Source of the DNA: Antedon mediterranea
Lineage: Eukaryota; Animalia; Echinodermata
Assembly (NCBI RefSeq): GCF_964355755.1
Contig: NC_092673.1
Coordinates: 19,217,648-19,281,647 of the forward strand
DNA: 64,000 nucleotides
Direction of reading: 5' to 3'
Under the pieces are notes generated by a model, which made no database searches, was not told the origin of the DNA, and worked only from the letters and a program-made list of their open reading frames with translations. The number at the start of each line of letters is the position of its first letter. Positions within the stretch are counted from its first letter, which is position 1. The position numbers and the translations under genes are program-made. Of the stretch, positions 1 to 64,000 are shown piece after piece.

Positions 1-3000
1 GTCATCACAATACGTTCCCAAGGAACAGCTTAGCTAATGAAAAGAGTGGTTCTAAAAACACTGATTGTCCGGCCAGCATGGTGATTACTGTAAAGCGAGA
101 GGTGACCAACCGAAAGAGCAGGTAAATTCTGATAAAATGAGATTAAATTGTTAGAATAAAAGGGAAGTAAACTTTACGAAATAATGATATTTTATTACCA
201 CCTTTGCTTCTCCCACAATAAGTATGGCATTATGAAATAGTACGACCCAAAGGCGACATTTTTAGGGGGTGGCATTATGTGTGGGTGGCACTAATTGACA
301 TCCGTTCATCATGGGGTCACTCCTAAAAAGAATTACAGTCGGTAGGGGTGGGGGTTAATTCATACCTAAACAAAAAAACTTTATTAATGTTACAAAACAC
401 AGAAGACACTTCAATAAGAGATACTATTTTAAAAAATTCTGATGAATAGAATTACATTTATTTGCAAAATTCCTTCAATACTACAAAAACTGGAAAACCA
501 AAAAGTTTGTAATTACCATTTTCCCGACTTAGATATAAGATCAACCCAAACATGAAATCTCATCTGTTTTAAGGTGTGGCTCATTTTATGTGAAAATGAC
601 TCAAACATTGGGGTTTGGGGTTAGTAATAGATAATTATGAAAAAAAAAACACAAAAAAGAATGTTCTGGATATAATAACCAAACACATACATTATTATTT
701 TAAACATTTAATCCACAATAATTTTACCACATTACTGTATTGTACTTGAAAGTAAATGTCATTGTCTTACCATTAATTTAAGGATATCTTTTTTCTATAG
801 ATCTTCAGATACTCACTTGCACAACTTCCCAATGATGGTTCATTTGAGTTACAACCACAATCATCCGATCCTCTGTGCTGACACTCTAAGACACAGAGAT
901 GTTTCAGATATAGTAACAAAGAAGTTTGTGGATATGTTCAAAACAGGTCATTCACCATCGACCGCTCTTCTAGCACATAAACATGACCTTGAAGAGGAGC
1001 ATACTGATGACTACGTTGTAGTTGCTGCTGACCGAGCAGAATGTCCTGATCAGCAATGGTGCTACCGGTAAGTAGCCATCGTGAAGTTTATCAATATGTT
1101 CGTTCGTATGTTAAAGTTAAATAATTTTGTAAAATATGTTTATTACACATTAGTGTATTATTAATGAAACTATTTTAGCAATACAATTTGCTCCCATCAT
1201 TGGATACTGTAATTTTATATTTATATCAGGTTGTACTACAAGATATTCAAAGAAAGCTATGGAGAACCTGATGGTGAAGCAATGCTTAGAGACCTTGAAG
1301 CAAAAATTCAGCAAGTGTGTTCAACGCATAATGAAGAAGTTGCCAAGATAAAGCGAGTTGGAGAAAATGTGGTCGTTGCCATATGTACACCTCTGATGAA
1401 ACGTGTCCACAGATATGTACGACAGAGTGGTGAACTTGCTTTTATTGATTCATCGGGCGGAGTAGACCGTCATGGCTGTCGTGTTTTTGTAATTCTTACA
1501 CATAGCTGTGCCGGTGGCCTACCGTTGGGCTTACTTATCACCACGTCGGAAACTGAAGAGGTCATTACAGAAGGCCTAACTCTTCTTAAGGACATTTTAC
1601 CGCCTGTTGCCTTTTATGGTAAGTTAGGCCCAGCTGTCTTTATGACAGATGACTGTGAGGCAGAGAGGAAAGCCCTAAGTAATGTATTCCCAGGGTCTTC
1701 ACGTGTTCTGTGTGCGTTCCACATATTGCAGGCTATGTGGAGATACCTGTGGGACACAAAACACAAGGTAAAAAAGGAAGATAGACCACGATTATTAGGC
1801 GCGGTCAAGGCAATGCTGTATGCATCTACTGAGGCTCAGCTACATGTCTTTTATGAGGATTTGGTTGGTGATGATAGTTCAAAGACCTATCCACAATTTA
1901 TAGACCACGTAACTAAATTGTATGACAGACGCGAGATGTGGGCTTTGTGTTATCGAAACGAGCTACCAATGCGTTCAAATAACACCAACAATTACTGCGA
2001 GGCTGCAATGAGAATTTTGAAGGACCATATTTTCCAACGTACTAAGGCCTTTAACATGGTTCAGCTTTTTGATTTTCTCCTGACGAGAGTTGAAGTTCAC
2101 TATGAAAGACGACTTATAGATGTTGCAAACAATAGGTTGGGTAAGGCGATTTCCGCAAGATATGCTTCAGTGAGTGGCTGGCAGCTCCTTAAAGAGGATA
2201 TTATCCAAACAGGTGACAACTCATTTGAGGTACCATCTCAAAATTCAGAAGGAGTAACGTACAACGTTAATATTGAGGCAGCATCATGCTCGTGTGTTGT
2301 TGGCAGAAATGGTGGGCCTTGCAAGCATCAACACATTGTTTCGAAGCATTACGGCATACATACCATCAACACTAGTCCTGTGAACAGTCCAACCCTAAGA
2401 AGAATGTTTTACACCATTGCCACTGGATACGAGATGCATAAGGATTGGTTTTTATCTTTGAAATCTAACGAAAGTGAAGAATCACACATACAGTGCATCG
2501 CAATGCATCACGAACAGGCTCATTCTTCGACTGATGTGGAAGCCCATCCTTCGACTGACATAGACACTCTTTCTTTGGCTGATATAGATGCTCATCCTTC
2601 GACTGACGAGAACACTCATCCTTCGACTGACGAGAACACTCATACTTCGACTGACGAGAACACTCATCCTTTGACTACTGTAGATGAAATGCCTGTACAA
2701 CAAGGACAGCATGATGAACAAGCACTACTATTCATACACCTCCTAAAGGAAAAGGAACAGCAACATCCCGATATTTTCCGTGATGCAATATCCTGTTTCT
2801 TTGATAGTGTGAACAAAATTAAGACAGACGCCGCACTGGTTTCAGCCCTGCATACATTCGGCAAATATTCTGGTGAGAGTCTGATGAAAAAGCGCCCAAG
2901 AAGGTTGGGAAAAATCATTGGTGTACAACCTACAGCTGTGGCTCGTAGAAAATCATCTCTTGGTGGGCGAAGGTCTCTTGGATCTGGGCGTCCACTAAAA

Positions 3001-3126
3001 CAAATACAGGTAAATAGCAATCCAAAGCTTATGCCAAAGAAAAGAATAAGGAGGGCTCCTCACAAACTTTCAACCTGTGTAAAAACAAATATTTCATTGG
3101 GAAAACCCCATTCAATGAAAAAGTAA
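1..3126 (+). CDS. Mutator-like (MULE) DDE transposase with SWIM zinc finger; spliced, 5' part outside the window (exons <1-121, 801-1067, 1230-3126)
   Basis: GT-AG introns (AG|gtaaat after 121; tctatag|A at 801; CG|gtaagt after 1067; atcag|G at 1230) join in frame. N-terminal SKNTDCPA...HNHNH Zn-binding-like motif. MULE core motifs FIDSSG, FMTDD, CAFH (CxxH) and TNNYCE. SWIM motif CSCVVGRNGGPCKH. Confidence 0.88.
2520..2675 (+). repeat. 21-bp coding minisatellite (HPSTDEN) in the transposase C-terminal linker
   Basis: Repeated catccttcgactgacgagaacact-like units, in frame. Confidence 0.8.
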
Positions 3127-5222
3127 GCATTAGAGATTTTTCGCAGTCAGTGACAGTGATGCATGATACAGTACATAGGGCCTAGGTGCTTTAATAACAG
3201 TGAAGTTATACTTATTACATAATTATAAATAACAGTGAAACATGGGCCTATTGTTTAATATTAGTTTAATACCTGGTGGCGACATTTAAAAAAAAATTCT
3301 TTATATTATTGTTTAATAAATAATAAAACGTGTATTCATCCATGTTTGGGAATTTTTACAATTTGTTTAGATAGTACAAGTAAATCTTTTGGAAAATAGC
3401 CGATTATGCACAGATGTTTTAAATAAAGTTAAGTAAAAACTCTGGATATACGGTACTGTACATTAATATCACCTGCTGTATTGAGTTTTGTTCTAACTTA
3501 AAGTGACGATCTATTTAAAGGCCAGGTGCGGGCAAAAAATTTCTATTGATCATACATTCCAATAATTATCGATCTATAATTTCCCCTATGTTTCATAATT
3601 TTTGGGATTTTATTTGTGTTGCAGGAGCTTTTTGAAAATTAGCACTTTCATATCAGTGGGGGGATAGTTCAAATTACACAGTAAAATCTCTATTCTTTTG
3701 TACACAAATTTTGAAAATAGAGAGGCATTTCAAAAAGTTATGAAAAATAAACGGTGTGGTAAAAAATGTTATCAGATGACTAAATATAGGTAATATAACT
3801 TGAATTTTACATTTCTGTTATTTTTCTTCAACTTCAGAATTTTATTTACATGCTATAGCAAAAATTATCCACCGTATATCCACCATCTTTTTTCACCTTC
3901 TAGGGAGTCACCAGACATGTTATTACATTATGTTAACTACCTAACTACTGAAAAAAAGTCTTCCTGGTTTTTTTGGCAGAATTTTGCCAAATTTTGTATT
4001 TGACCATATTAGGGAAAATTCATGGTTTTTCATCTTGATTTCTGTTACAAATAATTTATTTATGTACAATTAACCAGATATTATATTTAAAATTCATGCC
4101 TGTACCTGAGCTTTAAAACAAACATGGTTCCATGTATCTTGAATAAAATATATGAAAACGTTCACTGCCATCACTTGATATTTTGTTACTGGTTTATTTG
4201 ATTTATACATTTCTTATTTCACATTATGCAGACACGTATCATATCATCTGGGGTGGGGGTGCAAGGGTACGATCGCACCCCTCCCCCTAATTTTTTATTT
4301 ATAGAAGAAAAAAAAACACCCGGAAATAAAACTACTATGCCACAACCATCATCATGGACCGAAAATATCAGAGAAGGCGTGATTACAAACGCAGTTTCAA
4401 ACTGTTAAATGGATTAGTTGAAGAAATGTCATAATGCTCAAATAAAATGTACCTGAGATTGGTATGATGTAGGCCTAGGCTATACTGTAAAAGGGTAAAA
4501 TCAAATGTTAAAACCTCCTTGGTAAAAGCATGGAGTAAAACCTTCTTGGGTGTTACAGTATCATCATAAATATTATTTTATTATACCACCATATACATAT
4601 TACAGTATTAATTAAATGTAATTATTGCATGAATTGCTTTCATTGTAGGCCTATTTTATCAGCAGTAAAAAAAGAACATTGTAGGTAGCTGCATGACAGC
4701 GAGTAAAAATTGGGAAAGCAATAATTCTTCACTGCTCTGCTTGCTTGCTTGTGACCGCTGGCGCTGAATTTAAATATTCATGAGCGATGGAGCGCGCCCT
4801 CTATTGACTTCTGCTAAATCGGCCTTATATGACGAGTAAAAAAAATTTCGCGGCCGGCTATGTTTCGTGTTATACTGATGATGCTCGCGGGGAAAACTCT
4901 ATTAAAAGGTATTTAGCGATGGGCCCCGCGATGGGCTTATAGCATCCAGTATGCTAAAATTCTTGCAAAATTTGGCGATAAATCGTGAAATTTTGACACG
5001 GGTGGGCGGGCCAGGGACTTAAACTACTAATTTCACCCTGTCATTTCCCACACTTGTGCTACCAACTCCCAATATTTGTGCTACCAGGCCCTCGAAAATA
5101 TACCCGTAAATGCGACACCTCCCCCCGTATGGAAATATTTAAGAGTGCCCCCCCCCCTCCCCCATCCTCATCCATCCATGTGTTTATGTTCGTCTTAGGA
5201 CCAATCACAATGCAGTTGATAT

Positions 5223-5758
5223 CAGGGGCGGATTGCTATAAGCGGTCTATAAACGGTCTTAGCGCTTAGCCGGCTATAATTCGTGACGTAGCAAGTAGTC
5301 TTTATTTATAGACCATTGCTATACCGCGGTCTGACCTGTAAATGGTCTTTAAAATTAAAGCCTACTCGAAGGAGTCTTAAAACAGTCTTAAACCTCTCTT
5401 TTTGTTGCTTTTACGTATTATTTATCGTCAAAGACAACCAATTAAACGAGTTTTAAGTGTTAAATCAAATAATAACGGTGATTTTATTCTTATATAGGCC
5501 TAGAATGGATTTTCTCGCGTAGAAATGTACGTACTGTTATGATTGTGAATTGAACAAGCGTGACGAACATTACCTTATTTGGTATTCTACGCGCAAAGTA
5601 CGCCCTCAATTTGTTACTTTACGCGGTCTTATCCAAGACTGTTTTATAGCAATGGTCTATCAGGAGTGGCTTTAATAAGACCGTCTATCTGATAAAGCCG
5701 GCTTTAATCGGGGAGTTAAGACCATCAGTTAAGACTGTTTTATAGCAATCCACCCCTG
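5223..5758. mobile_element. Non-autonomous TIR element (MITE), PIF/Harbinger-like
   Basis: Left end CAGGGGCGGATTGCTATAA and right end TTATAGCAATCCACCCCTG are inverted repeats with 1 mismatch. Subterminal ttgctata/tatagcaa repeats. TSD not clear, so the superfamily is tentative. Confidence 0.7.
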
Positions 5759-6855
5759 TTCTCTAACGACATGTTGTGGAGACTCCCTCAGCTTTCTATA
5801 CTCTAGGCCCACTATAAAAAGCCTTTGATAGCTAGAGGTAGGGCCTGCCCCAGCTACTTAGAACTAGCCTAGCTAGGCCTACAGGCCTATCTAGGCTGAT
5901 ATAATATAGCACTAAGTAGGTAGGCCTAGGATACAGTATATACCGTATACCGTATATGATTAATTTTATGGTATATGATAATATTATGAAACAAAAACTT
6001 ACTTCTTGTGTTTGACATTCTTCGACATGTTGTGAGTGGTTTGTTGGTGGGTGAATAAACTTTTATTTTTTATAGAGGGCGCAACCACTATTTGTCTACG
6101 TAACATGTGTAAGAACTTTATTATAATATTACTCTCTGGATTGGTGGAATGGATATTTTGTATAATATACGATGAATAGCAAAGCACGTACATTTTGATA
6201 CAGTATAATGATCTCCTCGATGTTAAAATCTCCCCCTTCCAAACAAACACACAATCCTTACAAACAAAAAAAAGCTTTTCATTCATTAGTATTTATTTAA
6301 AAAATATGAATATAAACATTAAAACACGTGCAGCATAAATACTTAATTGAGTTTTAATTTACAAAATTGAATTAAAAGTGAAAAATATCAAAATATAAAA
6401 CATTTCATTTTCAACAAATAGGTATTAGAAAATTCATTCATATAAAAAATGTAATTCAGTTCTGTACAAAAAAATTTACAATTTATTCAATTAATTATAT
6501 TTAAACATCGTTCTGTACTTCCGTTTACCTGGTCTCATTTGCATAATATGCACATGTTAGTTATTTATAATTAATGTAAATATGTTCAAAATTACAACAA
6601 AAAAACAGAACAAACACATATGTGTTTGTCATGTTTTGTTTTTGTAATTTTACAAACTTTAATTAATTTTAATGTGAATTGACTTATTATATTGTTAGGC
6701 CTATTAAGTACAGTAGGCCACACTTTAACCAAAATTCAGTATGAAGAATGACAACATTGATATCGCAAAATATGAATTAAAAATGGTGACAGTTAACACA
6801 GACTGACAATTGCACATCATTAATAGTTATCATTATCAATTTGGTCATTTTTCGT

Positions 6856-8052
6856 AAAAATCCCTGTACAGCTTTTAGATTTATCCACAAAAAATTGTGT
6901 TGTTAAAATCCCTGTACTATAAATACAGGGATTCCTACAGCTTTTGGATTTATCCACAACAAATTGTGTTGTTAAAATCTCTGTACTATAAATACAGTGA
7001 TTCCTACAGCTTTTAGATTTATCCACAACAAATTGTGGTGTTAAAATCCCTGTAGGCCTACTATAAATACAGGGATTCTTACAGCTTTTAGATTTATCCA
7101 CAACAAATTGTGTTGTTAAAATCCCTGTACTATAAATACAGTGATTCCTACACCTTTTAGATTTATCCACAACAAATTGTGTTGTTAAAATCCCTGTACT
7201 ATAAATACAGGGATTCCTACAGCTTTTGGATTTATCCACAACAAATTGTGTTGTTAAAATCTCTGTACTATAAATACAGTGATTCCTACAGCTTTTAGAT
7301 TTATCCACAACAAATTGTGGTGTTAAAATCCCTGTACTATAAATACAGGGATTCCTACAGCTTTTAGATTTATCCACAACAAATTGTGTTGTTAAAATCC
7401 CTGTACTATAAATACAGTGATTCCTACACCTTTTAGATTTATCCACAACAAATTGTGGTGTTAAAATCCCTGTACTATAAATACAGGGATTCCTACAGCT
7501 TTTAGATTTATTCACAACAAATGGTGTTGTTAAAATCCCTGTACTATAAATACAGTGATTCCTACAGCTTTTGGATTTATCCACAACAAATTGTGTTGTT
7601 AAAATCCCTGTACTATAAATACAGGGATTCCTACAGCTTTTGGATTTATCCACAACAAATTGTGTTGTTAAAATCCCTGTACCATAAATACAGTGATTCC
7701 TACAGCTTTTAGATTTATCCACAACAAATTGTGTTGTTAAAATCACTCACTCCATGGTTCTGGTGGTAGAACGAGTCTTCTCGGATAAGGACTATAAACC
7801 GTAGGTCCAGTGTACACAACTTGCTCGTGTGCACTTTAAAGAACCTAGTACATCTTTCGAGACGAGTAGGGGGTTACCCCGGTGTATTAGTACATCACAG
7901 CCACTGATCACCAACTGGGCCCTCTGGGAGACCAGTCTTTGACTGAAGAGGTTACCCAGTATAAATATATATTTCAATCAATCAATCAATCCCTGTACTA
8001 TAAATAAAAGGATTCCTACAGCTTTTAGATTTATCCACAACAAACTGTGTTG
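6856..8052. repeat. 69-bp minisatellite (~14 copies) with 138-bp dimeric higher-order structure, interrupted by a SINE
   Basis: Period 69 (tgttaaaatc at 6901 and 6970). Units alternate cagGgattc and cagTgattc. Confidence 0.92.
7745..7990 (+). mobile_element. 5'-truncated Deu-domain-like SINE with (CAAT)n tail
   Basis: cttctcggataaggactataaaccgtaggtcc...taaagaacc...ttcgagacgagtagggggttaccccggtgt resembles the DeuSINE central domain as I recall it. The element ends in tcaatcaatcaatcaat and the satellite resumes in register at aatc. Confidence 0.65.
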
Positions 8053-8581
8053 AGTGGAAAATGTTGTTGTCTTTGTTACAATGCACTTAGATTGTTATGA
8101 GTCTAATTATTACATGATATCTTGATTTAAAATACAATTTAGCATCATTAATCATAACTACCATAGTTATTAATACAAACAAATAGCAACATTATTATCA
8201 TCAGTATCATTATATCAAACACCTATTTGCTGCCCCCATACCCCGTCGCGTCCCCTTATTAATTTGAATTTTTTTTTCATTTATCAAATTATTACTTTAC
8301 TTTAAAATGTTTATAGCTGCAATATACACTTTGAACAAAATTGAGATTGTAGGGGCATTGCTAATTGTATCAATATTTTAAAAAACCCCACTTTTTGTTC
8401 CCTTATCCTACCAATCAAAATGTGTATGCTAATTATCTAACTTTCTACCAATCAAAAGGTGTATGCTAATTATGTAACTTCAGATATCTAAACTGTAATC
8501 ATATAAAAAGAGTAAGCATGTCTGTCTGTCCATTTTCAAATAGTAAGAGCAATTGGTTTTCAATATAAAATGACAAATAAA

Positions 8582-9333
8582 TGAGTAGACAATTGACAAC
8601 TGAGTTACAGCTTCAATATGTTGACAACTGTCTACTACAGCATTGAGTACACAATTGACAACTGAGTTACAGCTTCAATATGTTGACAACTGTCTACTAC
8701 AGCCTTGAGTACACAATTGACAACTGAGTTACAGCTTCAATATGTTGACAACTGTCTACTACAGCATTGAGTAGACAATTGCCAACTGAGTTACAGCTTC
8801 AATATGTTGACAACTGTCTACTACAGCATTGAGTAGACAATTGACAACTGAGTTACAGCTTTAATATGTTGATAACTGTCTACTACAGCATTGAGTACAC
8901 AATTGACAACTGAGTTACAGCTTCAATATGTTGACAACTGTCTACTACAGCATTGAGTAGACAATTGACAACTGAGTTACAGCTTCAATATGTTTACAAC
9001 TGTTTACTACAGCATTGAGTAGACAATTGACAACTGAGTTACAGCTTCAATATGTTGACAACTGTCTACTACAGCATTGAGTAGACAATTGACAACTGAG
9101 TTACAGCTTCAATATGTTTACAACTGTTTACTACAGCATTGAGTACACAATTGACAACTGAGTTACAGCTTCAATATGTTGACAACTGTCTACTACAGCA
9201 TTGAGTAGACAATTGACAACTGAGTTACAGCTTCAATATGTTGACAACTGTCTACTACCGCATTGAGTAGACAATTGACAACTGAGTTACAGCTTCAATA
9301 TGTTGACAACTGTCTACTACCGCATTGAGTACA
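8582..9333. repeat. 62-bp minisatellite, left arm (split by the Gypsy element)
   Basis: Unit aattgacaactgagttacagcttcaatatgttgacaactgtctactacagcattgagtasac; period 62 (8591, 8653). Confidence 0.95.
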
Positions 9334-9508
9334 TGTAGTATATGCACGCGCACATATAATATATGCGTACTGCGCATATGCTCTGACGAGGTTAGCCTAC
9401 AAAACGTTCTATACTATTGTTCATGACTACTAGTTGGTTTCATTAAATACGTTCATTATTATACTCATCTCAACGTACTTATTAATTTGTCTACGACGAT
9501 ACACGACA
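9334..9508 (+). repeat. 5' LTR (175 bp)
   Basis: TGTAGTATATGCACGCG...GATACACGACA; matches 16078-16257. Confidence 0.96.
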
Positions 9509-9509
9509 C

Positions 9510-9522
9510 TGGCGACGAGGAT
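9510..9522 (+). promoter_or_regulatory. Primer-binding site, complementary to the tRNA-Ser(GCU) 3' end
   Basis: TGGCGACGAGGAT, 1 nt after the LTR, is the reverse complement of ATCCTCGTCG-CCA. Confidence 0.8.
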
Positions 9523-9685
9523 ACAGGCACATTTACATAGAGAGAAACGGAAGTATAATAATATTATAAAACTAGGCCTAGGCTAGCAGTTTTTGATTTT
9601 CCAACAACGGCAACCGTAACCAAGGAACCGCACAGGCTAATAACGATTCCGAGCGCCCTGAACGTACAGAGAGCGAAGCGCGGTA

Positions 9686-12600
9686 ATGGCAGCGGCTAAT
9701 ACCAGAATTCTATTCGAGGAATTCAACGTCCAGGATGGAGACATAGATACGTATGTGGACAGGCTGGAACAATATTTTGTGGCATTAGATATCAATGACG
9801 GAGGTAAGAAAAGAGCGATATTATTGAGTAGTTTAGGAGAGACTGGATACACAACGATACGAGATTTGTGTTTTCCTGATAAACCAAATACAAAATCGTA
9901 CGATACGCTCACAACCAAGCTCAAAGAGCTTTACAAACCTACTCGAATAACGATTTCTGAACGATTTATATTCAGAAATGTAAAACAGACACCGGGACAG
10001 ACTATTTCTCAATTTGTATCCCATCTAAAGAAAAAGGCGATACATTGTGGTTTTGAAGGAGAGGCATTGGAAAACGCACTGCGTGATCAGTTCGTATGTG
10101 GACTAATAAGTCAGAGCATCCAAAAAAAAAAATTGACAAAGAACCATACGTTCAAGGAAGCAACAGACATAGCCATAGCCTCGGAGGCAGCAACAGCGAA
10201 TATGAAAAGTATGTCGCACGATGGGGACAAGCCAATCAACCACGTTACGTCTAACAGCAGGAAGTCTACGAAAACTTATCAAGCGTCAAAACAAACACGA
10301 ACGCAGAAATGTGACCGCTGTGGTATGAACAATCATACAAGAGATACGTGTAAATACAAAAACGCTACATGCTTTAAATGCAACAAACAAGGACACCTAA
10401 AATCAGAATGCAGGCAGTCGAGTAAATCAACAAAACAATATAAACCTAAATCTATCAAGCAAGTAGAAGCACCGGATTACGACGAAGGTAATGACGATTT
10501 TGTAGATACAATGTTTTGCGTAGGCATTAAGCAGGACAATTCGGTACCACCAATAACGGTACAGATGCGAGTTGATGATATAGATATTGATTTTGAAGTA
10601 GATACGGGCGCAGCAGTATCGATAATTAGCTTTGACGATTACGAAAGCAAGCTTAGCCATCTACCATTAAAGTCAGTAAAACGTACACTTCACGCATACA
10701 CAGGTACTAAGCTCGATATAGCAGGAGAAATTAAAGTCACCGTGAACTATAGGGGCCAGAGTAACGTTCTCCCACTGATAGTAGTGAGAACACAGCGATG
10801 AAACTCACCACCCTTGCTTGGAAGAACCTGGTTAGAAGTGATTAAGTTGGACTGGAAGTCATTATTTCCACCATCGCTTGCTCAGAATTCGGTAGAAATA
10901 GATAACGATGTCGGTCAGTCATTCAAACGGAAGTTCCCAGAAGTTTTCCGAACGGAATTAGGTACGGTTCAGGGACACAAAGCGACATTACATCTAAAAG
11001 TGAACGCAATCCCAAAATTCTGCAAAGCTCGAAATGTTCCATTTGCGCTACGCTCCGCAGTTGAGGTAGAGTTAGACAGAATGCAAAACGAAGGAGTTAT
11101 TTATCCGGTAGACTTTAGTCAGTGGGCAACCCCATTGGTATGTATTCCAAAGGCCGATGGCAGGGTACGTGTCTGCGGAGATTATAAAGTAACAGTCAAC
11201 CCGAGTTTAAATTGCGACCAATATCCAATTCCGACCCCAGAGGAAGTTTTCACCAAGTTGGGAGGTGGAAAGCGATTCTCTAAGATTGATTTGAAATGTG
11301 CGTACCAGCAGTTAGTACTGGAAGACGAGGCGCAAGAGTTGGTAACGATCAACACGCACCGCGGATTATATCGATACACGAGGTTACCGTTTGGTATTTC
11401 GTCCAGTCCAGCCATATGGCAGCGATTCATAGAACAGGTGATAACAGGACTTAAAGGAACATGTGCGATCATGGACGATGTTCTTGTTACAGGTGCGTCT
11501 GATAAAGAGCATATTAGTAATCTTGAGAAACTATTTGAGAGATTTAACAAGTATGGTCTCAGAGTGAAAGCTGAGAAATGCGCGTTTGTACAAAAGGAAG
11601 TAGTCTACATGGGACGTAAGCTATCAGCAGCAGGAATTCAACCGACAAACGATAAAGTGAAAGCCATCAAGGATGCACGAGCACCACAGAATGCAACAGA
11701 ACTAAGATCCTGGCTAGGACTAGTTAACTATCACGCGTCATTTATTCCACGATTATCGACGATGATACATCCTTTGAATGAGCTGTTGGGAAGCAAACCA
11801 TGGTCATGGACTGTCGACTGTAGTAAAGCGTTTAACGCGGTAAAGCGAATTATTAGCGAAGACATGATGTTGACGCATTATGACCCATTAAAACCACTGG
11901 AACTATACACGGACGCATCACCGTACGGAGTTGGCGCAGTCATTTGCCACGTAAACGAGAACAATATCAAAACACCAATCGCGTACGCATCGCGAAGCCT
12001 GCATAAACACGAAAAGGGTTATGCACAACTAGACAAGGAAGCCCTAAGCATCATGTTTGGACTTCAAAGGTTTAGGACATACTTATACGGACGGAAATTC
12101 ACGATAAGAACTGATCATAAGCCACTTGAACGCATTCTAGGACCTAAATCAGCTATTCCGACACTGGCCGCACAGAGATTACAGCGATGGGCAATCGTGC
12201 TGTCAGCGTTCGAATACGATTTAAAGTTCATTCCTGGAAAACAGAACGTAACTGCCGACGCACTCTCACGTCTCCCAATGCCATACGAAGGACGGGAAGA
12301 CGATGCAGTATATAACATAGCGGGGCATACATTAGACAATTTGCCAGTCACGAGTACGAACGTACAACAGCATACCAGGAAAGACCCGCTATTGAGCAAA
12401 GTGTTATACATGGTACAGACAGGTTTATGGCAGTCAGAAAACGACGACGATCTAAAACCATTCCTACACCGAAGAGACGAATTGAGTGTAGAACAGGACT
12501 GTTTGCTGTGGGGATACAGGGTAGTGATTCCACCGAAACTCAGAGGGGCCGTTCTGGAGGAGCTTCATTGTGCTCACCCCGGAATCGTGCGTATGAAAGA

Positions 12601-13672
12601 GATTGCGCGAAGTCATGTCTGGTGGCCCCAGATAGATTCCGACATTGAACGATTGGTGAAGCAATGTCAAGCATGTCACCAAACACAAAGTCGACCAAGC
12701 GTAGCACCAATGATGCCCTGGATCTGGCCAAATCAGCCTTGGACACGAATACATATTGACTATGCGCAGAAAGATAAACGAGATTATCTAGTAGTGGTTG
12801 ACTCATATTCGAAATGGCCAGAAGTCGTTCAGATGAACAGTACGACGAGTGCAGCGACCATCAAAGCGATGAGAGAGTTGTTCAGTAGATACGGATTGCC
12901 TGTTCAACTTGTAAGCGATAATGGACCTCAATTTGTTAGCGACGAATTTGAATTCTTCTTAAAGCAAAACGGGGTGAAACATGTAAAGGTTGCACCTTAT
13001 CACGCCGCAAGCAACGGAGCAGCAGAACGAATGGTTCAATCTTTCAAAAGATCGTTAGCGGCAAGCCGAGCTAATGGGAAGGATTTCCAACAATGTTTGG
13101 ACAGATTTCTTTTATCGTATCGCACAACAAAACACGCAACTACGGGACAAACGCCAGCGAAGTTATTCATGGGCCGTGAGTTAAGAACGCGAGTATCACT
13201 TTTACATCCCAGTACAGAAAACAAGGTACTTAACAAGCAGAGTGATCAGAAGCTTCATCACGACAAAACGAAAGATCTACGAGAATTTTACCCAGGTGAA
13301 ATGGTATTAGTGAAAGATTTCCGACAAGAGGGAAAGTGGTGGCCAGGTACCGTGATAGAACGTACCGCTCCAAAATCATACGTAATTAGTGTTGAGGATG
13401 GCCGAGTGTGGAAAAGACACATTGACCAGTTGAAAGCGACAGACGCGGACGCTTACGCGAGTAAAACCCCTACTTCACATAGCGAGTTGGAACACAAGAT
13501 TAAACAGACAGTACCAATAACGATTGCGAGCGAAACGATTGCGAACAAAGAGCAAACATCCACCAACCAACCGGTTGAAGAGGAACATAGATTGTCTTCA
13601 TCGCCTGAGGTTATTCCACGACGCTCCACGCGACTTCGAAGGAAGCCAACACGACTTATCGAAGAGATATAG
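9686..13672 (+). pseudogene. Gypsy gag-pol polyprotein, single frame broken by one in-frame TGA (10799-10801) in the protease
   Basis: ORFs 9686-10801 and 10814-13672 share a frame (VVRTQR*NSPPLLGRTWL). Two CCHC knuckles (CDRCGMNNHTRDTC, CFKCNKQGHLKSEC), protease DTGA, RT LPFG and IMDD, RNase H TDAS...TDH, integrase HHCC plus IDY/SDNG/AER. Confidence 0.92.
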
Positions 13673-13741
13673 AACTTGTGAACAATGTTATTATTATGAA
13701 CGTTAAAGTTATGTTGTTCATGTTTTTACACAAAATTATAA

Positions 13742-15899
13742 CAGTGGGAAAGCCACTTCGCGTTTTGACCGTTATCGTGTAAAATCGACTTACTTCCGCA
13801 TTGACGATTTTGAAGCGCCACCTATCGTTGAAAACTGAAACCACGATTTTTCGTCGCCTAGCAAATAAGTGCTGTTTTATTTTAAGCTCTCATGAATATT
13901 TAAGAACCGCCCAACATTACCTATTATGGTAAAAGCATTTCCTAATAAGTATAATTGAATAACCAATCGGTTTCTTTCAAAGAAACCGAAGCTAATACAA
14001 TACATTCGGCGACTGAAGTCGGGACTCGTGAAATTTATAAATGTGGTACGATTTGACTACTGTTTTGTTGTCCATTTTCTGAATAGTCGGAGGTGCATCC
14101 CAACAAATTAAAACAATTATAATCAATTGTTTTATCAAGAATAATATTAGTTTAATCGAGTATGATATATTTCTATCCTGTTCAAAATTTGTTGGTGTAT
14201 TCTCAGGCCTCGAAAGGTAGGTACATTTTCTAGCTGTGAGCGTGGTTTCGGCAACGCGAGACACGTGTGTCAGTATAGGCGATAGCGAGACGTGTGTTGT
14301 ACTGTGTTGATGCTGATCCGATAGTCGTTAAGTTGTACTGATTACGAGTATCATTGGTCCTGGCCGGCCTAGCCTGGTGATCTGATCCCCCCAAAAAAAT
14401 ATTTTTTTCAATCAGTATTAATATATTATTTGATTTATTAGGCTCAATAGATGCCTAGCTAGGCTACTATTAGTAGGCCTAGGCCTAGATTATAAATAAT
14501 AATAGTAAATACTGTAATTTAATTAATAAAATACAGCTTCCATTTGCCTTACTTTTATGTCCTCATGTAATATTATAATTATATATACAACCAGACATTA
14601 ACATTTTTTAAAATAATATTTATTATTTTTTCTGACACTTTCAGGAATCGTTGATGATGCAGAGTTCTTTTTCTTTGTGACTTCAAACTGAGAGTGAAGT
14701 GGATAAAAAGATGACACCGGTACCTACCGACATTGTCATACCCAAACTATAATTTAATTATTTAAAACAAAATGTTGAATTACAAAAATGTATGTTGCAG
14801 AGGATTTAGATGAATATTACAATACAAATATTTATGTTGAATGCAAACCTACTACACTATACTCTGTAAATTATGTTATTGTCATGTGGTAGACCTTAAA
14901 AATTGAATATTTATTGTATGTTAGGCCTATTTTATATTTTATTATTATTAATACTGTATTAGTTTAATATTTATACTACAATGTATTAATTTATATTATA
15001 CAGTACTAGTTTGTACATGTTTTTACCCAAAAAAAATGAATAAATAATTTGTTATTCAATCTAATTGCTTGTTTGTTCATCAATAGCAAAACAATTGTAA
15101 GCAAGTATATAACAGTTCTTGTTAGCCGCTTATTTCAGGTCATATTATTAATATTAGCTAGGCCCGACGCGCCCGATCACAACGTCACTAAGTGACTTTC
15201 CGCCCCTGGAACAATCGCTGGCTAATAGGGCTAGGCCTCGGACTTGTATAAAAGCTATTATAATAGTTATGATAAATATTCCTCAACTAAAATGTATACT
15301 GTGATAAATAAACAAGTAATAATATACGTTGTATTGGAATGTATTTATTTATATGAATTCTTATACGCGGACAATTATAAACATCGCGTATATCGTTCGC
15401 TATAAATAAATTCATAAACACGATGACGATGAGTTTACAAAATGGCGGTTTCGCTAGTTTTCGATGGAACAAATAGTGGTACCTTTAGTTTGAATAGTCG
15501 GAGCTGCATCCCAACCACCGAATTTTGTATCTTAATATCGTATTCTGTAAATTATTAATTTTTCTAACAGGGATTTTAAATTCAGGACTGTTCAATTTTT
15601 CTAAACATTTTATTTTAATGATTTTCTAGGGTACAATTTCGGAAAAAAGACATTGGTTGATTTTGCCGTTAAATTACAGATTATCGTTTTGTTCAAATAC
15701 ATTTAATTTTACATGACAATATATTAAAACCATTTATGAATTTATTTCACTAACAATATTTTTCCGATAATCAGCTAAATTTACAAATATTGTGTTTTTC
15801 CAACACCCTAAAATTTAGCAATTTTCAACTAAATTAGAAAAGTAGGGCGCCCTCTCCGAGTCGAAATTTGACACGATTTGTCGACTGGCTGTCCCACTG
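13742..15899. mobile_element. Non-autonomous TIR DNA transposon nested in the 3' region of the Gypsy element; superfamily unassigned
   Basis: Left CAGTGGGAAAGCCA and right TGGCTGTCCCACTG form a 13/14 inverted match. 4-bp flanking duplication ATAA at 13738-13741 and 15900-15903. No long ORF. Confidence 0.78.
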
Positions 15900-16077
15900 A
15901 TAATGGTGAGAATTACTCACATTTGTTAATTATTATGAGGAACCAAATAAGAACTATCTGGAACTATAGAAGCAGTAATTTAATCACGATGATTAACCTA
16001 TTTGATTAACAAAATAATTAACGAAAGTTTATTGTGCTTATTGATATAATGTTAACGTTAAAATAAGAAAGGAGGAG

Positions 16078-16257
16078 TGTAGTATATGCACGCGCACATA
16101 TAATATATGCGTACTGCGCATATGCTCTGACGAGGTTAGCCTACAAAACGTTCTATACTATACTATTGTTCATGACTACTAGTTGGTTTCATTAAATACG
16201 TTCATTATTATACTCATCTCAACGTACTTATTAATTTGTCTACGACGATACACGACA
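16078..16257 (+). repeat. 3' LTR (180 bp)
   Basis: Identical to the 5' LTR by eye except for a 5-bp tandem duplication (ctatactatact vs ctatact). Confidence 0.96.
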
Positions 16258-17038
16258 GTACACAATTGACAACTGAGTTACAGCTTCAATATGTTGACAA
16301 CTGTCTTCTACAGCATTGAGTACACAATTGACAACTGAGTTACAGCTTCAATCTGTTGACAACTGTCTACTACAGCAATGAGTACACAATTGACAACTGA
16401 GTTACAGCTTCAATCTGTTGACAACTGTCTACTACAGCAATGAGTAGAAAATTGACAACTGAGTTACAGCTTCAATATGTTGACAACTGTCTACTACAGC
16501 ATTGAGTAGACAATTGACAACTGAGTTACAGCTTCAATATGTTGACAACTGTCTACTACAGCATTGAGTACACAATTGACAACTGAGTTACAGCTTCAAT
16601 ATGTTGACAACTGTCTACTACGGCATTGAGACAACTGAGTTACAGCTTCAATATGTTGACAACTGTCTACTACGGCATTGAGACAACTGAGTTACAGCTT
16701 CAATATGTTGACAACTGTCTACTACAGCATTGAGTACACAATTGACAACTGAGTTACAGCTTCAATATGTTGACAACTGTCTACTACAGCATTGAGTACA
16801 CAATTGACAACTGAGTTACAGCTTCAATATGTTGACAACTGTCTACTACAGCATTGAGTACACAATTGACAACTGAGTTACAGCTTCAATATGTTGACAA
16901 CTGTCTACTACAGCATTGAGTACACAATTGACAACTGAGTTACAGCTTCAATATGTTGACAACTGTCTACTACAGCATAAGTACACAATTGACAACTGAG
17001 TTACAGCTTCAATATGTTGACAACTGTTTACTACAGCA
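16258..17038. repeat. 62-bp minisatellite, right arm
   Basis: Same unit as 8582-9333; resumes in register after the TSD. Confidence 0.95.
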
Positions 17039-17504
17039 TGTTAAGCTTAATAAAACTAAATATCAAACATTAGATATTATTTACATACATAATACTGGCA
17101 TTGCATTACCCACTTTATTAAACTAAAAAATTTTAATTTTAATCTTTTCATAAAATCAATAATAAAATTTGCAACGTTAAAAAACTTTAAACTGAATTTT
17201 TTTAAATTCTAATGAGAGTTCTGATTTTAAAAAGTTGATTGTATTTTACAAAAACAAATCCTGAAATCAATGTTGCAGTTTCATTTGACAAGCAATGCTG
17301 AATTCCTTGAGGGGAAAATAATTTTGATATTGACCCTTGGATTGTGATATTGACCCTTGGATTGTGATATTGACCCTTGGATGGCCATCTTTAATTTAAC
17401 ACCCTCTAAACCTCTAGTCATTCATCATTGTGAAAAAAACTCCCATTTTGTTTCACATATTTTTCATTTTACATCTATCTTTGATATTCTTTATACAAGG
17501 GCTG

Positions 17505-17770
17505 TTAACAGTGTCTTTCCTTGTGATCTATTGTTTTTGTTGGGAAATTTCCCGAATAGCGTACTGTCTGTCCGTCTGCTGCTGCGTTTGTTGACTGAGT
17601 ACGAGATTTTGTGACTTTCTTATGCACATACCAGATACAGCTACCACCAACAGTTACTAATAATCCAATACCATTGCGAATTCTTGCTGCTAAGCCGTCA
17701 TATATAATAATTAAGATGACAAAGGTTGCGAATAGAATAAACCAAATTACAGTAACTATCCACCAGTGAA
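17505..17770 (-). CDS. Candidate terminal exon encoding one strong and one weaker transmembrane segment; possible alternative 3' exon of the ROCO gene
   Basis: Acceptor ttttgattacag, phase 1: (V)HWWIVTVIWFILFATFVILIIIYDGLAARIRNGIGLLVTVGGSCIWYVHKK...HC*. The phase matches the DED exon donor. The link to the gene is inferred. Confidence 0.4.
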
Positions 17771-18654
17771 CTGTAATCAAAATGAAAATATTTCATAAAT
17801 CCTCATCTTTTTAGAAATATTCTTGAGAGCTTTCTATATTTTTTTTTATTAAAGTTCTGTAATTTAATTTATTTAAAAGTATTTTATAGGAAAATATTTT
17901 GAAACTACAGTAGTCTTTTAATAGAAAAACAGTGCATGACTTTAGAAACAAATTCAATTTTTTAAACTGTTATATACACAAGTTAAATACTATACCTTAT
18001 AACAACTTGCAAACACGTTTCCTACGTTTCTTGTGCTTTCGACTAGAATTAAAAAAGTACAATTAAATAATTAAAATTGTTGTTTCTTTCAACCTGATTG
18101 CTTTCAAATGATCGTAGTTGAACTTTTAACGATAATGCATCGAATAACATAGACTAAAACAGGCTTTAGTTGATTAGCACCTGTATTCACTTTGTGGAGA
18201 GCCACAAGACGCTTTTGGTAATCCTGCTGGCCTTTGTGGGGAGGCGGAGAGTACAGATACAGATAAACTTTATTTCATTCTTCACAGGAAATTTACATGG
18301 TCACAGTTCAAGGTGATGATATTGGAAACTTAACTAACAAAGTAAATACATCAAACAGATTATCTCTGAAAATGTTATTTATAATATCGTATCATAGTAG
18401 GGATAAATTATTTCTACAATTTTTCGTATGTGTCGGCGATGACCGGAGTAATCTCTTTTATCTTTTTTATTTTGTTTTTTTGTAATTGTATTGTTATAAA
18501 TTTTATGTGGCAAAATAAATGAAATGAAAAAGTGCCAATTTATTAACAAAAAATATATTTTGATTTTATCAAATAACAATACATATGTGGAAAATACTTA
18601 CCCACCATGATGCGTACCTGAAATAACAACAAAGCAAGCTCATTAAGTAATAGA

Positions 18655-19038
18655 TATGGTGAGAATTAATTAAACAATTAAACACCCTAACCCTTAATAA
18701 AGTATGAACACAGAAATAGATATGGTGAGAAATAATTAAACACCCTAACCCTTCACTAAGTATGAACACAGATGGTGAGAAACAATTAAACACCCTAACC
18801 CTTCACTAAGTATGAACACAGTAATAGATATGGTGAGAAATAATTAAACACCCTAACCCTTCACTAAGTATGAACACAGTAATAGATATGGTGAGAAATA
18901 ATTAAACACCCTAACCCTTCACTAAGTATGAACACAGATGGTGAGAAATAATTAAACACCCTAACCCTTCACTAAGTATGAACACAGATGGTGAGAAATA
19001 ATTAAACACCCTAACCCTTAACAAAGTATGAACACAGT
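18655..19038. repeat. 50/58-bp minisatellite
   Basis: Repeated attaaacaccctaacccttcactaagtatgaacacag...atggtgagaaata. Confidence 0.85.
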
Positions 19039-19736
19039 TAAACCTAAAACATTTAATAGTATGTTAAAATTAAATAAATTTGATTAAATAAAAAATAAAT
19101 AGTTTGGATGTTTGTTGATTAAATCAGAAAGCACAGATTTCATTTAATTTATTAAAAATGTTACTCTGTTGGCCTTATCAAATGTTATACAAAAGATATA
19201 ATGATATCAAATTTACAAGGAATAATATAAAAGACAGCATCTGTTTATATTTATATATAATATTATACATGGCTTCCCAATATACAAGTTTTCAATTGGA
19301 TTATATTTTTTTGCAATTGATTCATACTTCTTTTTTTTTGGCCCTCTCATTTTTTTATATAATTTAATCATCTTTTTATACATTATGATTTATTAAAATT
19401 CTCAAAATGAAAATCTCAGAATTTATAATGTATTAATGTTAATTTGAAAATGAAAGAAATAAATGTTTTGAATTGAATTGAATCTCACAATTAAAATTAA
19501 TATTTAATTGATCTATATAAAAAACAACTACTATACTAATTTCAAATTGCCAATTAATACACTATTATTTCTATTTTAAATTTTATTATAAACGTTACTC
19601 AAAACTATTAAAAATTAATATAAACTGTTACACAACAGTGAAATATTTTTGTGATAAAGTTTTTGGAAAGTTCAAATATCTAAGCTAATATTGTGTAAAC
19701 CACAGAGTGGAACGAATGTTTAAGCAACAAACAGGA

Positions 19737-22700
19737 TTAATCTATAATGTGTTGTTTCACAGGTCTACCTGAAAAAGAAATGAACAAAATAGATTTGGAG
19801 AAAGTCAAAGAAAAACTTTAACTTCAAGTTATTTTAAGGTTGCCTAATAAATACAGATTTTAACTGCATAAACAACTACATTCACTTAACATTGAAAGGT
19901 AATAATCACCTGAAGACACACCTGCATCAGAAGATGCACCTGCACCTAAAGACACACCTGCACCAGAAGACACACCTGCATCAGAAGACACATCTGCACC
20001 AGAAGACACACCTGCACCAGAAGATGCGCCAGCATCAGAAGACACATCTGCACCAGAAAATGCGCCCGCACCAGACGACACACCTGCACCAGAAGACACA
20101 CTTGCACCAGAAGATGTGCCTGCAACAGAAGACACACCTGCACCAGAAGATGCGCCTGCAACAGAAGACACACCTGCACCAGAAGACACACCTGTATCAG
20201 AAGACACACCTGCACCAGAAGACACACCTGCATCAGAAGACACACCTGCACCAGAAGATGCGTCTGCACCAGAAGACCCAGATGTGCCAGTACCAAAAGA
20301 CACACTTGCACCAGAAGACCCAGAAGTGCCAGTACCAAAAGACATGCCTGTACCAGAAGACATATATACTTATTTAGAATACATATAATTATGTAGAATA
20401 TGACTACTGGATGACTTCTGGATTTTTCAATCCACCTACAGTAGGATGGATGATGATTAAAAGAAGTGTTTCAGTAAGCTAATTGTCATTGAAACAAACT
20501 CTTAATTAGGAAATGTAAATAAACTGGGATAGGCAGAAGTGTTGATCTCTATATTTTTACAACATAATCTAAACTTAAGTTTATAATGGTTTAAGTGTCC
20601 GGCTGCATAAATTGGCACTGAGGTGGTGATGGGTACGCTGTCAACCTGTGGCTTTCTTATAAAACTTAATGATCCTCTTGCAATAGTAAAGGTTTGAACC
20701 AGCATCAGAGTAGATACTAATTTGACCCTGAAATGGTATGCTGGACCTTATAGGAATTAAGAGTCATTCACAAATTTAAAATGCAGATTATTATTATGTT
20801 CCAAAGGTTTGGGTCAATCTGATTTATAGGGATAATATCATGGAAAACAAACATACTTTTCATTTCAGCTCATTTTCAATTGGACTCATTGAGCATATTA
20901 TTGTTATTTTACTAACTTGTCATTCAATTCAGCTTAATTTCCATTTAACCGAATGTTGGTTGATATCCTTAATCCACTATAATAGCAGACAAACAGGGAC
21001 ATCATAATAATTTGAATCTGCCTAAAATGTTTAATTTGTTACAGTACTTTTACTTGATTGAAGTGTACTACAGTATGTACTGAATATGTTTTAACAATGA
21101 ACCATGATTTAAACAACAAATACAAACAAAAGCCAACCAACCATCAAAGAAAATCTTGGTGACCCACATCATTCCATTTCTTTCTAAAACATCAAGAAAT
21201 TTGATCATTTTTGTGAAATCCTCATCAATGATCCCTTTGTGTTCAAAGTCCATAATCAAACTCCAGCTGTTTGAATATCTCTTTACAAATTGTTTGTTGT
21301 AGAGGAAATCAAGTTTTGATACTTCATCCTCATTAAGTTCTTCTCCCAGCTGATAAATATTCTGTCTGAAAGGTGTCAACATCGATGATACCACATGCTC
21401 CTTAATGTTTTCTGGAGGTTGATTCTCAACATTTGACTTAAAGCCAAACTGCTGGGTTACCTTTACTGTGTCATACAGAAGAGTAAGATTTGATGGACTC
21501 AAACTTCCAGAGGCTGTTAAATCATGTAGTAGATCCCAAACACTATTAGCTCTCTCCACCTCCACTCTAGATTTCTTCAGATGGTCTTTGTATAAAAGTT
21601 TCAATTTCTTGAGATATCCAAGTCGATCATACCACTCTGCTGTATCAGTCAACAGTTGCCAGAAATCCTCATCTGAGATGTCTATAATGCAAAGACATAC
21701 AACCATTATAATTCAGGTTTTAAAAACATGCACAAAAATGTCAGTAGCTTCATCTATATTAATAGTAGAAAGTAGAATGAAAGAAATAACAATTTCTAAA
21801 AAGATCTTTAAGAAAACAGATATTATTAAAGATATTTAGTCTGAAAAACAATGTATAAACATTTTTTTTGTGTCATTTTAATGTCACATATAGCTATTCA
21901 CTTTGAGTTTGATCAAAAATTGGATTGAAAACCACATAATTTATACCTGAATAAAAATAGTAAAATTGTGGGTTTTTGGTTGAATTTACGAAAGACAGAC
22001 CATAGACCATTTCTTTTGTAGCTCCGTGTTTATAACAGTTTGTTTTTGTTTATCATTATTCTAAACTAATGACAATGGCTGGTGATTATTTGGGAAATTG
22101 ATCTTTGAACCATTTACCTAAACCCAGTTAATATTTGAATATTATTCGATAAGAATAAAACAATTGATGACCATTTTGGCACACATAATTAATGTCTACT
22201 TTACCTTGGTTTGATTCTTCTTTCTTTGGAGGTTTTCTTCCATCTTGAAAAGTAGTAGATATATGAAAAATTGTAAACAACAATAACCTTTTTTTTAAAT
22301 TGTAAACAAGTTTAAAATTACTAGCTCAGGTTCACTATTTAAGATTTTACACTGTCGTGATATTATTGTTTTTTTACCATTTTATCTTTATTATTGTCAG
22401 CGCATGATTTATAATTGATGAGTTCAGTTCTTTTCTGAAAGTCACTGCTTTTAGCCATTATTTACTTTGATTTCACCATAAACAATTCATGCACTTTCAG
22501 ATCGATGTGCCAAGAGCAACTGAGTAGCTTGTTTTTATATCAGCAATGACATTTACAATAGATACAGTAAAAACATGAAGTAATTGGTAAATATCTTGAA
22601 ATAAGGTCAAAATTATTCAAGCTTCACTGGAGTTAGCTCCATGGGGCTAGTTAAGGTGGAGTATGCACGCCATACGTGTGAAGAGGCCCTAATTATTTAT

Positions 22701-25700
22701 TGCTACTGCTGAATCTCTTCCTAACCTTATGTCTCTGTTATTATTCTTACCTCCTAATAGCCGCTTGTAACGTGTAACATCCATCGTAAAAAAAACGCCA
22801 GTTTTGGAGCATGTCAACTTCTCATGCTGGAAATCTTGAAGATTTTGAAAGTGTTTCTTTTCTGATGTATTACTACATACGTCACAAAGTATGCATCTCT
22901 CAACTTTAATCCCTCTTCTACCACCATCTTTAGAAGATTCAAATGACTTCTGGATGGTTAACAAAACCTAAAGATACAAATTGAACGTTGATTTCCAACA
23001 ACAAACAGTTAACTGCAATTGACCAATATAACACAATATAGCAACTTTTGAATCAGCAACACACATTTTGAAAATGTTGTGTTTGTTAACACTTTCAATA
23101 TAACAACAGTTATGCCTACAAGAGGGAAAAGAAAACAATAAATAAAATAAAAATCAAAATCAAAATTGTACATATACAATCTTTACCAAAGATCTGACAC
23201 CATTAACTATTTATCCAATATTGCTGTGCTATTGATCTGCATCTATATTGCAACGAAAAGTAAATTACAACTAGTTTAACAACTGTACTCATACTTTAAA
23301 TTGATATGATATTAAGATTATATCATTATAATTTTTTAAGATCTAGAATAAGATGGAGACATAAATCAAACATTATTATTTAATATTATAATTATTAAAA
23401 ATATTAACTACAATTATACATAAAGTTTAGTTCTATAAGTGGTAGATTTTTATTTTAGCAATAGTCAGCTGTTTTTCATAAAAAAATAACAAACCTCTGT
23501 ACATGCTTCAGAAGAGGGTTCCTCATTACTTGTTTTATTAGGAACATTTGTTCTTTTAATAGTCACCTGAAAAAAAAAAGTTTTCATGTTTTAATATCTG
23601 AATTTGAGTTTATCCTTAAGTTAGATTATGACTTAATCACAAGAAAATATATGATACAGTACCTTTAACAAGAATTTTCTTTCATCCTCCGTAGTCACAA
23701 ATTTGACAAGAGATAAGGTCACATGATGATCTTGGTCGAAGTAAAGTTCAGCATGGTTATACAGGAGTATTGGGTCAACTCCTTTCTTTTGAAATTTGTT
23801 GAGGAAATCAATAATCATATATGGAAACAATACATCTGGCAGATATCCCTTAAAGTCGTAATAGATACTGATAGATTGTGAATCATCAGGCACTGGCTTC
23901 ACTTCACTTGACGTCTTGAAAGCAAGGCGTAGTGGCACAAAGAATGAGCGCTTTCCAACAGATTCCTGAAATTGTTGATTTGTAAAATTGCATTCAGATT
24001 TCTTTTAGAAAATTAAATATCATATCCTGTACATGTTAAAAACATCTTTCAGTAGATAGTTTAATCAAAATATGTCATAACCCTACAAATATTTTGAAAT
24101 TTTATGTAAAATTTCACCAATTATTATTATCATACCAAAACAATTTTTGTTTACATAATCTTGCATACAAAACATGTTAGAAAAGATAACTGAATAAAAC
24201 CTACTGTAGATGTACTTGCCACATCTTGGCTGCTGATTGTCTTCCTCTCACAAATGAAACCTAATTGAATCATCAGTGCTACAAGGAACTTAAAATTCTT
24301 TCCATCGTCAACTTTACGCTCTTTCCATAATTTTCGCAACAACTTTTCTTCCAGTATGCCATTGTCAAGCTTACCAAACGCATCAATATACGTGGCTGGC
24401 TAAAAAACACCACCAATTAGCCATACTTAGTATTTTGTGTTTATTAAGTTATCAAACAATTTAGAGTCTAAAGGGATGCACATGTATTAAGACTTGTAGA
24501 TGCAATGACATGGCTTACATCTAATATACAATATACCCCTCAATGTTAAATTAAGGAAACTGTCAGACATTGCTTTTGATACTACAGCACCTATAGGAAT
24601 TCAAATGTACACAACACTGCATTAACAATTTCATGAGACTACTTACTGGCAATTCTGGTGGAATGACCGTTACAAAAGCAGTAACAATTTCAACCAGCTG
24701 CATCGGATCTAACACCGCCTTATCTTTCAATAATTTGTTGTCAGGCCTGTAAACAATTTCACCAAGATCGTACAAAAAGTTAAGAAGAAAGGATTGTTGT
24801 CTTTCGTCTGCAATACCATTCTTACTTGCCAGCATTTTGAGCTAAAGAAAAAATTGTTTACTATTCAGATACAACTAAAATATCAAAAATATGAAACCAA
24901 AGGTAGGTATACATTTACATCATTAGTTTTGTCCTTTACCGCCTGTAATGTTTTAAAATTTACTTGATAACATTTACTGCATAACTTTGGATCTGAAGGA
25001 AAACGTCACTCTCAGGATGGGGGAAACGTAACTGCGATTTTTCACACAGAATGCATTGTCAATGTTGCAATGCAAATATTCCATAAAAAATACTAGGCCG
25101 ATGTAATTTTTTCAGATAGGAAACCATAACAGCATGAATAGATTATATTATTTTACATTATATCATATTAACATTATTTTACCATTCAGATTTAGAGCAG
25201 TGAAATATGACAAAAATATCAATATTATTATATAGTACTGTAGTTATATATAATAGTGGGTAGATTCTTTTGTTTATACTTTTTTAAATACTATATTTCC
25301 AACATATTTCTATTCTGAAAACAAAACACTGAGGAATGATGCCAATTAAATTTACCTCTTCAACTGGACACAAAGAAAAATGTTTTTTTCTCCTTAGATC
25401 ATGTAGATCACATCGAAAACGCATCCACTTTAAAGGAACTTCTTTCTCTAAAGCTTTCATAAGGTCATCAATAACTTGTTTGAGATCACTAATGCTCTTA
25501 TCTGTCGTTTCTTGGCTGTTTTCAACGGCAAAATATACGTTGTACACATGTTTTATAAACTCTTTCTGTTTAAGTGCATCTCGAATCATTTTAAAGGCCT
25601 TCTTTGTCTGGTTGTAAACAATTTAAATAAATGAAAACATGAGGTAAAAACTGTCATTTCTTTTAAATAATATCTAAATACTTCAAGTCCTATTAGAGTA

Positions 25701-28700
25701 CTGTATAGAATACATTCATATAAAAACTTTTGATATGAATGTATTCGATACAGTATTCTAGTAGCTAGTTTCTTTACATTAGCTTTTAGAACAGAATTGT
25801 ATACTTGATTGGTTGCTAATTTTAATAATGTAAATATTAACCTCATCATTTTGTTCTTTTTCAGTCGTACCAAGCTTACCCTTATGTGTACCCACAATAA
25901 GGATAGTTGGTTTGTGAACCTCCTCGTCTTCTTCCACAATACGACTATGAGAATAAACTGACAGGATGTAAGATAATATGAACTGGAGATTGGTCCAATG
26001 ATGTTTACACTTTTCCTGTAAAAAAGAAAGATTAGTATAAAAAACAAAAATCTTTGTTCAATTAAAAATGAAATGAAGAAGTAAATGATTTCTAACCACA
26101 ATTAAAATCAAAATGGTTAGGTTTCAAATATGTAAATGTATGCAGCTCATTTGGAAGGTATGAAATAAAACTCTTTGTAATGCATAAAATATATAGCAAA
26201 ATACTTACTCCATTGGAATCAATATAAACAGCGGGATCATTGAGGTCTACACTTAGGTCGAACACTACAATATAAAGTGCTTGTAATGTCATGAACATCT
26301 GCAAAAATACAATTTGTTTTTATTCAAATATTTGATTAATATGCTTTAAGCAAAGATTGTATAGCACCGCTACGCGGCGCAAGATAGGTGACTGCGCGAC
26401 TATCATTTTATTCTGTAGGTTGTCTTTTGATAATCTGTGTTTATACATTTACTATTGATACTCTTTTTATTAAAGCATTTTTCTAGTACAAATTCATATA
26501 AAACTGTTAAAATCAGTTATGATTGAAAACAGTTACTGAAAATACTTTTTTATTGACGTAGGCAAAATTTGTAATAACAATTTATATAAAGCAGTACCAT
26601 GGAAAGATGTTTGCGATTACTGAATGAACAAATTAAACCTTGGTCATACCATTATGTTAGTATTACAGAGACATTTCCTTTTAACTGTGTATAGTATTTA
26701 AACAATATAATATTAACTTCAAGGGAAATACATATATTATAACTTACCCGATGTATACCATGATATATTAATTGACCTCCATGATCCCAGATGTTAAATG
26801 TTTCTTCCAAGGGGTCCTCCTTTTTTTCCTCAAGTTTCTTGATTACATCTTTATCTAACTGCTGATCTGTATCAAATGTAACAGCTTTAGTAGCTGTATA
26901 AGAACCTGTAGTAGAAACAATTTGGTCACTCTCACCACATGTAAACAAGCATCACTTCTAAATCATTGTAAAAGTCATTAACATATTGTTATAGTTGTTC
27001 TGATTATCATCATTGTTTTAATTGTCATTATCATCATTGCAGTCTTCATTATCATTGTTACACCTAGTCGTTATCATCATTGCAATCTTCATTATCATTG
27101 TTACACCTAGTCGTTATCATCATTGCAATCTTCATTATCATTGTTACACCTAGTCGTTATCATCATTGCAGTCTTCATTATCAATGTTACACCTAGTCGT
27201 TATCATCATTGCAGTCTTCATTATCATTGTTACACCTAGTCGTTATCATCATTGCAGTCTTCATTATCAATGTTACACCTAGTCGTTATCATCATTGCAG
27301 TCTTCATTATCATTGTTACACCTAGTCGTTATCATCATTGCAGTCTTCATTATCAATGTTACACCTAGTCGTTATCATCATTGCAGTCTTCATTATCATT
27401 GTTACACCTAGTCGTTATCATCATTGCAATCTTCATTATCATTGTTACACCTAGTCGTTATCATCATTGCAGTCTTCATTATCAATGTTACACCTAGTCG
27501 TTATCATCATTGCAATCTTCATTATCATTGTTACACCTAGTCGTTATCATCATTGCAATCTTCATTATCATTGTTACACCTAGTCGTTATCATCATTGCA
27601 GTCTTCATTATCAATGTTACACCTAGTCGTTATCATCATTGCAGTCTTCATTATCATTGTTACACCTAGTCGTTATCATCATTGCAGTCTTCATTATCAA
27701 TGTTACACCTAGTCGTTATCATCATTGCAGTCTTCATTATCATTGTTACACCTAGTCGTTATCATCATTGCAGTCTTCATTATCAATGTTACACCTAGTC
27801 GTTATCATCATTGCAGTCTTCATTATCATTGTTACACCTAGTCGTTATCATCATTGCAATCTTCATTATCATTGTTACACCTAGTCGTTATCATCATTGC
27901 AGTCTTCATTATCAATGTTACACCTAGTCGTTATCATCATTGCAGTCTTCATTATCATTGTTACACCTAGTCGTTATCATCATTGCAGTCTTCATTATCA
28001 TTGTTACACCTAGTCGTTATCATCATTGCAGTCTTCATTATCATTGTTACACCTAGTCGTTATCATCATTGCAGTCTTCATTATCATTGTTACACTGAAT
28101 CATCATCATTGTTATCATCATTATAGTTTTAGTTGACACTGTCAGAGTAGAGGTAGAAAAGTATGATTGTCACCATTTGTTACACAGGTTAAAGGTTGCC
28201 TTACCTCCACCTCTGATCACATAAATTTAATAATTTTATAGGAAAATTAAAAGTTACTTTAAATTGGAAAATCTAATTAATAATCTATTTATTTCAAATA
28301 ACTACAGCACAAACTTAATATCACAGAAATTGCAAATTAGCTACAAAATGTAATGTATATGTATTATGTAATATGTAATAATAATAATTAGAATTTAATG
28401 GAGAGTTACATACTATCATTTTTGTAATCATTGTTGTCGTTATTTTTGTAATCATCATTGTTGTCATCCTTATTGTAGTCAACAACAATACCATCATCAT
28501 CTTCGACATCATCTGTAGGTGGTTTCATGTCAATCTGATAAATAACACAAAAAATGGATATAAATATGAAACAAATGTTTATTCAAGTTAAATACAGTTT
28601 TGTTTACAATTTAATATAAGAGAAAACTAATATTATCTACCCTCAAACTAAAAAACCAAGTTATTTGTTAGAGTAAATTTTAAAAGAATTGAAGCAACAA

Positions 28701-31700
28701 AAAGAAATGAAATAGCCGCTCATAATTTCTCATTGATTAATTTAGAAAGAAAGCCTAAGTGACTGGTTTGCAATAGTTAAAAAGTCCTGTAGGTACTAAT
28801 ATTTTATTTATTTTATGTTTTTATTACACTAATATTGACATTATGCTTACAATTTTCTTTTCTCTTAGTTTGTCAGTGACCATTTTTGTATACTGTTTTG
28901 AAGGATTACCTGTAGAGAAATTATTAATTAATTAAAATTACAATTACAATACATCAACAAACAATAGCTAGTAACCGACCGAACACATCCAGGCAAGAAT
29001 GTCCTTCTAAAAACCTTTTTACCTGAGTCAATATCATTCCGAGAACCATCGTCTACACTTCCTAGAGGGGAGCGAGCGAAGCGAGGTCACCCTCTAGTAA
29101 TTAGAATTTAAGGAAAAGTTACATACCATCATTTTTGTCATCGTTATTGTATTCATCAAGAATACCATCCTCATCATCTGTGGGTGGTTTCATGTCAATC
29201 TGACACATAAAACAAAAACAACAAATGATTCAGATTCAGATAATATTTATTTAGATAATAATGAATGAATATATACAAAATGGAAAAAAGATATTAAAGT
29301 GAACATAGATAAAGCAGTAATTGGTAGTCATTATTATCATGGATCCCTTCTAGATAAATGGATATAAAAAAAGAAATAAATGTTTATTAAAAGTTAAATA
29401 CAGTATTGTTTACAATTTAATATAAGAGAAAACTAATATTATTTACTCTCAAAAACAAAACCAAATTATTTTTAAGAGTAAATTTTAAAAGGATTGAGAA
29501 AAAAAAAAGAAATAGCTGCTCATAATGCCTCATTGATTCATTTAGAAAGAAAGCCTAAGTGACTGGTTTGCAATATAGTCCTGTAGGTGCTACTTTATTC
29601 ATTATTACTGACATACGCTTACAGTTTCCTTTGCTCTCAATTTGTCAGTGACCATTTTTGTATACTGTTTTGAAGGATCACCTGTAGAGAAAGAGAAAAG
29701 TTTGTCCATATTATTTCAGCACATACGTTCATATGTGACTATACTTTGGATATTTTACTACTGTCAAAGTAAAATTACAATTACAGTACATCATCAAAGA
29801 ATGTAACATACAGTACAGTAACTTGCGCGTTATAAAGGGATCATAGAGTAACAATTGTAATGTATGTGACACCATACTACAGTTGTATGCATTGAATTCA
29901 ATTCTATGTCTCCATTTCATTGTGAACTTGTCTGTGTCTATGATAATAATTATTATTGATAATATTGTTACATAACGGTATGATGGTGGGAAGAGTAATA
30001 TGCTAAATGTATTCATGTTTACCACTATCAGCTTTAGCCTCTGTCCATGTTGTGCTTGCTGTTCTTATCACCGCTATGCCATCTGTAACTACATGCTTTT
30101 CCTCAAATCTGGCAAAAATATTTGAAACCAACTATGAACTTCAGTCATTTTAAGTACAGGTACTGTAAAACATGCACTTTTCTCCTTTTACTTCAAAACT
30201 ATTTTAATATATTCATTAATTATACATTTAGGAAGTCAAGTTATCCGACCATTCGTATGATCTTTTTTTTAAATACAAGCCTAAAAGTAAATTCTATAAT
30301 CAATAGAAAATTTGATGGTGTTATGATTATTGTAGAAACCGATTTATATATTTATAGACGTTTTTATTCAACTATTGTTATCTATCACTGCAATATTTAA
30401 AAAGTGGTAGTTTATCAAAAACAAATCAATAAAAGTTGGCTGGCTTGTAATTCTTAGTTGACTCACAAATATTTTGTAATGTTCATTTCACTGTTCTACT
30501 ACTACTACTACTTACTCTTTTCCAAGACATGCATTGATGAGGCATGTTTTACCCACTCCTTCTTGCCCAATTACTTTAAGCATTCCAAGATTGACTGGAA
30601 CGGATCCATCTTTCAAGGCTTCATTGTATGCTTTCTGAAAATCTAATTCACGTGCAGCAATATCTGAAAATTGAATCAAGATTTTAATAGATTTTTTAAA
30701 CATCTGGAGTAAATAAAGTAAAAAAAAACTAGAATTAGGTTATATGCATTGATTTAAATAAAGATAATTGATTTTTAAAAGATATATTGATTGATTGATT
30801 TTCTCAGAATCTTTAATTATTTATAATATAGGATCTTGCTAACGCGAATACAATAGCCGGTATCACAATCCGATCAAAGATCCCTCCGCGTATAATGTCA
30901 TACAACATTGTTACATAGTAATAAAGACATTACTTACTTTTTATCTAGATTTCATTATAAATTATGTGTATAATCTATACACTAACAAATAAAATTGAAC
31001 AAACAATACGGATAATAAAAAAAAATCTTATTTCCTTTCCCAATGTTAGACTCGATCTCGGTACCTTGAATGCCATAGACACGAGCACAGACCACCGAGC
31101 CATACACAACTGACTAAAAGTTGTAGAAAGATTCCTCCGTGTATTTACTATGCAGTAACCACTTTGGCGCAGATAGATTATTACATAACGCATTGAATTA
31201 TAATTTTTTACTATGATGACATCTTTAAAAATGTTAAAAAACGATGCACTGTCAAACTATATACTTTTAACTTTAATATATGAACTTTTATTTTGAAGGA
31301 AGAAAGTTAAAGTTTGTTATTTTGGCCTAAGAAAATGTCAGAAAATTTTTGATTGTCGAAATAAATTTTTTTGAATTTAAAATGCAATTAACGATGACTT
31401 TATCAACTTTTGTACTCTTAATTTCATAATAAATCATACATATGATACATACACTTCAAGAAAATGAAATAAAAAATATGTGTTCCCGAGCATTCTTGGA
31501 AATGGAAACAATCAACTGTTACTATTTATGATAAATAAAATCTCTCCATTTGTTATTTGTTATCAGTTGGACACTTTTTCGCATTTTTACAGTACCGCTC
31601 AGAAATGATTTTTTAAATAACATTAGCGTCTAATTCTCTCTTTACTGAAATCCCATTTTAATCACAATTCTGTTAAATTATATATAGATACCATCATAAA

Positions 31701-34700
31701 ACATACAGCAGCTCTTATTCTTAAACTTACCACTCTCTGGCTTAAGAAGTTTTGTTTTCTGTTTGTCACTTGTCGGTTTCTGAAATTGCTCATCAACAGT
31801 ACTTGGTAAATCTAAAAAAATGCACAAAACAAAAATATTACATATTATATATTTTCATAAAAAACACTATATTAAAAGTCATAGCTTTTTTTTTTCAATG
31901 GTATAAGGTTATATAAGGCTCTGTGTGATACAAAGCCTTACAAAAACTTGTGGGTGATTGTGTACAAGCAATCATTCATTCTGAATAATAATAATAACAA
32001 TGTATATTTTTAACTACAATGTATACAGTTAACAACTACAGTTATTAATTTAAATTATGTCCTAAAAAAAATTGTGGAACTCAAACTCATCCAAACATAT
32101 AGACGTTTGCAACATTTTTTGACAGCGATCCTGAATCTAAATCGTTGAAATTATAGCAATATACGGTTGATTAGCATGGTTTCAATGGGTAAAGTGCAAA
32201 TAAAGTAATCCTGAAATGAATAACTGGTATGATTCAGAATGAGGCAGTAGGAAATGCGATTAAAAACATCTATTGTAAGTTTTCAATATGCTTTGAACTT
32301 TTTGAATGTTTTTATTTATATTCTGTTTTATGACCAGAAATCAATTTTGTTTTTATACCTGTTTGTCAAAACACAATAAAGATAACTCGAGCCCAATCAT
32401 GGTTTAGGCTGATGTCAAACAATTTTGTCAATATAGACCTGGAATTGCACCTTTAAAGACTTACAATAAGGGCGCTTTTCTGGTCCTACTAAAACACGCT
32501 CAGAAAACGTGCCCACTGTCGCCAGTTGTTAGTTTCCCATTATGTGTATACGCTACACTTTTGTAAATATTAATTGTTAAAAAATAAAAAATTTAAACAT
32601 CAGCCTGGAATGTACAATGTGTCATACTTGCTTGCTTGCATAATTGATTAAAAACTCTAAATGTTTGTATAATATAAATATTTGTAAAACATACACTTTA
32701 TACACTTGGTAGAGCTTAGTTATACTTTGAAGGGCTTGGTGTTTAGAAGAACACCGCCCCTCCCCCCACAACCAATGTAATGAATATACAGTACAATTAG
32801 TTATTAGCAGTACAGCCAAGGAATATTTTAGCCTATTGAAGCAACGGTATATAATATAATATATATTATTATTTAGTTTCCAATTATTAGCGCATGTAAA
32901 AATAGGAAACCATTAACGCTCCTATTTGAATGTTCAATTGGAATACAACAAGGGTCACCCCTGCCATTATCTCTATTTAATATATTTATGAATTACTAGC
33001 TAAATCAAAATAACGAAAAAATACCATTCGGGGATTGCTTTATAAACCATCTGCTATATGCTGCTGATTTATTACTATTCGCAGACACAGTAAAGGTTTA
33101 CAAAATTTAATAATTATATTGGAAATATTTTGTGACACATGGGGTCTTAGTGTAAATGTAAACAAATAAAAAATAATGGTATTTAAAAAAGGTGAAAAAT
33201 TAAGAAAATATGAAAAATGGTACAGTATTACATAAACATTAAAATGGAAGTTGTTAAATCGTATACTTACTTGGAAGTGGTTTTCAATTCAAATGGTAAG
33301 TGGAATAACACAATTGAAAACAATTTTCAAAAAGCAAATAACGTACGTACTAACAATCAATTAATAGCAAAACAAAATACCTACCAGAGAATATATGGAA
33401 ACACATTTTTGACAAAGTTTTACCAATTTTAATTTACGGGAGTGAGACATGGGGCTTTTCGAATTTATCACCAATTGATCATTTACAGACACGTTTTTCA
33501 AGATTTATTTTAGGCATTGGAAACAGCGCACCCAGCGTGGCTGTTAGATCAGAATTAAGCAGACTACGCTTAAACATTGATTGCTTTATTTCTATTATTC
33601 GTTATTGGTTACAAATCACTGAAATGGATAAAAATAGATTTCCTTTTAAATGTTACACGTTTCAACTAAGAAAAACTAATAAAAATGAACATTGTTGGGC
33701 TAAACAAGTTAACGATTTGCTTTGTTCCACTGGCTATCTCTACATCTGGTACGATCAGGCTATATAAACTATATAATAATAAATAAACTGCGAGTACATT
33801 GTTTCTCTCATTTTATCATAAATTACCATAAAACGTACATCTAAGACAAGGAATAACCTGGTTTAATGTTTTTAAAGTAATATTCCATTATTTTTACAAA
33901 ACGTCGAAAATTGTAAGGAAAGGGTCTTTGAAATAGATTTTGAACTCTTACCTAATGGTTTAATCTTGTATGTATTGACTAAGAAAGTTCCTTAGACTAT
34001 AAAAGTTTGTTCACTTTGTCATACATTACTATCAGTTTTGGTTCTGTATTCTCAACCTTTTTTAGTAGGCCTACACCAAGCCAAGGATAAATATTTGCAA
34101 TTTAATTCGTTTATGCAATATTCAATAGATATTGAATAAATATTCTTCACACATATTAAAAATACATAAAATAATAATTATATAAACATGTAAGATAATA
34201 ATTAATAAAACATAGTATGTGTGGAAGGAAACCTTAAAAGTATAAAACTTTAAGCCTAGGTTGGGAAGAAAAAGAAACAAAATATGAATCCAATATTCTA
34301 TTATTCTGTGTGTAAGTACTCTACTGAAAGCTCATTAATTTATAACAACTTTTACAATTATTTAAGCGTTTATGCTCAAATATTACTTATTATTTTGTGC
34401 CTATTTGCATAAGAAGTTGCAAGATAATACAATTGTAGGAGCCAAGGTAAAATACATTATGTATGATGCTTAATTTTACATACAGAGAAATAGAATTCTT
34501 AAGCTGGCTTAAAGTATGTGAAGAAAATTCATTCATTGTGGAAACAAAAAATGGGATTAACAAGAAAATTAGATTTTTAGTCACGTGCAACGCCACTCTA
34601 CAACTCACTATGTCGGTCGGTTGGTAAACACTAACTTGAGCAAGCGACTGCAGACATCTATATGGCCTTGTTAAATTCAATATTTATCTCCTCCTATCGT

Positions 34701-37700
34701 AAATTGTTTGCCTCGATTGCGAATACATATTTTAAATAATACCATTATATATAAAATAGATTACATTTAAAAAAAAAATATTCTACATTTACATTTATAT
34801 GCAATTAATAAAGTTCAAATATTCCTTAACAATGCGCATCCCGTGTATTTGTCTATACAGGATTTTTATTAATTTTATTAATTTATTTTTTGTATGTTTT
34901 TTTTGTAACTAGCTTATAGTGGTCCTTTTATCACAAGTCCCTTTGGGTTTCTTGGAGGTCCTTTTCATCTTCACATCTTTAATTTGTTTATGTATAATTG
35001 TTTTGATGTATTGATGAATAAAGAGATTGATTTGATGTGAAAAATGACGTTCCATAAAAAAAAAGTGTGGCCAAATTTATTCAATATTGTTAATTCAAAG
35101 GAATTTTAAAGTTTGCATTTTTGTGTATTTTTATCGTAATGGCAAAATAATTTTTCTAATTTATTTGCAATTTTCAAATCATAAAAAATAAGGTTTTTAC
35201 ATCTTGCAACATATCACAACTTCCATGTTTACTACAATCCCAGTGGATTATTTAATCTATTGCCATCTGAACCTGTGAATGATATCATAAATGTTAATTT
35301 TCTTTATCTGGACAGTCTTCTTCATTTGGGACAAAAAATCAAATCTTTATCGTTTGTAATGAAAACTAGTTGATTCCAAAATTTTAATAATTAAAACTTC
35401 ACTTACTTTTAAAGAAGTTTAAAATTTCAGTTTTTCTCTGGTACCCTATCCACCTGTTACTTTCTAAAACAGAGACAGGTGTATTTCCATCCTATTAAAA
35501 AATGGGTGTAGTTACTTAGTAGTTTTTGAGAAATTATTGATATACAATATAACACACTTTAATACGCATCACATACATACAGTCATGGCTCAAACATTTA
35601 CCATCTAGAGATTGGATGAAAGAGCATCATGTGATAACACGTAGATTTACTATTTTTTAACATTGGTTGTAAATTAGGACGTGAATAGAAATTACTATTT
35701 GCCAATAAATGACATCAACTTGTACAGTGCGCCACCTATAACTCCTGTATCCAAACCAAAACTTAAGCGCTGCCGTTTATAGTCTACCGCCTTCAACATT
35801 GAGAGAGAGAGAGAGAGATAAATTGAATAAAAGTTTACTTTGGAACAGTAGGTAAATGTGTTAAAATGTTTGAGCCATAATATAAAACAACAAATAGTTT
35901 TACTATAAACTTTCAAAGAAAATAATATTTGGATACTATCCAGATACAAATGAAATATTAAAACAACAACAACACATTACAATTATAGTTGACTTATAAA
36001 TGAATATCTAAATCAAAACAAACTTGTTAGAATGTGCTATGTGTAAAAAGAGAAAAATGTGAAAAAAATCAAACACTTGAGAATTCTATATCTGTAAGTC
36101 TGATTAAATAATACTACTCTTTGAGGTAGTAATACTATTGATTAATATGGAGGCTAATTGATACTGAAGTTGAAGTTTATAAATACTGATAACAATAAAA
36201 TGTGAAATTGTCCTGACAATTCTTTGTAAGCCTACATTACCCTATTTTGCAATGCTGCAGATATACCATAATATGAGACAATACAGTAAAAATTACTGCT
36301 AAATAATGTGGTAAACCAGAACAAACTAGATTTGAACTCGTCACTTTGACGAGTTCGGGTTATCCGCGCAAACGCAACATGCACATATTTTAAACTATAT
36401 TATGAACTTCGACAATTATTATGCCATCCTATGACATGAATTAAGAATGTTTACAGTGCTGAATTGTACCTATTTTGTAGCATACAGCATATTACAGTGT
36501 TTACAGAATACACTGTATGTTATATACAGTGTAGAATAGACGAAATTACGAGACCCATCTTTTAAATCCAATTATTAACACGATGACGTCATCAAATTGG
36601 CATATAAAGATAACAATTTTAGAAGATAATTATCTAAATAATTACATTAATACAAATTTTAAGAATTTTGGGCACGTGAAAGTGAGATGCGCTCTCGTTT
36701 AAACGCAATGAACGTTTACGCAAGAGATGAAAATATGACTTTTTGAATTTAACTGGCCATATGATGACATCACAACATCTGATTGGCAAAATATTCACAT
36801 GAATTCGTATCTACAATCCAATATCTTCCAGAAAACGTTTTAATCATGATTATCACTTTTTATTCTGACGAGCTATAACCGATTGAAATTTACTGTAAAG
36901 ATAAAAATAAGTGACCCAAATTATTTATATTTTTAGACATGATGACGTCATAAAAATTAAAATATTTTTAACTCATGCGAAAGATAGTTGATTGACCTAG
37001 ACAGTATTAGAATATATGAGAAAATGGAATACGTATAAGCGATATGCGCTCTATTTAATGTAATGAGCAATAACGAAACAGTCAAAAATCCAATATTTTA
37101 CATTTGTGTGGCCATACGATGACGTCATAACATCTGAGGGGTAAAGATTGTGCATGAATTCATATCTACAACATATCTGCTTACATATTAAATTAAAAAA
37201 ATTGGGGGTAACGGTTGATCCTGAGGAGCTATAATAGATTAAAAATAGGCATAATTTTGACAATATGTTGTCACTTTTGCAACTAAAACGCGCGCAAATG
37301 GTGTAAATCAACGTGTTCGTATGACGTCATTTTAATTTGAAATGATGTCAATCTTTTTTAAAATGACTAAGAAAGGCTGTAAAATCATAATTCAAGAGAA
37401 AAACACATGATTTTCATGCTCCGTGCGCACCTTACGCGTAATTTTTTTTGCGCGCGTGGGAATTTTTTACATGCTTAAAATGTCATGATCAGCGTAGAAA
37501 GTTGATTAGAAATTAATTTTGCGCATTTTGAATTTTTAAATGCGCGTGCGCGCGTAACTTCTTGTAAAACATGCCATTTTTAATCCATAGAAAGTTTGCC
37601 CATGATATGACTTAAATTTTCACCAAGTGTCAAAACAAAATAACTTTTGGTTTATAATCTATGACCAATCATTGAAATTCATAAAATCGCGCGTAAGTCA

Positions 37701-40700
37701 CGTTGCGCAACTCTGACATCATTCAAAATATGGAGGTGCACAACTTCAGGTAAATGTCCATATGATGAAAAAGTTATATATATGATATAGTCACAAGCAA
37801 TAGGGGATATGCTGCGCACAAAAATCCGGGAAAGAAAGAAGAACTAGACATGAAACTCGTCACATTGACGAGTTAGTTATCCGCACCACGACAAACGCCA
37901 CGTGCACGTCATACGTTGGAATATTGCACACAGATAAAGATTATGGCATTATGACAAGAACTGAAGAATATGCTGAATTCTGTCAATTTTGTGTCATATA
38001 GTATATACATGCAAACAGTATAATCTGTATACATATTACATACAGTGTAGAATAGGTGAAATTACGGGACCCGCCATTTATTCCAATTTTTAACATGGCG
38101 ACGGTATCAAAATGAAACACTTGGATAGCAATTTCAGAAGGAAATTATCTCAGGAACAACATATTAACGTGTAGAAGAAATTTGAACACGTAAAATATAG
38201 ATGCGTACCCTTTTAAATGTGATGAACTATTACGCAAAATATGAAAATACGTCTTTTTTTATTCAACTGGCCATATGATGACGTCACAACATCCGATTGG
38301 CAAAATGTTTACATGAATTCGTATCTACAATCCAATAGCTTCCAGAAAACGTTTTAATCGTGATTATCACATTTTATTCTGATGAGCTATAACAGATTAA
38401 AATTTACTGTAAAGATAAATATAAGTGACCCACGTTATTTACATTTTTAGACATGATGACGTCCTAAAAATTAAAAAAAATTTTACTCATGTGTAAAATA
38501 GTTGATTGACCTAGAAAATGTCAAAATCTGGGTTAAAATGGAATACGTATAAGTGGAGAGGGGCTCTATTAAATGAGATGCGCTATGACGAAAGATACAA
38601 AAATCCTATATTTTACATTCGTGTGGCCATACGATGACGTCATAACTTCCGAGAGGTAACAATTCTGCATGAATTTATATCTACAATTTATCTTCTTACA
38701 TAATAAGTTAAAACAAATTGGGGTCACCTTTGATCCTGACGAGCTATAATAGATTCAAAATAGGCATAATTTTGACAATATTTTGTCACTTTTGCAACTA
38801 AAACGCATGCAAATGGTCTAAATCAACGTGTACGTATGACGTCATTTTAACTTGAAATGATGTCAATCTTGTTTAAAATGACTACGAAAGGCTGGACACT
38901 CAAAATTCAAGAAAAAAAACATGGTTTTCATACTCCGTGCGCCCCTTACGCGTAAATTTTTTCGCGCGCGTGGGAATTTTTGACATGCTCAAAATGTCAT
39001 GATCAGCGTAGAAAGTTGATTAGAAATTAATTTTGCGCATTTTGAAATTTTAAATGCGCGTGCGCGCGTAACTTCTTGTAAAACATGCCATTTTTAATCC
39101 ATAGAAAATTTGCACTTGATATGACTTAAATTTTCACAAATTGTCAAAACAAAATTACGTTTGGTTTTTAATCTATGGTCAATCATAAAAAATCATAAAA
39201 TCGCGCGTAAGTCACGTTGCGCAACTCTGACGTCATTCAAAAATAGGAGGTGCACAACTTCACGTATATGCCCATATGTTGACAAAGTTATGAAATGTTA
39301 TGTTTACAAGTTTTTGAGATACGTGAGACACAAAAATGGGGGAGAAAGAAATAAGAAACTAGACATGAAACTCGTCACTTTGACGAGTTAGTTATCCGCT
39401 CGACAAACGCCACGTGCACGTCATACGTTAGAATATTGCACACAGAAAAATATTAAGGCATTATGACCTGAACTGAAGAATATGATATGTTGTTATTTCT
39501 GAATTCTGTTATTTTGTGTCATATAGTATACACAGTACAATCTGTATACATATCACAAACAGTGTAAAATAGGTGAAATTACGGGACCCGTATTTTATTG
39601 TAATTTTTAACATCTTGACGGTTTCAAAATGAAATGCAAAAGTAGAAATTTCTGAATGAAATTATCTCAGCAACAACATATTAACGTATAGAAGAAATTT
39701 TAATACGTGAAATATTGATGCACGCTCTTTTAAATGTAATGAAATATAATGCAAAAGATGAAAATACGACTTTTTTTATTTAACTGGCCATATGATGACG
39801 TCACAACATTCGATTGCCACAATTTACACATGATTTTGTATCTACAATAAAATAGCTTCCTGAAAACGTTTTAATCGTGATTATCACATTTTATTCTTAC
39901 GAGGTATAACAGATTAAAATTTAATGTAAAGATAAAATTAATGACCAACGTAATTTAAATTTTTAGGCATGATGACGTTAAAAAAATTAAAAAAATTTTA
40001 ATTCATGCAAAAGATAGTTGATTGACCTAGAATATATTAAAATCGGGGTGAAAATAGACAACGAATAAGTGGAGATGCGCTCTATTAAATGTGATGAGCT
40101 ATGACGAAAGAGACAAAAATCCTATATTTTATATTGGCGTGGCCATACGATGACGTCACAATGTCCGGTTAGCCATATTAATGCATGATCCGATATTTAC
40201 AACTCATCAACTTCCAGAATATGTAATTAAAAAAAAGTTCTCCATGTAGTTTAGAATCTATGACTGTTTAAAAATAGGCATAATTTTGACGAATTTTTGA
40301 ACTTTTTCACCAAAAACGCGTGCAAATTATCTAATTCGACGTGCTCGTATGACGTAATTTTAAGTCGAAATTGTTTAAAATTTGGTAACATTACTAGAAA
40401 AGGCTGAAAAAACATAAATCACGCGAAAAAAATATGTTTTTAACGCTACGTGTGCACCGCGTGCGTAAAAATTTTCGCGCGCGTGGGAATTTTTGACATG
40501 CTCAAAATGACATGAAACGCATAGAAAGTTGATTAGAAGTTGATCTTTCGTATTCTAAAATTTTAAACGCGCGTGCGCGCGTAACTTTTTGTGAAACATG
40601 CTATTTTTAATCCATAGAAAGTTTGCGCTTGATATGACTTAAATTTGCACAAAGTGTCAAAACAAAATTATGTTTCGTTTTTAGTCTATGATCAATCATT

Positions 40701-43700
40701 GAAATTCATAAAATCGCGCGTAAGTCACGTTGCGCAACTCTGACGTCATTCAAAAATAGGAGGTGCACAAGTTCACGTAAATGTCGTTATGTTGACAAAG
40801 TTACGATATGTTCTGTTTACACGTTTTAGAGAAACGCGACGCACAAAAATGACAGAAGGAAAGAAGAATAATACAGAAAAAAAAAAAAAATATGATGAAA
40901 CAGGACGATTACAAGGAGTTATCCGCTACTAAGCGGATAACTAAAAAAAAAAGTAACAGGACGATTACAAGGAGTTATCCGCTGCTATGCGGATAACTAA
41001 CTAGACATGAAACTCGTCACTTTGACGAGTTAGTTATCCGCACGACAAACGCCACGTGCACGTCATACGTTGGAATATTGCACACGGAAAAAGATTATGG
41101 CATTGTGACCTGAACTGAAGAATATGATATGTTTTTATTGCTGAATTCTGTTATTTTGTGTCATATAGTATACACAGTACAATCTGTATACATATCACAT
41201 ACAGTGTAGAATAGGTGAAATTACGGGACCCGCTATTTATTCAAATTTTTAACATATTGACGGTTTCAAAATGAAACGCGAATGTAGCAATTTCGGAAGG
41301 AAATTATCTCAGCAACAACATATTAACGTGTGGAAGAAATTTGAACACGTGAAATATTGATGCGCGCTCTTTTAAATGTAATGAACTATGACGCAAAAGA
41401 TGAAAATACGACTTTTTTTATTTAACTGGCCATATGATGACGTCACAACATCCGATTGGCAAAATGTTTACATGATTTCGTATCTACAATCCAATAGCTT
41501 CCAGAAAACATTTTAATCGTGATTATCCCATTTTGTTCTTACGAGCGATAACAGATTAAAATTTACTGTAAAGATGAAATTAATGACCCAAGTAATTAAC
41601 ATTTTTAGGCATGATGACGTTACAAATATTAAAATATTTTTAACTCATGCGAAAGGTAGTTGATTGACCTAGACAATATTAAAATCTCGGAGAAAATGGA
41701 ATACGGATAAGCGTGATGCGCTCCATTGAATGTGATGAGCAATAACGAAAGAGACAAAAATCCTATATTTTATATTCGTGTGGCCATACGATGACGTCAA
41801 AATGTCCTGTTAGCCATATTAATGTATGATTTGATATCTACAACTCATCAACTTCCAGAATATGTAATAAAAATAACTTTCACCGTTTAGTTTAGAAACT
41901 ACGACTGTTTAAAAAAAGGCATAATTTTGACGATTTTTTTAGATTTTTGATCAAAAACGCGCGTAAATTTTTCAATTCGACGTGCTCGTATGACGTAATT
42001 TAAAGTCACAAATGGTTTTAAAATGGCAAAATTACTCTAGAAGGCTGGAAAAACATAATTCATGAGAAAAAAAGATGTTTTTCATGGTACGTGGCCACCG
42101 CGCGCGTAAAAAAATGCGTGCACGTGGGAATTTTTGACATGCGCGAAATGTCATGAGTCGTGTAAAAAGTTGATTAAAAATTAATTTTACGCATTTTGAA
42201 ACTTTAAATGCGCGTGCGCGCGTAACTTCTTGTAAAACATGCCATTTTTAATCAATAAAAAGTTTGCACTTGATATGACTTAAATTTTCACAAAGTGTCA
42301 AAACTAAATTATGCTTGGTTTTTAGTCTATGAGCAATCATAAAAAATCATAAAATCGCACGTAAGTCACGTTGCGCAACTCTGACGTCATTCAAAAATAG
42401 GAGGTGCACAACTTCACGTAAATGCCCATATGTTGACAAAGTTATGAAATGTTATGTTTACCCAATTTAGAGATACGCTCTGCACAAAAAGTGAGGGAGA
42501 AAGACAGAAGAATAATACTAGACATGTAACTCGTCACTTTGACGAGTTAGTTATCCGCACGACAAACGCCACGTGCACGTCATACGTTAGAATATTGCAC
42601 AGAGAAAAAATTATGGCATTATGACTTGATCTGAAGAATATGATATGTTGTTAGTGCTGAATTCTGTCAATTTTGTGTCATATAGTATATACATGCAAAC
42701 AGTATAATCTGTATACATGTTACATACAGTGTAGAATAGGTGAAATCACGGGACCCGCCATTTATTCAAATTTGTAACATGGCGACGGTATCAAGATGAA
42801 ACACTAAGATAGCAATTTCGGAAGCAAATTATCTCAGCAACAACATATTAACGTGTAGAAGAAATTTGAATACGTTTAATATTGATGCGTGCTCTTTTAA
42901 ATATAATGAACTATGATGCAAAAGATGAAAATACGACTTTTTTTATTTAACTTGCAATATGATGACGTCACAGCATCTGATTGGCAAAATGTTCACATGA
43001 TTTCATATCTACAATCCAAGAGCTTCCAGAAAATGTTTTAATCGTGATTATCACATTTTATTTTGACGGGCTATTACAGATTAAAATTTACTGTAAAGAT
43101 GAAATTAATGACCCACGTAATTAAAATTTTTAGGCATGATGACGTCATAAAAATTAAAATATTTTTATCTCATGCGAAAGATAGTTGATTGACCTAGACA
43201 ATATTAAAATCTCGGAGAAAAAGAAATACGTATAAGCGTGATGCGCTCCATTGAATGTGATGAGCAATAACGAAAGACAAAAAAATTCTATATTTTACAT
43301 TCGTGTGGCCATATGATGACGTCACAACATCCGTGAGGTAAAAATTCTGCATGAATTCATATCTACAACATATCTGCTTACATATTAAGTTAAAAAAATT
43401 AGGGGTAATCGTTGATCCTGAGAAGCTATAAAACATTCAAAATAGGCATAATTTTGACAACATTTTGTAACTTTTTCAACTAAAACGCGCGCAAATGGGC
43501 TAAATCAACGTGTTCGTATGACGTAATTTTAATTTGAAATGATGTCAATCTTTTTGAAAATGACTAGGAAAGGCTGGAAAATCACAATTCAAGAGAAAAA
43601 AACATGATTTTCATGCTCTATACGCACCGTGCGCGTAATATTTTTCGCGCGCGCGGTAATTTTGTACATGCTTAAAATGACATGAAACGCGTAGAAAGTT

Positions 43701-46700
43701 GATTAGAAATTATTTTTGCGCATTTTGAAATTTTAAATGCGCGTGCGCGCGTAACTTTGTGTAAAACACGCAATTTTTTTCAAACAGAAAGTTAGCGCAT
43801 GATATAAATTAAACTTTCACAAAGTGTCAATTAAAAATCACTTTTAGTTTTTAATCTATGATCAATCATAAAAAATCATAAAATCGCGCGTAAGTCACGT
43901 TGCGCAACTCTGACGTAATTCAAAAATAGGAGGTGCACAACTTCACGTAAATGCCCACATGTTGTCAAAGTTATAAAATGTTATGTTTACACATTTTAGA
44001 GAAACGCTCTACACAAAAATAGCGAGAAAGAAAGAAGAACTAGACATGAAACTCGTCACTTTGACGAGTTAGTTATCCGCACAACGACAAACGCCACGTG
44101 TACGTCATACGTTTGAATATTGCACACAGATAAAGATTATGGCATTATGACAAGAACTGAAGAATATGATAGGCTGTTAGTGCTGAATTCTGTCAATTTT
44201 GTGTCATATAGTATACATGCAAACAGTATAATCTGTATACATATTACATACAGTGTAGAATACTGTAGGTGAAATTACTAGACCCGCCATTTATTAAAAT
44301 TTTTAACATGGCGACGGTATCAAAATGGAACACTTAGATAGCAGTTTCGGAAGGAAATTATCTCGGTAACAACATATTAACGTGTAGAAGAAATTTGAAT
44401 ACGTAAAATATAGATGCGCGCCCTTTTAAATGTGATGAACTATTACGTAAAATATGAAAATACGACTTTTTTTATTCAACTGGCCATATGATGACGTCAG
44501 AACATCCGATTGGCAAAATGTTTACATGAATTCGTATCTACAATCCAATAGCTTTCAGAAAACGTTGTAATCATGATTATCACTTTTTATTCTGAGGATA
44601 TAACACATTGAAATTTACTGTAAAGATGAAAATATGTGACCCACGTTATTTACATTTTTAGACATGATGTCGTTAGAAAAATTAAAATATATTTAACTCA
44701 AGCGAAAGATAGTTGATTGACGGAGACAATATTAAAATCTCGGGGGAAATGGAATACGTATAAGCGAGATGCGCTCTGTTGAATGTGATGAGCAATAACG
44801 AAAGAGACAAAAATCCTATATTTTACATTCGTGTGGCCATACGATGACGTCACAATGTCCGGTTAGCCATATTGATTCATGATCCGATATCTACAACTCA
44901 TCAACTTCCAGAATATGTAATTAAAAAAAAGTTTACCTCGTAGTTTAGAATTTATGACTGTTTAAAAAAAGGCATAATTTTGACAAATTGTTGAACTTTT
45001 TCATTAAAAAGGCGTGCAAATTGAACAATTCGACGTGCTCGTATGACGTAATTTTAAGTAGAAATTGTATAAAAATTGGTCAAATTACTATAAAAGGCTT
45101 ATAAAACATAATTCACGCCAAAAAAAGATGTTTTAGCGCTACGTTCGCCACCGCGCGCGTAAAAATTTGCGCACACATGGGAATTTTTTACATGCGCAAA
45201 ATGTCATGAATCGCGTAAAAAGTTGATTAGAAATTATTTTTGCGCAATTTGAAATTTTAAATACGCGTGCGCGCGTAACTTCTTGTAAAACGTGCCATTT
45301 TTAATCCACAAAAAGTTTGCCTCTGATATGACTTAAATTTTCACAAAGTGTCAAAACAAAATTATGCTTGGTTTTTAGTCTATGATCAATCATAAAAAAT
45401 CATAAAATCGCGCGTAAGTCATGTTGCGCAACTCTGACGTCATTCAAAAATAGGAGGTGCACAACTTCACGTAAATGCCCATATGTTGACAAAGTTATGA
45501 AATGTTATGTTTACAAGTTTTTGAGATACGTTCTGCACAAAAATGGGGGAGAAAGAAAGAAGCAGAAAAAGATCCAGGACGATTACAAGGAGTTATCCGC
45601 TCAATGCGGATAACTAATAATACAGAAAAAAATATTGATCCCATACAATAACAAGGAGTTATCCGCCAAGTGCGGATAACTAACTAGACATGTAACTCGT
45701 CACTTTGACGAGTTAGTTATCCGCACGACAAAGGCCACGTGCACGTCATACGTTAGAATATTGCACACAGAAAAAGATTATGGCAATATGACCTGAACTG
45801 AAGAATATGATATGTTGTTATTGCTGAATTCTGTTATTTTTTGTCATATAGTATACAATATAATCTGTATACATATATTACATACAGTGTAGAATAGGTG
45901 AAATGACTGGACCCGCCATTTATTCCAATTTTTAACATGGCGACGGTATCAAAATGAAACACTAAGATAGCAATTTCGGAAGGAAATTATCTCGGCAACA
46001 ACATATTAATGTGTAGAAGAAATTTAAATACGTAAAATATTGATGCGCGCTCTTTTAAATGTAATAAATTATGACGCAAAAGATGAAAATACGACTTTTT
46101 TTATTTAACTAGTCATATGATGACATCACAACATCCGATTGGCAAAATTTTCACATGATTTCCTATCTACAATCCAATAGCTACTAGAAAACGTTTTAAT
46201 CGTGATTATCACATTTTATTCTTACGAGCTATAACAGATTAAAATTTACTGTAAAGATGAAATTAATGCCACACGTAATTTAAATTTTTAGGCATGATGA
46301 CGTCATAAAAATTAAAATATTTTTAACTCATGCGAAAGATAGTTGATTGACCTAGACAATATAAAAATCGGGGTGAAAATGGAAAACGGCTAAGTTGAGA
46401 TGCGCTCTATTAAATGTGATGACCTATAACGAAAGATACAAAAATCCTTTATTTTATATTTGCGTGGCCATACGATGACGTCATAATGTCCGGTTAGCCA
46501 TATTAATACATGATCCGATATATACAACTAATCAACTTCCAGAATATGTTATCCACAAAAAGTTGACGGTGCAGTTTAGAAATTACGACTGTTTAAAAAA
46601 AGGCATAATTTTGACAAATTTTTGAACTTTTTCATTAAAAAAGCGCACAAATTGTTCAATTCGACGTGCTCATATGACGTGATTTTAAGTCGAAATTGTT

Positions 46701-49700
46701 TAAAAGTTGATAAAATTACTAAAAAAAGCTATAAAAACATAAATCACGAGAAAAAAATATGTTTTCAACGCTACATGCGCACCGCGCACGTAAAAATTTG
46801 CGGGCGCGTGGGAATTTTTGACATGCTTAAAATTACATGAAACGCGTAGAAAGTTGATTAGAAATTAATTTTGCGCATTTTGAAATTTTAAATGCGCGTG
46901 CGCGCGTAACTTTGTGTGAAACATGCCATTTTTAATCCACAGAAAATTGACTCTTGATATAAATTAAATTTTCACCAAGTCTCAATACAAATCGACTTTT
47001 GGTTTTTAATCTATGATCAATCATTTAAATTCATAAAATTGCGTGCAAGTCACGTTGCGCAACTCTGACGTTTTTCAAAAATAGGAGGTGCACAACTTCA
47101 CGTAAATGTCTATATTTTGACAAAGTTACGATATGTTCTGTTTACACATTTTAGAGAAACAGGGCTCACAAAAAAAGGAAGAAAGACAGAAGAATAATAC
47201 AGAAAAGGAAAAAGATCCCATACAATAACAAGGAGTTATCCGCCAAGTGCGGATAACTAATAAAATTGAAACAGGACGATTACAAGGAGTTATCCGCTAC
47301 TAAGCGGATAACTAATAAAGATGAAAAAAAAAAAGATTTTTACAATAACAAGGGTTATCCGCAACTTCTAAGTTGCGGATAACCAAATAGAATAGAATGT
47401 TAGCCTATTACACTAGCAAATCCCTGTACATTTACCTTATTTTGCAATGCTACTGGTGTCCCATGCTGAAAGAGACAAGTCACTATTTCTAAGGTAGGTG
47501 CAGTATATCCAATCCCCAGATATGAATGTAATGGAGTGTCACCATACTGGAAAGGAATCGTAATGAAGTTTATAAATACTGACAACAGACATTATGTGAA
47601 ATTGTTTGTTTTTTGGTAAATACAAACAACAACAATTACTGCTAAATATTGTGGTAAATAATCATAATTATTATTATTAATAAATGAGTAGAACAAAATA
47701 GAATGGTTTACCACAGCATATCTATAGAATGTTAGCCTATTACACTAGCAAATCCCTGTACAATACCTTATTTTGCAATGCTACTGGTGCCCCATGCTGA
47801 ATGAGACAAGTCACTATTTCTAAGGTAGGTTTAAATCCACTCCCCAGATATGAATGTAATGGAGTGTCACCATCCTGGAAAGGAATCATAATAAAGTTTA
47901 TAAATACTGACAACAGACATTATGTGAAATTGTTTGTTTTTTGTCAATACAAACAACAACAATTGCTACTAAATATTGTGGTAAATAATCATAATTATCA
48001 TTATTAATAAATGAGTAGAACAAAATAGAATGGTTTACCACAGCATATCTATACAATGTTAGCCTATTACACTAGCAAATCCCTGTACATTACCTTATTT
48101 TGCAATGCTACTGGTGCCCCATGCTGAATGAGACAAGTCACTATTTCCAAGGTAGGTCTATATCCTCTCCTCAGATATAAATGTAATGGAGTGTCACCAT
48201 TCTGGAAAGGAATCATAATGAAGTTTATAAATACTGACAACAGACATTATGTGAAATTGTTTGTTTTTTTTGTCAATACAAACAACAACAATTGCTACTA
48301 AATATTGTGGTAAATAATCATAATTATCATTATTAATAAATGAGTAGAACAAAATAGAATGGTTTACCACAGCATATCTATAGAATGTTAGCCTATTACA
48401 CTAGCAAATCCCTGTACATTTACCTTATTTTCCAATGCTACTGGTGCCCCATGCTGAATGAGACAAGTCACTATTTCTAAGGTAGGTGTATATACACTCC
48501 ACAGATAGTAATGTAATAGAGTTTTATCATCCTGGAAAGGAATCATAATCAAGTTTATAAATACTGACAACAGACATTATGTGAAATTGTTTGTTTTTTG
48601 TTAATACAAACAACAACAATTGCTGCTAAATATTGTGGTAAATAATCATAATTATCATTACACGTCACTATTTCTAAGGTAGGTTGTGTATATTCAATCC
48701 TCAGATATGAATGTAATGGAGTGTTACCATCCTGGAAAGGAAAGCATTTTTTTGTAAGGTAAGAGAGGGAGCAGGTTATTAATTAATAATTATTTGTTAT
48801 TAAAATCAGATTCTATTAATTTTTTGTAACATAAACCTTTTTTATTTGTTATTTTATTATTAATCAATGTAGTCCCATTTTATTTCATCTTTACAATTAA
48901 TTAGACCATTGTCAATCATTGTTATCTTTACAGCTACATATGACCAATTTATATTTGTTTTACGGTCAAAAATATTTAAACAAAATTATACTGATTCACC
49001 TGTATAAAAAATTACAAGTAGATTGTTTTTGTTCATTAAGAAAAAAGATAAATGTTATATGATGGATAACTGTATACTTTAAATCAGTTATCATAAATCA
49101 TATATAACTGTTTAGTTATTATTTTAATTTGGTTTCTTTTAATAAAATTTGATTTTTGTTAATGGGCTTACTTTAGCCTATTACTTAATGTAAGTTATTA
49201 TTCATGTACACTGCCTTATTTTGCCATGTTACTGAACTACGCTGTGTGAGACATGTTACTATTTCTAAGGTAGGTACTGAATACATATACAAATATGCAT
49301 GTAATGGAGTGTCACCATCTTTCTTTCGCAATGTTGCTGGTGTATAATATTGACAACAGACATTATGTGAAAATGGGGTTTTTTTGTCAACCCAAACCAT
49401 AGCAAGAATTACTGCTAAATAATGTGGTCAATAATAATAATAATGAGAACAAAATAGAATATGGTAGAGAAAGTTGGTACATCCTTTCAGTACTGATTTT
49501 TAACACCCAATGAAACCAATATCATAATTAAGTTAAGTTAGATATTAACGATAACAAATTTAATTTAAACCATTTGCCTTGATGAAAATCATATCATATC
49601 ATGAAGCCCGATACCATCCCATCATCAAATGTACCAAGACAGGAATTTGGTGAACAATACCATGTAATAAACAAAATTAAGGTAATTCTCAGGATGACAA

Positions 49701-52700
49701 TTATATTTGACTACATAAATTCCAACATATCTGTATTTATTTGCTTTGTGTACAGTGCGACTTAGACAATTTTCAGTTATTTACTGAAGTTTATTTATTC
49801 GAGAACCATCTGTGGGCACTTAATTACCAGTATATCAAATTTTAACTGGCAACTTTAATAGAATCATTTTTTCCAAAAAGTCATAAGATAAGATACGGCA
49901 CTGTTTGAAAAGAATAATTTCATATTAAATTTCTTTTTGAAATTGCATTGCTCAAACATTTTTACTAAACTAAACATTTTTCTTCCTTTTGTGCAAAATG
50001 TTTGTTTGGAAAAGGATCTCTTTTAAGCCCATATTCATACTGTATGTGATAAGACTGACAGAAGTATTTTGTTGTAAAGTACTGTAAGTAAAGGGCGGGA
50101 GCAGGTTATTAACAATTAATAATCCTTTTTTATTGAAATCAGATTCTATTTTTAACATAAACCTTTTTTAATTTGTTATTTTATTAATAGTCAATGTAGC
50201 ATGTCCCATTTTATTTCGTATTTACAATTAATTAGACCATTGTCAATCGTTATCTAGTTAAAGTACATACAGTAATAATGAGCAATTTATATTTGTTTTA
50301 AGGTCATAAAAATGTTAACAACATTGTAAGGACGTTGGACTGCTGATCGTGAGATCGAGTTTCGAATCCAACTCTCGCTGCATTGCTTGTATCCTTAGGC
50401 AAGATACTTTACTTACGTTTGCCTCTCTCCATCCAGGTGTATAATTGGGAACCCGCTTAGATCAAGACACAACTTTGCGCTTATTACTAGCTGCGTTATG
50501 GGAGAATGTTTCCATAGGTGTTTGATCAGGAAAATGTTCAGCGCTTAGAGGTTTAACAACATTAGGCGCTATATAAATCCAGGATATTATTATTATTGTA
50601 GGTTACTATTATGAAGATTTTTCATTGAGAAAATTAAAGATTTATGTTATTTGATAGGTAACTGTACACTTTAAATCAGTTCATAAATCATATTAACTAT
50701 TTAGTTTTTTATTTGGTTTATTGTAAGTCTTTACTTTTTCTCTAATTGTAACATTTTTCACAATATCATATTTTGTATGCTTCATTTAGATTCTGCTAAG
50801 CTTTGATTTATTTATATTATTATTTTTAGCCTAATGTGGTTAATCAGTGCATGCAGGTTATACCCCCATCATCAGTGTGTATTTATATTATTATTTTTAG
50901 CCTAATGTGGTTAATCAGTGCATGCAGGTTATACCTCCATCATCAGTTTGTATTTATATTATTATTTTTAGCCTAATGTGGTTAATCAGTGCATGCAGGT
51001 TATACCTCCATCATCAGTGTGTATTTATATTATTATTTTTAGCCTAATGTGGTTAATCAGTGCATGCAGGTTATACCTCCATCATCAGTGTGTATTTATA
51101 TTATTATTTTTAGCCTAATATTGTTAATCAGTACATGCAGATTATACCTCCATCATCAGTGTGTATTTATATTATTATTTTTAGCCTAATGTGGTTAATC
51201 AGTACATGCAGGTTATACCTCCATCATCAGTGTGTATTTATATTATTATTTTTAGCCTAATGTGGTTAATCAGTGCATGCAGGTTATACCCCCATCATCA
51301 GTGTGTATTTATATTATTATTTTTAGCCTAATGTGGTTAATCAGTGCATGCAGGTTATAGCTCCATCATCAGTGTGTATTTATATTATTATTTTTAGCCT
51401 AATGTTGTTAATCAGTACATGCAGATTATACCCCCATCATCAGTGTGTATTTATATTATTATTTTTAGCCTAATGTGGTTAATCAGTACATGCAGATTAT
51501 ACCCCCATCATCAGTGTGTATTTATATTATTATTTTTAGCCTAATGTGGTTAATCAGTGCATGCAGGTTATACCTCCATCATCAGTGTGTATTTATATTA
51601 TTATTTTTTAGCCTAATGTTGTTAATCAGTACATGCAGATTATACCCCTATCATCAGTGTGTATTTATATTATTATTTTTAGCCTAATGAGGTTAATCAG
51701 TGCATGCAGGTTATACCCCCATCATTAGTGTGTATTTATATTATTATTTTTAGCCTAATGTGGTTAATCAGTACATGCAGGTATATACCTCCATCATCAG
51801 TGTGTATTTATATTATTATTTTTAGCCTAATGTGGTTAATCAGTACATGCAGGTTATACAGTAGCCCCATCATCAGTGTGTATTTGTATATTATTATTTT
51901 TAGCATAATGTTGTTAATCAGTGCATGCAGGTTATACCTCCATCATCAGTGTGTATTTATATTATTATTTTTAGCCTAATGTTGTTAATCAGTACATGCA
52001 GGTTATACCCCCATCATCAGTGTGTATTTGTATATTATTATTTTTAGCCTAATGTTGTTAATCAGTACATGCAGGTTATACCTCCATCATCAGTGTGTAT
52101 TTGTATATTATTATTTTTAGCCTAATGTTGTTAATCAGTACATGCAGGTTATCCCCATCATCAGTGTGTATTTATATTATTATTTTTAGCCTAATGTTGT
52201 TAATCAGTACATGCAGGTTATACCTCCATCATCAGTGTGTATTTGTATATTATTATTTTTAGCCTAATGTTGTTAATCAGTACATGCAGGTTATACCTCC
52301 ATCATCAGTGTGTATTTATATTATTATTTTTAGCCTAATGTGGTTAATCAGTACATGCAGGTTATACCCCCATCATCCGTGTGTATTTATATTATTATTT
52401 TTAGCCTAATGTTGTTAATCAGTACATGCAGGTTATACCTCCATCATCAGTGTGTATTATAATATTATTTTTAGCCTAATGTTGTTAATCAGTACATGCA
52501 GGTTATACCTCCATCATCAGTGTGTATTTATATTATTATTTTTAGCCTAATGTGGTTAATCAGTACATGCAGGTTATACCTCCATCATCAGTGTGTATTT
52601 ATATTATTATTTTTAGCCTAATGTGGTTAATCAGTGCATGCAGGTTATACCTCCATCATCAGTGTGTATTTATATTATTATTTTTAGCCTAATGTGGTTA

Positions 52701-55700
52701 ATCAGTGCATGCAGGTTATACCTCCATCATCAGTGTGTATTTATATTATTATTTTTAGCCTAATGTTGTTAATCAGTGCATGCAGGTTATACCTCCATCA
52801 TCAGTGTGTATTTATATTACTAGATGGTACGCTCGCTTCGCTCGCGTACCATCTAGGTCGTGCCCACAGATGGTTCTCGAATACATAATAATTTCAGCGT
52901 TAAAAAACTGGCGATTTCAAATGTACGTACCGCAGGACAATAATACATGTCGTTTACAGGAACGAATAAATAGACACTGTGATTTATGTAATGAACTAAA
53001 ATTAGCTCCCTGGGAATTACTTCCGAAAGAGAAACTTGTCACAAAATGAGACCAATTGTTTAAGTCAAATTTAAACAAACTTAATTTGTGTTTTGTATGT
53101 AACATTAGGGTTGAGGGATGGGAAAGAGGATGGGTGCAAAGAGGAACAATTTTTAAATATATTCTTTATCCATGTAGTAACGAAATATTAATTGTTTTCA
53201 TGTTTTACAAATAATATACCACTAAACACAGTAAAACATTGCGATGTAATACTTTGTTGAAACTATCACCGTCCTAGTCGATTGAAATAGTATAGTACAT
53301 GTAACGATACATCACTACGACGTGTAGTAAATTCGTTTTAATCGTCAATAACTAATTATCTAACTTAATTTAATTAGTAAACAGGGTTACATCAGGTGGT
53401 TAAAATCAGTACCGAAAGTACGAACCAACTTTATATACCATCGAGTAAAAATTCTAAAAGTAAGGCGCGATTTACCGAATTTTGCCCTTACGTAAATTTA
53501 TATATAGATTATTTTTAGCCTAATGTGGTTAATCAGTGCATGCAGGTTATACCTCCATCATCAGTGTGTATTTATATTATTATTTTTAGCCTAATGTGGT
53601 TAATCAGTGCATGCAGGTTATACCCCCATCATCGGTGTGTATTTATATTATTATTTTTAGCCTAATGTGGTTAATAAGTGCATGCAGGTTATACCTCCAT
53701 CATCAGTGTGTATTTATATTATTATTTTTAGCCTAATGTGGTTAGTACATGCAGGTTTACCCCCATCATCAGTGTGTATTTATATTATTATTTTTAGCCT
53801 AATGTTGTTAATGGGCCTGTTTCTGCTGCATAGAAAATAACCGGTTAAAATCGGTGTGAATAAATTAAAATCAGTGTGAATAAATTAACTCCATTTTCTT
53901 GGCAGCAGAAACAGGACACATTTGTGGTAACCGGTTAAAAGGCAGCGCAAAATAACCGGTTAAAAACACCAATTTAAATCGGTGTTAGAACGCCGTTTAA
54001 CCGGTTATCGCTGAGCAATTCTTAGCTGCAACACGAAATAACGGTTATTTGATTGACAGTTGTGACCCCGGGTCAGATACCATCGCATACGATGTGTGTT
54101 TTCCTCGTGGTTTTGACAGTCGAACGAAGAAGTGAACATGTATGTGGATGAATGAAATCACAAGATATGTTATTCAGTTGTGGGGGGAGAGAAAGTACGG
54201 GGAAGGATGGCAGGGAATAGAAAAGAATCACAGATAATAAATAAGAGCATTTTTGCGAAAGTAAAAGAGGAGTTTGGGGTGGAGTTCCGGGGACTACCCA
54301 AGCTAAGCAATTTGAGGCGTTAGTACACGCTCGCGAAGGGTATGGATGGTCCCCTATATAAACACCAAAACGGAAACAAAAGGAACTCAGAATGTTGCAA
54401 ATACCTACCAAACGATAGTAGATAATGGTTAATTAATTATGAAAACCCAAATTTTATAGCAAAAATCATCCGAATTTATGTTATAAACGATGAATTTAGC
54501 AACAAAAACTTAATCCAAACGAGCGTATTTATGGCATGCCCTTAGTGCCTTTAATAGGAGAACAATGAACATTCTTACTTTGATCGTTTTACATAATATA
54601 ATTTTTTAGAAAAACATCACATCGACCGAAAACAAAGGTAATCAGAGCCTTTGATAATATATTAAATATGATTTTATTAAGCATAGAAATGTGTTATTAT
54701 TTATGTTAGTACATAAATATACGAAATAATGTTCAATACTCATTATTTTATTAAAGGCACTATATGCGTGCGATATTCTATGACTTGGATACTCTCGTTT
54801 GATTTAAGTTTTTGTGGCTAAACTCATCGTTTTTAACATAAATTCGGACGATTTTTGCTATAAAAGTTGGGTTTTCATAATTAATTAACAATTATCTACT
54901 CTCGTTTGGTAAGTATTGCAACATTCTGAGTCTCGTTTTTGTTTCCGTTTGGTGTTTTGTAGGACCGCGCTCGCGAAAGACAACAGTCGTTCACGTGGGA
55001 AGGGCCGTATGTCATCGCCTTTGTTGAGGATAAAAATTATCCTAGTTTAGGCGATCGGGCGCTGCACGACCCTCCCCATCATGTTATTGAAGGCGCCATG
55101 AGAATTAATTTTATTAGCGATATAAGTAGGCTTTACAAAAAACAAAACTTGTAGGCCTGGAGACAACATTTTATTTTTTTAACATGTTTGAGTGAGATGT
55201 TCGGCGATATAATACACACGTGTGTACTCACGACGTCGATGTAAACAAACAGCCAACTTCTACTTCCGTCTGAGTGTATTGCATTTTGGGTAATGATGAC
55301 GTTTTGCTCGACGACCACCCATAGATTTAACCGGTTATTTCGGAGCACAAAATGAGCAGAAACGCGGTCTTGTTATTGTTATCTATTTTTAATCTATTTT
55401 AAAATAACCGGTTAAATTGCGTTATGCAGCAGAAACAGACCCAATCAGTACATGCAGGTTATACCTCCATCATCAGTGTGTATTTATATTATTATTTTTA
55501 GCCTAATGTGGTTAATCAGTGCATGCAGGTTATACCGCCATCATCAGTGTGTATTTATATTATTATTTTTAGCCTAATGTGGTTAATCAGTGCATGCAGG
55601 TTATACCACCATCATCAGTGTGTATTTATATTATTATTTTTAGCCTAATGTGGTTAATCAGTGCATGCAGGTTATACCCCCATCATCCGTGTGTATTTAT

Positions 55701-56816
55701 ATTATTATTTTTAGCCTAATGTGGTTAATCAGTACATGCATGTTATACCTCCATCATCAGTGTGTATTTATATTATTATTTATAGCCTAATGTGGTTAAT
55801 CAGTACGTGCAGGTTATACCTCCATCATCAGTGTGTATTTATATTATTATTTTTAGCCTAATGTTGTTAATCAGTACATGCAGGTTATAGCTCCATCATC
55901 AGTATGTATTTATATTATTATTTTTAGCCTAATGTGGTTAATCAGTGCATGCAGGTTATACCTCCATCATCAGTGTGTATTTATATTATTATTTTTAGCC
56001 TAATGTGGTTAATCAGTGCATGCAGGTTATACCGCCATCATCAGTGTGTATTTATATTATTATTTTTAGCCTAATGTGGTTAATCAGTGCATGCAGGTTA
56101 TACCACCATCATCAGTGTGTATTTATATTATTATTTTTAGCCTAATGTGGTTAATCAGTACATAGAGGTAAGCTTCCATCATCAGTGTGATAATGCAAAA
56201 GAATTGTAATTCATTAAGTAAAAAAGCTTTAAACTATTAAATAAAATTACATCCTCTATAATTTTAAACTTTAATGAAAAGAATTTCTTCTTTGATAATA
56301 TTATAAAAATATATCTGTTTTTATACCTCATTGATAGATTTCAGAAGACCTGGTTGCGTCTTACAGATTTGTTTAATTGTTTTCAAATCATTCCTTGACA
56401 AAGCTTCTACCAAATGTTTCCTGTCAAAATGTAAGAAATAATCCATTTTTACCCATGTATTTAATGAGAATGATGATTGATGGAAATACTGTATTATTAT
56501 TATATTTAATGAGAATAAGTCCTTTAATTGTAATATTTATGATTTCATAATTTTTAAAGAAAGAAAGAAATAATTTTGGATTTTATAATCTCTTAAGAAA
56601 GTTTGAAGTATTTTTCTCAAAAGAATATCTTAAAATCAAAGTGTTTTCTTTTTGTTTGAACTATAAATTCTGATTATAAAGTATGTTATATGTATGTCAA
56701 TATAACTATTCAAACATTTTAATTTGTTTTTAATTGTTACATATTTCAATAATATCAACACATATTGGAGCTGGTTATTTTTGTTTGAAATAATTGTTAA
56801 AAACGTACCTTTCCAT
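19737..56816 (-). CDS. Multi-exon ROCO-family gene: ankyrin repeats - Roc GTPase - COR - tandem DED (about 1170-1320 aa)
   Basis: Exons in transcript order, all phases compatible: 56816-56809, 56420-56327, ANK 48531-48424, 48201-48094, 47874-47767, 47546-47436, then 35491-35407, 31811-31731, 30663-30516, 30108-30023, 29681-29623, 29199-29127, 28909-28851, 28534-28414, 26905-26748, 26298-26209, 26015-25842, 25607-25356, 24841-24647, 24399-24205, 23965-23663, 23566-23495, 22967-22751, 22243-22205, 21681-21142, (20368-19910), 19768-19737. GT-AG boundaries and no internal stop in the reconstruction. The first and last exons are least certain. Confidence 0.85.
19910..20368 (-). repeat. 18-bp coding-type tandem repeat; candidate phase 1-1 exon encoding (SSGAGV)n
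   Basis: 459 nt between aataag| and G|gtgatt keeps frame between the DED exon and the last exon. The acceptor is weak (AAG, poor pyrimidine tract). Confidence 0.55.
21142..21681 (-). CDS. ROCO gene exon: tandem death-effector-like domains
   Basis: 540-nt phase 1-1 exon. FWQLLTD...DLLHDLTASGSLSPSNLTLL and FRQNIYQLGEELNEDEVSKL...LIMDFEHKGII both follow the DED pattern. Confidence 0.75.
22751..25607 (-). CDS. ROCO gene exons: end of Roc (G5, FAVEN) and COR domain
   Basis: YFAVENS, VPLKW, LLNFLYDLGEIVY, VLDPMQL, LMIQLGFI, FFVPLRL, and a C-terminal CDVC...H...C motif. Confidence 0.85.
25842..30663 (-). CDS. ROCO gene exons: Roc small-GTPase domain with a long acidic insert
   Basis: P-loop GQEGVGKT, switch I TDGI, G3 IWDHGGQ..YH..H..F, YIVVFDL, G4 IVGTHKG. 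Confidence 0.88.
27028..28095. repeat. 43-bp intronic minisatellite (~24 copies)
   Basis: Unit acacctagtcgttatcatcattgcartcttcattatcawtgtt; period 43 (27061, 27104). Confidence 0.95.
28380..29690 (-). repeat. Tandem duplication of a two-exon block, with introns, inside Roc
   Basis: GDPSKQYTKMVTDKLR vs GNPSKQYTKMVTDKLR and IDMKPPTDD... both occur twice. Introns 28555-28850 and 29357-29622 align. Confidence 0.9.
29030..29097 (+). mobile_element. Helitron 3'-terminal fragment
   Basis: Hairpin ctagaggg...gcgagcgaagcgag...ccctCTAG followed by T. Shares cgagaaccatc with the Helitron at 52820. The 5' end is not located. Confidence 0.6.
32890..33770 (+). pseudogene. Decayed non-LTR retrotransposon (LINE) reverse-transcriptase fragment
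   Basis: Frameshifted GIQQGSPL..LFNIFM, LLYA(A)D, WGLSVN..K, YTYL, YGSETWG and AVRSELSR motifs. Confidence 0.8.
34574..34672 (+). mobile_element. Very short Helentron-associated (DINE-1-like) remnant
   Basis: ttttagtcacgtgcaacgccact degenerate 5' hairpin, gtcggtcggttgg microsatellite, 3' gcgact...ggccttgtt. Confidence 0.45.
36241..36283 (-). pseudogene. Degenerate ankyrin-exon remnant (3' half)
   Basis: Minus strand tgtctcata..tatggtatatctgcagcattgcaaaatagg|gtaatg resembles CLI.HG..VALQNK plus donor. Flanked by the cassette intron motif attactgctaaataatgtggtaaa. Confidence 0.6.
36325..47384 (-). mobile_element. Nest of seven ~1.5-kb non-autonomous Helentron/Helitron-type (HINE, DINE-1-like) elements
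   Basis: Seven 3' ends at 36325, 37843, 39358, 41000, 42517, 44039 and 45683 (minus strand: subTIR gcggataac, hairpin aactcgtcaaagtgacgagtt, CTAG-T). Seven 5' subTIR hairpins gttatccgc-N-gcggataac at 40917, 40973, 45591, 45657, 47234, 47288 and 47353. No TSD; inserted in an A/T run; no long ORF. Confidence 0.82.
47436..49319 (-). CDS. Tandem array of single-ankyrin-repeat exon cassettes (4 intact, 1 truncated, 1 with defective splice sites)
   Basis: Phase 0-0 exons of 108-111 nt (xGDTPLHxYLxxxxxPTLEIVTCLIQHGAPVALQNK) with ttccag acceptors and gta donors, spaced ~327-331 bp. Truncated copy at 48664-48731; divergent copy at 49215-49319. Confidence 0.92.
50329..50598 (+). mobile_element. tRNA-derived CORE-type SINE with L2-like 3' tail, 5'-truncated
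   Basis: B-box-like gtttcgaatcc. tgtatccttaggcaagatactttac...ctctctccatccaggtgtata is CORE-like. Tail gcgcttagag...aggcgctatataaat...(tat)n. Absent from the paralogous intron segment near 48980. Confidence 0.75.
52820..53508 (-). mobile_element. Non-autonomous canonical Helitron (689 bp)
   Basis: Minus strand begins TCTATATA and ends in hairpin ctagatggtacg..gcgaagc..cgtaccatCTAG. Inserted between A and T with no TSD; removal restores an exact satellite unit. Confidence 0.9.
53813..55442. mobile_element. Non-autonomous PIF/Harbinger-like element
   Basis: TIRs GGGCCTGTTTCTGCTGCATA and TATGCAGCAGAAACAGACCC (19/20). 3-bp TSD AAT. Many subterminal AACCGGTT motifs. Confidence 0.85.
54348..54966. 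repeat. Long (~180-bp arms) imperfect inverted repeat inside the Harbinger-like element
   Basis: 54348-54530 is the approximate reverse complement of 54788-54966 (e.g. ctcagaatgttgcaa and ttgcaacattctgag). Confidence 0.85.
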
Positions 56817-56948
56817 TGCAAAAATACAGTGTCTTCATTTAACAATTATTAATGCCGATAGCTTCTAGTGTAAAAGTAAGCCTACACATTCTCTTCTGAA
56901 AATATGAAATGTAAAACATAATTCCATCAGACAGAAACCTTTGCATTA

Positions 56949-57940
56949 AATGAATGAAAGATGACCAGTATGCTGGTGTTACTGCATGAAGATGACTCCT
57001 GTATACTGGTGTTACTGCATGAAGATGACTCCTGTATGCTGGTGTTACTGCATGAAGATGACCTGTATGCTGGCGTTACTGAATGAAGATGACATGTATG
57101 CTGGTGTTACTGAATGAAAGATGACCTGTATGCTGGTGTTACGTCTGCATGAAGATGACCTGTATGGTGATACTGAATGAAGATGACCTGTATGCTGGCG
57201 TTACTGAATGAAGATGACCTGTGTAAATGCTGGTGTTACTGAATGAAGTGAGATGTATGCTGGTGTTACTGCATGCAGATAACTCCTGTATGCTGGTGTT
57301 ACTGAATGAAGATGACCTGTATGCTGGTGTTACTGAATAAAGATGACTCCTGTATGCTGGTGTTACTGAATGAAAGATGACCTGTATGCTGGTGTTACGT
57401 CTGCATGAAGATGACCTGTATGGTGATACTGAATGAAGATGACCTGTATGCTGGCGTTACTGAATGAAGATTACCTGTATGCCTGCATATTACTGAATGA
57501 AGATGACCTGTATAAATGCTGGTGTTACTGAATGAAGAGATGTATGCTGGTGTTACTGCATGCAGATGACTCCTGTATGCTGGTGTTACTGAATGAAGAT
57601 GACCTGTATGCTGGTGTTACTGAATGAAGATGACCTGTATGCTGGTGTTACTGAATGAAGATGACCTGTATGCTGGTGTTACTGAATAAAGATGACCTGT
57701 ATGCTGGTGTTACTGATGAAGATGACCTGTATGCTGGCGTTACTGAATGAAGATGACCTGTATGCTGGTGTTACTACATGAAGATGACCTGTATGCTGGC
57801 GTTACTGAATGAAGACGACCTGTATGCTGGTGTTACTGCATGAAGATGACTTGTATGCTGGTGTTACTGAATGAAGATGACCTGTATGCTGGCGTTACTG
57901 AATGAAGATGACCTTGTATGCTGGTGTTACTACATGAAGA
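56949..57940. repeat. ~31-bp minisatellite
   Basis: Unit gaagatgacctgtatgctggtgttactgaat with small indel variants. Confidence 0.92.
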
Positions 57941-60588
57941 TTATTATTTTGTTCATAATAATTGATTGAAAGATCAACAACTGGAAACATTGTTTTGTGG
58001 ATTCATTTTCCCAAACGGCAATTATGACTTTTCTTTAATTAATACACAACAAATGGCTGCCATTCAGTTTGGCCGCTATACTTTACACCCTAAAAAACAG
58101 CAAAAACATCCCTCTAGGCAATTGTGAGTATCAGAAAAACGTATCAGTTATTTGGTTAATAATTTGGTTAATCTCTCTCTAGGCTGGGTGTCAGGGAGGG
58201 GCCGCCATGGGCCCCCGGTGGGGGTCCAGATGGCGAAGCCCCTGGAAGCAACGCGTTCTAGCGTCATTTGAGGCAATTTTAATCAGATTTAGGGTAGCCA
58301 CTTTTTCCATTTTTCATAATGCATAGATAAAATACTGCGTGCAAAAAACTGATGCGCAATAACTGTGTCAATCCATTTTTTCAATTTTAAAAAGAAGTGA
58401 CCTTTAAAGTTCAAAATATGCCTATATTTATCGGGTAAATTGTAGCATAGAAATCAAGGGGTCTAGAGCCTGTAGCTCGAACTAACACTTTTTGAAGTCA
58501 AAGTTCAAACTACGACTAAAGTCCGGTTTAAGAATACGGGCGTATCACTGTACTATCAGGCTAATACACCTTTTTTTATTTTCATGTCAGACATGTTGCG
58601 TTCAATATATACTTAGTACTACAAGATATTCAGCAGCCTAACTTCTGTGACCTTTGTACTCTCCAACAACAGACATTAGTACGTTTGATATTAACATTTT
58701 AACACAAGTTTATTGAACAATTTATTTGCTATTAAATGAAAAGCCTGAAAGGTAAGTGATAACATAGGCAGAATTTGAGCAAAAGATAGTGATCACCCTT
58801 GTAGTGTTCACCAAGATTACCTTTTAAGCCTCTGAATTTCGAATTAAAATCTGTAATTTTATTGTATTGCAATTTTTGCTGTAAAAATAAAATAGTTGAG
58901 AAACACTTCAATGGATGCAACTGGTTGCCATAAACCAACATTTCCAAACAAAGTATTGCTATTCCTGTAATTGTCATAAAACAAAGCACAATTCTGTAAG
59001 TCAAATGAAATATTAAATAAATAATATAAAAACTCACACTACAACTGAATCTGAACAACAGAATTGTTGGTACCCTACCCTGGAAACAATCCTCCATCCA
59101 CTGGTAAATCAGTCCGACTGAACAGCTCTACATAAACACGCTACTTGACTATAGGGTGTTTATAATTGTCACTGCTTCTGTGCGTCACATAAGTTCCTAA
59201 TCAGTCTTGCATGCTAGCCTATTAAATAGAAAATATAAGTCTTGTTTACCTATCTTATCGTTTGCAAACTTAATATAAACATGGAGTACTCCATGATATA
59301 AACAAGATATCATAATTCATATTCAACCAATGTAAACCAACGAATTATGGGCGGAGCCAGAGCCATATATAAAGAGTTACAACATTGGGTTAAACTTAAA
59401 AGTCATGTGATATACAGATAAAACTTTTTCAAATTTATCTCCATTAACCCAAAAAAAAGTAAAGTAAAGTATAGATTAGGAGCAACAAAATACTTTAAAC
59501 GTTTTCTTATATTTTTAAAAATGTAATTGCATATTTGACGGTGAGTTATTGATGTGCAAAGTGTACAGAAGTACTTGCCTGGGCTAGTACATTATAAGAT
59601 TTATTTATTTTGGAACAAAACATCACATAACTATGTATATTTTTAATTCATAATAGATGCTTTGTTGATTAAATAAAATTAATAAAGTGTCGTGGATATA
59701 TTTGTTAATAATATTTTGTGCTTTAGGATAATAATGTGTATTTTGATTACCAGGAATTGTTTAGGTATAAAAAACAATTTATATTAAGGCTAATTAGGAG
59801 GCTGTGTTTGGTTAATAGAGGCCTACTATGCCATTTTATGTTGTGATAATATTATTGATAATATTATTTATTGGCCTATATACTGGTTAATTATTGGTAC
59901 TTAGGTATATCAAGAAGGAAAAAGATATCCATGGGAAAGCCAATCCTATTTCACATCACATTTATTTATTTATCAGAAATTGGTTTTGTATGGAGAATGC
60001 ACTAGAAGCTATAGATATTAAATGTATCACCTAATTATAAATTATTAATTTAAAAAAAAATCATATTTTGCATAATGAAACAAAAACTACTGTCTGTATT
60101 TTATTGTGAGCTTTATACAAAATATTTTAAAATAACAATTATGGATTAAAAAAAATGGACATTACAATAAGAACAGAACTTTATTTTGAATTAAATATAT
60201 TTATTATGAGATAAACAATTGTTTATTCAATAATGATATCATTTATTGTTCATTTATTATTAAAAACTAAAAGTGTTATTTTGCACCGCCATTTTAGTAT
60301 GTGGAGGTCTGAAATCATAAAAATTAAATGGTGGGAGACTTTATAAAAGCATGGCGAAAGAGGACATTTTAAAATTTTGATTACAACCATGGGGCCTAGG
60401 CTTCTTTCCACAGTCTATTATTAGCCCTCCCCTCTAAATCCTGGATCTACTCCTGGTGTATTTCTACCAACATGAGTGTGGTATTATGTTATGCAGGTTA
60501 GACAAACTTACTGATTCAACAGATTTTTACAATCTTCTGTCATGTGAAATATAAAGCATTATAGACTACAGAACTAAACTACCGTATT

Positions 60589-63424
60589 ATACCCCACACA
60601 AATACCCTGACTAACAGCCCTGGGGCAGCAGTGCATTTTAGTCTATTAATAAATGGATCATAAAGTAAGGTAGTACAATACCCCACACAAATACCCTGAC
60701 TAACAGCCCTGGGGAAGCAGTGCATTTTAGTCTATTAATAAATGGATCATAAAGTAATTAAGGTAGTACAATACCCCACACAAATACCCTGACTAACAGC
60801 CCTGGGGAAGCAGTGCATTTTAGTCTATTAATAAATGGATCATAAAGTAAGGTAGTACAATATCCCACACAAATACCCTGACTAACAGCCCTGTGGAAGC
60901 AGTGCATTTTAGTCTATTAATAAATGGATCATAAAGTAAGGTAGTACAATACCCACACAAATACCCTTGACTAACAGCCCTGGGGAAGCAGTGCATTATA
61001 GTCTATTAATAAATGGATCATAAAGTAAGGTAGTACAATACCCACACAAATACCCTTGACTAACAGCCCTGGGGAAGTAGTGCATTATAGTCTATTAATA
61101 AATGGATCATAAAGTAAGGTAGTACAATACCCACACAAATACCCTGACTAACAGCCCTGGGGAAGCAGTGCATTTTAGTCTATTAATAAATGGATCATAA
61201 AGTAAGGTAGTACAATACCCCACACAAATACCCTGACTAACAGCCCTGGGGAAGCAGTGCATTTTAGTCTATTAATAAATGGATCATAAAGTAAGGTAGT
61301 ACAATACCCACACAAATACCCTGACTAACAGCCCTGGGGAAGCAGTGCATTATAGTCTATTAATAAATGGATCATAAAGTAAGGTAGTACAATACCCACA
61401 CAAATACCCTGACTAACAGCCCTCGGGAAGCAGTGCATTTTAGTCTATTAATAAATGGATCATAAAGTAAGGTAGTACAATACCCCACACAAATACCCTG
61501 ACTAACAGCCCTGGGGAAGCAGTGCATTTTATAAAGTAAGGTAGTACAATACCCCACACAAATACCCTGTCTAACAGCCCTGGGGAAGCAGTGCATTTAG
61601 TCTATTAATAAATGGATCATAAAGTAAGGTAGTACAATACCCCACACAAATACCCTGACTAACAGCCCTGGGGAAGCAGTGCATTTTAGTCTATTAATAA
61701 ATGGATCATAAAGTAAGGTAGTACAATACTCCACCCCACACAAATACCCTGTCTAACAGCCCTGGGGAAGCAGTGCATTTTAGTCTATTAATAAATGGAT
61801 AATAAAGTAAGGTAGTATAATACCCCACACAAATACCCTGACTAATAACAGCCCTGGGGAAGCAGTGCATTTTAGTCTATTAAATGGATCATAAAGTAAG
61901 GTAGTGCAATACGCCACACAAATACCCTGTCTAACAGCCCTGGGGAAGCAGTGCATTTGAGTCTATTCATAAATGGATCATAAAGTAAGGTAGTACAATA
62001 CCCCACACAAATACCCTGACTAACAGCCCTGGAGAAGCAGTGCATTTTAGTCTATTAATAAATGGATCATAAAGTAAGGTAGTACAATACCCCACACAAA
62101 CACCCTGACTAACAGCCCTGGGGAGCAGTGCATTTTAGTCTATTAATAAATGGATCATAAAGTAAGGTAGTGCAATACGCCACACAAATACCCTGACTAA
62201 CAGCCCTGGGGAAGCAGTACATTTTAGTCTATTAATAAATGGATCATAAAGTAAGGTAGTACAATACCCCACACAAATACCCTGACTAACAGTCCTGGGG
62301 AAGCAGTGCATTTTAGTCTATTAATAAATGGATCATAAAGTAAGGTAGTACAATACCCCACACAAATACCCTGACTAACAGCCCTGGGAAAGCAGTGCAT
62401 TTTAGTTTATTAATAAATGGATCATAAAGTAAGGTAGTACAATACCCCACACAAATACCCTGACTAACAGCCCTGGGGAAGCAGTGCATTTTAATCTATT
62501 AATAAATGGATCATAAAGTAAGGTAGTACAATACCCCACACAAATACCCTGTCTAACAGCCCTGGGGAAGCAGTGCATTTTCGTCTATTAATAAATGGAT
62601 CATAAAGTAAGGTAGTGCAATACCCCACACAAATACCCTGACTAACAGCCCTGGGGAAGCAGTGCATTTTAGTCTATTAATAAATGGATCATAAAGTAAG
62701 GTAGTGCAATACGCCACACAAATACCCTGTCTAACAGCCCTGGGGAAGCAGTGCATGTTAGTCTATTAATAAATGGATCATAAAGTAAGGTAGTACTTAC
62801 AATACCCCACACAAATACCCTGACTAACAGCCCTGGGGAAGCAGTGCATTTTAGTCTATTAATAAATGGATCATAAAGTAAGGTAGTACAATACCACACA
62901 CAAATACCCTGACTAACAGCCTTGCTGGGAAGCAATTCATTTTAGTCTATTAATAAATGGATCATAAAGTGAGGTAGTACAATACCCCACACAAATACCC
63001 TGTCTAACAGCCCTGGGAAAGCAGTGCATTTTAGTCTATTAATAAATGGATCATAAAGTAAGGTAGTACAATACCCCACACAAATACCCTGACTAACAGC
63101 CCTGGGGAAGCAGTGCATTTTAGTCTATTAATAAATGGATCATAAAGTAAGGTAGTACAATACCCCACACAAATACCCTGACTATTATAGCCCTGGGGAA
63201 GCAGTGCATTTTAGTCTATTAATAAATGGATCATAAAGTAAGGTAGTACAATATCCCACACAAATACCCTGACTAACACTACAGCCCTGGGGAAGCAGTG
63301 CATTTTAGTCTATTAATAAATGGATCATAAAGTAAGGTAGTACAATACCCCACACAAATACCCTGACTAACAGCCCTGGGGAAGCAGTGCATTTTAGTCT
63401 ATTAATAAATGGATCATAAAGTAA
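60589..63424. repeat. 89-bp minisatellite (~32 copies)
   Basis: Unit ataccccacacaaataccctgactaacagccctggggaagcagtgcattttagtctattaataaatggatcataaagtaaggtagtaca; period 89. Confidence 0.95.
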
Positions 63425-64000
63425 TAACCAAACATTTCTATAACCTTTATACATTTCAAACAATCAGATGATTTTTAATTTATCTTTTGTTTAAATACAA
63501 AGTTAATATTTAACTGACGATAATGATTTTGATAGGATTTGTTTGGCTGTATCTAGGGGAAACAGGCAAACAGTAAACACAAATACACAAGGTCATTAAT
63601 AATAATCAGGCCCCTTGTTTTTCTGAATGTAAGCTTGTTGACAAATCTGCATAACATTTTTCTCAAGTAAAAAAACAAACATGGCTAAAAGGATTCCGAA
63701 ATGAAACACAATTCCTGATCAACTCCTACTGAACAATTACTTTTTTTCATAAGAAAAATCTCTGACAAAAATTGTTTTAGCTATGAAATTGTCAAACATT
63801 GAGTATGTTATATACAGAAAAATTATTTAAAAACATAATTTATCCTCTTTTATTTCTCTAGTTTCACATTTTTCTATTTCTTACTCAAAATGGGTTTGTT
63901 TCTACAATTAAGAAATTAAATTTCTTTAAAGAAAATGTCATAAGGGTTTTTTAGTGCAAAGCCTTTGCACTTTATTTTCTTCTAAACTTCTGAAGTTTGC

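What the first reader, a model, noticed from the sequence alone, without database searches (positions are those of the whole stretch)
19737..56816. ANK-Roc-COR-DED-DED architecture: kinase-less ROCO arranged as sensor-switch-death effector
Seen: a hand-spliced open frame links the ankyrin array, Roc (GQEGVGKT, TDGI, WDHGGQ), COR and a tandem DED-like exon. Established: DAPK1 has kinase-ANK-Roc-COR-death domain, and tandem DEDs in caspase-8/cFLIP polymerise through DED-DED contacts. Inference: the protein works like an NLR, with a GTPase switch in place of NACHT. Ligand binding to variable ankyrins would drive COR dimerisation and recruit DED caspases or FADD.
Basis: partly seen in the sequence, partly recalled or inferred. 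Interest (0 to 1): 0.8.

Follow-up and report, generated by a model that had tools for sequence, protein, structure and literature searches.

The report
Mosaic feather-star Roco death-effector receptor
A feather-star gene lines up exons for fast-changing ankyrin repeats, an LRRK2-type switch without a kinase and a caspase-8-like pair of death-effector domains closely related to those of crinoid NLR immune proteins, so it likely encodes an immune sensor that would trigger cell death, a new variant of a design already proposed for bacteria, algae and simple animals.

Summary
Architecture confirmed. 25 minus-strand exons, all GT-AG and phase-matched, give a stop-free 1177-aa ANK-Roc-COR-DED-DED frame. 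One RNA-like run splices Roc-to-COR introns; ANK-Roc and COR-DED joints are untested. The DED exon folds as a caspase-8/cFLIP tandem DED. Relatives are crinoid; annotated Antedon proteins share the architecture. New here: (1) a mosaic: Roc-COR from one subfamily, ankyrins from another, and a DED pair nested among NLR DED pairs (100/99; ROCO DED pairs as one clade rejected); (2) ankyrin exons change amino acids about four times faster than their introns change bases, mostly on the binding face; (3) a missed transmembrane exon at 17770-17505 is a likely alternative end; (4) the guanine-reading G4 Asp is Gly (63, 70). The NLR-like reading is plausible but untested and already proposed for Roco proteins (PMC8195603, PMC4104024); ligand-driven dimerisation is unsupported, since GTP monomerises a bacterial Roco (PMC5714945). 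The scan earlier noted kinase-less Roco-death-fold genes in a sponge and placozoans. New variant of a known kind.

The parts
56809..56816 (-).
   Evidence: Joined to acceptor at 56420 reads open; matches start of P0005. Not tested in RNA.
56327..56446 (-). N-cap exon of the ankyrin array (alternative ATG at 56446)
   Evidence: 65% to P0005 1-34, 38% to P0052 1-40; GT donor, phase 0.
49215..49319 (-). Ankyrin exon copy without AG acceptor and with GC donor; probable pseudo-exon
   Evidence: Pfam Ank E 0.048.
48660..48731 (-). Ankyrin exon copy that lacks its 3' half and donor
47436..48531 (-). Four intact one-repeat-per-exon ankyrin exons (48531-48424, 48201-48094, 47874-47767, 47546-47436), phase 0-0, on a 327-bp tandem unit
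   Evidence: amino-acid changes in excess of intron changes.
35407..35491 (-). C-cap exon of the ankyrin array (phase 0 to 1)
   Evidence: 56% to P0005 107-133; GTAAGT donor.
31731..31811 (-). Linker exon
   Evidence: 80% to P0006, P0007, P0008.
30516..30663 (-). Roc G1 exon (GQEGVGKT)
   Evidence: 100% to P0006-P0008; Pfam Roc E 0.07 alone.
30023..30108 (-). Roc switch I exon (TDGI)
28414..29681 (-). Acidic insert inside Roc: a duplicated exon pair (29681-29623 + 29199-29127; 28909-28851 + 28534-28414)
   Evidence: the second pair and its joint to the G3 exon are nearly identical in annotated P0011.
26748..26905 (-). Roc G3 exon (WDHGGQ)
   Evidence: 100% to P0011; its donor is spliced to 26298 in two contigs of run X1.
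25356..26298 (-). Rest of Roc: exons 26298-26209, 26015-25842 (G4 reads THKG, no Asp), 25607-25356
   Evidence: joint 25356 to 24841 in one contig of X1.
22751..24841 (-). COR: exons 24841-24647, 24399-24205, 23965-23663, 23566-23495, 22967-22751
   Evidence: Pfam COR-A; family profile aligns to CtRoco and LRRK2 COR.
22205..22243 (-). Short phase 1-1 linker exon
   Evidence: inferred from splice signals only.
21142..21681 (-). Tandem DED on one symmetric (phase 1-1) 540-nt exon; FL motif in DED2
   Evidence: 67-72% to DED pairs of NLRs P0001, P0003 and of P0002, P0004.
19910..20347 (-). Candidate Ser/Gly/Ala-rich linker exon (18-bp in-frame tandem repeat), weak splice signals
   Evidence: resembles the COR-to-TM linker of P0010 (low complexity, weak).
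19737..19768 (-).
   Evidence: no homologue support found.
17505..17770 (-).
   Evidence: 92% over 71 aa to the C-terminus of ROCO P0010, 76% over 38 aa to P0011; reads open from the DED exon.

Best explanation
The locus holds an intact exon chain for an ankyrin-Roc-COR-tandem-DED protein of a crinoid ROCO expansion, and it likely works as an intracellular immune sensor whose variable ankyrins would read a ligand and whose nucleotide switch would release the DED pair to nucleate a caspase-8-type DED filament, possibly from a membrane anchor. Shown: domain order, folds, open frame, mosaic ancestry, excess ankyrin replacement changes, a phase-compatible TM exon. Inferred: one transcript from ANK to DED; exon shuffling as the route by which the symmetric DED exon moved between NLRs and ROCOs (direction unknown); a resting COR dimer changed by nucleotide loading (by analogy with CtRoco the active step may be opening of the dimer, not its formation); recruitment of a DED caspase, FADD or the near-identical DED pairs of NLRs. 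The G4 Asp-to-Gly change means the nucleotide may not be GTP only.
For: Open 25-exon frame, collinear with annotated P0002; spliced joints in X1 at 26749-26298 and 25356-24841, absent from runs X2-X4. DED pair: AlphaFold pLDDT 88.5, pTM 0.84; all Foldseek rows shown are caspase-8, cFLIP or vFLIP tandem DEDs, TM up to 0.71; 11 of 11 PDB sequence hits are caspase-8/cFLIP, with FL on F122/L123, the motif needed for chain growth (PMC3477315, passages). DED tree: window + P0002 + three NLR pairs + P0004 form a 100/99 clade; the 32 ROCO C-terminal pairs as one clade are rejected, p-AU 5e-54; pairs of the window's closest Roc-COR kin are 19-22% identical and are rejected as a clade with it, p 4e-7. 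Ankyrins 49-56% to P0051, P0052, P0054, whose Roc-COR is 26-29%. Ankyrin exons: 20 replacement changes in 81 sites against 9 in 165 intron sites (p 3e-5) and 2 silent in 27; 12 in 81 against 8 in 219 without the first repeat (p 0.001); 9 of 20 fall in the 6 of 36 codons that match library-randomised binding positions (p 0.003; PMC4308713). Family ends vary: DED pair, death, CARD, TIR, HEPN, ZU5, TM.
Against: No RNA was laid on the ankyrin or upstream Roc exons, which lie behind introns of 7.8, 11.9 and 3.6 kb; no COR-to-DED or DED-to-last-exon joint is among the joints shown (18 rows not shown); X1 is only guessed to be RNA and many of its contigs are 90-99% alike, so they may come from paralogues. 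No annotated Antedon protein found joins these ankyrins directly to this Roc subfamily (P0005 has a second Roc-COR between). G4 lacks the Asp in 15 of 15 Antedon members of the subfamily. FL is present in only 2 of 39 related DED pairs. The selection test rests on four repeats and parsimony counts; an earlier version with non-homologous intron bases included gave p 0.086 for variable columns, replacement versus silent alone p 0.06, and repeat 1 has damaged consensus positions. The closest DED sister, P0002, is itself a ROCO, so the pair may be old in this ROCO subfamily. No ligand, partner or immune expression is known.
Confidence: 0.55

Rival explanations
1. A by-product of birth-and-death recombination in a ROCO/NLR cluster: the ankyrin exons form a separate or truncated gene, or the mosaic is decaying and has no function of its own.
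For: Three modules with three ancestries; two broken ankyrin copies; a frameshifted DED relic at about 58850-58600 (30, 33); long repeat-filled introns; annotated paralogues P0006-P0008 start in intron-like sequence rather than in ankyrins.
Against: All 24 introns keep GT-AG ends and phase, with no stop; the ankyrin cap exon keeps a GTAAGT donor in the phase of the next exon; no remnant of another Roc-COR lies between; the same architecture exists in annotated P0029, P0051, P0052.
Confidence: 0.15
2. A cFLIP-like brake or decoy: the DED pair caps or sequesters filaments nucleated by NLRs carrying the near-identical pair, and Roc-COR with its altered G4 is a scaffold.
For: 67-70% identity to NLR DED pairs; fold as close to cFLIP/vFLIP as to caspase-8; G4 Asp lost.
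Against: G1, switch I Thr and G3 are intact; DED2 keeps FL; variable ankyrins fit sensing better than braking.
Confidence: 0.15
3. A non-immune, DAPK1/LRRK-like regulator of apoptosis or membrane traffic (development, arm autotomy, regeneration) that binds host proteins through its ankyrins.
For: Human ROCOs act in traffic, autophagy and cell death (PMC4104024, passages); a TM exon is available.
Against: At least 27 Antedon and 26 Anneissia ROCO clusters with swapped ends and fast replacement change in ankyrins are typical of host-pathogen conflict, not of conserved regulators.
Confidence: 0.15

Closest known systems
Bacterial LRR-AP-GTPase(Roc)-COR-effector conflict systems (Kaur et al. 2021, PMC8195603; passages, section 15, supplement search)
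   Same: Repeat sensor, Roc-COR switch, variable C-terminal effector, many paralogues with different effectors; the paper already treats AP-GTPases as switches parallel to NACHT. Its supplement lists a sponge APGTPase+COR+DED+TRADD-N+caspase protein and a DED+TRADD-N+ankyrin+APGTPase+COR+Death protein.
   Different: Animal, intron-rich, ankyrin sensor; effector is a tandem DED shared at about 70% identity with NLRs; none of the 11 APGTPase rows of that file is ANK-Roc-COR-DED-DED or crinoid (file cut when stored).
Trichoplax ROCO set and Ectocarpus LRR-ROCOs (PMC4104024 section 5; PMC11378527 passages and section 10)
   Same: Kinase-less expanded ROCOs with CARD/death domains (placozoan); one repeat per exon, spare repeat exons, diversifying selection, some TM-like C-termini, proposed immune receptors (brown algae).
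   Different: Ankyrin rather than LRR/TPR exons; tandem DED; demonstrable sharing of the effector module with NACHT proteins of the same genus.
DAPK1
   Same: ANK-Roc-COR-death-fold order (from the finding and recalled; no DAPK1 sequence was compared).
   Different: No kinase or calmodulin region; DED pair instead of a death domain; the ankyrins and Roc-COR group with crinoid-specific families.
Invertebrate DED-NACHT NLRs (amphioxus, sea urchin, Nematostella: PMC2575513, passages; Antedon P0001, P0003)
   Same: Same DED pair as effector; proposed direct recruitment of DED caspases.
   Different: No NACHT or LRR; module order reversed (effector C-terminal); Roc-COR is known to form dimers, not STAND rings.
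Caspase-8/cFLIP tandem DED
   Same: Fold (TM up to 0.71), FL motif in DED2.
   Different: About 14-21% identity; no caspase domain; filament formation untested.

Membership tests
ROCO proteins | Roc domain directly followed by COR in a multidomain protein (PMC4104024) | tested here: met
   Pfam pieces in exons; Roc and COR-A above cut-off in the collinear P0002 (20); family profile best matches bacterial Roco and LRRK2 structures, E 3e-35 to 1e-23 (66).
Guanine-specific G domain | G1 GxxxxGK[ST], G2 Thr, G3 DxxG | tested here: met
   GQEGVGKT, TDGI, DHGG, aligned to CtRoco/LRRK2 motifs.
Guanine-specific G domain | G4 Asp that reads the guanine base (LRRK2 THLD) | tested here: not met
   THKG in the window; THKG in 13 and THKA in 2 of 15 Antedon subfamily members; alignment to LRRK2; role of the Asp from bioRxiv 2019.12.24.888222, passages.
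Guanine-specific G domain | GTP binding and hydrolysis | not testable with these tools
   Needs purified protein.
DAPK1 orthologues | N-terminal kinase domain | tested here: not met
   No kinase match in the window from kinase-bearing relatives P0017, P0033, P0039; first exon matches the starts of P0005 and P0052.
DAPK1 orthologues | C-terminal death domain | tested here: not met
   DED pair instead.
NLR (NACHT) receptors | NACHT NTPase and LRR sensor | tested here: not met
   NLRs P0001 and P0003 match the window only in the DED exon (28, 30, 56).
Tandem-DED proteins (caspase-8/cFLIP type) | Two DED folds packed in tandem | tested here: met
Tandem-DED proteins (caspase-8/cFLIP type) | Exposed FL motif in DED2 | tested here: met
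   Weak sequence alignment to F122/L123 (42); kept in only 2 of 39 family pairs.
Tandem-DED proteins (caspase-8/cFLIP type) | Filament formation and binding to FADD or caspase-8 | not tested
Exon-shuffled ROCO immune-receptor candidates (brown-algal type) | One repeat per exon, spare repeat exons, diversifying repeats, gene expansion | tested here: met
   (ankyrin rather than LRR).
Exon-shuffled ROCO immune-receptor candidates (brown-algal type) | Alternative splicing of the repeat exons | not tested
   No RNA laid on the ankyrin exons.

The most novel reading that the evidence does not exclude
Crinoids run a second, Roc-COR-based receptor family in parallel with NLRs; the two trade one symmetric DED-DED exon and feed the same DED-filament death pathway, and this subfamily's switch has lost guanine specificity (drifting towards an ATP-using, NACHT-like role) while some members are membrane-anchored by a swappable tail exon.
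Probability: 0.2. Interest if true: 0.78.

Novelty: new variant of a known kind. Interest (0 to 1): 0.5.

Why it matters
The function of kinase-less Roc-COR proteins is open, and the idea that Roc-COR can replace a STAND NTPase rests on domain lists. Here an animal ROCO and NLRs of the same genus carry nearly the same effector module, which makes the idea testable with one read-out (DED filament or caspase activation) and shows what Roc-COR does without a kinase, a question that bears on LRRK2 and DAPK1. The subfamily-wide loss of the G4 Asp offers a natural variant for studying Roc nucleotide cycling. If the mosaic is only genomic debris the interest falls to that of an ordinary expanded invertebrate family.

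Tried and rejected
No whole genome is held, so paralogues were counted from database proteins only. Run search: no RNA holder listed; X1 is a guess. Summed contig depth in X2-X4 is much higher on Roc-COR exons than on neighbouring introns; not a copy number, not used. Single-sequence AlphaFold of the DED exon failed (pLDDT 45.8); the 20-row alignment succeeded. A null test of stop-free segments (log10 p about -35) was dropped because the exons were chosen for being open. Candidate extra exons: none convincing in 49400-56320, 35500-47430, 31820-35400, 21690-22200 (16); no homologue of P0010's linker between the SG repeat and the TM exon (60). Pfam gave nothing for the TM exon beyond weak membrane-protein hits. 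Rejected: DAPK1 orthology (no kinase, no death domain); NLR membership (no NACHT); read-through of the DED exon as the main end (possible, one X1 contig of low depth covers 20319-21130, but the phase-1 donor position matches P0002's module end). The first mixture-model Roc-COR tree did not finish its careful search and was redone under LG+G4 on 36 rows, leaving out the unnamed and prokaryote-like rows and most Anneissia subfamily-B rows. Earlier-findings look-ups returned nothing.

Full report
What is there. The window is animal DNA with a multi-exon gene on the minus strand. Reading splice signals around each open segment gave a 25-exon model, 56446 to 19737, in which all 24 introns are GT-AG, phases match and the only stop is terminal: 1177 aa. 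Order: N-cap, four ankyrin exons of one repeat each, C-cap, linker, Roc (G1 at residue 273, TDGI 298, an acidic insert made of a duplicated exon pair, WDHGGQ 462, G4 region 546), COR, linker, and a 540-nt phase 1-1 exon for two DEDs. All four hits for that exon among longer database proteins are from the crinoid Antedon mediterranea, and several exons are identical in protein to Antedon paralogues, so the source is probably an Antedon feather star (inferred).

Is it one gene? Contigs of run X1, which the tool only guesses to be RNA, skip introns 26749-26298 (2 contigs) and 25356-24841 (1 contig); runs X2-X4 show neither joint; a loose end at 23965 matches the end of the previous exon. These contigs may come from paralogues. 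Annotated P0002 is collinear from the G1 region to the end of the DED pair (67% over 935 columns), and P0011 repeats the insert-to-G3 joint. The ankyrin-to-Roc link rests on phase, an intact donor, the lack of another Roc remnant in between and on annotated P0029, P0051 and P0052, which are ANK-Roc-COR-DED-DED in a second subfamily. It has not been seen in RNA.

The 3' end. An intact exon at 17770-17505 is 92% identical over 71 aa to the hydrophobic tail of ROCO P0010 and reads in frame from the DED exon, directly or through an Ser/Gly/Ala repeat at 20347-19910. Six of 29 relatives examined end in such a segment, five of them among the 15 Antedon members of this subfamily, including P0002, which has it after the DED pair. 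A tail-anchored form is therefore likely, alone or as an alternative.

The effector. Pfam DED scores 47.3 bits in two stretches. With a 20-row alignment AlphaFold gives pLDDT 88.5, and every Foldseek row shown is a caspase-8, cFLIP or viral FLIP tandem DED, TM up to 0.71, although E-values are modest (best 8e-4). All 11 PDB sequence hits are caspase-8 or cFLIP and place FL of DED2 on F122/L123, the motif needed for caspase-8 chains (PMC3477315, passages). Against over-reading: only 2 of 39 related pairs keep FL.

A three-way mosaic. The Roc-COR core sits in a 98/99 clade of eight Antedon sequences. The four of these kin that carry DED pairs have pairs only 19-22% identical to the window's, whereas the pairs of NACHT proteins P0001 and P0003, of P0004 and of ROCO P0002 are 67-72% identical. 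In a 39-row tree these form a 100/99 clade, and holding the 32 ROCO C-terminal pairs together is rejected (p-AU 5e-54); holding the window with its Roc-COR kin is rejected too (p 4e-7), as is pairing it with P0002 on Roc-COR (p 0.008). The direction of transfer is not fixed. The ankyrins are closest (49-56%) to P0051, P0052 and P0054, whose Roc-COR is 26-29% identical. P0001, P0004, P0002 and 12 further subfamily members share the same longest-contig length, which suggests one chromosome. The two ROCO searches returned 27 Antedon and 26 Anneissia clusters among 44 and 34 hits, with ends that include DED pairs, death, ZU5, HEPN and TM; brittle star, mussel, coral and sponge hits add TIR, death and CARD.

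The sensor. The four ankyrin exons lie on a 327-bp tandem unit. Their introns differ at 9 changes in 165 sites, silent sites at 2 in 27, replacement sites at 20 in 81 (p 3e-5 against introns); without the first, partly damaged repeat 12 in 81 against 8 in 219 (p 0.001). Seventeen of 20 replacements lie in codons 1-15, and 9 of 20 in the six codons matching positions randomised in a designed ankyrin library, which form the binding surface (p 0.003; PMC4308713, passages). Weaker versions of the test gave p 0.086 (variable columns, with non-homologous intron bases included) and p 0.06 (replacement against silent only). With four repeats this is suggestive of diversifying selection, not proof.

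The switch. G1, switch I and G3 are intact and align with CtRoco and LRRK2. G4 reads THKG where LRRK2 has THLD; the Asp confers guanine specificity and its change alters nucleotide choice in YchF/OLA1 (bioRxiv 2019.12.24.888222, passages). None of 15 Antedon subfamily members has it, while the second subfamily keeps it.

Mechanism proposed. Likely a resting COR-linked dimer in the cytosol or on a membrane; ligand on the ankyrin face would shift nucleotide state, free the DED pairs and seed a filament with a DED caspase, FADD or NLR pairs. Only the parts are shown; every step is inferred (confidence 0.55). Rivals: decaying mosaic, cFLIP-like brake, non-immune regulator (0.15 each).

Prior art. 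Kaur et al. describe bacterial repeat-Roc-COR-effector systems as counterparts of NACHT receptors (PMC8195603, passages and section 15) and list a sponge Roc-COR-DED fusion in a supplement (12 of 13 files searched, one cut). Civiero et al. list Trichoplax ROCOs with CARD and death domains and summarise exon-shuffled Ectocarpus ROCOs (PMC4104024, passages and section 5 part 1). Teng et al. count about forty animal ROCO architectures in a figure that I could not see, so this one may be among them (PMC11378527, passages, section 10, one supplement without hits). DED-NACHT fusions are known (PMC2575513, passages), as are ROCO-TIR proteins in Aplysia (PMC9334734, passages). Five searches (only the top 13-20 papers of each were listed) showed no paper on crinoid ROCO-DED genes or on a DED pair shared between ROCOs and NLRs. 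Earlier notes of this scan report kinase-less Roco-death-fold genes in a sponge and in placozoans.

Verdict. Real, correctly read architecture; a ROCO by domain definition, not a verified GTPase, not DAPK1, not an NLR. The concept is published; the shared DED exon, diversifying ankyrins, G4 change and membrane tail make it a new variant. Interest 0.5.

Noticed in passing
window:9334-16257 (+): Ty3/gypsy-type LTR retrotransposon: LTRs 9334-9508 and 16078-16257 (97% alike), gag-protease frame 9662-10798 and RT-RNaseH-integrase frame 10802-13669 separated by one in-frame stop; it sits inside a 62-bp satellite.
   Followed up: partly
window:1213-3123 (+): 637-codon open frame with MULE transposase and SWIM zinc-finger matches; a further open segment at 712-1068.
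   Followed up: partly
window:58600-58860 (-): Frameshifted relic of a DED exon of the other DED subtype (56% over 32 aa to P0004's first pair), 2 kb upstream of the gene's start.
   Followed up: partly
window:36320-47320: The 11.9-kb intron is a tandem array of about seven units of about 1.5 kb, 76-88% alike.
   Followed up: no
window:33214-33764 (+): Decayed reverse-transcriptase-like frames (label from recall; Pfam gave no match) in the intron before the linker exon; annotated P0007 and P0008 begin in its antisense strand and P0006 in nearby intron sequence, so their N-termini are probably mis-annotated and the paralogues share this intron.
   Followed up: partly
window:27024-28095: 43-bp tandem repeat (25 copies) that resembles the Asp/Asn-rich insert exon; probably a decayed third copy, not in frame.
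   Followed up: no
window:19228-19506: About 280-bp stretch absent from contigs of runs X2 and X3 (skips with TA ends): a possible small polymorphic insertion.
   Followed up: no
P0005: Annotated Antedon protein with two Roc-COR modules from the two different subfamilies between ankyrins and a TM tail; real fusion or annotation read-through unknown.
   Followed up: no
window:6867-7744, 50809-52819, 55443-56189, 56951-57941, 60589-63424: Satellite arrays with periods 69, 71, 71, 31 and 89 bp.
   Followed up: no

Follow-up and report, generated by a model that had tools for sequence, protein, structure and literature searches.

Seven Helitron2-type elements nested by insertion near resident 5′ hairpins in Antedon mediterranea

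Architecture of the locus

The window analysed here, a 64,000-nt stretch of Antedon mediterranea DNA (GCF_964355755.1 NC_092673.1:19217648-19281647), is AT-rich (GC 28-44%), contains many minisatellites and is animal-like in content, as evidenced by a death-effector-domain exon and a MULE transposase (Pfam), together with reading frames that are presumably Gypsy-like. Seven left and seven right transposon ends were located, all within 36325-47386, and the end search across the 64,000 nt returned no further family copies outside this nest. The left ends, each marked by CTAG, lie at 36326, 37844, 39359, 41001, 42518, 44040 and 45684, and the last bases of the right ends at 40944, 41000, 45617, 45683, 47260, 47315 and 47386. 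All seven copies share one orientation, on the minus strand, the right ends being the 5′ hairpins. The 14 ends parse as balanced brackets, ((())((())())), four levels deep, reproducing the nesting (1 (2 (3)) (4 (5 (6)) (7))) that a sequence-only reading of the same DNA had put forward; the limits proposed there, 36325..47384, capture the nest and are refined here to 36326-47386, with a one-base ambiguity.

Unit 1, the outermost (36326..47386), retains its own sequence at 36326-37843 and 47316-47386 (1589 bp) and represents a distinct subfamily with G-variant ATIRs of 10 bp. Its T-rich tract holds unit 2 (37844..41000; own sequence 37844-39358 and 40945-41000, 1571 bp), joined 71 bp from the unit 1 5′ end, and unit 4 (41001..47315; own sequence 41001-42517 and 47261-47315, 1572 bp), of which the 3′ end adjoins the unit 2 5′ end. 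Unit 3, which is intact (39359..40944, 1586 bp), sits in the tract of unit 2, 56 bp from the 5′ end of that unit. The tract of unit 4 in turn holds unit 5 (42518..45683; own sequence 42518-44039 and 45618-45683, 1588 bp), joined 55 bp from the unit 4 5′ end, and the intact unit 7 (45684..47260, 1577 bp), of which the 3′ end adjoins the unit 5 5′ end, while the intact unit 6 (44040..45617, 1578 bp) lies in the tract of unit 5, 66 bp from its 5′ end. All seven units are on the minus strand, as are the two exact head-to-tail joints, one between the unit 4 3′ CTAG and the unit 2 5′ end (40995..41006, joint 41000/41001) and the other between the unit 7 3′ CTAG and the unit 5 5′ end (45678..45689, joint 45683/45684). 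At the right edge of the nest, the 5′ ends of units 7, 4 and 1 are stacked at 47216..47386 (minus strand), each ATIR forming a hairpin with a 10-14 bp stem.

The pairing of ends is backed by several observations. Three terminal types are present and match within all seven pairs, which is expected for one of 105 distinct orderings (p = 0.0095); this agreement of terminal variants had been claimed from the sequence alone, as had a start of the unit 1 right end at 47353, and both were found as described. After excision of inner copies the units measure 1571-1589 bp, and since a wrong pairing need not yield such a narrow range, the lengths also support the pairing chosen. No orphan 5′ ends remain, every 5′ end being paired with its own 3′ end. 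Beside the right edge of the nest lies a host 327-bp repeat (47392..48660, plus strand), and the 15-bp sequence formed by the two flanks of unit 1 is uninterrupted in the repeat units at 47690, 48017 and 48346 and in a copy at 49446. These four paralogous places are empty sites without target duplication. We hold firmly that the seven elements are nested by insertion, and repeated self-insertion at this locus is well supported.

Anatomy and classification of the elements

In minus-strand orientation, the structure of each unit comprises a TT and an ATIR hairpin, a short T-rich tract, a non-coding body of ~1.45 kb, a second repeat, a stem-loop and a terminal CTAG. The ATIRs are 10-14 bp long; the 5′ ATIR starts at the very 5′ end in six of the seven units and 2 bp from it in unit 1, within the 0-2 bp that define Helitron2/HLE2 elements, and the 3′ ATIR lies 29 bp from the 3′ end (32 bp in unit 1), again as in Helitron2/HLE2. 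All seven units possess a 3′ stem-loop with a 9-10 bp stem and a 5′ hairpin built from the 5′ ATIR (-10.0 to -15.7 kcal/mol with DNA parameters), the latter being a further Helitron2/HLE2 trait. The three repeat copies of unit 1 all carry an identical A-to-G change, as a compensatory change. Unit 7 provides a sample of a 3′ end (45684..45726, minus strand), with the 3′ ATIR 29 bp from the end, the 9-10 bp stem-loop and the terminal CTAG, and of an intact target tract (47160..47216, minus strand), which is GAAA/AAT-rich on the plus strand.

Target-site duplications are absent, the longest overlap being 0-3 A/T bases at all five target sites, as expected of Helitron2/HLE2. Helitron2/HLE2 elements insert between T and T; here the dinucleotide depends on where the element is taken to stop. 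With CTAGT as its last bases, T|T applies at four of the five sites, and with CTAG, A|T applies at three and T|T at two, two readings that are inseparable because of the one-base boundary ambiguity. Canonical Helitrons (HLE1) share with these units the 3′ hairpin followed by CTRR (CTAG in seven of seven), whereas their 5′ TC without terminal inverted repeats is replaced here by 5′ TT and ATIRs in every unit. No ORF of at least 120 aa is present inside the nest, the 18 such frames of the window all lying outside it, and no autonomous partner was seen in the window. Non-coding bodies, together with a degenerate short T-rich tract behind the 5′ inverted repeat in all seven units, are features of HINE/DINE-1-like elements; TRF found no central tandem repeats in the units, with unit 6 holding two ~185-bp copies at 70%. 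The element itself is an ordinary HINE, in line with the Helentron-type identity first assigned from the sequence. Two metagenome scans, with the 3′ end and with the 5′ hairpin, retrieved no loci.

Divergence of the units and evidence from public sequencing runs

Pairwise identity between units is 77-88%, with the abutting pairs 2|4 and 5|7 being 84.0% and 85.1% identical, and only two of the six inner junctions are head-to-tail. The near-identical head-to-tail neighbours that define a satellite or concatemer, which the sequence-only reading had named among the findings that would overturn its nests, were not encountered. The bodies are mosaic (incompatibility 0.281 versus 0.503 in 2000 shuffles, p ≤ 0.0005). 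Their middles divide units 1, 2 and 5 from units 3, 4, 6 and 7 at 32 sites, cutting across the terminal types, so that the ends do not predict the interior. We infer separate arrival from different subfamilies. Private substitutions number 25-37 in units 2-7 and 118 in unit 1, but dating of the units by these counts was dropped owing to the subfamily mosaicism.

Five public runs contain the stretch, of which X2-X4 derive from one sample and X1 from another organism. For the unit 4 and unit 1 tracts, the evidence comes from 15 of 370 contig joints, the two joints concerned having shorter sides of 20-29 letters; contig depth is not equivalent to copy number. Among these 15, a joint 42516->47260, corresponding to an uninterrupted unit 4 tract, occurs in X2-X4 (three of four runs; depth 3252, 652 and 527, respectively), and a joint 37844->47318, corresponding to an uninterrupted unit 1 tract, occurs in X2 only (one of four runs; depth 724). 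Most likely, the contigs with joined unit 4 and unit 1 tracts are paralogous copies. In a second comparison with the runs, a loose end before 45616 (six contigs in X3, agreement 0.71) and a joint 45530->45616 in X1 fit an intact unit 5 tract, which is probably also uninterrupted in public contigs; no rejoined unit 2 tract figured in the 15 of 370 joints listed. From the second comparison, two X4 joints, 45617->45566 and 45680->45575, fit right ends lying ~52 bp into unit 6-like and unit 2-like tracts, and point to additional nested configurations that are absent from the window, while X1 also yields a near head-to-tail joint. Several long contigs with unique flanks represent dispersed copies. 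Depth is far higher in contigs that match parts of units 2 and 5 exactly than in long unique contigs, which suggests young subfamilies. None of the contigs listed bridges a window junction with 31 letters per side.

Public contigs of the left flank diverge from the window at 36330, so that the nested arrangement is atypical for this flank in the sample concerned. Those departing at 36330 with a single different letter fit an empty site, but also another left-end type at this position, and were set aside as evidence for the former. A joint 35958->47903, at about half the depth of its flank, was likewise considered as a nest-free haplotype and rejected as unproven: the flank depth of 579, against 22-45 for long unique contigs in X3, marks this flank as apparently multi-copy, and it also resembles the 327-bp repeat.

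Position of the insertions and sequence context

The six inner copies occupy four tract sites, joined 55, 56, 66 and 71 bp from the resident's 5′ end within its T-rich tract, and in the pairs 2|4 and 5|7 the copies adjoin with zero bases between them. The sequence-only reading had placed every insertion in a GAAA/AATA-rich tract; this holds for the four joins, with the addition that units 4 and 7 also abut the 5′ ends of siblings. Unit 1 itself occupies a T-rich site in host DNA, where no hairpin lies close by.

Site counts were compared between the heads of the elements (their first 110 nt) and the remaining sequence. Any A/T|T site falls in the heads in 230 of 5373 cases within elements. A loose context (at least 12 T in 20), found at all five targets, places 99 of 304 element sites in heads and 205 elsewhere; the window outside the elements has 1731, so that this context is 17 times commoner there than in heads. 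A strict T/pyrimidine-rich context, found at three of the five targets, places 64 of 71 element sites in the first 110 nt, with 184 outside elements. These counts indicate that T-richness accounts for the landing position within an element, and not for the choice of elements as targets. One 12-mer, which adjoins two of the four tract joins, occurs seven times in the nest and once outside (up to one mismatch), and covers two of the five target sites.

In a growth model with feedback and equal weight per site, assuming 300-600 Mb and 2,000-15,000 copies, no more than 0.005 seven-member head nests were expected without a boost in any of 12 settings. About one nest needed roughly 10-20% of insertions to fall in heads, the boost ranging from 3-fold to over 100-fold by setting: under the strict context a 3-fold boost sufficed at 15,000 copies in 300 Mb, and under the loose context, which covers all five sites, one of ~30-fold or more was needed. 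Within its assumptions, the model argues against T-richness alone, and a sharper sequence preference could supply part of the boost. Guidance by the terminus and sequence preference are confounded at this single locus, chosen for its pattern, because the tract is also the most T-rich stretch of the element. The hairpin-free host site of unit 1 and the dispersed copies with unique flanks likewise weigh against guidance.

Proposed mechanism and alternative explanations

We consider it somewhat probable that the transposase gathers on the 5′ hairpin of a resident copy and that the incoming copy is joined at an adjacent T-rich site. A RepHel transposase from an unseen partner would mobilise the non-coding copies one by one; while bound to the resident 5′ end, where it normally nicks, it may open the neighbouring tract and so raise the insertion rate, while the T-rich sequence would select the exact nucleotide. 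For a canonical Helitron, the HUH transposase is described as nicking the 5′ end and cleaving single-stranded targets, with circles that join the two ends exactly head to tail and a bias towards AT-rich surroundings (PMC4778049). Insertion at the 5′ boundary itself could give the two exact head-to-tail joints, and as each insertion would add a hairpin and a tract and spare the resident termini, the nest would grow by feedback. Of the earlier proposal that the transposase is guided to existing termini and builds nests rather than rolling-circle concatemers, the separate insertions are borne out by the 77-88% identities and the uninterrupted tracts in public contigs, whereas the guidance, although likely, is confounded with the T-rich sequence of the tract.

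The hairpin would have no role if the transposase simply preferred a TTC/TAT-rich sequence, such as each copy bears next to its 5′ hairpin, and each insertion regenerated a half-site, an explanation that we regard as unlikely, albeit a serious competitor. HINEs are reported to favour T-rich targets (PMC4067079; PMC7492417), a Chlamydomonas Helitron2 inserts after TTTT (PMC3627910), and a lepidopteran Helitron-like element is said in a paper title to disrupt (GAAA)n microsatellites. The 12-mer shared by two of the four tract joins is rare outside the nest, and the concentration of strictest-class sites in the heads (64 of 71) is in keeping with such a preference. Double insertion at a single site is known in other transposons (bioRxiv 10.1101/158386), and abutting insertions would also be expected from regeneration of a T-rich half-site. 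However, the tight motif fits just two of the five target sites, and the context that fits all five is 17 times commoner outside the elements than in heads and would need a boost of ~30-fold or more.

We judge it improbable that the abutting pairs 2|4 and 5|7 arose from circle intermediates recombining into the resident, or that a ready-made nest was moved as a composite. Both abutting joints are of exact circle type and type-matched (two of two, ~1 in 9 by chance given the type counts of the window); the mosaic bodies with ends still linked, and the parting of left-flank public contigs at 36330, would also be accommodated. The four tract joins are nevertheless unexplained, so that head targeting would still be required, and mobilisation from an outer 5′ end has been proposed to halt at the first 3′ end, leaving orphan heads (PMC5148889), of which there are none here. 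That tandem amplification, a rolling-circle concatemer or an assembly error imitates a nest appears very improbable. The ~1.5-kb periodicity and the two exact head-to-tail joints would fit, and the whole locus is spanned by none of the contigs listed, but neighbours that differ by 12-23% largely refute this origin, the stacked 5′ ends run in the inverse order of their partners and match them in variant, and public contigs carry the uninterrupted tracts.

Relation to known systems

The Antedon units resemble the HINE/DINE-1-like non-autonomous Helentrons (Thomas et al. 2014, PMC4067079; oyster Cg_HINE, PMC7492417), which are likewise non-coding, with subterminal inverted repeats, a 5′ inverted repeat followed by a short microsatellite and a 3′ stem-loop, and enter T-rich targets without target duplication. 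Central tandem repeats occur in some of those families, and the partner Helentron encodes an endonuclease domain; the Antedon units differ in their terminal CTAG and appear to lack a long central tandem array. Nests in the microsatellite are not described in the consulted portions of these accounts. Helitron2/HLE2 elements (Bao and Jurka 2013, PMC3627910; HELIANO, PMC11417382) share the 5′ ATIR hairpin 0-2 bp from the end, a 3′ ATIR that precedes a hairpin and lies ~30 bp from the end, and compensatory changes of the kind present in unit 1. Xenopus HelenXT233 is presented in the HELIANO paper with two different 5′ ends in direct repeat; the Antedon nest, in contrast, lacks RepHel and comprises seven complete, balanced copies rather than a doubled 5′ end.

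The closest precedent is Fusarium FoHeli, in which, according to Chellapan et al. (2016, PMC5148889), multiple 5′ termini with the first 31-85 nt duplicated are explained by self-insertion; one Fusarium insertion lies 2 bp upstream of a 5′ terminus, and two insertions into one 5′ end are mentioned for Metarhizium. Insertion into or just upstream of a resident 5′ terminus is common to both systems, whereas the FoHeli cases are anecdotal and mostly carry several 5′ termini with one 3′ terminus, and the Antedon ends are paired over four levels. Double insertion dimers (McGurk and Barbash, bioRxiv 10.1101/158386) also comprise head-to-tail pairs from two insertions at one site, but P, hobo, jockey and R1 rely there on target-site duplications, unlike the Antedon copies, which lack duplications and mostly lie inside a resident. 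Nesting and telomere targeting are invoked in a Paramecium study (PMC13085455), and the text available from a wheat Helitron study (PMC13286980) contains no self-insertion data. A search by title and abstract, with subscription journals mostly outside its coverage, found no report of balanced multi-level nests or measured head targeting. Self-insertion at the 5′ end is thus precedented, and the present nest, by its depth, its balance and its fixed spacing, is a stronger variant of it.

Significance

Given that the element is an ordinary HINE and that self-insertion is precedented, the surprise is limited. In the literature consulted for the Helitron2/Helentron comparison, de novo insertion data concern canonical Helitrons only. 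For target choice by Helitron2/Helentron elements, the balanced nest pins down, with single-base precision, how far from the 5′ hairpin the cuts lie and provides a direct test of hairpin guidance versus sequence preference. The nest further places the subfamilies in temporal order and suggests an origin for doubled 5′ ends, and such loci are at risk of being mis-annotated as 1.5-kb satellites.

More broadly, it is possible, and put forward tentatively, that the 5′ hairpin of a resident Helitron2/Helentron serves as a landing pad, the origin doubling as a favoured target, such that at least a tenth of insertions enter heads and build last-in-first-out stacks. If so, animal HLE2 elements would in general follow a safe-harbour strategy directed by the element itself, and the order in which subfamilies were active would be recorded in the stacks.

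Host repeat and neighbouring features

The nest of seven non-coding Helitron2/HINE-type elements (minus strand, 36326-47386) lies within a diverged unit of a 327-bp host repeat (36170-36325 on the left flank), splitting that unit, and the repeat (3.9 copies at 47392-48660) contains splice-donor-like words. The left flank of the nest looks multi-copy in the public sample. Further along, a 71-bp repeat forms three separate arrays between 50809 and 56189 that are 93-97% alike, and one hairpin-like match, a candidate, was observed within this range near 53962. An exon on the minus strand at 21068-21712 encodes two stretches of death effector domain (PF01335) and probably belongs to an immune-type gene.

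A MULE transposase domain lies in an open frame of 637 aa at 1213-3126. A Gypsy-like element (9334-16257) is surrounded by a 62-bp tandem array and carries direct repeats of ~175 bp at both ends (9334-9508 and 16078-16257, 97% alike), while a stop at 10799-10801 divides its two long frames.

Composition and mosaic structure of the nested units

The observed/expected CpG ratio is 1.60 in the elements of the nest, compared to 0.62 in the remainder of the window, and words of the TGACGT type, which are similar to a CRE site, occur 38 times in these elements and 9 times outside them. Loose ends of public contigs at 45716 and 42550, observed in both organisms, represent a related subfamily that has the 3' asymmetric inverted repeat (ATIR) in common but a different 3' stem-loop.

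Within the nest, the left and right terminal types remain paired, although the unit bodies are mosaic. This combination of mosaic bodies and linked ends is as expected from either gene conversion in the interior of the units or recombination on circles, in which the two ends would be adjacent.

Follow-up and report, generated by a model that had tools for sequence, protein, structure and literature searches.

In the window, that is, the whole 64,000-nucleotide stretch of Antedon mediterranea DNA analyzed here, six ankyrin exons (A to F) were found on the minus strand at 47436-49319, of which four (C to F) are intact and two (A and B) are broken. They lie within a gene model of 25 exons whose 24 introns are all GT-AG and compatible in phase, and joining the exons by their coordinates gives 1,162 codons without a stop through the death effector domain (DED) exon. 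The gene runs in the order N-cap, four ankyrin repeats, C-cap, linker, ROC, COR, and tandem DED (Table 1). Related proteins are numbered below with a P, including P0002 (XP_071948801.1), P0005 (XP_071948736.1), P0006 (XP_071948802.1), and P0007 (XP_071948771.1).

Table 1. Positions in the window of the gene, the ankyrin cassettes, and neighboring repeats, listed in the direction of transcription.
Feature	Position	Strand	Observations
First coding exon (ATG, MER), predicted	56809..56816	-	GT donor and phase fit; P0005 begins with the same residues
N-cap exon, phase 2-0	56327..56420	-	First 34 amino acids 33/34 identical to P0005; two helices in the P0005 AlphaFold model
Older copy (80%) of the intron segment preceding cassette B	50083..50328	-	blastn
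Cassette A exon	49215..49319	-	Diverged; exon-tail-like 23-mer in place of the normal acceptor; GC donor
Cassette B exon	48660..48731	-	Only the 5' 24 codons; acceptor intact, donor deleted
Cassette C exon	48424..48531	-	Intact, 108 nt, phase 0-0; Pfam Ank E = 0.029
Cassette D exon	48094..48201	-	Intact, 108 nt, phase 0-0; Pfam Ank E = 1.7e-7
Cassette E exon	47767..47874	-	Intact, 108 nt, phase 0-0; Pfam Ank E = 4.5e-5
Cassette F exon	47436..47546	-	Intact, 111 nt, phase 0-0; Pfam Ank E = 0.013
Three homogenized introns, 219-222 nt each	47547..48423 (exons D and E between)	-	Pairwise difference 0.9-3.7%
Seven tandem non-coding elements inserted after cassette F	36326..47391	-	1.5-1.7 kb, 76-88% alike; hairpin and CTAG 3' end
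Remnant G, an older ankyrin exon reduced to its 3' half and donor	~36241..36285	-	Acceptor and 5' half deleted
C-cap exon, phase 0-1	35407..35491	-	71% to P0006
Linker and ROC exons	25842..31811	-	G1 GQEGVGKT, G3 WDHGGQ, G4 THKG; duplicated two-exon acidic insert
COR exons	22751..25607	-	Pfam COR-A E = 4e-7 on one exon; 71-83% to 13 paralogues over model residues 451-900
Tandem death effector domain exon	21142..21681	-	Pfam DED E = 2.5e-12, two stretches
Possible Ser/Gly-rich 18-bp-repeat exon, phase 1-1 (inferred)	19910..20347	-	Weak likeness to the P0013 linker
Terminal exon with hydrophobic segment(s)	17505..17770	-	90% over 72 amino acids to the P0013 tail; hydropathy up to 3.1

The gene model and the cassette array

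Pfam was run on 16 pieces, comprising 15 exons and one unrelated open reading frame. All four intact cassette exons matched the Ank family, two of them above the curated cut-off. The Roc match was weak on two exons (E = 0.01 and 0.07), and both Roc and COR-A remained under the cut-off because the exons are fragments; no relevant match was obtained on the caps or on four ROC/COR exons. An earlier note on this DNA, made from the sequence alone, had placed the ankyrin repeats on a ROCO-DED protein of an animal, and the single-exon matches to Ank, Roc, COR-A, and DED, the open frame, and the exclusively crinoid origin of all named close matches agree with it. By its predicted domain content the gene is a ROCO gene, and it is not an orthologue of DAPK1, as the model starts at the N-cap and carries tandem DEDs, with no N-terminal kinase and no C-terminal Death domain. 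The terminal exon was joined to the gene conditionally: its phase-1 acceptor would fit the donor of either the DED exon or the Ser/Gly-rich exon, and its hydrophobic segment or segments are probably membrane-spanning. No exon matching the pre-membrane segment of P0013 was found in the window, and a guessed 16-nt exon at 18617-18602 was dropped, as it breaks the frame.

The consensus of the G4 motif of GTPases carries the Asp that specifies guanine. In the ROC domain, the G1 and G3 GTPase motifs are present, and the G4 motif is without this Asp; THKG or THKA was also found in all 13 paralogues of the clade described below and in P0020 and P0021, and THRD is kept in three of four proteins from Anneissia. 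Since the Asp is missing in all 13 clade paralogues, its absence is not a decay of this copy. On the aligned sequences, it lowers the case for a canonical GTP-specific enzyme rather than that for ROC-COR homology, and because it extends throughout the Antedon clade, the nucleotide use of the ROC domain may be atypical.

The exons of cassettes C to F are bounded by AG and GT in phase 0-0, and a tandem repeat with a period of 327, 3.9 copies, and 94% matches was reported by TRF at 47392-48660. The six N-halves quoted in the earlier note were all found in place on the minus strand, and its description of one phase 0-0 ankyrin exon per cassette holds for C to F (four of six) but not for the broken A and B. 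Cassette A is probably non-functional. Cassette B reads past codon 24 into intron sequence and then a stop, and it must be skipped for the predicted frame to stay open. In cassette C, the TPLH motif is changed to TLLH. As had been noted, exons D and E are separated by one synonymous change and by six nonsynonymous changes that all fall within the first 45 nt. The adjacent introns, described as near-identical, do differ by just two substitutions and two indels in 219 sites between C-D and D-E, but the E-F intron differs by seven to eight substitutions; the pairwise differences among all three nonetheless uphold their reading as homogenized.

Remnant G represents a seventh copy, on the far side of the insertion of about 11 kb, whose seven non-coding repeats part cassette F from the C-cap. 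By their features, these repeats are presumably helitron/DINE-like. The possibility that the cassettes are carried inside a helitron-like element was rejected for this window, as an ankyrin match was found in none of the seven units. None of the seven cassette copies in the window lies on the opposite, non-coding strand, and no ankyrin exon was detected by tblastn after the older copy of the intron segment at 50083..50328.

Variation, predicted structure, and tests of selection

Variation among cassettes C to F is concentrated at the 5' end of the exon. Variable columns made up 14 of 45 in codons 1-15, four of 63 in the rest of the exon, and eight of 170 in the introns, so that the check proposed earlier, of exon against intron diversity, came out with codons 1-15 exceeding the introns (Fisher, p = 4.5e-6), while the 3' half did not (p = 0.74). 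Of 11 public runs from five studies, none of them recorded as RNA, two (X1 and X5) were also mapped on cassette E, with variant rows taken at 8% or above (n = 33). The two together gave variable places at 16/45 in codons 1-15, 7/63 in codons 16-36, and 3/218 in the introns, and X1 alone gave 11/45, 6/63, and 3/218. Nonsynonymous differences against exon E accounted for 20 of the 23 rows in codons 1-15, among which loop indels may have yielded false mismatch rows. The 3' half of the exon, including three synonymous places, was likewise above the introns in the mapped runs (p = 0.001-0.005), and for this reason the introns may be a poor neutral yardstick.

Within the patch, codons 4, 6, 7, and 9 are identical in all six window copies, silent sites included, and codons 8 and 11-15 vary; no variant row fell on codons 2, 4, 6, 7, 9, or 10 in either run. 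Entropy across 13 repeats (six from the window and seven from other A. mediterranea sequences) reached about 2 bits at codons 8 and 11-14 and 1.8 bits at codon 1. The variable stretch after codon 10 is four to nine residues long and always in frame (15 repeats). In X1, which is DNA-like and possibly the window's own sample, 24 separate contigs carry the same alternative letter at one hypervariable base, pointing to many distinct cassettes in one sample. A dip in X1 depth over the variable patch was set aside as a signal, as short overlapping contigs inflate the depth elsewhere.

An AlphaFold model of the relative P0005 (pLDDT 88, from an alignment of 10 rows) has an ankyrin fold, in which helix 1 takes up exon codons 5-12 and the loop leading to helix 2 takes up codons 13-16; confidence is lower in the longest such loop (pLDDT about 71). 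Comparison of this model with DARPins by Foldseek gave a TM of about 0.76. The ANK-N5C library randomizes positions 2, 3, 5, 10, 13, and 33, and, in the available text of its description, leaves the end of helix 1 and the helix 1-helix 2 loop unrandomized (PMC4308713). When aligned to DARPin chains, library positions 3, 5, 10, and 13 correspond to exon codons 1, 3, 8, and 11, which all vary strongly, while positions 33 and 2 correspond to codons 34 and 36, of which the latter is fixed and the former nearly so. The earlier proposal that the variable sites form the face randomized in DARPins applies to four of the six ANK-N5C positions, in the hairpin and helix 1, but two are almost fixed, and codons 12-16, which span the end of helix 1 and the loop after it, hold a large share of the variation. 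Mapping the sites on a predicted structure, as had also been suggested, accordingly recovered the hairpin and helix 1 together with a helix 1-helix 2 loop of variable length at the rim of that face. On the model, this length-variable loop is the main novelty, and the patch would be expected to contact a ligand.

The designed DARPin (PMC8683736) and ANK-N5C (PMC4308713) libraries, in the portions of these accounts that were available, share with this gene an N-cap, near-identical internal repeats with variable surface residues, and a C-cap. In contrast, the present gene is natural, has repeats of 35-40 residues with a length-variable helix 1-helix 2 loop, and keeps two library positions almost fixed, one of them at the splice donor.

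Omega was estimated with a star-tree codon model from four to six recombining sequences, for a patch first picked by eye. For codons 1-15 it was 8.4 (C-F), 4.5 (B-F), and 3.0 (A-F), against 0.5-0.9 in the rest of the exon. At the six ANK-N5C library positions it was 9.2, 7.2, and 3.4 in the same three sets (p = 0.0008-0.008 against 1). With a free local rate, the p values for omega above 1 were 0.082 (C-F), 0.044 (B-F), and 0.054 (A-F), and a plain count in the window copies of 16 nonsynonymous to two synonymous changes was not significant alone (p = 0.18). The claim of diversifying selection made in the earlier note is hence sustained in part: omega of 3-9 has p < 0.01 under a shared silent rate, but neither the plain count nor the free local rate (p = 0.04-0.08) reaches this level.

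The alternative to be weighed here is that there is no selection for diversity, and that conversion homogenizes young duplicates while a locally hypermutable or conversion-resistant patch drifts under relaxed constraint. A model that fixes omega at 1 and raises the local rate 2.4-7.3 times was only 1.5-2.0 log-likelihood units worse, and the helix 1-helix 2 loop, with its lower confidence in the P0005 model, tolerates insertions; together with the plain count, these points speak for drift. However, once omega was left free, the local rate fell to 1.0-2.1 (difference from 1, p = 0.66-0.98), and the silent sites of the framework codons in the patch (5.7 sites) had one change in six copies and no rows in the two runs, whereas their neighbors vary. 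Additionally, no stop or frameshift was found in the patch of any of 15 repeats, although for the nine annotated ones this is partly built into the gene models. A higher local mutation rate was marginally rejected (p = 0.04-0.08), and selection was favored because invariant framework codons interleave with the varying codons 8 and 11-15. Drift of the patch is considered improbable.

The Antedon family and comparable systems

Searches with individual parts of the gene returned mainly proteins of the same species. All four matches in the DED search and all three in the ankyrin profile search were from A. mediterranea, and the ROC-COR search gave 15 A. mediterranea and four Anneissia japonica proteins. 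In a tree of the ROC-COR core, 13 A. mediterranea ROCO paralogues, apparently on one contig, formed a clade that includes the gene (100/98). P0002, which carries the Roc and COR families, is 67% identical to the gene over 935 columns. The best match nevertheless varied among segments: P0005 for the N-cap (97%), P0010 and P0011 for the first ROC exons (100%), P0014 for the later, middle ROC (96%), other proteins for COR (79-86%), P0002 for the DED (70%), and P0013 for the tail (90%). Such a segment mosaic fits an exchange between paralogues, with the caveat that the automatic RefSeq models in this cluster may include fragments or chimeras and would then exaggerate it. The DED is also 66-69% identical to the DEDs of the A. 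mediterranea NACHT proteins P0001 and P0003.

Across the cluster (P0002, P0005-P0007, and P0008-P0019), the N-cap, ankyrin framework, linker, ROC-COR, DED, and tail modules are alike at 70-100% identity, but none of nine ankyrin repeats has a variable segment identical to one in the window, a comparison made with database models that are mostly fragments. For example, P0005 has 33 of the 34 N-cap residues in common with this gene, yet none of its variable segments. The turnover of cassettes proposed in the earlier note found support in the broken copies of the array, in P0008, where two repeats lie between complete caps compared with four in this gene, and in P0005, where the first 26 residues of repeat 1 recur unchanged in repeat 3. 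In P0009-P0011, the same linker exon is preceded by short N-termini of unrelated sequence, from which it follows that their ankyrin exons were probably missed in a family that appears to be poorly annotated. The gene likely belongs to a clustered family of fast-diversifying sensors that probably act in immunity.

A search of 1.84 billion proteins gave 39 hits, 36 of them new; among eight new ones that were scanned (P0026-P0033), the G1 motif was present in one and TPLH in none. A metagenome scan with a 20-mer of the conserved exon gave no matches. As a separate observation, leads from a protein atlas, all under 0.9, included Ank-Roc(-Death) clusters in arthropods, molluscs, and sponges.

Signs of splicing came from X5, a run only guessed to be RNA and taken from another sample than X1, whose contigs cannot be placed at this locus. 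Seven X5 contigs exit the position of exon E at the donor and continue into an ankyrin-exon-like start, with two exon-to-exon joints, and four of the eight listed pieces end exactly at the donor; the overhangs are short, with a median of 13 letters against the tool's bar of 31. A similar loose end was observed at 48093 in a mapping of four of the 11 runs, and in neither mapping does a contig extend across the array. No donor exits, exon joints, or donor-ending pieces were listed for X1, which shows head-to-tail genomic cassettes. Members of the family appear to be spliced.

One ankyrin repeat per exon is common in animals. The closest parallels to the arrangement described here were found in brown algae and fungi. 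The LRR-ROCO genes of Ectocarpus, with type I LRR exons, resemble this gene in the available text of PMC3341825 and PMC11378527 by a ROC-COR core, one repeat per symmetric exon, membership in a multigene family, and inactivated repeat exons inside the sensor region (here A, B, and G); diversifying selection and a candidate immune role have been described for them (PMC3341825; PMC11378527). Compared with those accounts, the present gene has ankyrin rather than LRR repeats, an animal host, a C-terminal tandem DED with a membrane tail, four repeats between its caps where the algal genes have about 10, all cassettes of the window in the same orientation, and near-identical introns of about 220 nt that travel with each exon. 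In fungal NLRs such as Podospora Pa_3_8560, the ankyrin repeats are likewise highly conserved internally; positive selection on their inner helix and hairpin face and polymorphism in repeat number have been described there (PMC4986451), and in the crinoid family differences in repeat number were seen between paralogues only. They differ by a NACHT/NB-ARC switch in place of ROC-COR and by the C-terminal location of the repeats, and the available text of PMC4986451 is silent on introns. By analogy, the gene would work like both of these systems while being a member of neither.

DAPK1 and the animal ROCO expansions share the layout of repeats, ROC-COR, and death fold, as far as the available accounts describe it (PMC4104024; PMC9334734), but no kinase is present here and a DED takes the place of the Death domain. 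At least 17 ROCO genes are described in Trichoplax (PMC4104024) and ROCO-TIR proteins in Aplysia (PMC9334734), and the available text of these two accounts reports no hypervariable exon cassettes. Similarly, nothing on ankyrin or ROC cassettes was found in the available text of PMC10236652 and PMC12373286. A literature search of main texts, mostly outside subscription journals, returned no report of animal hypervariable ankyrin-exon ROCO genes or of this crinoid cluster. The locus is suggestive of a highly variable candidate receptor family, apparently undescribed, in a deuterostome invertebrate. This family has ROC-COR, not NACHT, as its switch, with a DED in common with the NACHT proteins of the same animal, and it would be a third arrival at homogenized repeats with a hypervariable face, after the brown-algal LRR-ROCOs and the fungal ankyrin NLRs.

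A candidate non-self sensor and its alternatives

The reading that we favor, with moderate confidence, is that the cassettes supply the variable ankyrin repeats in a crinoid gene with an N-cap/ankyrin/C-cap-ROC-COR-DED layout, and that this gene encodes a candidate non-self sensor whose patch is diversified by selection and whose repeat unit is homogenized by germline crossover or conversion. The sensor is likely intracellular and aimed at non-self. In the germline, the near-identical introns would allow units of exon plus intron to be duplicated, deleted, and converted, and unequal crossover together with conversion likely homogenizes the rest of each unit. The 0-0 phase would keep the frame as recombination adds, removes, or swaps whole repeats, and selection, rather than mutation, would keep the predicted binding patch different. 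DED partners are of the FADD/caspase-8 type, and the signaling steps proposed here follow established knowledge of ROCO and DED proteins: a ligand on the ankyrin stack would switch the ROC-COR unit, after which the tandem DED, as the effector, would recruit such partners at the membrane.

A patch under diversifying selection could also serve a target other than pathogens, such as allorecognition, symbiont sorting, or conflict with the animal's own mobile elements. The present data identify no ligand, the locus is rich in mobile elements, and fungal NLRs with conserved repeats serve non-self recognition in the available text of PMC4986451. We regard a non-pathogen target as unlikely, given that the DED is common to NACHT proteins of the same genus and that immune receptor families typically expand in clusters and swap modules.

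Decay of this particular copy, or its use only as a cassette donor within a real and diversified family, is slightly less probable still. Three of the seven cassettes are broken, the 11-kb insertion splits the array, cassette B keeps a live acceptor without a donor, the TPLH motif of cassette C is damaged, and no contig could be assigned to this locus. These signs of damage are countered by the canonical sites and open frame kept in all 25 exons through the DED, and by the absence of the G4 Asp from the 13 clade paralogues as well.

A more far-reaching version of the favored reading, to which we give little credence, is that feather stars possess a natural DARPin library, in which a dozen or more ROCO-DED genes would share a supply of dozens of interchangeable ankyrin cassettes whose loop is CDR-like and variable in length, conserved introns would be the substrate of exchange, and each animal, or each cell via splicing or somatic recombination, would assemble its own intracellular receptors. 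The array is short (about 1 kb), which brings both its germline and its somatic variation within reach of long reads.

Broken and deletion-type cassettes

Directly upstream of the ankyrin exon in cassette A, one of the two broken cassettes, lay a stretch of 23 nt (49320-49342, minus strand) that agreed with an ankyrin exon tail in 17 of 23 positions. It adjoined the exon start without an intron between them. Judged from sequence, this joint resembles a spliced junction fixed in the DNA, and it could have originated by a precise deletion or by cDNA-mediated intron loss. The public sequencing run X1 included a genomic cassette type, aligned on 47778-47903, from which most of the exon was missing while the tail and donor were retained. 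This type resembles the window remnants A and G (the latter a 3'-half remnant), and deletion cassettes seem to recur across the family.

Variation in the ROC domain and N-terminal modules

The G4 motif of the ROC domain read THKG or THKA throughout the Antedon group, comprising the window gene (25842-26015, minus strand) and the database proteins P0002 and P0008-P0021, and THRD was kept in three of the four Anneissia relatives. ROC nucleotide specificity may have changed in the Antedon group. The duplicated two-exon unit of the acidic ROC insert is a second cassette-type duplication within the gene, besides that of the ankyrin cassettes.

Among the paralogues, the P0008 model of A. mediterranea consisted of an N-cap, two ankyrin repeats, a C-cap, and two ROC-COR units differing in age. 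The ankyrins were replaced by DEDs in P0002, and a kinase formed the N-terminal module of P0020; the three proteins have one common core with exchanged N-terminal modules.

Repeats and mobile elements

The cassette array was split by seven tandem elements with helitron/DINE-like features. Short inverted repeats lay near both ends of these elements, whose 3' end comprised a hairpin and CTAG. The gag-like and pol-like ORFs of the LTR retrotransposon shared one frame with a single stop between them, and were flanked by 62-bp minisatellites.

Repeated and mobile features in the window
Feature	Position	Strand	Remarks
MULE transposase ORF with SWIM finger	1213-3126	+	637 codons; Pfam E=8e-8
LTR retrotransposon, gag-like and pol-like ORFs	9662-13672	+	Protease, reverse transcriptase, integrase motifs judged by eye
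Long minisatellite, 43 bp unit	27024-28095		In/near intron of ROCO gene
Tandem duplication of two-exon unit, acidic ROC insert, introns included	28414-29681	-	Copies ~82% alike
Seven tandem non-coding elements, 1.5-1.7 kb each	36326-47391	-	Mutual likeness 76-88%
Long minisatellite, 71 bp unit	50809-56189		In/near intron of ROCO gene
Long minisatellite, 31 bp unit	56951-57941		In/near intron of ROCO gene
Long minisatellite, 89 bp unit	60589-63424		In/near intron of ROCO gene

An 18-bp repeat at 19907-20377 had an open frame on both strands, Ser/Gly-rich on the minus and Pro/Glu/Asp-rich on the plus, and is probably an exon of the ankyrin-ROC-COR-DED gene.
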